Part shown: positions 1 to 64,000 of the stretch, in pieces
Layout of the letters: each line of letters begins with the position of its first letter
How positions within the stretch are numbered: the stretch's first letter is position 1
Assembly (NCBI GenBank): GCA_977017645.1
Contig: OZ360246.1
Span: 15,686,001-15,750,000 of the forward strand
DNA: 64,000 nt
Reading direction: 5' to 3'
Origin: Torpedo marmorata
Taxonomy: Eukaryota
The notes under the pieces: model-generated
Seen by the model: the letters and a program-made list of their open reading frames with translations, nothing else
The model's database searches: none
Told to the model about the DNA's origin: nothing
Made by a program: the position numbers and the translations under genes

Positions 1-286
1 TCAAGATTCAGGGTAGTATATTTGGGATGGAGTTGAGGAGGAACTGCTTTTCCCAGAGGGTGTTGAACCTGTGGAATTCGCTGCCCATTGAAGCAGTGGA
101 GGCTACCTCAGTAAATATATTTAAGACAAGGTTGGATAGATTTTTACAAAGCAGGGGAATTAAGGGATACGGGGAAAAGGCAGGTAGGTGGAGATGAGCC
201 TATCATCAGATCAGCCATGATCTCATTGAATGGCGGAGCAGACTTGACGGGCCGGGTGGCCCACTCCTGCTCCTATTATGTTCTTA
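1..286 (+). mobile_element. CR1/HER1-like LINE 3' end
   Basis: Encodes the CR1 ORF2 C-terminus (RRNCFSQRVLNLWNSLP..AVEA) followed by the tail gggccgggtggcccactcctgctcctattatgttct. Confidence 0.8.
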
Positions 287-1424
287 AATCCCATTTTGTT
301 CTGAATAGATGATACTTACTCTCCTGTGCAAGGTGCTCCATCCAGTTTGGGAAAGACAATTGTGTTGTTATAAAGTTGACCCAGAGGAGCAGTGTGGGTG
401 ACAGACAATGCTCCCAAAGCTTTAAGGTTGGAACAGAAGCCTCAGTAACATAAAATTGGTCTGCTGCCGGGTTCTGTCATCTTGGTGCTGGAGGAAGAGA
501 CAAGCAGTGCTATCAGCACTTTCACGCTGTCATCCTTGCTGTGTTGGCAAGCGACCAGGGGTTGAGACTAGGCAAAACCAGGCCCCGCGGATTCTATAGA
601 GAAAGCTCTTTTTCCTCTCTCCAGTTTTACTTGGCAGCCCTTGTGTGGGAACACTACAAAGCGGAGGCTGATAAAGAGGTGGGACCTGGCAGTGCTCTCG
701 GAATCTGAACTGTCTCCAGCCTGCAGCTGCAAAGACTGCCGTTTACTCTGCGATTAAAATACACAGCTTACAAAGCCAACATTTCAATGGGATCTGGAAC
801 AAGCACAAAACGTTGATATGTACTTTCGGAGGTTAAAATGTTTTGGAAATCACAGGTTTGGCAAAGTAAGGATTGAACAACTGTTTACTTTGAAAAACTG
901 CAGCTCTTTGCCAGAATGCTTGGAGATACATCGACCTTGGTGTTGCATGCATTGTTTGCAGCACTTTCATTAATGCCTTCTCAGTAACGTATTGGAAGTA
1001 TTTTGAACCTAATCTGGTCAGTGGAAACTGAATTTCCACAGAGTGAATGGATAGCGGGTTTGTAAAATGATATTGGGTTGGCCTGGTCAGATTCAAAATA
1101 CCTCCTCCTCCTCCAAACCTCTTGTGTTTCTTTATCTAAAGATCACCTCACATTAGATTCCAGCCAAGATGAGAGCTGGGAATTGTGATGTTTGTTGTAC
1201 CATTTTGGTTAGGTATTTCTAGTGGAACCCTGATTTTAGCAAGTTTCCAGGAGCACTGTGGTTGAAATCATCACATTCATAGAGTCGTAGAGTTTTACAG
1301 TATGGAAACAGGCCCTTTGGCTCTACGTGTCCATGCTGACTAAGTTGTCCACCCAAACAACTCTCATTTACCTGCATTCAGCCCGCATCCTTTCCTCTCC
1401 ATTCCTTCTCCACCCTTTGTCCTG

Positions 1425-1878
1425 GACACAGCCCAGTGCATCACAGGCAAAACTCTCCCCATCATTGAGAAAATCTACATGGAACGCTGCTGTTGGAGAG
1501 CATCATCAAGGATCTACACAACCCTCCCTGTTCTCACTGCTGCCATCAGGAAAGAGGTATCGGTGCCACAAGACTCGTACCACCAGGTTCAGGAACAGCT
1601 GCTACCCCTCCACCATCAGACTCCTAAACAACAGACTCAATCAGAGACTCATTTAAGGACTCTTACTTTACACATTATTTGTTATTGAATATTTATTTTC
1701 TGTATTTCAATGTTTTTTTGCACTTCCTTCTTGTTTACATTTCTCTCTTTTGTATACATATCTTTTCTTGAGTAGTTTTTTTTTTATAATAGAAATTCTG
1801 CCTGGCCAGCAAGAAAAAGAATCTCAGGGTTGTATGTGATGTCATGTATGTACTCTGACAATAAATCTGAATTTTGAA
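1425..1878 (+). mobile_element. Rex/Babar LINE 3' fragment
   Basis: ORF end LFSLLPSGKRYRCHKTRTTRFRNSCYPSTIRLLN; 3' tail ...gtactctgacaataaatctga shared with other copies. Confidence 0.85.
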
Positions 1879-4800
1879 CATTATGACTGCAGCCATAGAC
1901 TACCAAAGACCCATTGACTTACCACTTGAAATGTCAATAATAATGATTCTCACCTCTCAGGTGTTCAGTTTATTTTGAATCAAGACTATAACAAAGTCTG
2001 GTCTGTTCTAAGCTGCACTGGTTGAAACAGACTTGACCACCGGTGAGCTTGTTGCTGTTGAGGGGACATCAGTGCAATCGAAGAATGAAAGTTGCCACAA
2101 CTTTCATTGTTGAGGGGACCTCTTCATGTGTCATTCCTGCTGAAGATTGGGAGAGTCAGATATGATGGAATATGGCCATTCCGGATTTGCCAAATTCTTT
2201 ATCAATGGGCAACTTTCCACAATTTCTGGGGCCTGTCGGTGTAAGGTGTCCGTAGACATTGCTTAGTTAGAGACTTGGCTTAGTTTACAAGAAGTATGGA
2301 AACCATTAGCCAACTCCCTAATCAGCATGTTTAACCAAATGAGATTTTAGTTTAATGATGTTGGACGGTCCAGATGCGCAATGGGTGCACAAAGAAAGAT
2401 TATTACTGCATTACATTTCTTTTGCTTACAAATATTGTTGAAATAGGAGCTGAAACACTGTATTCTTGCCTGACCCTTCATCTACTGAGACACCAGTGTG
2501 CTGTGGGTCAAGGTCCAAATGCAGCAGAAGCCCCGTGGCAGGGTCGTCATGGGGCCTGGCAGACAACTGCAGTTCTGTTGCTGTTCCCGCATGTTTCAGA
2601 GAGCCCGGCTGAACTACAGGAAATCCAAGCGATTTTCCCCTTTCCCCGCGCTAAAAACGCTGGGGCTAATCATGTTTCCACTGCTGCAATACTGATTGAT
2701 CTTTGTATTGGGTGCTGCACGAGGAGGGAGTCAGACTCAACTCCATAGCCCATCGTGGCTGATGTCAGCTCGGACTGCCCGGATGGGTGAGTGAAGAGTA
2801 GGGATTGGGAGTGGAACTGCTCCTCTGCAGGAGCCAGCATCTTTAGTGGGCATACACAGCAAGCTGGGGTCAGGTGCAGAATGTATTTAAACGGCCTGCA
2901 TCACTTCTGACTCACGGATGGGGAGAATGGTGCTCAAACTTCCATATGAAAGGCACGTGAACGTGGTGCAGAGCAGGGATTGGTTTTGAATGAGGCTCTC
3001 ATTCAAAACCAGTGAGTGTGTCCCACCGGGAAGATTGGGGTTGGAGTGAGAATTGTGTCTGGATTGGGGTGCGGGGTGGGTGGGGGGTAGAGTTTGGAGA
3101 GGCCAGGATTGACTAACACACGAATGGGATGGCTCTGGGAGGGTGGACAAGTTGAGCTGCACAAATCTGTGAAGAGGAGTCAAGCACATGATTGGAACTG
3201 AAATGCAGCAGGTCCAACGCACAGTCAGGCCGGGGGGTACAACTCTTACTATGACTATAACCATGTTCTCACCATAACCCCCAATCCCTTTCCCTTGGGG
3301 AAATGTATCTCCCCCACACACCCCCCCCCCACTCTGTGCCCCACTAATTCTATTACACCATCTGGTTTTAGTGAGCATCCCCACTAACCTATTGCACAAC
3401 TTTTAGCAAGCTCGGCCTGGCTCTCTGTTTATCCCGAGATTCCTCACATTATTGAATTTGCATCCCTGTTATGTAACATTGCAGCTCCACATCTACCATG
3501 GCTGAGGAAATAATGGAAGAGTAGGTGAAAAAAAAAAAGAAAAACATTGTGCCTATTTTCCAAGAATAACTTCCCAAATCAAAGCCAATTTCGACAGTGT
3601 CGCTTCCTCCTTTGGGTACAGTGATTGGCTGGTTCTGTTCCATTTGGACGCAGTGTGCTTGCACAAACCCTTCTTTGCATATTTAAACAAATGAAGTTTT
3701 TAGTATCAGTGCTTTGGACAAATCACATCAAACAGCACCAAGCTCGTCTCCATTTATCAGAGATTCATTATTTTAAAATAAACAATATGATGTTTTTCCC
3801 AGAGATGGAATTCCTGTGTATTTTAACAGCTATTTTTTGCTCAGTTTAATTTCTATTTAAGACATTTTCTTTCACTCATTATCTTTAAATATTCTACTTT
3901 TTATAACAAAACATATTAAACAATGATATGTAGATCTAAGTACTTTTAATGCTATGCTCCCTTAATATAAACAATCACGTTTCCGGGTCAAAGAGGCCCC
4001 CACGATACATTTTCTTTCTTTGCTGCCAAAAGATTAGCTGTAATGAATACTTTGACTTGGCATGTTAGAGGAAGTACGGTCTCATTTTTCCTGTGCGTAG
4101 ATTTTATAACACTAACCAGGTGCCTGCAGTCTGGGTTTCGAAACAGAACAGTATTGATTATGTCTGGCTGGATTATTGTGGAGCCCGAGTTCTGTTTGCT
4201 GAACACAGGAAACTAGCCTCACACTTAGCCTTCTGCAGAGTTGTTGCAATCAGAAGACACCCGCTTCACAGGAAACCAGAGCAGGCTCAGGTCGGACAAA
4301 GCCTCTGCCCATTTCCTTGGCTTCTGAAGAACTTCCCAATTTTATAAATTTAAGAAAAAAAAGTAGCAAATACTGGAACTCTAAAAATGAGGAAGCATGA
4401 AAGAAACCACCCAAGCATTCGCTTTAATTTCTCCACACAATGTTGACATTGAATGGCAACTCTTTCCCATGTCGCCTTGCAGTTTTTCCTCTTCATAGAG
4501 TATGTTTGCAATATATTCCAGGCTGGTCTATACCAGTATTTGCATGACATACGCAAGATCATGTTTTGCCGCAGTGCTGGTTCGGCCGTGAGACCTGCGT
4601 ACTTCACGGGACCATCTGGGGCTCTAGGTTTGGAGCACAGTGGCAATCTTGATGTATTCCTGAGGGGAACCGGAAGCTGCTACAGATTCCTGGACTAATG
4701 CTACGGTGATATCTAGGGTGTTTGTTTGCTATTTTGAGCCCCTGGCCTATAGCTAATGAAGTCTGCTTTCCTATGGGACTGGACCAGTGCTATTGGATGA

Positions 4801-6159
4801 GAACCCTTCTCACGGTTCCAGCTAATGTGACTGTAAAATTGATTGGTGGGCACACTCCCAGTAACCATATAAAGTCTACAACAGGGGGAAACATCCACCC
4901 ATGGAATCATTTGGGAGTGTGGTATTATGGCACTTGATCATCTCACCACAGTGACACTTATACCGGAAATGTCTGTTTCCACAAAGGTGGCATACCTTTA
5001 AAATAAGAAGACGCTGGCGTCGTTGGTGAATGAGCAAAAGTTATCGTACAAAAACACTTAAACAAGAGTAAATATCAATTCGTCTCGGTAGTTTGTGGTT
5101 TTGCGTCAATTGACTGCTACACTTACCTACAAAATACCTCTGACTCAGATTCCAAATTAACCAGCTGCCTGGGTGACAGTTTAGCCTGTATTAACTTCAT
5201 GAAAGATAGCACAAGCCCTATCAGGGTTTTTTTCCCACTTTTTTTATAGAATTCTCTCCAGTAATAAAATGCTAAAAGTAAAGAATATAGAAGCTCACCT
5301 GCCATCCTTCCTAATCAGCCGTGCCAGCTGACTCCCTGGCACACAAAAGCAAGCACATGTTAACAATGCAGGTCAGGGCACAGCTACAAAATGCAAGCTC
5401 CGTCTTGCTAAACTGTGGGCCAGTCTGATCCCATTATAAAGAGTAACATCAAAGCAGTAAAGGAAAGTGAACAGACAGTCACCAAGATCCCTAAAGGGCC
5501 AGAAAGCTGCAAGAGCTGAGCTTTTTCAAGAACATTTATTACTTATGAAACCTTCCAAGCTCAGACAAGGTGGATGAAGCCAGACAACCAATTACTGTAT
5601 TAGTGTTTCAAAGGCTCTTTTGCTGTCTTTAGACATCACCATCACACTTTCCTTGTAGCGCATGCAGTTGCTGCAGAGCTTCAGGCCATACTGTTAGTAG
5701 AAGCGTGCCTCATGCAATGTTTTGCAGGCTCTCATGCTGAGCTCCCTTGAATCATTTTCTTTCTGAAGCAACAGCCACAGGCCTAGAAATGGAATTGCAT
5801 AATCTGTTTTTTTTCCCCAGTTTTATGCCATTGAAAAATTGTTTTTTAGTCTGCTGGAGTGAAGTGCAATCATGACCAATTTTGTTCTGTGCCACTTTGG
5901 AAATACAACAGGTCACTTCTAGGTCTGCGTTCTCTTTGTACCTTAATTTCTGGGCCAAGGACGTGGGATGGCGCTGTTCACTGTGTGGCCCACCTTTTGA
6001 AGCTTTACAGGAGAACAGGCATTATATTGGGAGCGCCTTTGAGGGGCAATCTTGGGAGAACGTGGTCTTCCCAGTGCACCTCCCAACTGGGACGCTCTAC
6101 AGGTAATTTAATTACAATACTTCCATTTTTCAGTATTACCAACCACAGCCCCCAGCTGC

Positions 6160-6327
6160 AAAAGTAAAACACGAAAGTCTGCAGACACCGTGGTTGAAGT
6201 AAAAACACAACGCTGGAGAAACTCAGCCGGTCAAACAGTGTACTTTATATAGCAAAGATAAAGATACTTAACCAGCTTTTCAGGCTTGAGCCCTTCATCA
6301 AGGAACTAGCATTGTGTTTTTACCTCT
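6160..6327 (-). mobile_element. Penelope-derived pLTR unit with a degenerate hammerhead motif
   Basis: Minus strand reads CCTTGATGAAGGGCTCAAGCCTGAAAAG; flanked by the direct repeat cccagctgc (6151-6159 / 6328-6336). Confidence 0.7.
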
Positions 6328-6529
6328 CCCAGCTGCCCCTGCCACACTCTGCAATAATGCTGCAGTCCTCCTTGCTCCAAGACCTGACCAAGAAAGAAGC
6401 TCTCTATTCCCATTATCCCCCAGGAAAGTGCCAGATCACTGTCCCCACAATTTCTTCGAAACTCCTGGGCCCCAATCCCCTCCGATCAGCCCTTCCCATA
6501 CCATTCCTTTAACTGCCAATACCCGTCCT

Positions 6530-7045
6530 TTCAGAATCAGAATTATTGTCATGAACATGTCACGAAATTCGTTGTTTTGCAGCAGCATCACAGTGCAAAT
6601 ATTTACATAAACCTCCTTACCAAATAAAATAATTGTGCAAGAAAAAGACAAAGTAAGGCAGTGTCTGTGTTTCATTGTTCATTCAGGAATCTGATGGCGG
6701 AGGGGAAGAAGCTGTCCTTGTGCCGCTGAGTTCTCGTCTTCAGGCTCCTGTACCTTTTTCCCGATGGTAGCAGAGTGAAGAGGGCACGGCCTGGGTGGTG
6801 GGGGTCCTTGAGGATAGAGGTTGCTTTCTTAAGACACCGCCTCTTGTAGATGTCCTCGATGGAGTAAAGCCCTGGATGTCGCAGGCCCAGTTAACAACCC
6901 TCTGGAGTTTTATCCTGTCCTGAGCGTTGGCACCTTCTTACAAGACAGTGATGCAACCGGCTAGAATGCTCTCCACGGTACACCTGTAGAAGTTTCCGAG
7001 ACATACCGAATCCCCTGAAACTCCTTACAAAGTATAGCCGTTGAA
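6530..7045 (-). mobile_element. Rex/Babar LINE 3' fragment, (ATTCTG)n-tail subfamily
   Basis: Close similarity to the 3' end of the 17468-19262 copy; tail cagaatcagaattattgtcatgaaca. Confidence 0.85.
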
Positions 7046-7392
7046 AGATGTGATTGCCAATCAGAAGTCATGTGCCTCTGGAACAGCTGGAGTTCCCAGT
7101 TGGGGCCAGTGTGAGGGTGCACTTGAATTTCTAGGCATGTACTTTGCCTGTACGTGACTACTCCCCCCTCCCCCCCCCCTCCACCACCCCAATCAGGTAT
7201 CGAACCATTCTCCTTTTGGAAGTGTAGATCGTGGTTGTCATGGAACTCACAAAGGAAGGGAGCTTCAAGCATGCATCATGTTCGCGTAATGTCCAGGAAG
7301 ACAGGTTACAATTGTAGCACCCCAACTCTTACCTCCCTGAAGTTAGCATAGATTGAGGGCTGGACGAAGCTCTTAACAAATTAACCCGAAAG

Positions 7393-7635
7393 CAGGGGGC
7401 GTATCTAGGGTATGGCAGGCATGGCACGTGCCCCCCTCAATGCCGCTGCCAACCCGGACATACAAGGAACACACACCTGCTCGGTACACTCGTCCTCCTT
7501 CCTCGTCCTACCGTTCGCTCTCAATTATACAACGCCAAATACAACATGGCGGCCACCAAGGCCGGCTATTGCGAGACCTCCATGTCGCCGTGTATTTTGA
7601 TGCATTGGCCACTATTTTGCGTAGATATGCCCCTG
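7393..7635. mobile_element. hAT-type MITE
   Basis: TIRs cagggggcgtatcta / tagatatgcccctg; perfect 8-bp TSD cccgaaag (7385-7392 / 7636-7643). Confidence 0.85.
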
Positions 7636-8794
7636 CCCGAAAGGTACAAATTCTGCCTGGCCCGCAGGAAAAGGAATCCCAGGGTTGTATGTGATCTCAT
7701 GTATGTACTCCGACAATAATTTGAACTTTGTACCATAATTCTCCACCTTCAGACTCCGCTCCGATTGTAAGGGGTACAGGAAATGTGGCAGAGTATCAAA
7801 TCCGCATTGCCTCTCCTTGCTTGGTTCCACTGACTAGCTATGTAATTGCTGTTTGAATTGTGCTTCCTTTTGCTTTTCTAATTATATTTTAAAATCTTGC
7901 ATTGTATCTCTTCTTCGAGATTTTGTAATTGAAAATGATATCACTGTGCCCTTCAGTACCGAAAACCTTAAAAGCTAGCAATTGAGTAAAAATGACACAA
8001 ACTCCTGGATTTTCTAATGTTGATTGCATTTAGTGCCTTAATCATCAGGAAGTGTTTTTTAAAAAAATGTGGAGCATCAGTGAGTCCCTAAAGTGCCGAG
8101 CCCTCCCTGGTGTCCCAGCTTAAAAGCCTTCAGGAAAATAAGACTGCAGGCCAGAAAGACATGTACAGGAAAAGTATTATGTGGAAGTATTGTTGCTATC
8201 AGATCAACTCGAGGAGTGATTCCCAAAGAGGTCGGAAGGCAGATGGATTCATGACAATGTTGACATTGTCCGTTGTTGAACAATCCTGGTATTAAGATCT
8301 TTATATAAACCTTTTGTTGTGATCATCCTGCACTTGAGGCTTGAATAGTGTTTTTAATGTTGGAAATGTAATGAACTGCATCTGCCCCTCCATCTGGCTC
8401 CTCTTGTTTTATTCTGTTCGGCATCGCTGTGGTAGGTGCAACTCAGTCACTTCTTTTACTTTCCCTGAGAATCAAAATCAAACTGCAGATGTTGGAAATC
8501 TGAAACAAAAACAGAAAATGCAGATTAGGCAGCATCTGGAACATGGAACATTAACGGTGCAGATCAGGAACAGACCCTGTGACTCATGATGTTTGTGTCG
8601 ATGATGATGTCAATTTCAACCAATCCCACCTGCCTGCACACGACGCCGTCAACATCCCTCTGTTCCCTGGCTGGTCACGGGCCTGTCTAAATGCCTCTGC
8701 TTTGAATCCGCTTCCACCAGCTCCCCAGGCAGTACATTCCAGGTACCCACCACGGTGCAATAAAAGCAATTGCCTCACATATCTCCTTTTAAAT

Positions 8795-9348
8795 GTTCAG
8801 ATTTCAGATTTATTGTCAGAGTACATACATGACATCACATACAACCCTGAGATTCTTTTTCCTGTGGGCGAGGCAGAATTACCACTTATTGGTAGTGCAA
8901 AAAATACTGTACACAATGTACACATGTAAACAAATAAAGAAATGTAAACAGATAACGAATGTAAACAAACTGCAATACAGAGAGAATTTTTTAAAAAATC
9001 AATAAAGAGCAAAATTAAGAATCCTTAAATGAGTCCCTGATTGAGTTTGTTGTTGAGGAGTCTGATGGTGGAGGGGTAGCAGCTGTTCCTGAACCTGGTG
9101 GTGCGAGTCTTGTGGCACCGATACCTCTTTCCTGATGGCAGCAGCGAGAACAGAGCGTGTGCTGGGTGGTGTGGATCTTTGATGATTGCTGCTGCTCTCC
9201 GACGGCAGCGTTCCCTGTAGATGTTCTCAGTAATGGGGAGGGTTTTGCCTGTGATGTCCTGGGCTGCGTCCACTACCTTTTCCAGGGCTTTACGCTCAGG
9301 GGTATTGGTGTCCCCATACCAGACCATGATGCAGCCGGTCAGCACTTT
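8795..9348 (-). mobile_element. Rex/Babar LINE 3' fragment
   Basis: ORF 9025-9345 (GCIMVWYG...PSGKRYR...TIRLLN) plus the family 3' tail. Confidence 0.88.
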
Positions 9349-9665
9349 CCCTCTTTCACCTTAAATCTGTGCCCTCTCGTATTTGAGATCTCCATCCTGG
9401 GAAAAAGACGTTATCTACAACTCTCATAATTTGATATACTTCCTCCTCTGCCTCCTGATGTTCAGAGAAAAAAGGTTTGTCCAACCTCGCCTTGCAGCTA
9501 ATACACTCTCTAATCCAGGCAACCTTCTGATGATCCTCTTTTGCACCCTCTCCAAAGCCTCCACATCCTTCCTGTAATGCAGTGACCAGAATTGCACACA
9601 ATGCTCCAAGTGTGGCCAAACCAAAGTTTTATACTGCTCAACATGACATGCCAGCTTTCACACTC
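9349..9665 (-). mobile_element. CR1 LINE fragment
   Basis: Minus-strand peptide VWPHLEHCVQFWSLHYRKDVEALERVQKR, typical of the CR1 RT C-terminal region. Confidence 0.8.
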
Positions 9666-9667
9666 TT

Positions 9668-10225
9668 TCCAATATTTTTATTGTTTTATATATATATATA
9701 TATATATATGCTCATACATAGGTAATAACAAGAATATATATCTAACAAAGTAAACGTATATTAACAAATAGCTGTAAACAACCTATGAAAGAGACACAAA
9801 AAAACCAAAATGTATATAAACCAAAAACTACTCTAATAATCGAACCCCTCCCTTGTGAAGTTATGATTAAAAATATATGTTCCATTAATGCATGAAAGAA
9901 AGGACAACCAAATCATCAAATGGGATCCAATAATCTTATAAATTCTGAAAATAATTAAGGAAAGGACCCCATAAATTAAAAAAAATTAAGGTTCATTACA
10001 TTCGTTGAGCATCTAATTTTTTTTCCAGAGTCAAGCATGCCATCACATCCGATAACCATTGAGTATGTGTAGGGGGGACAGCATCCTTCCATCTCATAAG
10101 TATAGCTCTTCTGGCAATAAGGAGAGCAAAGGCAACTACATGGGATTGTCGCCCAGACAAATTTAAATCAGCTGACTTATTTATTCCAAATAGGGCAAGA
10201 AAAGGATTAGGATCCAAATTAATAA
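9668..10225 (-). mobile_element. L1/Tx1-like LINE 3' fragment
   Basis: Peptide FALLIARRAILMRWKD..PTHTQWLSDVMACLTLEK resembles fish L1 ORF2 C-termini; the same tail recurs on + at about 47615-47970. Confidence 0.75.
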
Positions 10226-13200
10226 GCTTTTACACCCAATGCAGTTAATGTTTTAGTTTTGGGTCTCTGATTTGGGTCTCAGCTCCGATGAAGGGTCCTG
10301 GACGTAAAACATTAACTAATTGATCCCCATCACTGCCTCAATAAACACACCACGTTCAGTTATTTATTATTTTACAGAATTTAATGGAAACCACAGGTGC
10401 AGAGCTCAGATCCCGGACTGGTTGAGCATGGGCACATCTGAGAGGCATCAATCCAGAAGCCATTTTACAAGGGGCATTTGTACACCTGCAACGACCACGA
10501 ACCTTGCAGGAATTTTGCAGAACAGGCCGATTATGATGTGTGTCAGAGTGCAATTCCAACATTCAAGCACTCATTCAGTAGAAGGAACCACGACCCCACC
10601 TGTTCCATTTTTAAGAAATGTTGTATGAAATTATGGGTTAGTTTTCACTTCGAGATTACTGACCGTTGCCATGATATGGTGGTTTATGCAGTCCTTTTGA
10701 AGTTGGTCTGCAGGAAGTAGTGTGGCAGTTGCTGAAAGACACAACAGGCTTCTCCACAAACTGGTCATTTGTAGATGTTCACCACTTGGAACTCCACATG
10801 TTTGGGAGAGAGGACAGTCTACATAGGATAGCGGGAGCTGTGGAAGAGTGGGATAGGCAGTTCAACGGGAACCCAATCTACCCAGTGTGTTTAAGAAGCA
10901 ATTCGATCTTAGATAAAGTGTTGAATAATGAGTGAGGTGCAGTAAAAATGTCTTCACTGCTACAAACACTACACACCTCCCCTTTACATAGTGCAGGTTG
11001 GCTTAAAGATGAAAGGCTGCCTAATTCTACGTCCCTGCTGAGTTGTATGGTCACCCCAAATTAGGTTTAATTCTGGTTCTGTGATGCAGACATGATTACG
11101 GGACAGCACAAAGTTGTCTGTGTTGAAAACACTGATCCCAGGGTAAACTCAATGGTCACCCCAACACCCAATTTTGGAGCCAATCAAATCTAGCCTCCGC
11201 CAACTCCATCCTTCATGTTTTTCTGTTGGCATTGTGTCATTGTGAGATTCCTTCGAGTGTAGCCAGTTGCTTGGATCCTTCAGTGGCTTTGAGATGGGTC
11301 AAATGTACGCCACTCGGTAATGAGAATACAGAGGCAAGTCAACTCATTGTGGGAGTCTTGGTGGTTCAGTTCCTGAACAAACCACTTTGACCAGTTGAAC
11401 TGATGATTCACCAGCTCGTCTGGCTCACTAGTGTAACATGAAGGGCGACCTGTCAATGAAAGCTAGAAATCTCACCAGTCAGCGACAGATATTACAGGAA
11501 ACCAATGTCTGAATACAGTACAGTGATCTTGCTTGGAGAGCTGAATGCTCAGCATCTTTGTTTCCTCATGGTGCGAAGCAACATAGTTGTAAATGAAATA
11601 CTGTTAACCACACACGGGGAAGGTGGGGTGCAGCAACATTGGGAGATAGAAATTCACATCACACATTTCTGTGCACAATGTGATTAAATTATGTTGAACG
11701 CCCAACTGTGATCAGCACCTAGTATGGTTTCTGTGCACTTGCCCAAAGTCATAACTCATTCTGTGTGTGTGTGCGCGTGCGTGTCGTATCCAACCATGCC
11801 AAATGTGTGACATGCACATCACAATCTGTAAACAGGGCGTCCTGTGCGCACTGGATTTGGCGCTCGTTTGAATGGTTGAGACCATCTCGAGCTGTAAACA
11901 GCAGACCCAACCTTGCATGTTCTACTGCTGTGGAATCTGTATCTTACAGGTAGTTCTTTGGGTGTTCAGAGCCTTGGCCAGCACCTAAGCACTGACGCTG
12001 GCTTCAGGCGTGACACAACCAGAGCTGTGGCACTTCAGTGCCACGCATCATCTTCATCAGTGTGGAACTTCTAGCCGAGTCTTCTCATCTAAGTGCCGTG
12101 CTGGGAGGACTTCCCACCTTGTAGTGGGTCAACTGCAGAACTTTGAGTTGGTCTGATGAATGATGATTAGCTTTTAGATTTCTACAAGAATTAAATGCAG
12201 TGCTTGACTGATTTAAATAAAACAAGCCTTTCTGCTGGTAAGTTTGTGAAAATAGAAATTAATTTTAAAGGATACATTGCAATTTATTTACAACCTGGTT
12301 TAGAAATGCCGCATGGTACAGGCGTTTCAAATCAAATTTATGTCAAACATCTTGATGCTGCAGGTCTGTAATGGATGGCCACAGCTGTGAGAACTCAGTG
12401 GTTCCTGTTATTACAATGGAGCCCAAGAGATTTTGAAGCAGAATGCCACAGTTCCATTCAATGTGTAACTGCTGTACAAGTGCACCATCTATTTCAGCCG
12501 AGTGATTGTGGTTCCACCTAACACCTTCCTGCCCCTCCCTCTCCCCTCTTTATACTGGCTATCTCCTCTCTACACTCTCGGTCCTTAAGATAGGGTCTCA
12601 ACCCCATTTGTCAGCCCTTCCTTCACCCTCCATAGATGCTGCATGACCCACTGCGGTCCTCAGCAGTTTGTTTTTTACCGTCTCTGCAGTCTCTCGTGTC
12701 TCCATGATCGCGGACTTGTTATTTTAAGTTCATTCCTTCATGAAGGAGAGGATTGAAAGCCGTCAAAAGAAACAGAATGCAATCCAATTGTGAAAATCGG
12801 AAGAAAGATGAAAATGGGTGTTCAATGAACTTGTACAAAAATGCGACACAATGCTAAATATGTGACGCATTTACTGTTGTGTGATTGCCCCTACAGCCTC
12901 AAACATTTCTGTCGACATGGCTTGATGTTCAACATCCTTTCTACTGTAATTTCTGCTTGCTTTTTTTTAATGTGACTCACTCTCACAGACAAGCTCTGAA
13001 CAGCCAGTTCTTGAAGTCTAAGAGTGGTTACAAACAACAACCCACTTCTTGTGGCTTTTACTTTGCATAAAAGCCATTATCAGAACTTGTAGCCATTAGC
13101 TATACTGCAGAGAAATGCAAAGGAAGTGGCACCCTTTCCCAATCTAACCACTCATGCTCTAGTGGAAATATGAGCCGGGGCCCTGTGGCTGATAATGCTT

Positions 13201-15077
13201 TGGTGATGTGTAGATTATTTTAACATTTTATGCAAGGGTAAAAGTTAAAAAATATTCTACTTCATGATAATTAATATAATTTCAACATTGATTTAAAGTT
13301 ATTTTTGGATTGAAAATAATTTTTGAAGAACTGAAACTGTAAAATTGATTCAAACTCGTTTAATGAACAATTTGTCCTACTGTGGATAAGAAATTGTGGT
13401 TCTCAGCAAAAGCGGTGAGTTTAAATGGTAGAAGTTTTACCGTATAAATATGCTGGTGACGATGAGTTCTGGTTAATTCTTTATATGTGGATGAATATTA
13501 CTAAACTTTCAGTAATGTTCAGTCTCCCTGTTTTTTTTTAATTATTGGTTTTCACATGTATGACCTGTGAAATTGCCAGTGTTAAATATCTTGTGATTCA
13601 ACTTTCAATCTTCCAACCAGTGACATTTCAGAGGTGTAAAATGTCCCTTTTTTTGCATCTTATTCTGTGACAAACTCCTTGATAAGGTGTTATGCAAATT
13701 GGACTCTGGGAAACTCTTTCATTCTTAGCTGATTCTGGCGTCCCTTGAGTTGAGGTTTGAAGGTGATGTAGATGTGGCCCTATCAGGGGATCTGATAGGG
13801 TAGAATTAAAGTACCTATTTGCTGTGGCGGTGCTGATGACGCTGTTCAGAACACAGTGTGCCCTGGAAAGCCCAATCCCAATTTCAAGGAATGAAAGGAG
13901 GAAGCAACTTTTTAACACAAAGGATCATGGAAATGCTGGCTGGGCCATGTCAAATGTTGAACAGGTGATCAAATAGATTATTGTTAGCTAAGGGTATCAA
14001 GGATTGTGGAATAATGCCAGGTAAATGGAGGTTGTCTAAATTCTAATCGTTTGCTGAGAATACTCAAGGGGCTGAATGGCCTCATTCTGTTGCTATATTC
14101 CGATGTCTCTCGTCTTGTTGAGCAATTGCGTTCACAAGGTCATACAGCAAGAGGAAAACTTGCAGTGTTATCAAAGAGAACGTCCCATTTTCTAATCTAA
14201 ATACAGGGACCCAAGTGCCTTCATCCTGACTCAACCCCTCTGTTGCCTTTCCAAGGAGAGAATTCGCAGAACTGAAAAACAAAACCTGCGCTCAAATTGT
14301 TTGCCAGTGCTGTTTATTGTTGCAGAATTAATTTAAATAACAAGCTGACACACTGGGGATTGATACTGCCGTGCAATAAACACAGTGGAGCTAAAATTCC
14401 ATGGCTTGCCCACTCGAACTCCAATGGGAGACTGGGAGATCTCCAGGGAGAAGGTGGAAAGACCATGTTTGAAGCAGGAGATCAATGGGAACCATGCAGA
14501 GTTTCAACCTCTGGATACTTCTGGCGAGGAAAATGTCTGGGTATTCAGAAGGTATCAGAGTACACACAGCAAGTTCCTGCAGACAGTGATTGCAATAAAT
14601 AGCCAGTGTTCTATGTGATCGAGGGATAATTGTTGGTCAAGTTGAAGATGACAGGCTAATTTTTTAGGCGCTGTAATCCTCCAGAAGTTAGACTTCTCCC
14701 TAGCCAGGAATTCTGAAGCCAATTAAAGTGCCTTCAACATTCACTCCATGCATGCTGGCTGGAATTTGTTAACCCTGCACAAATCTGGGGTCAAGTCTGA
14801 GTATTCCCGCAATATGCAGTGTCCTTGGTGAAGCCTTTTTGTAAACGTATCATTGCAAACGTCGTGTCAACTGTCCATCAGCTCTCACCCTGGTTCCTAT
14901 CCGTAATGCATTTTCAAACCAGTTTAATTTTTCTGACTGGGCGTTTGCATGCTTTTAATGGTTTTTGATTTGTGTTCAAAAACCTTTGAGACAACACCAT
15001 GAAGATCAAAACACATCACTGTGCAACAAAAACATCAATCCAGTTCTGGATTTTAATCATTAAATTAACCAAATAAA

Positions 15078-15562
15078 GTGTGTGCAAATTTAAGTTCTTG
15101 GGAGTCACTATCTCAGAGGATCTTCCCTGGACCCAACACACTAATGGCATCGTTAAAGCACGTCAGCACCTCTGGTTCCTCAGGAGTTTGCGGAGGTTTG
15201 GTATGACATCGGAAACCCTGGCAAATTTCTACAGATGTTTGTTGGAAAGTGTGCTGACCGGCTGCATCATGGTCTGGTATAGGGACACCAATATCCCTGA
15301 GGGTAAAGCCCTGCAAAAGGTAGTGGACACAGCCCAGGACATCACAGAAAAAAACCCTCCCCACCATCGAGAACATCTACAGGGAACACTGCCGTCGGAG
15401 AGCAGCAGCAATGATCAAGGATCCACACCACCCAGCACACGCTCTGTTCTCGCTGCTACCATCAGGAAAGAGGTATAGGTGCCACAAGACTCGCACCACC
15501 AGGTTCAGGGACAGCTGCTACCCCTCCACCATCAGAAATTCTCAACAACAAACTCAATCAGG
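15078..15562 (+). mobile_element. Rex/Babar LINE fragment (frameshifted)
   Basis: KFKFLGVTISEDLPW...GCIMVWY...PSGKRYR split across two frames. Confidence 0.88.
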
Positions 15563-16574
15563 AATGCCAGGAAATTATACTTATTTTTTCAAAGGGGCTT
15601 GGCGTTTTTAGACCAGCTGAGTTCCTGAATTAACCGGGATCTGCTTCATTATTTTACTGGCTGCATTGTAATAAACACAGTGCCTATCAATGGCGCTGTT
15701 CTTCCTTGTGATTTTTAAAACTTTGTCCAGATACGAACATGTCATCGCATCAAAGATGACATCAGTGTATAAGCTTCTTGTTTACAGGCATTATAGTGTC
15801 TTGCAGGGCTAACTCCAAATGACAGTGGCGCTTTTAAGCTTGAGTAAGTCAGCTTTTCATTCGTGAAAACTGTGGATTGAACTTTAACTCCGGCAAAATA
15901 ATTCTACAGAGGAATTAAGAATGTTTCAATGTTAATGGAATACTGGGTGTCTGAGAAATCCCGGAGAGGATTATGAGGACTGGATGTGGCAGAGAAAGAG
16001 GGGAGCAATTCAGATAAGAGGAGGGAGAACCCAATGTTGCTTGAAAAGCCGGCATTTTGTCTTATTTTCATCTTGTAAACATGGGACAGTTACTTCTGCT
16101 GAGTAGTTTTTCCTCTAACTCTGAGCCTCGGGTTGGAGAAAGAAAAAGGGTGAGCCACTAACCTTGCAATGTACGGGTCACTGACTGTGCTAGAGTCCCT
16201 TGGTTGTTCCTCCGCACTATAATAATAGCCTTTATCCTGGGTCAGATTTAGCTCGGCGCACTCATACAACAAATCCTTTCATCTGAAAGCATTTTTAGAA
16301 ATGCCACTTACAAAGCAACTCTAAGACAGTGCCTGCCAATGAACTGCTGTCGTGTGGAAATGTAGTGCTCTGGTCTTCTGGGTTTTTAGCTGATGGGACT
16401 TGTTCTGATGAGGTGCTGCTCAAGTGGAGTACTGAGATACGATAAGTGTTTTAATTGTCTGGTGCACAGAGCCCTTTGTTTTCCTGCTTTTCCAGAGCCA
16501 AAGAACAATCCCATCTCAGAGAAATGTGATTGGTTAGTTATCAATTTACCGGTAATTCATTAATAGCAAAGACC

Positions 16575-16860
16575 AGGGGACAATCGGTTTAAGGTGAGTG
16601 GAGGAAAGCTTAGGGGAGATGTCAGAGGTAAGGTTTGTACTCCGAGAGTGGTGGGTGCCTGGAATGCATTGCTGGGGATGGTGGTGGAGGCTGGTTCAAT
16701 AGGGACATTCAAAAGTCTCTTCGATAGGCACATGGATGCAGGGAAAACAGAGTTTATGGGTGTGAGGTAGGGAAAATTAGTTTGTTGTGGAGTTGGTTTC
16801 CATAGGTCAGCACAACATTGTGGGCTGAAGGGCCTGTACTGTGCTGTAATGTTCTATGTT
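16575..16860 (+). mobile_element. CR1/HER1-like LINE 3' end
   Basis: tttaaggtgagtggaggaaag...gggctgaagggcctgtactgtgctgtaatgttctatgtt; a similar copy lies at 57590-57852. Confidence 0.8.
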
Positions 16861-17467
16861 AAAGAGTAAGACTCTGAAGAATGTTCAGTGTATTATATGT
16901 TTGCTTGCCAAATAGCAATGATGCAGTTTGTTCTAAAGTACCTTTGTAAGATTTATTAGTGACCAAAGTTTCCTCACAAGCTGACTTGTCTGTAATAAAG
17001 ACGATGCTTCATTGATTTCAACATTATTCTTTTATTTCAGTGGGAGTTGTTCTGAACACGGATTGCTATGCTAGAGAGTTGATTGGCCATTTGTGATTAC
17101 TGAATATCCTGAACAGCTTCCCAGTGGGATAGGAGTATGTGTGTGATACCAATCCAAAATTTCCGAACGTTCCGAACTTGGCTGTTTTCATTGAAACCAG
17201 CTGTAATCTGCTCACATATCTTCGGAAATGTAGGTGCATTTTTAAAATTTAATCCCCAAAATATTGCCAGCTGAAATCAGAGTTCAGACGCACTCAACTT
17301 AGCATTCAGTTGAACATTTGATGTTTGCTTGAACTGAGTTGCAGTCTCTCTACCTGAAATTCTTCGGGCCTTGCATGAGTTTGTCATTGTGTGGAAACTT
17401 TGTCCCTCCCACGGCTCTTGATCTGGGAGGGCGTGGGACCTGGCCTTTGGCAGCTCATCTTGTGCAT

Positions 17468-19262
17468 TCAGAATCAGAATTTATTGTCATGAACAAGTCA
17501 TGAAATTCGGTGTTTTGCGGCAGCGTCATAGTGTAAACATTCATATTATAACCATCTTACGACATTACTATAAAAATATATATATAAATAATAGTGCACT
17601 AAAAGTAAGGCAGTGTCTTTGGTTCATTGATTATTCAGGAATCTGATGGCAGCGGGGAAGAAGCTGTCCTTGTGCCGTTGAGTGCTCGTCTTTAGGCTCC
17701 TGTACCTTTTTCCTGATGGTAGCAGAGTGAAGAGGGCATGGCCTGGGTGGTGGGGGTCTTTGAGGATAGAGGCTGCTTTTTTAAGACACCGCCTCATGTA
17801 GATGTCCTCGATGGAGTGAAGTCTGGTGCCTGTGATGTCACAGGCCGAGTTAACAACCCTCTGGAGTTTATTCTTGTCCTGAGAGTTGGCGCCTCCATAC
17901 CAGGCAGTGATGCAACCAGCCAGAATGCTCTCCACGGTACACCTGTAGAAGTTTACGAGAGTCTTCGGTGACATACCGAATCTCCGCAGTCACCTCACAA
18001 AATATAGCCGCTGGCGAGCCTTCTTTGTGATTGCATCAACGTGGAGGCTCCAGGACAGATCCTCGGAGATGTTGACTCCCAGGAATTTGATGTTCTTGAC
18101 CCTCTCCACTACTGAGCCCTCGATGAGGACTGGGTCGTGTTCCCCTGACTTCCTCCTGAAGTCCACAATCATCTCCTTGGTTTTTCTGACGTTGAGCGCA
18201 AGGTTGTTGTCGTTACACCATTCAACGAGCTGATCTATCTCCCTCCTGTACGCTTCCTCATTGCCGTTTGTGATTCTGCCGACAACTGTGGTGTCATCGG
18301 CAAACTTGTAGATGGCATTGGAATTGTGCCTGGCCACACAGTCATGAGTGTATAACGAGCAGAGCAGTGGGCTAAGGACGCATCCTTGGGGTGCTCCTGT
18401 GTTGATAATCAGTGAGGAGGAGACGTTGTTTCCAATTTGAACTGACTGTGGTCTTCCGATGAGAAAGTCAAGGATTCAGTTGTAGAGGGGGATACAGAGG
18501 CCTAGTGTTTGTAGCTTCTTGACCAGCTCTGAGGGAATAATGGTATTGAAGGCCGAGCTGTAGTCGATGAAGAGCAGCCGTATGTATGAATTGCTGTTTT
18601 CGAGGTGATCCAGAGCTGAGTGGAGAGCCAGCGATATTGCATCTGCTGTGGAGAAATTGTGACGATAGGCGAATTGTAGTGGGTCCAGATCTTTGCTTAG
18701 GTATGTGTTAATTCTGGCCATGACCAGCCTCTCAAAGTATTTCATCACAGTAGAAGTTCGTCGTTGAGGCAGCTCACACTACTCTTCTTGGGTACCGGGA
18801 TGATTGATGCTCTTTTGGAGCAGGTGGGAACCTCTGACTGCCGCAATGAGAGGTTGAAAATATCCGTGAACACTCCAGCTAGTTGGTTGGCGCAGATTTT
18901 CAGTACCCTGCCAGGTACACCGTCGGGGCCTGACGCCTTGCGAGGGTTCACCCTCTTGAATGATGTTCTGACGTCGCCCTCAGAGACAGATATCACAGGG
19001 TCCTCAGCCTTTTCAGGGATTCTAGTAGGCACTGTTTTGTTCTTCTTCTCAAAGCGGGCATAGAAGGTGTTCAGCTCATCGGGCAGTGAAGCATCACAGC
19101 CGTCTATAGTGTTCGCCCTCGCTTTGTAGGCTGTAATGGCCTGCACTCCCTGTCATAGCTGGCGTGTATCTGTCTCTGTCTAGCTTCCTCCAGAATTGCC
19201 ACTTCGCTTCAGAGATGGCCTTCCGCAGGTCGTGCCTGCTTCCCTCCAGTTGCTTCCACCCA
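17468..19262 (-). mobile_element. Rex/Babar LINE, 5'-truncated, RT broken into several ORFs
   Basis: RT motifs [32 protein letters not shown] and KFLG in ORFs 18745-19146, 18476-18748, 17990-18337 and 17624-17974; (ATTCTG)n tail. Confidence 0.92.
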
Positions 19263-20775
19263 ATGGTGCCTAAAAGCACCCAGAGGTGCCTGTAAGCACC
19301 CAGCACTGTCTGGGCTGCTCTTGCTGGGTTTCAAAGCACTCAAAGGTTTCTCCAGGAGCAGTGAGCGTACCACAGGATCAGCCGCAGAGTGTAAATGTGA
19401 GAGCTGCAGCAAAATCTGGCATTGTCGCTGGGTTGAGACCAACAATCTTGAGAAAGGTTCATGTTTAGCACATAGAGCACATTAGAGGCCCTTCAGCCCA
19501 CAATGTTGTACCGACCTATAAATCCTATCAAGACAATTTGAGGGTTTTAATTTTTTTTAATAAAAGCCCACAATGAGAAGGCGGCTGAATAAAAGTGATC
19601 GTTGATAGAAAACCCCATCTTCATTCCTCTCCTGTGGGAACGGAAAGTTCTTGCCAGGGCTGACTGACACTTGCTCCTCTCTCTCGTGGTTCCTTTGACC
19701 TCCACTCCCAGCGAGTCTATCGAACCGCCACTTTCTCAGGACATTTGGTAATGATAAAGGTTCAATGAACAAACCACAAGCTTTGCCTTATAATGCACGA
19801 TATCTACTTTGTGTCCTATACTTATTAATGTGTTGAGCACCCCCTGAATCTTAATACTTCCAATAAAATTTGTTTTTGTTCCATTATGACTCACTAACGT
19901 TTAATTGTTGGACGAGGATAGAATTCCAGATAAATTCTATTAATCTTGACCTGAATTATTTTCAAAATAACTTCAGAAATGCTGCCCTGGCACTCGAGGG
20001 GTTAATGGTGTGTAGAACGCAAGAATTTTGGCCCACTGTGTCTTGGTCACACATGAGGCCGTGTTCCAGCAGTTTTTCCAGCATTCACTGTGAGCCTGAA
20101 ATTGATGTCTTGTCCGAACAAAATGTTCTGTGTGCTGACAGAGAAATAACAGGCTCCCTTTGGCATTGTCACCTGTTGTGGTTTTAGTGTTGGGACCCCC
20201 AACTGAGAGGTTTTCAGAAACGGAGGGGCATTTGCCAAATACCTAACTGGTGCTATCATCGCTGCTGTTCCAGACACAGTCCTGTTGTTGATCAAATCTT
20301 TGCAGGCTGGGGGCTCTGCAATGCATCAGGATAATTTACATACCATGTCTTGCAATTCACATGGTAGACAAAGCAATATTTGGCAATTGACCCAGTGCAT
20401 ATTGCAGCTGCAGGCTGTGAAATCGGTGACAAGTTGACTTTTCAGAGGGGAAACAAGTCAAGTGCATTTGCACTGTCGTGCTGCTTCGAAGGAGTGGAGC
20501 GTCCTCTCCCACTTCCCGTTCACCAACCCTCCCACTTCCATCTTTATTCCAGTCTATTTGACCAGATTGCACTTTTCGGAAACTGGCAAACAGATGGATT
20601 TTACGTTTACTGCACTTTGTTACAAATTGTACAGCGGGGATTGTTGCTCCATCCGCAATTCCTTGGCTTATTTGCAGTGATTCCTGAGCCTTGCTTTTTG
20701 TATCAAGGAACAATACAAAAGTCAACAAAATATTCCTTTTGTGAAAACCTGTTAAAAGGCCCAGAATTAGTTGCA

Positions 20776-20877
20776 CGGTTAGCACACAAGGGTGAACCCC
20801 CCCCCCCCCACGGTTAGCACACAAGGGTGAACCCCCCCCCCCCACGGTTAGCACACAAGGGTGAACCCCCCCCCCTC
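20776..20877. repeat. Minisatellite, 3 copies of ~33 bp (cacggttagcacacaagggtgaa + Cn)
   Basis: Identical core repeated three times with C-tracts of variable length. Confidence 0.9.
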
Positions 20878-21104
20878 TATTTCTGAGGCAAGGCTCAAGG
20901 GACCATTTCCGCTAGACTCGTCTCACCACCCAGGCTCTCTGGGTTGCACGCGTCTAGCGGTGCGTAGAACAGCGAGTGGGCCTCAGGCAATCTTTACCCA
21001 GAACACCCTCTGGCAAAGCTGGGAGCAGAGCTTCGCCCACTGTAGACATTTAAAATCACAGTAATCAAAAACAAAAATTAAAATAAGCAAAATGAATGAA
21101 GGAC

Positions 21105-21270
21105 ACTGTCTGTAAGGAGTTTGTACGTTCTCCCCGTGTCTGCATGGGTTTCCTCTGGGTGCTCCGGTTTCCTCTCACCTTTCAAAAGTGTACCAGGGTT
21201 GTAGGTTAATTGGGGTATTTGGGCGGCACAGGCTCGTGGGCGGAAGGGCCTGTATGTCTAAATTTAAAAT
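21105..21270 (+). mobile_element. V-SINE (HE1-like), 5'-truncated
   Basis: V-domain gtttgtacgttctccccgtgtctgcatgggtttcctctgggtgctccggtttcc plus CR1-like tail. Confidence 0.8.
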
Positions 21271-21544
21271 ATAAAAATACACATTGAAACACTGAGAAAT
21301 TAAAAGCTTTTTTTAAAATTTGTTTTTAATTTATCTTTTTGCTCTTAATCTGCAGACCTGGAATCTCCATTCAGAAGAATGGGACCTTTGTTCCCATTGG
21401 CATAGAATCAGGGAGGTGGACTCCTCAGTGGAATGCTGGGAGTTGCAATGAGGCAGATGTGCAGTCTGGGGCTCCCCGTGGAGTCTAGGGTCCCTGCAGC
21501 AGGATCACATGGGTCTGGGAGTGGCTGGACATCAGCGATGGCCT

Positions 21545-21760
21545 GAAACACAAAAGTCTGCAGTCGCTGTGATTGTAGTAAAAACCCAGAAATTCTGGAG
21601 AAACTCAGCCGGTCTCGCAGCGTCCACAGGAGGCTCCTGAGTCAGTGTAGCAAATGCTGATGAAAGATCGTAGACTTGACACACTCACTCTCTATCTATG
21701 TCCAAGAATACCATCTAATCTGCTGAGTGTTTCCAGCATTTTCTGCTTTTATTTCACAAT
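21545..21760. mobile_element. Two Penelope pLTR-derived fragments in opposite orientation
   Basis: aaagtctgcagtcgctgtgattgtag... followed by an older, opposite-strand ...ctgctgagtgtttccagcattttctg. Confidence 0.55.
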
Positions 21761-22634
21761 GACTGCGTTTTACTTTTGTGTGGACTGTACTTCTGTTGAG
21801 TTTCTGTTAACCCAGTTACGGCTATGCATGTTTACTACTGGATGTCACTGGCACAAATCCCAGGGATATTTCCAAGAGTTGCTAAGCCCCCCCCCCCCAC
21901 CATCTCTTCCAGCCTAAATCAGAAGCCTATAATCTATTTGAGGGCCGCGAACTGCGGATGTTGGAAACACGTGGAAGCTGGGAGGGACTCTGCGGTCAAG
22001 CATCATCCATGGAGAGAAGTCGACAGTCAGCATTTCAGGGAAGGCCACTGACCCAAAACCTAGACTGTCCATTTCTCTCCACGGAGCTTCCTGACCTGCT
22101 GAGTCCCTCCAGCTTCTCATTTTTGCTCTCATTCTACTTACCGAGTGGACCATAGGGCAAGTCCTTCACTCACCATTAACAATTTGACTCGTTGTATCAA
22201 AGGCCATTCACATTTTGAGCACATTGCTTGTGTTTAAGGCAAAGCCAGCATTTATTGCCTACCCCCAGTTGCCTTTGAAGGTAATGGTGGACCACCTTCT
22301 GAGCCATCTTTCTTATGAAGGTGCTCCCACGGTGCTGTTGGGAAGGGAGATTATGGAATTCAACCCATCGGCAACGAAGGAACATCAATATATTTGGAAA
22401 GACGCAGCTTAGAGAGGACCCTGCAGGTCGTCTCCCCATGTTCCTTCTGCACTCATCTTTCTTGGGTTTGGAGATCATGGGTTTGCTTTCAGAGCGGCCC
22501 AGTTGAGTAATTGACAGAGCAGTTTGTAGATAGCACACACAGCAGCCGGGGTTCATTGGTGGTAAAGGACATGAGTGTTTAGGGTGGTGCACAGGGTACT
22601 GATTAAGCAGGGTGGTGTCAATCTTCTCGGGCAT

Positions 22635-22830
22635 CTTCGAATCCGGTGCTGTCCGTAAGGAGTTTGTACGTTCTCCCCGTGTCTGCGTGGGTTTTCTTCA
22701 GGTACACCGGTTTCCTTCCACTCTTCAAAATGTACTGGCGGTATTTGGGGTCAATTGGGGTATTTGGGCAGCACGGGCTCGTGGGCTGGAAGGGCCTGTT
22801 ACCATGCTGTATGTCTAAATTTAAAAAAAT
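22635..22830 (+). mobile_element. V-SINE (HE1-like)
   Basis: B-box remnant ttcgaatcc, V-domain, and tail gggcctgttaccatgctgtatgtctaaattt. Confidence 0.82.
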
Positions 22831-23363
22831 AATCATCTGTTCTAATATGATAATGATTATTGACTGGCACCATCACAGCAGATTTTCATCAATTTATTCT
22901 TATTGACTCTTAAACCACCTACTTGGCAGGCATCACTTTTGAAAGTCATCCTCTCCAATTTGGTCACACATTCATCCATAGATTTAGAGCAGCCATTCTC
23001 AACCATTTTTTTGGCTATGGCCCCCTTAGGACTCTGCTCAAAGTTTATGGGCCCCCTTCCCTGTGAAGCAGTCAAGTTTAGTTGTTTTTTTGCACCTTCT
23101 CTGCTTCTGACTACATAACAAATATTTTATATGATCTGTCTGTGATTGGCCCCCTTTAAGTGTGCTGTGGCCCACAGTGGGGACCGTTGAGAATAGCTGA
23201 TTTAGATCTTGCAAAAGTTTCAGTCATCGTCCTCAAAGGGCCTTCGTGAAAAATAGGGTCTAACCCAGTTATCAGTGTTCTTGACCAAATTGTTTTTTTT
23301 CCTGTTAAAGTGTCTTTGCATTGTACAAAATCTGAACTTTGGTGTTTTTTTTGCCTTGTGTAG

Positions 23364-23492
23364 GTCCCCTTTGACCAAACAGTGTTTAAAAAGTTCAAGA
23401 AAGACGAGACGACATCAGAACATGTGACTACAAGCGAGAAGGAGAGGCAGCCAGAGTGGTGGAGGTCCTTCTCTTCTCCTTCTGGCACTAAG
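23364..23492 (+). CDS. SKI: SKI proto-oncogene, coding exon 2 (VPFDQTVFKKFKKDETTSEHVTTSEKERQPEWWRSFSSPSGTK)
   Basis: Pyrimidine tract ending tgtag at 23363, donor AG|gtacgt at 23493; 129 nt, phase 0/0. Resembles human SKI exon 2 (..SEKDKPSSWLRTL..K) and joins in frame to the next exon. Confidence 0.85.
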
Positions 23493-23593
23493 GTACGTCA
23501 CTCCAATCGTAACCAAATAACTTCTGTAGAAGAGAGGGGGTGGGGGGGGGGAAGAATAGTCACTCATGTTTTGCCCTTTAAAATGTGAAATTT

Positions 23594-23830
23594 GGGTGGC
23601 ACAGTTAGCGCAATGCTGTTATAGCGCCAGCGATCGGGACCTGGGTTCGAATCCCGCACTGTCTGTAAGCAGTTTATACGTTCTCCCCGTGTCTGCGTGG
23701 ATTTTCCCCGGGGGGCTCCGGTTTCCTCCCACCATTCAAAACGTACTGGGGGTTGTAGATTAATTGGGTGTAATTGGGCGGCACGGGCTCGTGGGCCGAA
23801 AGGGCCTGATAGCATGCTGTATGTATGTAT
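23594..23830 (+). mobile_element. V-SINE (HE1-like), near full length
   Basis: tRNA-like head with B box ggttcgaatccc (23644-23655), V-domain and CR1-like tail. Confidence 0.85.
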
Positions 23831-24601
23831 GTGAGTGGATTTTGCTTGTATAACAAAAAACAGATTTAGCATCGGGGCCGACATGAAGTCTGTAACATGG
23901 ACTGATGTTTAGCGGAATTAAAGGAGGATTTGGCAGCTGACTAGTTGACACACATGGTCAATCTGAGAGGAAAGCATGTGGCAACAGTTTGAGGAAAGGG
24001 GAGGTTCTTAAAAGAGGAAACGCTGTGGAGTAAGTTTTATTTTAGTAAGTGGATGAGGTTCCGTTAACTTGTTGACATGTGTGTATTCTAGACTTCCATT
24101 GATCAAATTCCATCAAAAACTGCTTTCTCTCTACAGTAAGGAAATGCTCCTGCCTTGTGGGCTCCCAAAACAAATACTCCATCTAATCTAATCTAATCCA
24201 GGTTTCCACACGGACTAAGAGCCCAGATCATTTTGTTCTCGGCAGAGAGTTGGCTAATTTCTGCCATGGCATTGCCAATTGCAGGACAGCTGCCATTTAC
24301 ACTTCTTGAACAGGGAGATTAAAACGTGTCCAAGATTCTGGTCACTGCTGGTGAAGGGGTGTTTATTTGTGTTTACACGTGGGGAAGTGTGGTTGCACCA
24401 GCCTTTTGTATTTGGCTGGAGTGTCGGGCATGGTCACGAGGAATGGCATGAAGGCTTCCCAATCGTGTCATCGTAGAAACATGAAGACGCAGAGAGAGAG
24501 AGAGTGGGAAAGCTCAGAAGGGAATTAAGTCGGAAAAGAGTTAATGCAGAATGGTTATTGTGTGGAGTGAAGCAAAAAAAAAAATGTTTTTCTTTGTCTA
24601 G

Positions 24602-24726
24602 AATGTTCTAAGTAGCAGTTGTGTACATTCTCAGCAAAGACTCTCCGCCTTCAGACCCTGGTCACCAGCCACTTCAACGATTGAAAAAGAATCCCTGGCT
24701 CACCTTCCTGCACTGTCCCGAGACAG
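24602..24726 (+). CDS. SKI: SKI coding exon 3 ([42 protein letters not shown])
   Basis: Acceptor tttgtctag at 24601, donor AG|gtacgg; 125 nt, phase 0/2. Contains the Ski-family [10 protein letters not shown] motif. Confidence 0.93.
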
Positions 24727-25255
24727 GTACGGTATCTGATTGTGCTCAAAGGGGAACACAGAGTGCGTAAGAATACCCCAACAAAATTAGAAACCTTTAT
24801 ACGGACGTCAGCAAAATCTTAAACGGGTTATTGTAAATAGTGAAGAAGTGAAGTATCTTCTGTGGGGAGATTGGAAGTGAAGTTCCTGCGGACTCCCTCC
24901 ATGAGGGAAGGGGCAGTCGTCCCGTTAGGGGCTAGCTTCTGTATCGTTTGACCACATCATCACTCTGAGCCGTAGACCCTGAGAAAGCTTCTTAATGCCA
25001 CCATGTGCACTTTCTTTTGTGGTTTTTAATTTTCTCTTGACTCGACGCAATTATTCCGTGCTTTCCTGTCCAGCATCTGTGTGCACCCTTCGTAGATGAA
25101 CTCATTTCAGTCTTTTGCAGCTTTAAGGTTGGAATTAATTAATTGAACAAGATGTTAGGTGACCAGGTTTATATTGGGGATGGTAAGATTTCAGTGCATT
25201 TTGAGGGCGGATACACGCTCTGTGAGTTCTGAATAGTCCTGTGCTACTTCCACAG

Positions 25256-25524
25256 TTTCTATGCATACAAAAGCTACGAAAGTTCAGTGGCACCAAACGT
25301 GGCTCTGACACCACTGCCCCAGCAGAGGACTGGACGGCATTCGCCTTTGGCCACCGCAGTCACACAGAGCCTCGGGACTTCAAATGAAGTTAATAGACCT
25401 CGGAAAAGGAGGGTGACTGTAGAATCGGAGCTGGAACAGGAAACAGCTGCTCCCCTTGCTGCCACGTTTCCTTCTGAGGACAAAGATTCAGATGCTGAAG
25501 TGGAAGTTGAGAGCAGAGAAGGAT
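25256..25524 (+). CDS. SKI: SKI coding exon 4 (FYAYKSYESSVAPNVALTP...PRKRRVT...EDKDSDAEVEVESREG)
   Basis: Acceptor ttccacag at 25255, donor gtaagt at 25525; 269 nt, phase 2/1. VAPNVAL, PRKR and EDKDSxAEVEVESRE match SKI. Confidence 0.95.
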
Positions 25525-26850
25525 GTAAGTTTAATTCAATGAGCAGACTGCTTCCAGACTTCTGGCAGCACACCACTTGGGTGGGAGGGGATGGTTTGCA
25601 TAGAACACCACAGCACAGAAACGGCCCTTCAGCCCATCTAGTCTGTGCCGAACTGATATTCTGCCTAGTCCCATTGACCTGCACCTGGACCATAGCCCTC
25701 CATACCCCTCCCATCCTGTCCAGATATTTTAAATGCTTCACTGACAGTCTTCTTCCCCAGATAGACCAACCCGAGATGCTATTCTGACCAGTCTTTGGGT
25801 TCAAACTTCCCCCACACCCGCCCATTCCATGGGAAAGTATTTTGGCGCATTAGCTTGGAGTGTGGGGATGGATAACAACCGTGGCTTATTTCCTTTTGTT
25901 GTACATTGACGGTCTGTCATCGTCACCCCTGAGGCTTGGTTTACTGCCAGCTTGAAGAATCTGAATTAAAGAGGCTCCTTCAACATAATAATCTCTTTTA
26001 CATTTGTTACCAGCAAATTATACCTATCAATAATAGCTAATAGTGCTCTGCTGATCCCGTAATGGTATGAGAATGCCATATGTACCCTTACTGAGATCTG
26101 CTAGTAATCGTTTTTTGCTGTGGAAGGGTCGTTAAATGGCGGAAGATGAAGTAACTTTAATGTAGTCAATGTTCCGTCATCCCAGATAGGGTTTAAGTTG
26201 TACCTATGTCCGCCATGATTGGAAAGGTGGAACAGATTTGATGGCCTGAATGGCCTAATTCTGCTCCGACGTCTTATGGTACCTGCGGGACCAGAGGTAA
26301 ACTCTTCAACAATCTCAGAGGGCAGCTTATGGTTAAAGTTCACCCGCCCCGGTCCAGTGAGCCGATGAGCCCACAGAGCATTTGAAAGTCACATCACGGG
26401 ATGATAACGGACACCCACCACTGTTTTCCCTGCTGGTGTAGGACTCGTGAGGCCAAGCAAATTGGTACAATTAACAAAAGAACAGGTAGAAATGACAGTG
26501 TTTTCTGTGTGTCCGAATACCAATATCCTGCAGCTTAACATCAAAGTCAAAACCTCTCAGTCAGAGGCCACTTGACAACCGATCTGGACGTGGGCTCATT
26601 CTAGGTCTCCACTTCCAGATTTGTGCTGCATTAGCAGATAAACACAGTAGATTAGAGAGAGGAACGACATCCATAGCGCTCACTTTAGTTTGCCATCCAT
26701 TGACTAAGTGCACGAAGTTGTGCGGAGTCTGGACTGGCCTTCAGCTGTAATTCCTCACTTTCCAAATGTAAAGCGACCCCAAGGAAAAAAGCAAGAAGGC
26801 AAGATTGTCCATGTACGTGCAGTAACGTCAATGCTTTTTCCTTCTTCCAG

Positions 26851-27149
26851 TCACATCATCATTGTCTTCACTTTCTTCTCCTTCCTTCACTTCATCTGGC
26901 TCATCAGCAAAGGATTTGAGCTCACCCGGATTCCACGTTGCATCCATTGGGACCCTCGAGACTTCAGGCTACACAGACGCACACAATGGTGGATTGGAAG
27001 TGGAGCTAGAACAGTTGAGACAGGCCTTGGACATTGGAATTGACAGCAAGGAGGCCAAGGAGAAATTCTTGCACGAGATCATAAAGATGCGAGTGAAGCA
27101 AGAGGAAAAGCTGAATGCAGCTCTACAAGCCAAGCGCAGTTTGCAACAG
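26851..27149 (+). CDS. SKI: SKI coding exon 5 ([16 protein letters not shown]...[31 protein letters not shown])
   Basis: Acceptor cttcttccag at 26850, donor CAG|gtgaga; 299 nt, phase 1/0. Ser-rich tract and start of the coiled coil, closely matching SKI. Confidence 0.96.
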
Positions 27150-27224
27150 GTGAGAAAGAAATCTGCCCAAATTCAGCAGAAAAAAATTGTATTCAATGAC
27201 TGAAAAAATGGATGGAATTTGCAA

Positions 27225-27698
27225 TAAAAACACAGAAATGCTGGAGGAACACAGCAGGTCTCGCAGCATCCATAGGAGGTAAAGATATATTACCAACGTT
27301 TCGGGCCTACACCCTTCTTCAAGGTATGAGCAAAATGTAGACAGGCACCTGAATTAAAAGGCTGGGGGAGAAGGGAAGGGCAGGGGGGAGGAGCACAGAC
27401 AAAAAGTGATAATTGGACATGGATAAGAGAGCAGGAGAGGAAAGGTGAGAATTGATCGGGGTGGGTGGGGATGGCTCTGTGAATGCAGAGCTGGAGGAAA
27501 GGAGACAGGGAAAAGAAAGAGAGAAACAGAGCTAAAGGAGAAATAGGGATAGGGGGGGGGACTAATGGATACCGGGACAAGTCGATGGTAATGCCATCCG
27601 GTTGGAGGGTGCCCAGACGGATTATAAGATGTTGTTTCTCCAATTTGTGGGTGGTCTCAGTCTGGCAGTGCACGAGACCGTGGACTTGAAATATGACC
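27225..27698 (-). mobile_element. Penelope-like element 3' fragment (GIY-YIG C-terminus + pLTR with hammerhead motif)
   Basis: Peptide HGLVHCQTETTHKLEKQHLIIRLGTLQPDGI; minus strand ATACCTTGAAGAAGGGTGTAGGCCCGAAACGTTGGTA; imperfect 13-bp flanking repeat (27212-27224 / 27699-27711). Confidence 0.8.
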
Positions 27699-28019
27699 AT
27701 GAAATTTGTAAACTTGGTGCAGCTACATTAATTGTCTTTAGGCAGATTAACAACTGACATCAAGAACCAATATGTCGAGTGCAGATGTCCTGATGTAAAT
27801 ATTGATTGTATGTTTTCACATACCATCATGGAGGTTTGGTTTATGGGAGTTCTAAATTTGTAGCCCTCGTGATTGATTAGCAAGGATTGCATTTCTATGA
27901 ACAAGAGACAAGGCTGCGTTAATTATCAGAGTTCTTTCAAACATGGTTTAGCTGAAACGTGAAATGGCAGCAGAAGACTAGAGGTTTGTACCTCAGTACT
28001 TGTGACATTAATGGGTTAA

Positions 28020-28139
28020 ACAAGAAAATCTGCAGACGCTGTGATTGTAGTTTACACAAAAATGCTGCAGAAACTCAGCAGGTCACGCAGCATTCAATGC
28101 TGCGTGACCTGCTGAGTTTCTCCAGCATTTTTGTGAACG
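28020..28139. mobile_element. Fold-back Penelope pLTR mini-insertion
   Basis: 40-bp inverted arms within 28055-28135; direct repeat ttaatgggttaa at 28008-28019 / 28140-28151. Confidence 0.8.
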
Positions 28140-28315
28140 TTAATGGGTTAATCTGCTGGCATCACAAATGCACAGTCACCCTGTTCAGACTTGCATCTGG
28201 CAAACGTGTCTCTTTTCTCCACTTCCCCACCTGTCTAGTCTCGTCTCCTGTAATCTTTGTATATTTGGACATTAGTAAAATAGGATGTTGCCTAAGAATA
28301 GCCAGGAGCAAACCT

Positions 28316-28820
28316 ATCAAGTCAAGTCAAGTTTATTATCATTTGATTGCACAAGTACAACCCGACGAAATAGTGTTCTCTGGTCATCGGTGCAAAACAT
28401 GCAGACACACAACCAGACATAACACACATAAAGACAAACCATATACTGTATATGCTGGACAAGTATTCATGTATACAAATAAATAAATATTGTTTCATAA
28501 ATATGAGACTCTCGGATGGCTAAGGTGAGCAGTTCCTTTGGTCGTTCAGCATTCTCACTGCCCGTGGGAAGAAGCTGTTCCTCAGCCTGGTGGTGCTGGC
28601 TCTCATACTCCTGGATCTCTTTCCCCGACGGGAGCAGCTGAAAGATGTTGTGTGCAGGGTGGAAGGGGTCCTCAACGATTTTGCACTCCCTTTTCAAACA
28701 ACGATCCCGGTAGATCACATCAATGGGGTGGGGAGGGGGGAGACTCCAATGATCCTCTCTGCCACTTTAATGGTCCTGTGGATTGACCTCTGATTCATCT
28801 CTCTGCAGCAACTGTACCAC
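28316..28820 (-). mobile_element. Rex/Babar LINE 3' fragment, (CTTGA)n-tail subfamily
   Basis: IYRDRCLKR..KIVEDPFHPAHNIFQLLPSGK; tail tcaagtcaagtcaagtttatt. Confidence 0.85.
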
Positions 28821-29528
28821 AATCTATTTCTCGACAGCAACCATACCATACCCATATCTTCACCCATTAAAAGAGCATTCCTATCCCCAAAGTAAAACCT
28901 TTCTGGACAGACTTAGGGAAACTCTTAGAACAAATTACAGAAATTCAGTTCCCACAACGCCCAGAATTATTTCTATTGGGCAATCTCTCCGGCGTAAGAC
29001 CTAAGATGAGGTTGTCAAAATTTCAAATAAAATTTGTGGAGATCGTATTGGCGGTGGCCAGGAAATGTATAGCGGTCACGTGGAAGTCTGATTCCCATCT
29101 AGGTATGACAAGATGGAATGAGGAAATGTACAGTTGTGTTCCCCTTGAGAAGATTACCTATAATCTTAGAAATAGATATGATATATTTTTAAAGATTTGG
29201 ACTCCATATTTACAACACATGGCTGTAAATCTATAACCAGGCCCCCCCTCGCCTCCAGGACCTATGTCCATTTCCTCTTCAGAAATCCGAGTATGCCAAG
29301 TAATTTAAGCCTGCGGGGTGGACGACAAACCTCCAACGTCTTCTTTCCTTTTCTATTTCAACCTTTTCTTATTCTATTCCTCTCTCTTTTTTTTCTTTTT
29401 GTTTGTAATTTTGTTGTTTTTTAGTATAATAGTCAACAGATGAATATTATATTTGATGATGTATTATTTTTGTTATTGATAATATGTTTGGCTTTAAAAA
29501 ATACAAATAAAATATTCAAAAAAAAAAA
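28821..29528 (+). mobile_element. L1-like LINE 3' fragment with poly(A)
   Basis: LAVARKCIAVTWKSD..W...PLEKITY...FLKIWTPY, then aataaa and an A-run at about 29518-29529. Confidence 0.78.
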
Positions 29529-29743
29529 ATGACCAAAGGAACTGCTCACACATCCGAGACTCTCATATGTACAAAACAATATTTATTTATTTGTATAGAT
29601 GAAATACTTGTCCTGCATATATATTGTTTGTCTGTATGTGTTTTATATCTGGTTGTGTGTCTGCATGTTTTGCACCGAGGACCGGAGAACACTGTTTCGT
29701 CGGGTTGTACTTGTACAATTAGATGCCAATAAATTTGACTTGA
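29529..29743 (+). mobile_element. Rex/Babar 3' tail, inverted relative to 28316-28545
   Basis: Reverse complement of the 28316-28545 tail, ending aataaatttgacttga. Confidence 0.8.
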
Positions 29744-29922
29744 ACAATGCTCACAAGGATGATGGAAGCAGATTAAGCAACAACTTTCATAAGGGAAATG
29801 TATAAATTCTCAAAAAGAAAAAAAATATGTATAAGGAGCTTTAATGTAGGGGTAGTGGATTGGAACAAATTGGATAGCTCTTTCACAGAGCTCAAGCAAC
29901 AGTAAATGTAACCTTTCTGTCT

Positions 29923-30025
29923 TCCATACCTTGATGAAGGGCTCAGGCCCGATATGTTGGTTATATATCTTTGCCTTCTCTGGACGCTGCGGGGCCTGCT
30001 GAGTTTCTCCAGCACTTTTGTGTAT
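29923..30025 (+). mobile_element. Minimal (~103 bp) Penelope pLTR/hammerhead-motif insertion
   Basis: cataccttgatgaagggctcaggcccgatatgttgg; perfect 14-bp direct repeat taacctttctgtct (29909-29922 / 30026-30039). Confidence 0.8.
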
Positions 30026-30377
30026 TAACCTTTCTGTCTGATAGCTTGAGTGATCATCAAGCAGAGAAACTGTCACGCTGGCCTGAACCCTGTCAATGTG
30101 GCAGAATTTTCAGTGATGTTTATCTTGTCATCCAGAGGAGCCCACAGCATCCAGTTATTGATGTGTTTCCGGATGGCGAATGGGACCGTCAATTGAAATA
30201 TTATACATTGCAACTTACCAGGAAGTGTCAGCTTGATCAATTGTTATGATTAGTCTCTCCAGTTCTCGAGTCTGCACTGGTTTGTTTGGGAAATATTATC
30301 AGAAAGTAGAGGATTTCCTCAGGCTACTGGTTTAGAAACGTTGCCTTCAGAAATATTGTCTTTGTCAGTTCATTTCC

Positions 30378-30700
30378 ATAAGTCATAGGGGCAGAAATAG
30401 GCTATTCAGCCCATCGAGTCTGCCCTGCCATTCAACCATGAGCTGATCCATTCTCCCACTCAGCCTCACTGCCTGACCTTCTCCCCATAACCTTTGATGC
30501 CCTGGCTAATCAAGAACCTATCAATCTCTGCCTTAAAACGCCCAATGACTTGGCCTCCACAACTGCCTGTGGCAACCAACTGCCCTCTGGCTAAAGAAAT
30601 TTCACCGCATCTCTGTTCCAAGTGGACGCCCTTCAATCCTGAAGTTGTGCCCTCTTGTCCTAGGCTCTCCCACCATGGGAGACAACCTTTCTATGTCTAC
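30378..30700 (-). mobile_element. CR1/HER1-like LINE 3' end
   Basis: cataagtcataggggcagaaataggctattcagccc... is the reverse complement of a CR1 tail. Confidence 0.75.
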
Positions 30701-30923
30701 ATATAACTGAGATGCAAAATGGTTGTTCTGTAAGATCAATTTATTTTATTCAACGCTGGATGATGTGGCGATGAATGAAAGGAGGAGCGCTTATTGGGTA
30801 GAATACAGCCAACCATTTACCACTGTAGTTGCAGAATAAAATATATTAATTAAATCAGGATCCTGGCACTCTCTCACTAAGAATACCCAAGTCCATGGCA
30901 GGTAGAATCGAAGAACAGTATTA

Positions 30924-31337
30924 AAAAGTAAATCACGAAAATCTGTAGACACCGTGGTTGAAGTAAAAACACAAATGCTGGAGAAGCTCAGCAGGTCAAA
31001 CAGTGTCTTTTATGTAGCAAAGGAAGAAATACAATCACATAGAAATACAATCACTAAAATCTGTAGACACCGTGGTTGAAGTAAAAACACAAATGCTGGA
31101 GAAGTTCAGCAGGTCAAACAGTGTCCTTTATGTAGCAAAGGAAGAAATACAATCACGTAGAAATACGATCACGAAAATCTGTAGACACCGTGGTTGAAGT
31201 AAAAATGCCTGCCGGCATTTTCTCATACTTTGATGAAGGGCTCAAGCCCGAAACGTCGGTTATGTATTTCTACCTTTGCTACATAAAAGACACTGTTTGA
31301 CCTGCTGAGTTTCTCCAGCATTTGTGTTTTTACTACC
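30924..31337. mobile_element. Penelope pLTR array: ~2.3 tandem 118-bp units plus one inverted hammerhead-bearing unit
   Basis: atctgtagacacc recurs at 30941, 31059 and 31177; inverted unit at about 31206-31337; perfect 13-bp direct repeat aagaacagtatta (30911-30923 / 31338-31350). Confidence 0.82.
31224..31264 (+). ncRNA. Putative minimal type I hammerhead ribozyme (best-preserved copy)
   Basis: CAUACU-UUGAUGA-A-GGGC(UCAA)GCCC-GAAAC-GUC^GGUUAUG: core boxes, stem II hairpin, GUC triplet and stem I with one bulge. Stem III is only the palindrome ACGU. Activity is untested. Confidence 0.6.
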
Positions 31338-31751
31338 AAGAACAGTATTAGTCTGGTTGGAAAAACTAATTACCGGTAGTTCCTCGGTAATACACAGACC
31401 AAGATAAAGCAGAGAAAAGCACCTGCATGCCTTAGGTCTCGTCTTTAACCACTGCCTTGTGCCTTTCTTCAACATAAAAGCTCTTTAAAATTAAATACCA
31501 TTCATGGCAGCAAGTTGTAATGTAAGCACTCAAGATCCCAGGCTGTCTTAAAACTGAAAATAGCAAGGACATCTGAATTATGATTGACATAGGTGATTCA
31601 AAGGAAAGAAGGCATCTTTGTGTTGATATTAACGGTTTTAAGAATAGATTTTACAGAGGAGGCTGGGTCATGCTGGTAAACCAACCGTGCAAATTGTCAG
31701 GCATCTTAATTTTCCATGTAACTGAACCTTCTGCTCTTCTTGGCTTCATAG

Positions 31752-31997
<246 letters not shown>

Positions 31998-33819
31998 TGA
32001 CGGAGCTCAGTTCCACCACACAGACATTTACATCGCTTCACATTTGGTCATTGTGCTTTGGTTTTCAAAAGTACCGCTTCACAGTTGCATCATGTGGTGT
32101 GACTGATAATTTGGCTTGTGAGAACAGGAAAGCCACAATTTGCCAGAAGTCAACTCAGATTTTCTGGCCAGAGGGTGTCTGGTTGTGAACATCAGCTACA
32201 TCTGTCCCTGTGCTCAGCTCCCGTTGGCTGTGTCAGGGAGAAATTTAACATCACCGTTTTTACTTTTGGGCGTGATGCACAGTTGGGGGAGGTAGTATGT
32301 ACAATGCAAAATGTGATTTCCTGTGCATTTGAGGTCAAATAGCCAGGTGGAGAAGGATGGAATTGTTGTTCATAAATAACATTTTGCACTCATGATAGGT
32401 TAGATAATTCTCACTTCCCCGCCAGTTGCCGTAGAATTGAATGCAGTAGAATCCCCAGTTGATGCATTACCACCTGAATACAATTAACACTAATTGATGT
32501 ACATGAATTGGATACAATTAACACGCTTCTTTTGTTTATTTCAATTTTCTGTTCCTACCACTTCTCACCCACACCCTCTCCCACCACCACCTCCCCTCCA
32601 CGCAGTTGATTAATGCTGAGTTACATTTCCCTGGGGTGGTGCCGTACCTTTCCAAACAGCATTCTTCAAACCTGAGTCATTTTTTGAAGTTCGCCACCTC
32701 CAGCGTAAATTGGACAGCGCAATCTGAAGCTGCAGACGGCGGCCTTTGGTTCCGAGGCATCTGCATTTGTGTGATCATGACAGGCAAGCTGCAAATGGCA
32801 ACACCCCTTCCTGGTGCCATGTCTAAGGTCTGACCAAGTCTCACCATCTCAGTGAGTTGTAATGGCCAACTGTTAGCTCCATTGTCTTCTGGTCCAGGGA
32901 GGAGGGGTAACAGTCCTTAAGTTCTTCATTTTCATTTTACTAAATCCTTAAAAGTCTCATTATCCAATTTAACATGACCTTGCATTGCCTTCTCGATAAA
33001 TTCAGTGCCCTTCCAGTAGATATAACCTCAGATTGTGTCGCCCTGTTAGGTGCACAACATGTTGTTTCACCTGATTATCTTTTTAAAAGATAATCTTGGC
33101 TATTATGTAAGTGTAGTTTCTTGTCAAATTTGACCAAACCCATGCAGAAGCAATCAACTGCTTCTGTCCATCAATCTTCCCCTCTGACCAATCCCCCACT
33201 GGCCCCTGTCCAACCTCACCCACTCTGTCCTCAATACATCAGCTCTTGAAGAGTTCCAACCCGAAATATTGACCGTTCTGTCTCTCCCTTTGAAGCTGCT
33301 CGACCCACTGAGTTCCTCCAGCAGATTGTGTTTTGCTCCAGATTCCAGCATCCACTGTCTCTCGTGTATCTCCACAGAGACATTGCTTGTCATTTGAAAA
33401 ATACAATGTAATCGGTGCTACTGTATCTCAAAACTGGGAATTTCATAAGTGGAGTTCAATGCACAGCTGCTACTGCATGGCGCCATTCGCACCAATAAAT
33501 AAAGGGAAGTTTCGAACCTGTTGTCCTTGACTGAAGGAGTGAGTTAGTTTGAATAAGCTTCTGTATTAAAGAGTGTGAAAAGATTACAATTGTAATAATG
33601 CTTCCCAAAACTAAGCAGGAGGATTAAGAACGGAGAAAGTATTGCAGATTCAAGACATTAGCATTCAAATAAAGGAAAAGGAAGTGATGTTGATTTCTGT
33701 TTCAACATCTTGCAGAGTTGCAGGGGATGACAATGACAGACTAAACAAAACTAAGTGAGAACTACACCATGAGTGTTGCCGGCAGAACATTTCTGGTCGA
33801 GGGAAATGGCTGGCCTGAC

Positions 33820-33911
33820 CTGATGAAGGGCTCAGGCCCGAAGCGGTGGTTATCCTTTACTTCCTGTGGATGCTGCGTGACCTGCTGAGTTTCTCCAGCA
33901 CATTTACGTAT
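33820..33911 (+). mobile_element. Minimal Penelope pLTR/hammerhead-motif insertion
   Basis: ctgatgaagggctcaggcccgaagc; flanking tggcctgacct / tgtcctgacct (33811-33821 / 33912-33922). Confidence 0.7.
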
Positions 33912-34151
33912 TGTCCTGACCTTCCTGCACCCAAATAGATTCAAAAGGTAATAGGAACACCCAAGTTTATTCAGTAGGTGAGACACTACAGGTGGCGTTA
34001 GTGATTGTCTGTTTCTACTGTGATATTTTCACAGGGTTTTAGTTTGTGAAACTATATGCTGTAAAATTAAAAGTACAATTAAATGGCCCTGTGTGCTCTA
34101 GGTGTAAATCTTGTGTAGAAACCACATCTATGTGAAACTTTTTAGAGTAAC

Positions 34152-34390
34152 CAGTAATGTAGCGGTTAGTGCAACATTATTACAGCGCCAGCAACCCAGG
34201 TTTGAATCTGCTGCTGTCTGTAAGGAGTTTTTACGTTCTCACCATGACCCGCGTGGGTTTCCTTCGGGTAGTCTGGTTTCCTCCCAAGTTTCAAAGACGT
34301 AAGGGGTTGGTAGGTTGATTGGTCACATGGGTGCAATTGGGCGGCACGGGCTCATGGGCCGGAAGGATCTGTTACCGTGCTGTATTTCTG
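34152..34390 (+). mobile_element. V-SINE (HE1-like), diverged
   Basis: Head gtagcggttagtgcaac, V-domain and tail. Confidence 0.75.
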
Positions 34391-36244
34391 TGGGGGAAAA
34401 AAATTATAAAAGATCACCATCTTCGCAGTCTTGTTCTGTGTTGCATTTTTCTTTTGCCGAGATAATTTTGAACAATAGCACTTCCATTCTCCTCCAACAA
34501 AGACCGCTTCCCCTAGCAAACCATGAAAATTGAGCGCTCAAATCACGTGCTCAAGTTTTGGATCAAGTTTTGGAGTGAGGCAATGAAATGTGACATTTTG
34601 TATAGATTTTATCCCCTGCAAAGTTATGTTAGATAATTGGGAACAAGAATAAAGCTTGCTTGTTGCAGTAGCTACATATTTTGCAGAGGTATCTACCAGA
34701 GATGCGTGCATGAGGAATAGGTGTTGATTCAAATATTAAAAGAGAAGCTAGAGCAGAATTTGGTTAATAATCTGGATGTTATGCTAATGTTAGATTAAGA
34801 GATGGATATTTGATCCCAGCACTCAGCAGAGAAGTCCTGAATTGGTTCCTTAACAGACTTTATCTCTGGCTTTGACTGGGACACTACATCTGATCTCCGA
34901 ACCCTTCAATTCCTGCACTGGTGCCCGCTGAAAATACATCTCCAAAGGTGCAGCTGGGAGCAGGATCAGGCTCAGCTCCGATGTGCAACCTTCCAAAACC
35001 GATTCCATCGCGGGGCCCATCGTTTTACCGTCTGCATTCAAGTCGTATTGAAAGGGAGAGTTTTGTGTAGACCACAGTTGGAGTTAGCTGTTGGACTGAA
35101 AGAGGCTACAAAGTGGTTTTTCGTTTCTAAAGCCTGGGGGAGGAGATGGAAAGAGAGCCGCTAATCGAGAAGGAGATGAGGGCCATGGCTTGGCTCCTCA
35201 GTATGGCACACCTTGTAACTGTTGGTTACAGACAGTGACAGCCAGCGAATCTCTCTTTTGGATGGGTAATGGTGTGTGCTCTGAAACAAATGGGGAAATA
35301 ATAATAAAACAAAATGAGGAGAGAGGTGCAGTCGTGAAATACTCCCGTGGTGACTTCCCTGACATTATCTTCACCTGCCAGCAGCACTTAAGTTTTTATG
35401 CCATCTATTCACATTATAATTTTCACCTATTTCTTCCACGTGTTGTATTGGCTGTTGTCTCCTAATTAAGATTTAATTGTCAGGCTCGCAATGCTGGAGT
35501 GCTGAGGCAGAAGCCTGACCTCTAGTTAAAGCTGGGCTGAGGATTGTTCATTATATTGTACGAGTATCCTCGGTTGCAAGCCAATTACACCTCTCAGACA
35601 TAAATTATCTACTGAGAGAGAGAGAGAGACCACGGTAAGTAGAGCAGGTGAAGAGGGGGTGGGAAAACAACTAACAGGAGTCCAAAGGCAACTTCAGCCG
35701 TAGCTGTTCAGCAAGATGTGACTAGTATATCATAATGAATTGTGATGCTCTTTAATTCTCAATCAGCGTCATCTCTAAACCATTGTGAGAAGAGTTTAAT
35801 TTCCATCACCATGAAAAGTTGTTTGCAGTGTTGGTTAACCTTTTGAATGCCAAGTCAAGCAAATTCTGTGGAACCCCTGGAACATATTATTTCCTCGGTT
35901 GTGTGCTTTCTCAATTTCTAAATTATTATTATTTCAAAAAATATGAGCGGCATGTCAGTGTAAATCTGATGAATGATGCATCAGGGGGAAATGTCCATCA
36001 GAGGGTTACTGCTCTGAATTTTAAAGAACTAATGAGGAAGCATCTTGAAATCTTGTGTTCATCTTCTGTTCATCTCATAACTTGGCGTACACATAAGACT
36101 TCAACGCTTCTGAAAAAGTGTTCTCTTTCATCAAATTACAGTTAAATATGTACCAAAGATCAACAAGCCTTAGGTTCCACAACAAAGTTCTTCAGAGTTG
36201 AACCGTGTAAAACAACACAGTATTTCTTCAATAATAAGGAACAT

Positions 36245-36600
36245 CTGTGGAAAGACTTAGTGGGTTGGGCAGCATCTATCTGCCTGTTCATGGCCCATAT
36301 CCCTCCTTCACCTGTATGTCCATGTGCATCACTAACGTATCTGCTTCCACCACCTTTGCTGCCAGCGTGTTCTAGGCACCGACCACTCTCTGTGGAAAAG
36401 AAACTTGCCTTGTACATCTCCTTTAAACTTTCTTCGCCTGAAACCTGTGCCCTGCAGTAGTTGACATTTCCACCCTGGGAAAAAGATGTATCTGTTGCAA
36501 AGTCGCACAGGGTTAGTGGGATAATTGGTCACATGGGTGAATTTGGGCGACGCAGGCTTGTGGGCCAGAAGGGCCTGTTACCGTGCTGTATCTCTAAATT
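36245..36600. mobile_element. CR1 fragment (-) followed by a V-SINE tail (+)
   Basis: Reverse-complement CR1 RT end at 36245-36495; SINE tail gggccagaagggcctgttaccgtgctgtatctc at 36510-36600. Confidence 0.65.
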
Positions 36601-36674
36601 TAAAAATTAAATATTAAAATAAACTAGGTCACTGTGATGACCACATCGGGCTTATAAAAATTCTCTTGTCAGTT

Positions 36675-36816
36675 CCTCATACCTTCAGGAAGGGCTCAGG
36701 CCCGAAACGTCAGTTATATATCTTTACCTCCTATGGACGCTGCGAGGCCTGCTGAGTTCCTGCAGCATTTCTGTGTTTTTACTACAATCACAGCATCTAT
36801 AGACTTTCCTGTTTCA
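36675..36816 (+). mobile_element. Penelope pLTR unit with a degenerate hammerhead motif
   Basis: ataccttcaggaagggctcaggcccgaaacgtc; flanking ctcttgtcagtt / ctcttatcaatt (2 mismatches). Confidence 0.72.
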
Positions 36817-36864
36817 CTCTTATCAATTAACATGTACAACTTTTAAAGCCCTACTCATAAAATT

Positions 36865-37086
36865 TGGGCAGCACGGTTAGAGCAACAGCGACCTGGGTTC
36901 AAGTCTACTGTTGTCTGTAAGGAGTTTGTACATTCGCCCCGTGGCCTGCGTGGGTTTCCTCTGGCTACTCCGGTTTCCTCCTGCGTTCCAAAGACGTACA
37001 AGGTTAGCAGGTGAACTGGTCACATGGCTGCAACTGGGCCTCGTGGGCCGGAAGGGCCCATACCCATGCTGTATCTCCAAATTAAA
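36865..37086 (+). mobile_element. V-SINE (HE1-like)
   Basis: Head gggcagcacggttag, B box ggttcaagtc, V-domain and tail. Confidence 0.78.
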
Positions 37087-37178
37087 GATGTACCTCTACC
37101 ATTGTTTTTCCATATGTACAAGAGACCTTCACCCTGCAGTGCATTCTTTACCAACACAATAGCCCTTGGCCTGTTTGA

Positions 37179-37409
<231 letters not shown>

Positions 37410-37415
37410 AGAAAC

Positions 37416-37500
37416 TGTGTGTGTGTGTGCGTATGTGGGTGCGTGTGGATGCACATGTGTTTGTGTGAACGTATGTGTATATATTCACACATACACACAG
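37416..37500. repeat. Imperfect (GT)n/(CA)n microsatellite just after the SKI stop
   Basis: tgtgtgtgtgtgtgcgtatgtg...cacacatacacacag. Confidence 0.8.
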
Positions 37501-40500
37501 AGGATACAAGAGTTGGCTGTTTTCGGAGAAAGAATGTTACTTCAGACACACGCACTGAAATAGCCTCCCCTAATAACACATTGCCGCACAGAAAATGTGT
37601 GCCTGCCATCCTGCCGATATTAAACTGCTCTGAGATACTTTAACACGGTTAGTGACAGCACCGAGGAATTTTTTTTTCCTACTCTTTAGGGGTTTTTTTT
37701 TCTACAGTGCATCACATGATGGACAGGATTCCTGGACAACTGTCAAATATTGTACCAAATAAAATAAAAGGAAGGAGAAACAAAAAAAAAAGGGGAGGGG
37801 TAGCAGACCTTTCTCTGGTTAATTTACAGAACTCATCAAATTCTACTTTTGTAATAAGCTATTGAAATATAGAAACAAAGAAAAACTGTTTTGAAAGCAG
37901 AAGACTTGATTTTAAACTGAGTTTGAAATATGTGCAGTTGCTATGAAAACTTGCTTTCTCCTTGATCCTTCTGATGTGGTTTCGCGAGGACTGTCCATTG
38001 TCTCAGCGGCTTTTGCTTCCCACTATTCTCCAACATTTTTATTCATGATTTACAGAGCACCATGAGTCAAATCGGAAGCCATGGAACAACTTTACTGCAA
38101 CAACCCTCCTTTTCTAAAAAAAAAGAAGATAAATAGCTCGTGGAGCCTTTTAAAGACGTCGTTCACTTCCTCTCCTCCCACCCTCCCCAAACCACCAGCT
38201 CTATCTTAAGTTGGATTATTGTCAGCTGGAGGGGATGGGATGTTAAATACTCACTTGGCCTTATCAGCAACAGAAAGACTTGGACATTTTTTTATTTTGT
38301 TTTTTTCTTCAAGAGAAGTGATCACAATGTGATTCTAACTCCAGTACCCTTCAGCAAGAAGAAGAAAATGAACGGAGAGAGAGAAATACCACAAAGAAAA
38401 CTGGGACGGTTGTTACAAGATTACAAGCGATAGAAGAAAAATAATTATCATTGGGACACCATTCCAAAATATGTTTTTGCAAAATTTAGTCAATTTTACC
38501 AAGCAGCATTTTGTACCTGCTTCATTTCCCTGTTCACGATATTTACAGTACTCTTGTTCATCAATAATATTATATCTATTTTTCAGGATTCTTTGTTATT
38601 TTTCTGCATTATACCATTCAGTGATTCATTGTGTCTGCTGAACTAACATTTACAGAGTATGTGATCATTTGGGTACCTTGCATAGTAAGATACACATACA
38701 CGCACTCATGTCGCATTGAGGATCCGTGATTGGACGATTGGCTTTTAAACAAACTGCAACAGGGCAAAATTCACATTGTCACAACTTCTGCACAGAACCA
38801 GTCTCATGTCGTTCTATAAAATCCTTCTTGCTGTTCAGAAGAGCTTGTATTATAATTCACCTTCTCTGGGGGAGCTACGGTTCAGTGCCTTACTTTGGTT
38901 GCATGAACTATGTCAGTTCTTATTCAGGCACCCCAGATTTATTACCAAATAGATCTGAGGTATTCCATTGGAGGAAGCAAGAGTTTTGATTTTTCTGGCT
39001 TACTGCACATTTTTGTCTCCCACCTCCAACCCACTCCAAATTTCACCCACAATAAACATTCCCCGCTCCCCTCCCACGAACAACACGGATACATTTTCTC
39101 TTTCACAAAGCAGGAGTGTAGCCTAGGTGTAGACACCACTCCCATCCAAAATTAGGAACACAGCACATAGCCACACTCACTGAGCAATCCACCTTGGCGT
39201 GTCCCAACTGACTGATGTTGCATGGGATGGGCTGGAGTTGGTTTGAACAACAAAAGATGTACATACTGCACCTACTGCATTACCTTAAAAACTAGCCAGG
39301 ACCCATAAGATCGAGTAATCTGATGTTAGTATAATGCTCTGATGTAAACTACATTAATGTTTTTCTCTCTTTATACTTAAAAGACACCCGCTGCTGTGTT
39401 TCATTAATAAGGATCAAAAATATATTTATCACACGGAATGAATAAAAGCAAAAAAAAATTAAGTGTTTTAAAATATTCTGCATGAATCCAGTATAATCGC
39501 CATTGTTACTGTGAGATTTAAGAGGCAGGTTTTCAGAATTTAGGTACAAATGAAAGCTATCAACTGGAAGAGTTGACAGGGCAGCTCGAGAGCTGTGGGG
39601 TGTGTGCGACGCAAAACATAGATCGGGAAGACATGGGGTGATCACTGTAAATTGTTTCAAGGGTGCAACAGTGGATTGTGATATTCCCACCATGCAGTGG
39701 GATCCAGATTCACATTTGTGAATACAAAGTTTTAACACAAACAATTCCCCTGTTATGAGTGCAATGCAAATTGAACTTAGATTGCGCTTATGCAATTACG
39801 TGGGATATTTCTGCTTTATCTGGTTTTTTTTTTAAATGGGAAGACTCAATATCTTTCATATGCATGGAGTTACAATATTTCTACCATACAGTACTCTATA
39901 ACGGGCATTAAAACGTATATTTAAAGGGTTTTATGTTTATATAATATGCAAAAAATCCGCCTTATATGTCATTATTCTCTTTTCTGGTGTCTCATACAGT
40001 CTGTTTTATCGATTTTTCTTGTTTGATACAAAAATGCATAAAGGAGAGCAGTCCAAGTGCAGCCACTGACTTCCCTGACAGAAGAGATGTCTTTTTGTGT
40101 TGTGTTCTTTTTGTAAGCGGCTTATCGTTCATTTGGTAGGTGTTGATTCATGTTACTTTAATGCAAAAGTTTCAAATAGTGAGGGGGGAGGAGGGAATAA
40201 AAGGCAAAAAAAAATTCAGGAAACTTTTTTTTAAATGAATACATTCTTCAGCAATAATGCTTTATATCTGAGGGGCAGCTAGCTACAGCTGGGTTTTTGC
40301 ACCAATAATGTCCAGTGTTACTTGATGGAATGAAAATTGTTCTAATAGTTTTTAGTTAAATCCTAATAGTTTTGCATGCAGATGAGGGACGACTACAGAA
40401 GAGGGTTGATTACAGTAATAAAGTTTTTCATATTTTTATGTTAATGTAGTTTTTTTATTTGTAATTTTTTTATACCAGTTAGTTTTCTTGTGTGGTGTGT

Positions 40501-41504
40501 AAGGGTTGTCTTTTTTTTTTAGTAATGTATACATAACACATAAAGCAGTATTTAATCCTTTACCACACAGTAACACAATAATCTATTATTTTATGGTGCA
40601 GTCTCTGTTTTGACGCAACTATCCCCGTTGCTATTGTTTTATGGTAGACTGATGCCAGTTATTTCCATATCATAACAAGGGATTTTTTTATATGGAAACC
40701 AAACTCATGCTTTGAATAAGAGTCGTGAGCCTTCTATTCCAGGGGACCTGTTGGTATAAAAACCCAGTACCTGTAATCAATTTAAACTGCTTCACTACAA
40801 ACTAGCCAGTGTACAAAAAAACCCTGTAAATACTTTTTTTTTTTCATTTTATGCTCTGTATTATAAGTGTATATTGTGCTCACCTCCTATATTTTATTTT
40901 ATTTTCTGACCTTTAAGATATCACAGTTGTCTTGTTATCGGATGTGTTATTGCCTGAATTACTGCAGTCAGTAATTACTCCAAAGGAATCACTTTGAAAT
41001 GGATTCCAGCTTTACCTGCACCCTCCCAAACTTTTGAGACAATTAAACCATAATTACCCCCCCCCCAACCCCGCCTTCCAATATTAAGGATGTTTTTCTT
41101 AAAACAAAATATCATATTTTTTACTGTCCGTAGAATGATTTTAAAAAAAAGAATGAACGTTTGTTATTCGCCACAGTTGACCTTTAACGACACTGTATTT
41201 GGGCCTCTTACAGTGTCCTCATTCCACTTCAGCCAGCACAACACACAGTTGCATCACCTATGCATTTCAACATATTTATATTTGATTTTCTTTCATACGT
41301 AAGCTGCTGCTAAGATAAGCAACTTAATTTCCAATCTTTAGAACTATTTTTATGTAATAATAAGTGTATGCTTTCTTGTTTATAAATGCCTAAACAAAAA
41401 AAAAACTGCTTGGCTTATTTATCTACTGCGCTGTGTACCTGCCTACCCCTTCCCCTCGTTCCTATCCACCATTCCACTCCCTGACCTCCCCACCAGTAAT
41501 GTAA

Positions 41505-41606
41505 AATAAAGGTCTTGATATGTAAGAAATAGCAATGCAAAACCACAGTTTGCAATGGACACAGTGACTGAATGTACAGTGTATAGATGGCATTACCATA
41601 AATAAA
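41505..41606 (+). terminator. Candidate polyadenylation signals (AATAAA at 41505-41510 and 41601-41606)
   Basis: Hexamers at the distal end of the repeat-free tract, followed by GT/T-rich sequence (catggtttttcatcttt). Confidence 0.5.
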
Positions 41607-42444
41607 AAATGTTTGCCCAGAACATGGTTTTTCATCTTTCTGACATGATCCACATCTTAAAATGGTGTTCTTCGCCCGACGGATACTGGTCTCTTTTTAC
41701 AGCCATTGCCACTTAAAGCCATCGTTGTCTGCCCTCACAAAGATGTTGCTTTTACATTGGGCACGGTCAGATCAGTTTGATCCTTGGTGTGCAGGTGACA
41801 AACTGAGCAAGTATGACGTTTACAGAGAGAGAGGCCAGTCAGCGCCAGACTCCCCGGTTCCTCCAGATCCCCGCAACTTCTTCATTGCCCCCTGCCAAAG
41901 TGCAGGAACCCCCTTGATCCATTGGCCAAGTGGTTTGCGGGCACAGGCTCGGGGAACCTGCACACAAAGGCATTCCACCATGAACCCGGAACACCACAGA
42001 GCAGGGAGATCTCCAGCCGCTTTGATTCTCTGTTGTAACGACGCGTTAATTGCCGACCCCACCTGAAATTGATTCTTTCAACCCCGGCTCATCCTGGATT
42101 CTTCGTGAGTGTGTTAGTGGCCCTCTCTATCACATGGAACTGTAGAGGGGGAGGCTTGTCACAGATTCCTGCAAAGTCAGGGTAATCCCGCAGCTGGGTT
42201 TGCCTATTTTAAGCTGATGGAATTTACTTGCACGAATATCTCCAGGTTGGCCTAATTAGTTGGATTCCCAGTGATGCTCCCAGGCATATTTGGGGGAGTT
42301 GCTACTGCTCCTGGGTGTCTTCACACTCCGTTCTCACCAAGCCACCTAAACCTCTTTAAAAGAATGTAAAATTCTTACGGGGGTGGAGATTAATATACTT
42401 TTGGGTTAATATACTCTCAGGAAAGAAACTTCTATTATTTTTTT

Positions 42445-42674
42445 TAAATTTAGACATACAGGCCACTTCGGCTACGAGCCCGTGCCACCCAATTTACACC
42501 CCATTGACCTACACCACCCTGGTATGTTTTGAACGGTGGGAGGAAACCGGAGCCCCCTGGAGAAAACCCATGCAGACATGGGGAGAACGTACAAACTCCT
42601 TACAGACAGCGCAGGACTCGAAACCTGGTGCTGTAAAGGCATTGCGCTAACCACTACACCAACCGTGCCGCCCA
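42445..42674 (-). mobile_element. V-SINE (HE1-like)
   Basis: Reverse complement of head, V-domain and tail. Confidence 0.82.
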
Positions 42675-43184
42675 ATGTCACAAGATCCCAAAGGTCTTCA
42701 CAGATACTGAAGTGCTTTCGCTGCCAGCAGTAGTATTTTACAGAAGTACCACCCCAGTTTACATGCTGCAGTGGGAATTGAACCTACAAGTTTGGTCTCG
42801 GAGTTAAGAATGGGTGTACGCCTAGCTGTTCCTTTGGGCTTCTGAGCAGTTTTGCCTCGGCAGGAACAATGGGAACAAACAGTGGTGAATTTTTCTGGCC
42901 GTCTTTTCATCTTCCCTCTCAGTCCTGATGCAGGGTCTCGAGCCGAAACATCGCCATAAACTCTTGCCTCCACGGATGCTGCTGGATGTGCTGAGATCTT
43001 AAAGCAATCTATCATATCTTTGTGTAGTGCCATTTAAGCCAGAAAATTGCAACGACTGGCAAGGAAACCATCGCGCTCAAGTTCCATGTAAAATAGGTTT
43101 AATATGCAGCTTCAGACAAAATTGCAGCCTATATTCTGCTGTTGGGTCGTTATTTTGTGTACAACCTCAGAGGCCACTGAACCT

Positions 43185-43322
43185 AGAACATAAGAAATAG
43201 GAGCAGGAGTCAGCCATCCGGCCCGTCGAGCCTGCGCCGCCATTCAATGAGATCACGGCTGATCTGATGATAGGCTCATCTCCACCTACCTGCCTTTTCC
43301 CCATATCCATTAATTCCCCTAC
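43185..43322 (-). mobile_element. CR1/HER1-like tail
   Basis: Reverse complement of the tail at about 155-286. Confidence 0.75.
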
Positions 43323-44706
43323 ATCCGTTGGTCAAATTAATAATTCTCCACACAAAGTTGTCTGGCTAAAGATAGCAAAACAAAAACGAGCTGCTGGAGG
43401 AACTTTGTGGGTCAGTAGCATTTGTGGAGGCTGGGGTAATGGTTGACTTTGAGTCAAGACCATGCATCAGACCTCTTGGCTACTGACGGTCTACTGTGTA
43501 GAATAGGTATGAGTATGAATGAATGAGCAAGATCCTGAATGCTCTGAATCTGAATGATGATGAACATTTTGTTTCTGTTATCAAGTAGCACACTATCCAT
43601 ACATGGAGACGTTCATCAGCACGGTCTCAATCCCACTATTCCCTCCCATTAGCACAACTGGAGTATTTGACGACATGGATACACACGTCCTCCAGCATCT
43701 TTGGAAGGGCCAATACATGCTGAGGGGGAAAAAAAACCAGAAGATGGCTTCTAATGAAAGGCCAGTTAACCCAAAATATTAACTCTGGTTTATCGCTCCT
43801 GGTCTGGGCATTTCCAACGTTTTCTTATTTTATTCCAGCATTACATTTAATTTCCCTACGATCACTCATTCCACCAGCCTGTCTGAACCCTCTCGATGTT
43901 TCTCACAGTCTGACGAGCTCTCTCTCAGCACACATTTAATTGCTGAATGAAGAAATCACACTTTTTGAAGGGAAGCATGGCACACAAACCTCGGACCGAC
44001 ACTCTAGGAACCGGTGCCAAGAGAAGACTGCACTGTCTCTTGGAAGAGACATCAGCTCAAGGCTCTGAAGATCCGGCCTGTGGTGATTTTGTAAAACGAC
44101 TACCTCCTGGACCAAGCCAATGTTTCACCCCGAGCCCACACCTCTAGAGAAGCAAGTTCTCTGGTTTCCGCAACGCTCTTTCCTGGGATCTTGTTTTGCT
44201 TACATTGGCTGCTGTGATTCTCGCATTGTGACAATGGCGACATTTCAAAGGTATTTCACTGGTTTTAAAGGGTTTACAATGCCCCGAGGTTGTGATAGCT
44301 CCTCCAACAATACCAGTTTTTCTTATTTTTAACATCTGACGCCTGTTTTAGAGGTTTACTGGATATCTTGGTGCGGAGTTGTCATTCACACCGTGAATGT
44401 TCAAACTTCACTCTGATTCAGAGAATCCATTGGATGTCATTGTACTGTCAGACTAATCAAAGGCAGAGATCTTTTATTTTCCTGTCTACTGAGAATAGTT
44501 GGAAGTTTAGGCTGAACTTGTGTGTCAACATGAGGTGAATCTCCTGATGAACGTTAGCTTTTAAAACATTGTACTTAACATTTCTACTTTCATCCTGTTA
44601 TTTTGTCTCTCAATGCCCCATGAAATTGGCAGCCAGCTGGGGATCAATCCAGATGATTCCTAGTCCTGCTGTACTTAAACAAGTGGCTCCTCAGTAACAG
44701 TAACAG

Positions 44707-45088
44707 GGCACCAACCAGATGGCATTAACATCAACTTCTCCTGTTTCATTTAAACCCCCTCCCCCCTTCTTCCCCCGTCGCCTTTCCCCATCTCTGCCTC
44801 TCTCTCTCTCTCTCTTCCCTTTTCCCTCTGTCTCCTTTCACAGAGCCAAAATCAATTCTACCTCTCCTCTTGTCATATCCAATTAGCACCTTTTGTTGGT
44901 CTGGACTCATCCCCCAGCCAGTCTAGAGTCTTTATTCTGACTGTTCTTTGCTTATACCTTGAAGAAGGGCTCAGGCCCGAAATGTCGGTAACCTCCTATG
45001 GACAATGCGAGACCGGCTGAGTTCCTCCAGCATTTCTGTGTGTTTTTACTACAATCACAGCGTCTGCAGACTTTCGTGTTTCACTCCA
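44707..45088 (+). mobile_element. Penelope-like 3' fragment with hammerhead motif
   Basis: caaccagatggcattaacatc (QPDGINI) then tataccttgaagaagggctcaggcccgaaatgtcggta. Confidence 0.78.
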
Positions 45089-45221
45089 CTTACATTCACT
45101 GGCTTCACCATCATTTTCTTGCACAGATTTTGTTACTCACATCTGGACTTTAACCAAACTTGCATCCCTATGCCCCACACAGTCTAATAGTTGAACAACA
45201 CATAGCACCTCCAGTCCTGAA

Positions 45222-45917
45222 CAGTGGTGGATTAACTACCATCCGGGCCCTAGGCTGAGCTTTAGTAAGGCCCCCCCTGACCTTGCCCCATGGCCCCCAC
45301 CCTTCGTTAAATAGAATAAAGTGAAATTGTTCTATTTATTATCCTTTGAGCTTGATGCCCTCACATATTCTATTTATCCGCCAGGTATGTGCTGGGAATA
45401 CACCAGTTGGTGTTTGGTTGGAGGAGGGGAGGAAAAACTTCATTAAAATCAAACAAAACTTTACCTTACAGAAGCCGTCTGCTAGCCCCGAATAATTTGA
45501 AAAGTCTGTTAGTTACAAAAGGATAAATAAAATCAGTTCTAAAAAAGTCTCGATACAAAATAACACAGGAGAGGGGAGAGTCTTTTTTAAAAAAGTAAAC
45601 CTCCCGTGAGCGACACTCCATGAGCCAAGCTCTGCTGCAGGAGGCAGACCTCAGACACGCGCACGCATACAAACGCAAGCATTGATTGACAGGTAGCATT
45701 GGGACTGGCGGAGCCCGAATTGATAGATGGGACCGAGACCCCGCTGCTGATTAACAGGTGAACGCTGTACTTCCGCGAGCCTTGATTGGTGGGTGGACCC
45801 AGGACTAACGCGAGCCCATATTGACAAGTGGTTACATTGGTGTACCAGTGGTTGTGACCCTTACCTTCCGGGCCCCTCGGCTTCAGCCTACTCAGCCTAA
45901 TGGTTAATCCGCCACTG
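45222..45917. mobile_element. hAT-type non-autonomous DNA transposon (696 bp)
   Basis: TIRs cagtggtggattaac / gttaatccgccactg; 8-bp TSD gtcctgaa / gttctgaa. Confidence 0.82.
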
Positions 45918-47477
45918 GTTCTGAAAGCAAGGAGGGCTGGTTGGACAAGGTACATGGAGTGCAGATGGGTTCCAATGATCCAAACGCCCCACTAGCATTG
46001 TTACCTTCAGGGGAGAATATATTATATTCTGAATTGAGGCTGGAGTAAACAACTTCAGGATCACTGAGCATCATCGCCATGGCCATCACACACACGCATA
46101 CACACACACACGTTCACAGCTGTAGTCTAAACAGGGCTAAAGATTTTGACCCTCCCCCTAGGTCACCAAGCTGCCTGTCTCAGGTGCTATACTCTGTTTG
46201 ATGGTTATAGCAAACGATGGGAAGCTTTGGTTCAATGCTCAGTGACCTACAAGCTGTTCTGCAGACAGAGGTTCCCCTGTGCGTCGGCTGAGATTGAATA
46301 TTCACGTATTAGACTCAGTCCCTTAGCAGCAATGATTGATATATTTTATATTAATCAGAGGGATGCATTTATATTAATGTGCAAATTATATGCGATTACT
46401 CCGTGAGGATCAGAAAGATGATTGCTCTGTGGGTTCACTTACAACGTTAAAGTGAGAATAGTGCTGACGACTAACGATTGCCTGAGGCACAAGATATCAA
46501 CACCTCTAATATTGCTTCGTTTTCTTTTAACACTACAGTCAATTTCCATTAACTGAATAACTTACTCACCACAAAATGAGGTTTGCTTATGATACTCAAA
46601 TCATTAATGATACTTTAAGTTGGTGGCATAATTACCTGGCAAGGTATTTGAAGTCCCTATTCTCCTGCATGTGCTGGGCAAGCACTGAACCCTTAGAACA
46701 AGGAGACAGATCCACCTCTTGTCTCTGCTGAATTCACAAGTGGAAGGCCTGCGTTTCTGTAGTGCCTGATCTCACCTCAGGGCAGACAGAACTTAACAAC
46801 CAATTAACTGCTCTTTGAAGTGTGGTTGCAGCTGTTGGGATCAGTCTGTTGCTGAACCTGACTGTTTGCAAGCTTGTGTTATACTTGACCCTGTACTTGG
46901 GACCATCAACAAGATCGTCTGTCTCCATCTGCATAGCACCGGCTGGCACCTCCACTCCTCAGCGGTTCCTCCATGTTCCTCCTCCATGTCTCGGTGACCC
47001 CGCCCCCTCCTTGAATCCTACAAGCCTAAGATATCTGCACTCCTCCAACTGGTCTCTTGGTGAGGAGCAAACTTAATCGCTCCTCCATTAGTGCTGCACC
47101 TTCCTTCTCCAAAGCCCTGAACACCAATCCTTTCTCTGAACCTCTCTCCCTCTTTAAGCTATTCTCTTCAACCCATCACTTTGTCCCAGCTTTTGATTGT
47201 CCGCCCTTAGGTTAAGTTTTCTCCTCCCATGCAGCACCTGTGCAGGATGCTGCACAAATCGAGTTATTATTGCACGGTAGTAAACGCAGGAACAAATCTT
47301 GGTTAACAGCAACGTGATGACAAATCTCTCCCAGGCCGGGGTCCAGGCTTCAGGATTTGTACCACCTGAGCACTGACATATTGGCAGGTCAAGCCCACTG
47401 CCAGCGTAGCATTCGCTCCAACTGGGAGTCAGTCTGGACGTTTCATTCATGTCTCCAAATTTCCCCATGACACAGTT

Positions 47478-47970
47478 CGAAACGTGCCGGGGGTGTAGGT
47501 CAATTGGGTTAATTGGGCGGCACTGGCTCGTGGGCCGAAAGGGCCTGCCTGATACCATGCTGTATTTCTAAATTTTTTTTTTTTATTTAATTTAATTTAA
47601 AAATATATTCACTTAAAAAAAATTAGATGCTCTACTAATGTAATGAACTTAATTTTCTAAATTTATGGGGTCCTTTCCTTAATTATTTTCAGAATTTATA
47701 AGATTATTGGATCCCATTTTATAGTCTGGTTGTCCTTTCTTTCATGCATCAATGGAACATATATGTTTAATCATAACTTCACAAGGGAGGGGTTCGATTA
47801 TTAGAATAGTTTTTGTTTTATATACATTTTGGTTTTTTTGTCTCTTTCATAGGTTGTTTACAGCTATTTGTTAATATAGGTTTACTTTGTTGGATATATA
47901 TTCTTGTTATTACCTATGTATGAGCATATATATATATATATGAAACTCAATAAAAATATTGGAAAAAGAA
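47478..47970 (+). mobile_element. V-SINE tail followed by an L1-like 3' tail
   Basis: SINE tail at 47478-47575; 47615-47970 is the reverse complement of about 9668-10025. Confidence 0.72.
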
Positions 47971-48677
47971 ATTTAAAAAATTTACAAGAAGGAGCCATTC
48001 AGCTCAGGTTAATGCTGGCTCACAGAGTAATCCCGTTTCCCTCCTCTTTTCCTATCACGTTCCCCCCAGGTTCTCCCACCAGCTAAAACCAGGGACAATG
48101 TACAGTTGCATAATAACTTGCCAACCCACGCATCTTTGGGACATGGGAGGGAACCGAGAGCCTGGAGGCAATGCACCCAGTCTCAGGCAGGAGCATGCAA
48201 ACTCCACAAAGACAGCACCAAAGGTCAGGATTAAAATGCGGGGACGATGAAGCAGCAGCTCCTCCATCTGTTGTCGGAGTGGGACTCTGTGGTGGTGGTG
48301 TGACGGGGGTCATGTTGTACAAACTGGGAGATACACCACAATACAAAGCGCGCAGCTTTTCTCCATTGACTTTCAATGCTTTTTATAATGATGGAATTGC
48401 ATAAAATTCTGAGCAAAGAGGTAACTTGCTCTCCCTTCCCTGCTCAACATTAAAGCTGCACACCCCTTCCCTCACCCTCAGGTTGCTTTCTCCACCTTAC
48501 CTTGGTTCAGCTTCTTTCAGTGCCTCCAGCACTCTATGGGACGAGCTGAGAGAGACAACCTACTCAGCGCGGACAAATTCAGCTGAAGGGCTTGTTTCTC
48601 TGCTGTAAAACTCTCTGGCTCCATGACACTCCCCGAGGATGTAATTCCACATTCCTGGCATTCAATTTTTTAAAAAG

Positions 48678-48908
48678 TTTTAGACATACAGCACGGTAAC
48701 AGACCCTTCCGGCCCAAGAGCCCGTGCCACCCAAATCTACCAATTATCCTACAAACCCCGTACGTTTTTGAATGGTGGGAGGAAACTGGAGACCCTGGAG
48801 GAAACCCACACAGACACAGGGAGAATGTACAAACTCCTTACAGACAGGGCCGGATTCAAACCCGGGTCGCTGGCGCTGTAATAGCGTTGCGCTAACCGTG
48901 CCGCTAAC
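48678..48908 (-). mobile_element. V-SINE (HE1-like)
   Basis: Reverse complement of head, V-domain and tail. Confidence 0.82.
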
Positions 48909-49705
48909 TGGAAAAGAATTCCCTATTAAAATCTTCCTTAGATTTATCGGTCAATATCCCTCACACTGAAATCGCCCAGCAATAGCACCAGTCTGCTCTG
49001 TCAACCCCCTTCTTCAACGGTGTTTATCAATTATACTGCGACAGACAGAAGGAAGCCTCTTGGAGTGGGTGGGATTGTTGGAGGTGGGAGCTCACATGAT
49101 AGAGCTCCAGGAATATGTCCTGCGAGAGTTGACCCAGAGCAGCCAATCAGCCTGGGACTGTTTGCCCAGTAATAAATGCAAACTTTGCAAGGAAGGTTTT
49201 TTTTTTCCCTTTTGTTTGTCCTGGTACTGGTCTCTTTGTCTCTGTCCCCCATCTGGGAGGGGATGATACGCAGTTAACCTCTCAACCGGTGCCAGCAGCC
49301 ACCGCGATCCGCTGCTGATTAATTCCGGAGTTCCTGCTTTATTGAAGCAGCTCACAGTTGTTACCAAAGAAGAAAAGAGGAGCCTGTTTTACATGTGGCA
49401 ACCTCCTTGCGGTCCTTGTGTTTATGTTAACTCGACTAATGTCCCCAGGCTTTCTGGGACTTGCTTTGGGCACTGCATGTGTCTCAGCTATGGAGATGGT
49501 TATCCCGATGTAGTTAATGAGTTGATTTATTTTGCATTCCATGGAAAATGTATTCTTTGTCAGTTTGGCTTGTATCAGAGGGTGTCCAATCCTACTCAAG
49601 AGACTAGGAAGCAAACTGTGGTCTACCGTCTGGCGCCAGACTGCAGCGGTGTTGGAGGTGCCCGTCCGTCAGATCAGAGCTGCCTTACGGTGTCTCAGGC
49701 AGATA

Positions 49706-50684
49706 CCTTAGCCCCATGCTCTACTGGCTTTACACCTATGACTGTGTGGCTCGGTACGACAACAACACCATCTACAAATTCGTTGACAATACCAAGATAG
49801 TGGGTTGTATAAAGGAAGGAGATGAGTCAACATGCAGGAGGGAGATTGAAAACTTGGCTGAATGGTGCACCAACAACAATCTCGCACTCAATGACACCAA
49901 AACCAAGGAGCTGATTGTTGACTTCAGGAAGGGAAAACCAGAGGTGTATGATCCAGTGATCATTGGGGGATCAGAGGTGGAGAGGGTGAGCAAATTTAAG
50001 TTCTTGGGAGTCACTATCTCGGAGGATCTTTCCTGGACCCAACACACTAATGGCATCATGAAGAAAGCAAGTCAGCGCCTCTACTTCTTCAGTAGTTTGT
50101 GGAGGTTTGGTATGACATCAGAAACCCTGGCAAATTTCTACAGATGTGTGGTGGAAAGTGTGCCGACCGGCTGCATCACGTTCTGGTATGGAGACACCAA
50201 TAAAGCCCTGCAAAAGATAGTGGACACAGCCCAGGACATCACAGGTAAAACCCTTCCCACCATCAAGAACGTCTACAGAGAATGCTGCTATTGGAGAGCA
50301 GCAGCAATCATCAAGGATCCACGCCACCCAGCACACGCTCTGTTCTCACTGCTACCATCAGGAAAGAGGTATAGGTGCCACAAGATTCGCACCACCAGTT
50401 TCAGGAACAGCTGCTACCCCTCCACCATCAGACTCCTCAACAACAAACTCAATCAGAGACTCATTTAAGGACTCTTACTTTTGCACTTTATTGTTTAGTT
50501 TCATCTCTGTATTGCAGTTTGTATATATTCGTTATCTGTTTACATGTACTGGATACGCTGTGTACAGTTTTTTTTTGCGTTACCAATAAGTGGTCATTCT
50601 CCCTCGCCCACAGGAAAAAGAAGCTCAGGGTTGTATGTGATGTCATGTATGTACTCTGACAATAAATCTGAAATCTGAATCTGA
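49706..50684 (+). mobile_element. Rex/Babar LINE 3' portion (250-aa open RT C-terminus)
   Basis: LYTYDC..IYKFVDNT (catalytic FADD mutated), KFLG, PSGKRYR; tail aataaatctgaaatctgaatctga. Confidence 0.9.
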
Positions 50685-50971
50685 GATACGTAAGACCCTC
50701 CAGAACACTTGGAAGAGCAGGGGCGAACTTCCTGGCATCCGGTCAACGAATGTCTCCTCAACAATGGGGCTACACGTTGTAATGAACAGACATGGATTTT
50801 AAAGTGGTTTGCAGAAGAGGGAAGAATAAGAAGTGCTCTGTGGGGGTGGGTTGTCGGGTGACCTGGAATGTGCAGCTCAAGATAACGGAAGCAGATTCGA
50901 AAGCAGCTTTCAAAAAGTATCTGGATAAACAATTGAAAGAGAAAAGAACAACAAGGTAGAAAGGGAAGGAC

Positions 50972-51547
50972 AACATCGGAGAGACTGGACGCAGACTGGG
51001 AGATCGCTTTGTTGAGCACCTCGGCTCTGTCCGCCGCAATAGCGTGGATCTCCCAGTGGCCACCCATTTCAATTCTCCATCCCATTCCCTTGCTGACATG
51101 TCTGTCCATGGTCTCATGCACTGCCAGACTGAGACCACCTGCAAATTGGAGGAACAACACCTCATCTTCTGACTGGGCACCCTCCAACCAGATGGCATTA
51201 ACATCAACTTCTCTGGCTTTCTTTAAAACCCCCCCCCACCCTCACTTCTTCCCCCGTCACCTTCCCCCCAGCTCTGTCTGTCTCCCTTTTACCTGTCTCC
51301 TTTCACACAAACATAATCAATTCTCACCTCTCCCCTTATCACATCCAATTAACATCTTTTGTTGGTCTGGACTCATCCCCCAGCCAGCACTCTCTGTATT
51401 CTGAGATTTCCGGTTTTTTGCTCATTCTGCTTATTCTTTGAAGTAGGGCTCAGGCACCTATGGACCCTGAAAGACCGGCTGAGTTCCTCCAGCATTTCGG
51501 TGTGTTTTTTCTACAACCACAGCATCTGCAGACTTTCGTGTTTCACT
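50972..51547 (+). mobile_element. Penelope-like 3' fragment (GIY-YIG + pLTR, hammerhead partly deleted)
   Basis: IGETGRRLGDRFVEHL...VATHFNS; nearly identical to 56364-56986. Confidence 0.82.
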
Positions 51548-52073
51548 AAGGACGGCAGGGGCACTGACTCTTTGAACTTGTTAGCACAGAACGAAGGGCC
51601 AAGCGGCCTCCATCTGTGATGTATGGCTCTGTGGCTTCCAGGAGCACCAGCAGGTGGGAGGCTGAACCATGCCCTGCAGTTTCCCAGGAAATGCTTCGGG
51701 GGAAAATCCTGCCCTCAGCCGCAGCCCGAATCCTTACTGCCCACGTCCCTCTGCTCTCAGCACCAGATCCCAATGCAGAACTCTTCCTCCTGGCTCCTTG
51801 GGTCCAAGCCAGCTCAGCCAACTGGCAAACATTCCCTCTGCTGCCTGCGTTGAGCAATAACTTAACACAAGAAGCCAGGAGAGATGACGCCGAGGAGAAT
51901 CCGAGGGCTAGCGTCGTGATACAGACAGCGACACTGAGCAACCCTGGTGGTCCGAGGAAGCTCAAGAGATTTTATACCGGGTGTGATGTGGATTTGGAGC
52001 GTCTGGCGACTCTGAGGCTTTCCACAAACTCTCACTTCCTTATCACTTGCTGACCAGCCCTGCACTAAATACA

Positions 52074-53200
52074 GGAGTAAAACACGAAAGTCTGCAGACA
52101 CCGTGGTTGAAGTAAAAACACAATGCTGGAGAAGCTCAGCAGGTCAAACAGTGTACAGGTTGTACCTCTCTAATCCGGCGCTCTGTGGTCTGGCAACTCC
52201 CGTGGTCCGGCAACTCCCGTGGTCCGGCACGTTTTGAATCTGCCGCCATTAGTTTGTGGATCTGCCACCAGGGTGGCGCTGTTAGCAGCGCTAATGCACC
52301 AAAATCTGTTTACACTGCAGCCGAGTGTTTTGGTGATACAGTCCTGTTAATTTCTTATATTCAGCTGTATTTTAGCCCTTCAGGATGTCATCCAAGAGAC
52401 CAAGAGGTGCAGAAAATGGTGCTAGTGCTAATAAGCGTTCCCTTAGGGGTCAATTTCTGTTTTCCGGCATTTTCTGTGGTCCGGCAATGGCCAGGTCCCA
52501 ACGTCGCCGGAGTAAAGAGGTACAACCTGTACTTTATATAACAAAGATAAAGATACATAACCAATGTTTCGGGCTTGAGCCCTTCATCAAGCTATGAGCA
52601 AAATGTAGGCACTTGTGAATTTGTGGGAGTCATCTACTGCATCTGATGCTCCCGTTGTGGCCTTCTCTAGATCGGAGAGACTTGGCGCAGACTGGGAGAT
52701 CGCTTCGCTGAGCACCTTCGCTCTGTCCGCATCAATGACAGGGATCTCTCAGTGTCCAACCATTTCAATTCTGCGCCCCACTCTCATGATATCTGTCCAT
52801 GGCCTCATACACTGCCAAACCAAGGCCACCCGTAAATTGGAAGAGTAACACCTAATATTCCGTCTGGGCACTCTCCAACTGGATGGCATTAACATCAACT
52901 TCTTCGGTTTCTGCTAGAGCCCATTGTCCCTCCCTTCCCATTCCCTCTGTTTCCGTTTCTCCAGCTCTCCACCCCCTTCCCTCTCCATTCACAGAGCCCT
53001 CCCTCCTCCCCCTGTTTGCTGGTGTGCCCTCCCTCCCTTATCCACCTATCACCTCCTGCCTGTGGGACCGTGCTCCTCCCCCCCTAGAATTTTATTCAGG
53101 CGACTGCCTACATTTTGCTCATAGCTTGATGAAGGGCTCAAGCCCGAAACATTGGTTATGTATCTTTATCTTTGCTACATAAAGTACACTGTTTGACCTG
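52074..53200 (+). mobile_element. Penelope-like insertion: inverted pLTR, GIY-YIG remnant, direct pLTR
   Basis: Ends are reverse complements, with hammerhead motifs at about 52560-52595 (-) and 53120-53160 (+); perfect 14-bp direct repeat ctgcactaaataca (52060-52073 / 53201-53214). Confidence 0.85.
52156..52529. mobile_element. Tc1/mariner-pogo (Tigger-like) MITE nested in the Penelope pLTR
   Basis: 25-bp TIRs caggttgtacctctctaatccggcg / cgccggagtaaagaggtacaacctg (2 mismatches); TA duplication on both sides. Confidence 0.88.
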
Positions 53201-53324
53201 CTGCACTAAATACATTCTGGTGGTAATAACTCAAGCAGGCTGACACTGCTAAAACACTATCAATATCAGGAAGCTCAGAGGGGAGGTGCGAGATTTTATC
53301 CGCAGAAAGGGGGGGCATTGCTCT

Positions 53325-55830
53325 TCAAAGTTCAAAGTTCATATTAATTGTCAAGAGTACATACATGACATCACATACAACCCTGAGATTCCTTTTCCTG
53401 CGGGCCAGGCAGAATTTCTACTTATCAGTAGTGTCAACTGTACTCGACTTCCGACCTACGCGAGTTACGTCCACCCGCACATATGACTGAATTTTTTTTT
53501 TTTTAAATACTCGTCTGCGTATTAAAGGTTCATTTGTTGAAAATGTTTTTGAAAAATTGCTTTAAGACCTCGTTAAGACATACGCGGTAGGGTGAATCCG
53601 AATTACGACTAATCCAAGTTACGACCAATCCTTCGGTCCCAATTACGGTCGTAAGTCGAGGACTACCTGTACTCAAGAAAAAGATACACACGCAAAAGAG
53701 AGGAATGTAAACAAAGAAAGAAATGTAAACAAACTGACTGTGCAAATACAGAAAAATATAAATATTTAGTAATAAATAATGCGTAAAGGAAGAGTCCTTA
53801 AATGAGTCTCTGAGTGTTGTTTAGATGTCTGATGGTAGAGGGGTAGCAAGTGTTCCTGAACTTGGTGGTCTGTGTCTTGTGTCATTTATACCGTTTTCCA
53901 AATGGCAGCAGCGAGAACAGAGCATGTCCTGGGTGGTGTGGATCATTGATGATTGCTGCGGCTCTCTGACAGCAGCGTTCCACGTAGATTTTTTCGATGG
54001 TGGGGAGAGTTTTGCCTGTGATGTACTGGGCTGTGTCCACTACCTTTTGCAGGGCATTCAGAGGTATTGGTGCCCCCAAACCAGGCTGTGATGCAGCCGG
54101 TCAATCTCTCTCCTGTTTGCTGACTCATTGCCCCTTTGTATACAGCCCACTACTGTGGTATAATTAGCAAATGCGTAAATGGTGCGAGCCACGAAGTCAT
54201 AGGTGTAAAGCGAGGAGAGCAGGGGGCTAAGAACACAGCCCTGTGGTCTCCAGTGCTGATGGAGATTGTGGAAGAGATGTTCTTAACAATCGTGATTGTG
54301 GTCTGGAGGTGAGGAAATCCAGGATCCATTTACACAGTGGGGTATTGAGGCCCAAGTCTTGGAGTTTGCTGATCAGTATTGAGGGGATGATGGTGTTGAA
54401 TGCCGAACTGTATTCAATAAAGAGCATCCTGATGTATGCATCTTTGCTGTCCAGGTGTTCCAGGATTTAGTGTAGAGCCAGTGAGACGGCATCTGATGTC
54501 AACCTGTTACTGGGGTGGGCAAATTGGAACTGATCCATGTCACCGCTCAGACAGGAGCTGATATGCTTCAACACCAGCCTCTCAAAACGCTTCATCACTG
54601 TGGATGTGAGTGCCACTGGTCGGTAGTCATTTAGGCAGGTTACCACACTCTTCTTGGACATAGGTACGATTGAGGCTTGTTTGAAACAGGTGGATACCAT
54701 GCCCTGTCGGAGTGAGATGTTGAAGATATCCATGTAAACATGGGCTAGTTGATCAGCACAGGTTTTCAGTACTTGGCTGAGTACTCCGTCCGGACAGGAT
54801 GCTCTCCTTCGATTCACTCTCCTGAAGGCAGCCCGCACGTCATCCTCGGATACTGGCAGTGGAGGATCATCAGGGAACACGGGGGTACACAATGGTTCTT
54901 CCTTGTACTGGTGGTCAAATCGGGTGCAGAATCGTTGAGCTCATCTGGGAGTGAAGCTTTGCTGTCTCCTATTGCACCAGATTAGGTTTTGTAGCAGGTT
55001 ATGTCATTTAGGCCCTGCCACACTTGTCAGGTATTCTTTGTTGTTTCCATTAGTGTCCAGAATCTCCACTTTGCCTGGGAGATTGCTTTTTGTCTGTCCT
55101 ACCTGATCCTTGTGTAGTGTTCTGGATTTCTGGACTTAAATGCCTGTGATCTGGCTCTCAGCAGGTTCCGGATTTCATTGTTCATCCAGGGCTTCCAGTT
55201 GGGGAAAACCCTAAATGATTTGGTGGGGACACATGTGTCCACAGCTGTTTTGATAAAGTCCGTAACGACTCATCAGACGTAATCATTCAGATCCTCAGCT
55301 GAGTTCTTGAACACTGCCTAATCCACTGACTCGAGGCAGTCCTGTAACCATTCTTCAGCCTCTCTCGACCACATTCTGGCTGTCCAGATCTCTGCCTGCA
55401 GGCAGAAGGAGAATCGCCAGGTGATCCAACTTGCCAAAATACGGTCTTGGGGAAAAACAATAGGCCTTCCTTATCTTGTTATAGCAGTGATCGAATGTGC
55501 TGGAACCTCTGGTACAGCAGGTTATGTGTTGGTGTTAATTGGGCAGGGTTTTCTTTAGACAGGCCTGGTTAAAGTCACCGGCTATGATTTGTGGTGTGTC
55601 GGGGTAGGCGTCTTGTTTACTGCACATCATGCAGCTCCGCAAGTGCCTGTTTGTAATCAGGATCGGGAGGATATAACCTTCAGTGGGAATCACTAATGAG
55701 AACTCTCAGAGTAGATAGAAGGGTCTGCATTTGATCGATACTTACTCTAAGGCAGTGGAAAACAGGAGGTCAACATAACCCCAACATCCATGCACCAGCC
55801 GGTATTAACTAAAAAGCACACACTATGCCA
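53325..55830 (-). mobile_element. Long degenerate Rex/Babar LINE (endonuclease + RT remnants)
   Basis: CLNDYRPVALTSTVMK and [12 protein letters not shown]; AGDFN- and DHCY-like APE remnants near 55480-55590; (TTTGAAC)n-type tail. Confidence 0.85.
53443..53669. mobile_element. Tigger-like MITE with truncated left TIR, nested in the LINE tail
   Basis: Right end ggtcgtaagtcgaggactacctg+TA; left end TA+ctcgacttccgacc lacks the outer TIR bases. Confidence 0.7.
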
Positions 55831-56363
55831 GAATCCAAGTTCCGGTCCAGTTTGTGAATGGTCTTAAGTTGGTCCCACTCTGTGCGCGGTTAAACAATTC
55901 TGACCTCATGTATGTGAAATATGACCTTGAACCCCATGTTTGGGGGATGGTTACTGGGCTTGTTGGGATGGGATGGGTCCTTGTATGGGTCATTTGCAGA
56001 GCAGAACCCAGGAGTTTGTGGAAATGGATAATGTTGTGTCATACCCAGATCTTGTGCTCGAACTGGCATCTCTTTGGACCGCTTTTCACCAGAGCGTTTA
56101 GGAACAGAAACAGTGTCCTGGGAGGGTGGACAGCTTCCTCCCAATTCAACTCAAGGGTCAGACACAATAGCTCACTGGTCACCAGGGAAACCACATTTGG
56201 CCATGAGCTCAGGCAAATTCATCAAGGGTGCACCTCCATTAAAAAAATAAACTCATCTCTTTCCTTCGTTTTAGGATCAGTTGTTTGGGAATTTCTCCTG
56301 CCGACCTTTCCTCTCCCTGTTTCCAGCTGCTTTCCTCTTTGCACAAGCCTTTTCCTCCCAATC

Positions 56364-56986
56364 TTACTGCATCCGGTGCTCCCGTTGTGGTCTCCTCTAC
56401 ATCGGAGAGACTGGACGCAGACTGGGATATCGCTTTGTTGAGCACCTCGGCTCTGTCCGCCGCAATAGCGTGGATCTCCCAGTGGCCACCCATTTCAATT
56501 CCCCGTGCCATTCCCTTGCTGACATGTCTTTCCACGGTCTCATGCACTGCCAGACTGAGACCACCCGTAAATTGGAGGAACAACACCTCATCTTCTGACT
56601 GGGCACCCTCCAACCCGATGCCATTAATATCGACTTCTCTGGTGTTTGTTAAACCCCCCCTCACTTCTTCCCAGTCGCCTTCCCCCAGCTCTGTCTCTCC
56701 CTTTTCCCTGTCTCCTTTTGCACAGACATAATCAATTCTCACCTCACCCCCTTATCCAATTAACACCTTTTGTTGGTCTGGATTCCTCCCCCAGCCAGCA
56801 TTGTCTGTATTCTGAGATTTCCTGTTTTTTGCTCATTCTGCTTATTCTTTGAAGAAGGGTTCAGGCCCGAAACATCGGCAATATATCTTTGTCTCCTCTG
56901 GACGCTGAAAGACCGGCTGAGTTCCTTCAGCATTTCAGTGTGTTTTTAATATAATCACAGCGTCTGCAGACTTTCGTGTTTCACTT
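56364..56986 (+). mobile_element. Penelope-like 3' fragment with GIY-YIG endonuclease and hammerhead motif
   Basis: YCIRCSRCGLLYIGETGRRLGYRFVEHL...EEQHLIF*; ttgaagaagggttcaggcccgaaacatcgg; direct repeat ctcccaatc (56355-56363 / 56987-56995). Confidence 0.88.
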
Positions 56987-57426
56987 CTCCCAATCCCTTG
57001 TCTGTTCCTACTCCCTTCAACCTCTCCCCCATCATTATTGAGCCCACTGGATAGCGCGCCCACCTGTGTTTACGACCAGGCGTGTTCAGCGATCTGTATA
57101 ACCCAGCAGACGCGCGTGTGACTGTGTATGCAGGAGAGTGTTTGTGGGCACACACGAGCGTGTCTGCTTGAGGAGCGTGAGCAGGCATGTAAAGTGTTGG
57201 ATGAGTTTTCATTCACTCACCCGTGAGGTTATCAGAGACTTGGCCAGGATTTACACCCATCCCTAATTTTTGGGATTTAGCACCACTCCCCCATTTATTC
57301 ACTGACTGGTCATTTAGCTCTTTTCTAGTTGCTCTGCAGGATCTTTCTGTGCATTAATGCCCCTCTCCCAAATTGCAACTACGTCTGCACTCAGAAAGGA
57401 TCTTCACGAGCTATGAAGGGTTAGAG

Positions 57427-57541
57427 CAGTGGTTCTCAACCTTTTTTTTCAACTCGCATCCTATGCCATAGGTGCTCTGTGGTTAGTAAGGGATTACTTA
57501 AGGTGGTTTGCGAGATGGAAAAAAAAGGTTGAGAACCACTG
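57427..57541. mobile_element. hAT-Charlie-like MITE (115 bp)
   Basis: TIRs cagtggttctcaacctttt / aaaaggttgagaaccactg; 8-bp TSD ggttagag / ggttaggg. Confidence 0.88.
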
Positions 57542-57589
57542 GGTTAGGGGGTTACCTCAAATCATCAGATTTAAAAGCCCGCAAATCCC

Positions 57590-57852
57590 AGAGGACATCG
57601 GTTTAAGGTGAGGGGAGGAAAGTTTAGGGAGACAGAGAGTAGAGGGTGCCTGGAATGCATTGCCAGGGGTGGTGGTGGAGGCTGTTACTAGAGGGACATT
57701 TAAAAGACTCTTAGACAGGCACATGGATGCAAGAATAGAGGATTATCGGTGTGAAGTAGGGAAGGTTTGGATTGTTGAGTAGGTTTAAATGGGTCAGCAC
57801 AACATTGTGGGCCGAAAGGCGTGCTGTAGTGTTCTATGTTCTATGTTCCATG
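57590..57852 (+). mobile_element. CR1/HER1-like LINE 3' end
   Basis: Same family as 16575-16860; ends gttctatgttctatgtt. Confidence 0.8.
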
Positions 57853-57873
57853 TTAAAATCCCGTTGTATTTTC

Positions 57874-58376
57874 ACGGGACACCAATACCCCTGAACAGAA
57901 AGCCCTGCAAAAGGTAGTGGACACAGCCCAGGACATCACAGGCAAAACCCTCCCCTCCATCGAGAACATCTACAGAGAATGCTGCTGTCGGACCAGCAGC
58001 AGAAATCATCACGGATCCACACCACACAGCACACGCTCTGTCCTCGCTGCTACCATCAGGAAAGAGGTATAGGTGCCACAAAACTCGCACCACCAGGTTC
58101 AGGAACAGCTGCCTCCCCTCCACCATCAGACTCCTCAACAACAAACTCAATCAAGGATTCATTTAAGGACTCTTACATTTGCACTTTATTGATTTTTTTT
58201 TCTCTCTGTATTGCACAGTCAGTTTGTTTACCTTTCTTTATTTGTTTACATGTGTATGTTGTGTACAGTTTTTTTTTGCACTACCAATAAGTGGTAATTC
58301 TGTCTCGCCCGCAGGAAAAAGAATCTCAGGGTTGTATGTGATGTCACGTATGTACTCTGACAATAAATCTGAAATC
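57874..58376 (+). mobile_element. Rex/Babar LINE 3' fragment
   Basis: Same sequence family and tail as 49706-50684. Confidence 0.85.
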
Positions 58377-59004
58377 AACTTAACCCAAATGTGAGCCGGT
58401 GTACTGGGAATTCTAGTCACTTGTTGGATTGTCAAGGAGAGAGTAACAGCGTTGAGTTTGTGGGTACGACCCACTGTGGGGACCACAGTGAGTCGAGTGG
58501 GGGGAGTTAACTGCTCCCACTCTCTCTCGGGGCAAGTCAAACTCAATCCCAGCCCCATCTTCTGGTCAGCCTGCCGAGACAATGTGCTGCAGTAAAAGAG
58601 AAGACAATAATTGAATAGGGCAGTGCTGTTCTGTTTGTGTGAAGTGGCATCTCAGATATTTAAAGACTGCTTTGACAGGATTGACAAAAGACTCCGAGGA
58701 ACTGCAGCGATCTCGCTGCTGGAAGGGAGGTGCAGCCTTCTTGGAAAATCAGCTGTTGTGTGCAATTGCTGTGGCAGTGGAACATCACAGGCTCAGTGCC
58801 ACTGTACCCAGGCTATTGTCACGCTTGTCTCTGGAACTGCCCCTTGCTCTGGGAGGTTCTGAATGACATGTGCTGGGCTGGGTTACAGCAGAACCAGGGA
58901 GTCCTGGGAAGTTAAAGGTTGCCATTGAGGATATCCGTAGTAACCAAACACGGGAAGGAAACAGTTATGCAGGCATTAAACAAATGGTGCGTTTTAATTT
59001 TTTT

Positions 59005-59235
59005 TCAGAGATACAGCACAGTAACAGGCCCTTCTGGCCCTCGAGCCCGTGCGCCAAAATACACCAATTAACCTACAACCCCCATATGTTTTTGGAGGGT
59101 GGGAGGAGACCGGAGCACCCGGAGGAAACCCACGCAGACACGGGGAGAACATACAAACTCCTTACAGACAGCGCAGGATTCAAACGCGGGTCGCTGGTGC
59201 TGTAATAGCGATGCACTAACTGCTACACTAACCCT
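59005..59235 (-). mobile_element. V-SINE (HE1-like)
   Basis: Reverse complement of head, V-domain and tail. Confidence 0.82.
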
Positions 59236-59742
59236 GTATATATTTTTTGGCTGATTACAGAAATATTGGAGATGGGGTATTAAAAATGTGTCTGTATGTG
59301 CGTCTGAAATCATCCACTTGGAGTCCACGTGCTTTCTGATTGGCTGCGGGTAGGTGAGCCATCTTGGTGTTGTACACGTTGTCCAAGATGGAGGGGAAAT
59401 GGGAAACAGAAATCTGGGATGGACGGATATCCCTGAATGTCGGCCCAACACAAAATACTGTTGAGTTTGGAATTCTAAGTACCCGAAATCTGACACCAGA
59501 ATAGGAAATGCAGGAAATGCTCTGTGGGTCAAACAGTTTCGACAGAAAGAGGAAGAATATTGATGCTTCAATTCAACTTCTACTCATCACAACTGGGGCA
59601 GAGAAAGTGGGGAGAGGAATAGAGGGCAAACTGGAAGGTTGTGGTCAAGTGGAGGTGCCGGTGGGATTACATGTTAAAAGGGCAGGTGGAGGGGGGAAGA
59701 GGGAAGGGACAATAGAAGCCGGGATGGATGGGGTGAGATTGA

Positions 59743-60382
59743 ATCAAGTCAAGTCAAGTTTATTGTCATCTGATTGTACAAGTACAACCTGATGAAACAG
59801 CGTTCTCCGGTCCTCGGTGCAAAACACGCAGACACACAACCAGATATAACTCAGGTACAGACAAACAATACATATGCAGGACAAGTATTCATATATACAA
59901 ATAAATAAATAAATAAATGTTGTTTCATCAAAATGAGAGTCTGGGATGGTTAGTGTGAGCAGTTCCTTTGGTCGTTCAGCGTTCTCACTGCCCGTGGGAG
60001 GAAGCTGTTCCTCAGCCTGGTGGTGCTGGCTCTAATACTCCTGCATCTCTTCCTCGACGGGAGCAGCTGAAAGATGCTGTGTGCAGGGTGGAAGGGGTCC
60101 TCAATAATTTTGCACGCCCTCTTCAGACAACGATCCCGGTAGATCACGTCGATGGGGTTGGGGGGGGGGGGGAGGGAGACTCCAGTGATCCTCTCTGCCA
60201 CTCTTATGGTCCTGTGGATTGACCTCCGATCCATTTCTCTGCAGCAACCGTACCACACTGTGATGCAGCCGGCCAGGATGCTCTCAATAGAGCTCCTGTA
60301 GAAGGTTAACATGATGGATGCCGGTAGCCCTGCCCACTTCAGTCTTCTCAGGATGTGCAGTCGCTGTTGTGCCTTCCTGACA
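59743..60382 (-). mobile_element. Rex/Babar LINE 3' fragment, (CTTGA)n-tail subfamily
   Basis: ORF 59950-60312 (FYRSSIESILAGCITVWYG...); same tail as 28316. Confidence 0.86.
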
Positions 60383-61649
60383 TAGAATCAGAAGGAAGCC
60401 CAGAGGTCTCACCTGGCTCAGTTGGAAATCTAGATCATCGAGCTCAGTTGAACTTCACTGGAGCAGCATTGGAGGATAAGGATTAAGAGTGGGTGGAGGA
60501 TAGAAAATTAGAGCGCAAGCAACTCAGGGTTGAGGATGTTCCACAAAGACATCTCTCCAATGTACAGGAGAAGGCATCATGAGTAGAGGGGATGGACGAT
60601 AGAAAATGGACGCAGTTTCCCCTGGAAAGAATGATCAGCATCCTGGGAGGTAGGAAGGGAGAAGGGAAAAGGGCAGGAATTTCATCGCCTGGGGTGATAT
60701 GGGAACGTGCATGGGAAGAGATGGATTTGTTGCCGACGATCTAGGACCGGACTCGAGCAAGGGCAAAGGAATTGAGCCGCTGAGAATTCTGCAAGAGTTT
60801 GGGATTGGGAGGTTTGTGGTGGTGTCACGTCGAAGTGCCGCAATGGTGGAGAATAATACATTGAACACAGGAACCGACAGGGTCGGTGAAGACAGGAGAG
60901 GGCTTATGCTGGTTCGGAGAGGGAGGTGAAGCTAAATAGAGTGAAAGCAGAAATTGCTGGAAACACTCTGCAATTCAGGCAGCCTCCGTGAAGAGATTTG
61001 ATGCTTCAGGTCAAAGGCCCCTTCTCAGAAATAGAATAGACCCAGTTCATGAGTCCTGATACTTTAAAAAAAATTTAGACATACAGCATGGTAACAGGCC
61101 CTTCCGTCCCACGAGCCCATGCTGCCCAATTACACCAATTAATGTACAACCCCTGTACATTTTGAACTTTCTTCAGGCAGGAATCATTGGGTAAAGATGG
61201 AGGAAATTCTAACAGAAGTTGGTTTCTTCAGAGAGGAGAAGAGAGAGATGCAGAAGCTGAGGGTCAGGACAGGAAGGAGGGTGGCAGGAAATGTCGCCGA
61301 TATTGTTTGGTTCATACAAACGGAGAATCAGAGGGGAGAACATTGGGAACAGTCAGTAGGCTACGACCATCCCGAGAGATAGATGCAGAGTTAATGTTCC
61401 TGGCTGAGAACCTTCCTTTGGAGTTGAGCAAAATTCCAAATCAAGCCTGTTTGCAAAGATGGGGAGGGATGAGGAGAGCAGCGGGAACGTGTGAGATCAG
61501 CATCCAAGAGAACTTCAATGACATGAGCAGAGGAGGCGCTGGCTGGGTGAGGGGTGAACAGTCATTGATGAGATGTTCAAGTTCAGGCCAAGAGCAAGTA
61601 CGATTTCACATACAATCAGCAGTGTGTTGGTAAAAGAGTTTAATTATTA

Positions 61650-61897
61650 ATTTAGACGTACAGCACGGTAAAAAGGCCCTTTTGGACCACGAGCCCGTGA
61701 CGCCCAATTACACCCAATTGACCTACACCCCTGGTAAGCTTTGAACGGTGGGAGGAAACTGCAGCCCCCGGGGAAAACCCACGCAGACACAGGGAGTACA
61801 TACAAACTCCTCACAGACATCACGGGCTTCGAACCCCGGTCCCGATCGCTGGCGCTGCAACAGCGATGCGCTAACCGCTACGCTAACCATGCTGCCA
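61650..61897 (-). mobile_element. V-SINE (HE1-like), near full length
   Basis: Reverse complement includes B box ggttcgaagccc; a further tail-only copy lies at about 61065-61165. Confidence 0.84.
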
Positions 61898-62037
61898 ATT
61901 TAAAAAGTTGAAAAAGGGGATTTTACTTCCTTTATAAATATACTTTATTCATAAAACATTTAAATGTATGTAATAAAGAACATTCATGTCAACATTTTCA
62001 TCACCAGTCACACTATTCCTGTTATTTTATTCACCGT

Positions 62038-62494
62038 TATAGAACCATAGAACGCTACAGCACAAAAAACAGGCCATTCGGCCCTTCTAGTCTGTGCCGA
62101 CCACTATTTCGCTAGTCCCACTGACCTGCTCCCACTCCATAACCCTCCAGACCTCTCCCATCCATGTATCTATCCAATCTATTTTTAAAACTCAAGATCG
62201 AGCCTGCATTCACCATATCAGATGGCAGCCCATTCCACACTCCCACCGCTCTCTGAGTGAAGAAATTTCCCCTAATGTTCCCCCTAAACCTTTCCCCTTT
62301 CAACTTAAAACTATGACCTCTAGTATTTATCTCCCCCCAATCTAAGTGGAAAATGCCTACTCGTATCCGCTCTGTCTATACCTCTCATAATCTTGTAAAC
62401 CTCTATCAAATCTCCCCTCATTCTTCTTGGCTCCAAGGAATAAAGTCCTAACCTGTTTAATCTTTCCCTGTTACTCAACTTCTGAGGACCCGGC
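62038..62494 (-). mobile_element. CR1/HER1-like LINE 3' end, interrupted by the LTR element
   Basis: MKGERFRGNIRGNFFTQRAVGVWNGLP; tail atagaaccatagaac. Confidence 0.85.
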
Positions 62495-62753
62495 TGATAG
62501 GCCTATCAATGATTACTCAAAGACTGTGAGAGCGAGTGAATCATAGGCTTTTATTAGCAAAGAATGGAGCTGTGCTTCTCACTCGATCAGGTCCGAACTG
62601 GAGGGGTGGGCCAGATACAGTGGCCTTTATTCAGGTGAGGAAAGGGGAGGGATTACCTGGACACCCAAGGGAGGGGAGGGAGTAGGTATCAGTCCGGCCT
62701 GCAATACTTATATACACCACAGCACACAAATACAAACACAGTGGTTTACCACA
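62495..62753 (-). mobile_element. 3' LTR of a Gypsy-type retrotransposon (259 bp)
   Basis: Minus strand TGTGGT...CTATCA termini; preceded by a polypurine tract AAAAAGGAGGGGTGAA (62754-62769); contains AATAAA on the minus strand. Confidence 0.8.
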
Positions 62754-62840
62754 TTCACCCCTCCTTTTTAGAAAGAGTCCAGCGGGGTGACGTGACCACT
62801 CTAATTACAGAAAACATATATACATATAGGCCCCCCCTCC

Positions 62841-63998
62841 TCACAGGTCAAGGCGATCCGGCGGCCGAATTTTCCGCTGTGACCTGCGTAGTGGCGGGTC
62901 GGGCTGTGGTGCTGGGGGAGATATTAGTGATGGGGGAGGTGGTAGGTTTGTCTGTGCCGTCGCCTCCTGCCTGGCCTCTTGGAATGCTCGCGGTCCTGTT
63001 GAGGGGGCGGGGTCTGACACATCGGATGGGGCGTTAGGAAGGGGTTGTGTTGGGTTTTGCAGTCTGTGGACTTGCCCGTCGGGCTCTGGCGCCCCATCGG
63101 GCGCAAGGTCTCGGATGGAGACTGTGTCTTCTCGTCCATCCGGGAAGACCACGTATGCATATTGGGGGTTGGCGTGCGCCAACTGCACCCTCTGAACCGT
63201 TGGTTCATATTTGCTGCCCCGAAGGTGGTTACGGAGCAGCACTAGTCCCGGGGACATCAGCCAGGCAGGTAGGGAGGTCCCGGTGGTCGACTTCCTGGGG
63301 AAGGAAAAAAATCGTTCATGAGGAGTCGCGTTGGTGGAAGTGCACAAAAGGGACCGGATAGAGTGGAGGGCTTCGGGGAGAACATCCTGCCAGCGGGAGA
63401 CCAGCCAGCCCTTTGACGTAAGGGCTAGGAGCGCGGCCTTCCATACCGTGGCGTTCTCCCTTTCCACCTGTCCATTTCCTCGGGGGTTGTATGCTGTTGT
63501 CCTGCTGGTGGCGATGCCTCGGTCCTGCAGGTACCTGCGCAGCTCCTCACTCATAAAAGCTGCTCCCCGGTCGCTATGTATGTAGTTTGGGAAACCAAAC
63601 AGCGTGAATACCTGGTGGAGAGCTTTTATGGTTGAGGTAGCTGAAGTGTCGGGGCAGGGGATGGCAAAGGGGAACCGCGAGTACTCGTCAACAACGTTTA
63701 GGAAGTACACGTTGCGGTTCGTGGAGGGGAGGGGCCCCTTGAAGTCAATACTAAGACGTTCAAAGGGGCGCGTGGCTTTGATCAGCTGCGCCCTGTCCGG
63801 GCGGTAGAACTGTGGTTTGCACTCTGCGCAAACACGACAGTCTCTGGTCAAAGTCCTGACTTCCTCCAGGGAGTATGGCAGGTTCTGTGCCTTCACAAAG
63901 TGAAAAAGCCTGGTAACTCCTGGGTGACAGAGGAGGTCATGTAGGGCGTGTAATCGGTCGACCTGCGCGCTGGCGCATGATCCCCGGGATAGAGCGTC
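62841..63998 (-). CDS. Gypsy-type pol C-terminus: RNase H end + integrase (runs off the window)
   Basis: Open frame from the window edge: DALSR, then HDLLCHPG...CRVC (HHCC), SIDFKGP, HSDRG and NGQVERENA (DDE). No stop before 62841. Confidence 0.92.
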   Translation of the reverse strand, partial: DALSRGSCASAQVDRLHALHDLLCHPGVTRLFHFVKAQNLPYSLEEVRTLTRDCRVCAECKPQFYRPDRAQLIKATRPFERLSIDFKGPLPSTNRNVYFLNVVDEYSRFPFAIPCPDTSATSTIKALHQVFTLFGFPNYIHSDRGAAFMSEELRRYLQDRGIATSRTTAYNPRGNGQVERENATVWKAALLALTSKGWLVSRWQDVLPEALHSIRSLLCTSTNATPHERFFSFPRKSTTGTSLPAWLMSPGLVLLRNHLRGSKYEPTVQRVQLAHANPQYAYVVFPDGREDTVSIRDLAPDGAPEPDGQVHRLQNPTQPLPNAPSDVSDPAPSTGPRAFQEARQEATAQTNLPPPPSLISPPAPQPDPPLRRSQRKIRPPDRLDL

Positions 63999-64000
63999 TG

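Follow-up and report, generated by a model that had tools for sequence, protein, structure and literature searches.

Results

Hammerhead motifs and Penelope-like element ends in the window

The window, a stretch of 64,000 nucleotides of Torpedo marmorata genomic DNA, contains dispersed copies of the end of a Penelope-like element (PLE), some with and some without a hammerhead-type motif. Pattern matching found this motif 6 times in its strict and 11 times in its fuzzy form, as against no strict match and a mean of 0.23 fuzzy matches (maximum 2) in 30 dinucleotide-resampled windows, and the motif copies described in an earlier, sequence-only reading of the window are thereby confirmed. An Rfam scan of the window returned no hammerhead model at E ≤ 1, its 5 matches all being miRNA models below threshold. 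Core positions are numbered with U4 as position 0, the predicted cut lying between +26 and +27, and past the core the repeat continues for about 97 or 136 nt on the downstream side. The following features were delineated (TSD, target site duplication; all cores listed, except the decayed one at 33246, are among the 11 fuzzy matches).

6163-6303, reverse strand: short PLE end with hammerhead motif, tailed 3' end and 5' end at about -3; core 6278-6301; 95.8% identity to a long genomic copy
6308-6323, forward strand: inverted head of 16 nt, the tailless arm of the 6280 insertion; 9-bp TSD 6151-6159 / 6328-6336
21544-21633, reverse strand: tailed PLE end cut off at about +42, without hammerhead
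27219-27685, reverse strand: tailless PLE end with hammerhead motif (core 27299-27322), extending into the GIY-YIG coding region
28015-28135: head-to-head insertion without hammerhead; tailed arm 28015-28091 (reverse strand), tailless arm 28097-28135 (forward strand); TSD of at least 12 bp
29923-30025, forward strand: short tailless PLE end, core 29931; 14-bp TSD 29909-29922 / 30026-30039
30924-31334: single insertion with two arms and a 13-bp TSD; inverted tailed head 30926-31205 (reverse strand), locally duplicated with a period of 118 nt; tailless arm 31207-31334 (forward strand), core 31230
33240-33370, forward strand: old degenerate tailed PLE end, decayed core 33246
33818-33913, forward strand: short tailless PLE end of the subfamily with the canonical C3 core, core 33820; 8-bp exact TSD core overlapping the first element bases
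36673-36818, forward strand: short tailed PLE end, mutated core 36684; 12-bp TSD with 2 mismatches
42920-43000, forward strand: old degenerate PLE end, C3-type core 42925
44711-45085, forward strand: tailed PLE end reaching the ORF end, core 44959; small deletion past the predicted cleavage site
50973-51547, forward strand: PLE end with tail and GIY-YIG remnant; part of the hammerhead deleted near 51440
52076-53200: single insertion with a 14-bp TSD (52060-52073 / 53201-53214); inverted tailed head 52076-52611 (reverse strand), core 52567-52590, interrupted by unrelated DNA at 52157-52527; body 52635-53200 (forward strand) with a GIY-YIG remnant and a core at 53126
56361-56985, forward strand: tailed PLE end with GIY-YIG coding remnant 56365-56595, core 56849; 9-bp TSD

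TSDs were detected at 6280, 28015, 29930, 31230, 33820, 36685, 52076-53200 and 56850, which supports the view that the copies are retro-insertions; a search around 21544, 27300, 44960, 51430, 42925 and 33246 found none. The copies at 27300, 44960, 53125 and 56850 extend upstream into the GIY-YIG ORF. Among the copies singled out as degenerate, those at 36685 and 42925 proved to be PLE ends, whereas at 10285 there is a degenerate core and the downstream element is absent. The motifs at 52570 (reverse strand) and 53125 (forward strand), formerly counted separately, are the two arms of one insertion, and inverted heads are present on the 6280 and 31230 insertions as well. Note that the same PLE end occurs without a hammerhead at 21544-21633 and 28015-28135, both of which a motif-based reading overlooks.

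The parent element

A GIY-YIG frame adjoins the 56850 core directly upstream. The earlier reading was right in assigning the motif, as a minimal type I hammerhead, to the terminal repeat of a GIY-YIG PLE. Pfam GIY-YIG scores were 16.2 and 20.6 bits, both under the curated cut-off of 22.6, with a best E of 6e-4; for the 56850 frame E was 0.013, below the cut-off, and a PDB sequence search with the GIY-YIG piece gave 0 matches. The same piece yielded 197,196 first-look candidates across the 6.2-Gb genome, and a sample of 100 random 10-kb tiles contained 76 motifs, which scales up to about 470,000, or roughly 0.5 million, genome-wide.

Twelve genomic loci with long frames were analysed. At one of them, L278, a related frame of 403 amino acids contains YIDD, a Cys-rich linker of the form C-x4-C-x2-C and GIY-YIG (YIGET..H motif); the linker between reverse transcriptase (RT) and endonuclease (EN) recurs at other loci. 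A near full-length insertion (L277/L289) consists of an inverted tailless head, a 5' pLTR, the ORF, and a 3' pLTR with tail; the tail of the 5' pLTR runs on into the ORF start, the ORF is broken by a LINE-like insert, and the flanking direct repeat measures about 11-14 bp. The family thus has the make-up of an EN+ PLE: RT followed by a C-terminal GIY-YIG endonuclease in one ORF, a pLTR, a tail of 30-40 bp, an inverted 5'-truncated copy, and variable 5' truncation with TSDs. Sources are cited here by PMC or bioRxiv number. A Cys-rich linker between RT and EN marks Neptune or Nematis PLEs (PMC8557442), and the vertebrate PLE clades are Neptune and Poseidon (bioRxiv 10.64898/2026.07.22.740005). 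The parent element therefore likely belongs to the Neptune clade, an assignment made from the linker motif shared with Nematis and not from a tree.

3' ends, tails and inverted heads

The 3' ends of the copies are fixed and form two groups, at about +90 to +104 and at +130 to +138 (about +97 and +136, some 38 nt apart). Breaks at 56985 and 56946-56948, the same two 3' ends, also occur in public assembled contigs aligned over 56365-56990, whose source runs are not recorded as RNA. These ends agree with the known PLE tail, to which two RT start sites correspond in the anole element (PMC11167929). A genome search with the 81-nt tail piece, in which very common words are skipped, gave no match.

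One tailed and one tailless arm were found in 36 of the 39 head-to-head insertions, and in 12 of 12 if the tiles are considered alone, from which we infer that each target strand uses a different start site for priming. Arms of equal length are not supported as a further rule (10 of 39 within 12 nt versus 7.1 after shuffling, p 0.12). A simple snap-back of the cDNA at stem I is ruled out where the shorter arm is tailed and the longer one tailless (L085, C60right 90170 and L229). TSDs of at least 11 bp flank 33 of 195 single-arm copies, versus 3 of 194 mismatched flanks; for arms with heads the raw count, to which no null belongs, is 39 of 48.

Short and long copies

The sequence-only reading had proposed that the short copies may be a separate non-autonomous family, retrozyme- or SINE-like, that might form one clade with fixed ends. 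Five window copies served as queries, and for each query 30 of some 40 scored genomic matches were used. Copies with a 5' end over 40 nt upstream of the core accounted for 23 (29930), 12 (33820), 11 (6280), 19 (36685) and 27 (56850) of the 30 nearest, the query's own copy included. An unbiased scan of 1.2 Mb of tiles, anchored at +72 to +84, gave 108 young copies, young meaning an identity of 85% or more to a long reference. Their starts fall downstream of 0, inside or after the core, in 40 cases, at 0 to -9 in 11, at -10 to -40 in 15 and upstream of -40 in 42, of which 29 lie beyond -200. Among the collected copies 5' ends are spread continuously from +69 to beyond -690.

Trees were built for 194 copies (80 short, 114 long; those ending at -40 to -120 were left out) on about 97 columns and are poorly resolved. 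The labels short and long change 48 times on the tree, versus 53.2 ± 3.0 in within-subfamily shuffles (p 0.059), and the nearest neighbour is a long copy for 45 of the 80 short ones. In D6, the largest subfamily, a single clade of short copies is rejected (p-AU 0.002) and short copies cluster weakly (net distance p 0.003; 17 label changes versus 20.9 shuffled, with 29 of 500 shuffles as low). This weak clustering, together with one clade of 7 that contains only short-labelled copies, indicates that source elements differ in their output of short copies.

Among 113 motifs in 1.264 Mb a single, degenerate same-strand neighbour lay within 600 nt, hence no tandem arrays were found. Given interleaving trees, long relatives and no tandems, the copies lack the features of a retrozyme, namely tandem hammerhead units bounded by the cleavage site, and those of a separate SINE-like lineage with a fixed 5' end of its own, apart from its autonomous partner. 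Scattered 5' ends and interleaving with long copies, which the earlier reading itself had named as the outcome that would count against it, are largely what we find.

An excess of 5' ends just before the core

The 5'-end distribution nevertheless deviates from plain random decay. The end hazard was estimated from an unbiased set of 162 young copies, of which tiles gave 108 and the far flanks of search loci 54. Per 100 nt it was 0.54 at +60 to +46, 0.65 at +45 to +31, 0.70 at +30 to +24, 0.26 at +23 to +11, 0.91 at +10 to +1, 2.09 at 0 to -9, 0.49 at -10 to -19, 1.02 at -20 to -39 and 0.18-0.38 further up. The earlier observation that short copies start within about 10 bp of the core is borne out by the bin named beforehand, 0 to -9, with a hazard of 2.09 versus 0.64 over the rest of +60 to -39 (3.2-fold, 20 versus 64 events, p 3e-5); over +60 to -39 as a whole the hazard is 2.6-fold that over -40 to -190. 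A boundary-calling artefact was rejected as the origin of this peak, with 27 called versus 29 simulated ends at 0 to -9 in 330 trials and no miscall among 36 long copies.

Exact-match starts peak at -4/-5, with 35 of 50 within -7 to -3, and 10 of the 20 copies ending at 0 to -9 carry an inverted head upstream. As 20 of the 104 copies that reach position 0 stop at 0 to -9, this is a preference and not a fixed end. The excess at -1 to -8, within the 5' strand of stem I, most likely reflects templates that often end, or synthesis that often stops, at the 5' border of the hammerhead fold. At the GUC/GUU cleavage site genomic 5' ends are not in excess: the hazard at +24 to +30 (6 events) does not exceed that at +60 to +31. 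A G at the 5' junction, as a cap would leave it, was seen in 16 of 50 cases, no clear excess, and there is thus no cap signature. The available parts of the literature on PLE insertions contain no description of an excess of 5' ends at stem I, and searches on Neptune PLEs in elasmobranchs and on PLE hammerhead truncation in sharks found none.

Structure of the hammerhead

Stem II comprises 4 bp and stem I 5-6 bp around a bulged +29, and with the palindromic stem III region they make up a minimal type I hammerhead. Compensatory changes are seen at -4/+30, U-A in subfamily A56 (38 of 41) and A-U in B29 (27 of 30) and D6 (44 of 53), and at -7/+33, U-A in A56 and C-G in D6 (46 of 53). The pairing is weaker in subfamily E36, where 24 of 46 copies have A-A at -4/+30. 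In minimum free energy folds of monomers and dimers stem II formed and the hammerhead junction did not.

In the core, U3 stands opposite G8 in 61 of 67 young tile cores in place of a canonical Watson-Crick 3-8 pair, and C3 is confined to subfamily C33 and older copies. As C33 has C3 and one U fewer, the U3 change can alternatively be taken for the insertion of one U. Decay of the individual copies is roughly neutral. The core was expected to show excess conservation among copies, and its non-CpG divergence of 2.9% versus 4.4% downstream (p 0.04) might be taken for this, yet the loop is lower still (1.3%) and the copies were picked by similarity, so that the excess was not accepted.

A U3-G8 combination slows cleavage in a hammerhead core, and the U3-G8 core described here is predicted to cut poorly. 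A literature search by U3-G8 spellings gave no match. In known hammerheads position 3 pairs with position 8, as C3-G8 or, by natural covariation, as U3-A8 (PMC3088659, PMC4209133), and a halophile variant with U3 and G8 has been published (PMC7151607). Core mutants of the anole PLE left insertion in vitro unaffected (PMC11167929), and it is likely that self-cleavage does not define the templates.

Discussion

We consider the repeats, with a probability of roughly 0.85, to be 5'-truncated insertions of autonomous PLE subfamilies, generated by target-primed synthesis from two RT starts that terminates early and ends preferentially at the hammerhead's 5' edge. Their source is very probably a set of several related subfamilies of a PLE with RT and GIY-YIG and, in its 3' terminal repeat, a minimal type I hammerhead motif. 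On the model of the anole PLE in vitro, the PLE protein would cut both target strands in a staggered manner, and each target 3' end would prime reverse transcription at one of the two internal starts about 38 nt apart. Reverse transcription would mostly stop early, and the cDNA would then be joined to the opposite end of the target or, head-to-head, to another cDNA.

That short units might instead be amplified from short templates by the PLE protein in trans, as a retrozyme- or SINE-like family, is suggested by the excess of 5' ends ahead of the core, by the weak enrichment of short copies in part of D6 and by the TSDs that flank short copies (at least 11 bp in 14 of 52). We regard this as largely refuted and very improbable, as long copies are among the nearest relatives in 5 of 5 query sets, most short copies lie nearest to a long one, the one-clade test fails and arrays are missing; moreover the unit starts 4-7 nt before the core and ends 70-110 nt past the cut site, which is not a monomer running from cleavage to cleavage. 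Hardly better are the prospects of a model in which self-cleavage at +27 yields the template 5' ends in vivo. The stems have been kept across subfamilies with compensatory changes, and two head-to-head junctions (L085, C60right 90171) can be read as an arm ending at +27 with a 3-nt overlap, but stem I microhomology also accounts for such overlaps, the hazard does not rise at the cut site, and the young cores have predominantly U3 opposite G8.

A further possibility, tentative at best, refines the truncation reading without setting up a separate family. The short copies might be a built-in second product for which RT starts at internal sites in the 5' leader, that is, the 5' pLTR and its tail in a transcript beginning just before the hammerhead, and runs to the RNA 5' end. 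The end excess with its two-level hazard and the narrow range of exact-match starts would fit, as would an initiator-like pattern, YYANWYY, kept in 5 of 5 subfamilies with its A at -6 (-5 in C33). The tail runs into the ORF in the full-length copy, and the anole element initiates internally near the ORF start (PMC11167929). On the other hand, the starts peak at -4/-5 rather than -6 and are spread over some 8 nt, G is not in excess before the start, the initiator-like match is a degenerate pattern that overlaps stem I, and the single 5' pLTR examined is without the core. One kind of RNA could then give two products, long copies primed in the 3' tail and leader-primed copies of about 100-140 nt that end at the hammerhead edge, with the hammerhead in a structural or binding role and not as a cutter, a reading that is less likely than not. 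As the most successful subfamilies have lost the canonical core and kept the stems, the hammerhead would be a structural boundary or binding element. If the two-product reading were true, hundreds of thousands of copies would map the RNA 5' end and both RT starts in vivo.

Truncation of autonomous PLEs, the reading we prefer, places the family among those of a known kind, as dispersed minimal hammerheads that stem from truncated PLEs were already published in 2014. Dispersed single motifs in metazoan genomes were then described as 'probably related to truncated PLEs' (Cervera and De la Pena 2014, PMC4209133), and those of metazoan PLE pLTRs share with the present ones the type I fold, the extra base ahead of stem II, a palindromic ACGU replacing stem III, the location in a terminal repeat behind the GIY-YIG ORF and the prevalence of dispersed single motifs from truncated elements. 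Unlike in that account, stem II here has 4 bp and the dominant core is U3-G8 or a one-U insertion, not C3-G8 or U3-A8. Insertions of EN+ PLEs show 5' truncation, an inverted copy and a tail of 30-40 bp at one end (PMC8557442), and our copies are the same in kind as those of Neptune and Nematis in truncation, inverted 5' copy, tail, TSDs and Cys-rich linker (PMC8557442, PMC3846280).

The anole PLE, Poseidon PAc of Anolis carolinensis, has two RT start sites, both strands are primed, and hammerhead cleavage is unneeded in vitro (PMC11167929). In PAc, as here, two RT starts bound a tail downstream of the hammerhead and the tail is continuous with the ORF start region, cleavage being apparently dispensable there; PAc, however, belongs to another clade and has a C3-G8 core that cleaves with help from the protein (PMC11167929), whereas the present element is known from sequence. 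Animal non-LTR retrozymes resemble it in their type I hammerhead, short noncoding units and kinship to PLE pLTRs, and are tandem repeats with monomers running from cleavage site to cleavage site and circular RNA (PMC7229834; bioRxiv 10.64898/2026.07.22.740005). The units described here differ in being single or head-to-head, in not being bounded by the cut site and in grading into coding copies.

At about 0.5 million by extrapolation, the copy number compares with thousands in the published account of PLE hammerheads (PMC4209133), and the family is a very large natural data set that bears on the purpose of the PLE hammerhead and on the way in which PLE insertions reach completion. The rule of one tailed arm, the excess of ends at stem I, the absence of an end peak at the cut site and the U3/G8 core of the dominant subfamilies all provide direct predictions for the in vitro PLE system.

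Structural variation at the hammerhead and in an inverted head

With position 0 set at U4 of the hammerhead core and negative values upstream, subfamily D6 of the Penelope-like elements (PLEs) shows a further, weaker cluster of 5' ends at -28 to -36, comprising 7 of the 36 copies from random genome tiles that reach 0. This cluster coincides with a GC-rich stretch, and part of it is a perfect palindromic junction at the genomic locus C60right (83137/83138).

In a single near full-length PLE insertion, spanning the genomic loci L277 and L289, the 5' terminal repeat (L289 ~2455-2480, G000:C2, upstream of L277) has lost its hammerhead core, roughly positions -2 to +26, and picks up again at the predicted cut site; the deletion in this one case is compatible with short microhomology. 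Small internal deletions beside or within the hammerhead are found in two PLE copies, at window 44985 and 51440. One inverted second arm, or head, is repeated locally, as two complete units plus part of another, all within one TSD:

30926-31205, minus strand: inverted tailed head of a PLE insertion, 118-nt period

Other repeats and host gene frames

The window further contains:

1291-1874, 6650-6869, 9048-9291, 15077-15605, 17602-19152, 49608-50675, 53815-54940, 57895-58376, 59950-60387: numerous AP-endonuclease-type LINE reverse transcriptase fragments
21106-21248, 22649-22816, 23659-23826, 34214-34389, 36911, 42513, 48730, 59054, 61703: second SINE-like dispersed family
57415-57553: small element whose terminal inverted repeats start CAGTGGTTCTCAAC
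26826-27203, 37129-37300: exon-like host-gene frames

We take the LINE fragments to be Rex1/L2-like, the SINE-like family to be V-SINE/HE1-like and the small element to resemble a hAT-type MITE; the terminal-inverted-repeat element is the source of a spurious mir-203 match in the Rfam scan. The frame at 26826-27203 resembles the coiled-coil region of Ski/Sno-family proteins. Because of the two exon-like frames, the majority of the window's copies may be intronic. Outside the window, RNase H and integrase frames resembling an LTR retrotransposon adjoin a PLE copy at another genomic locus (L279 1-1636).
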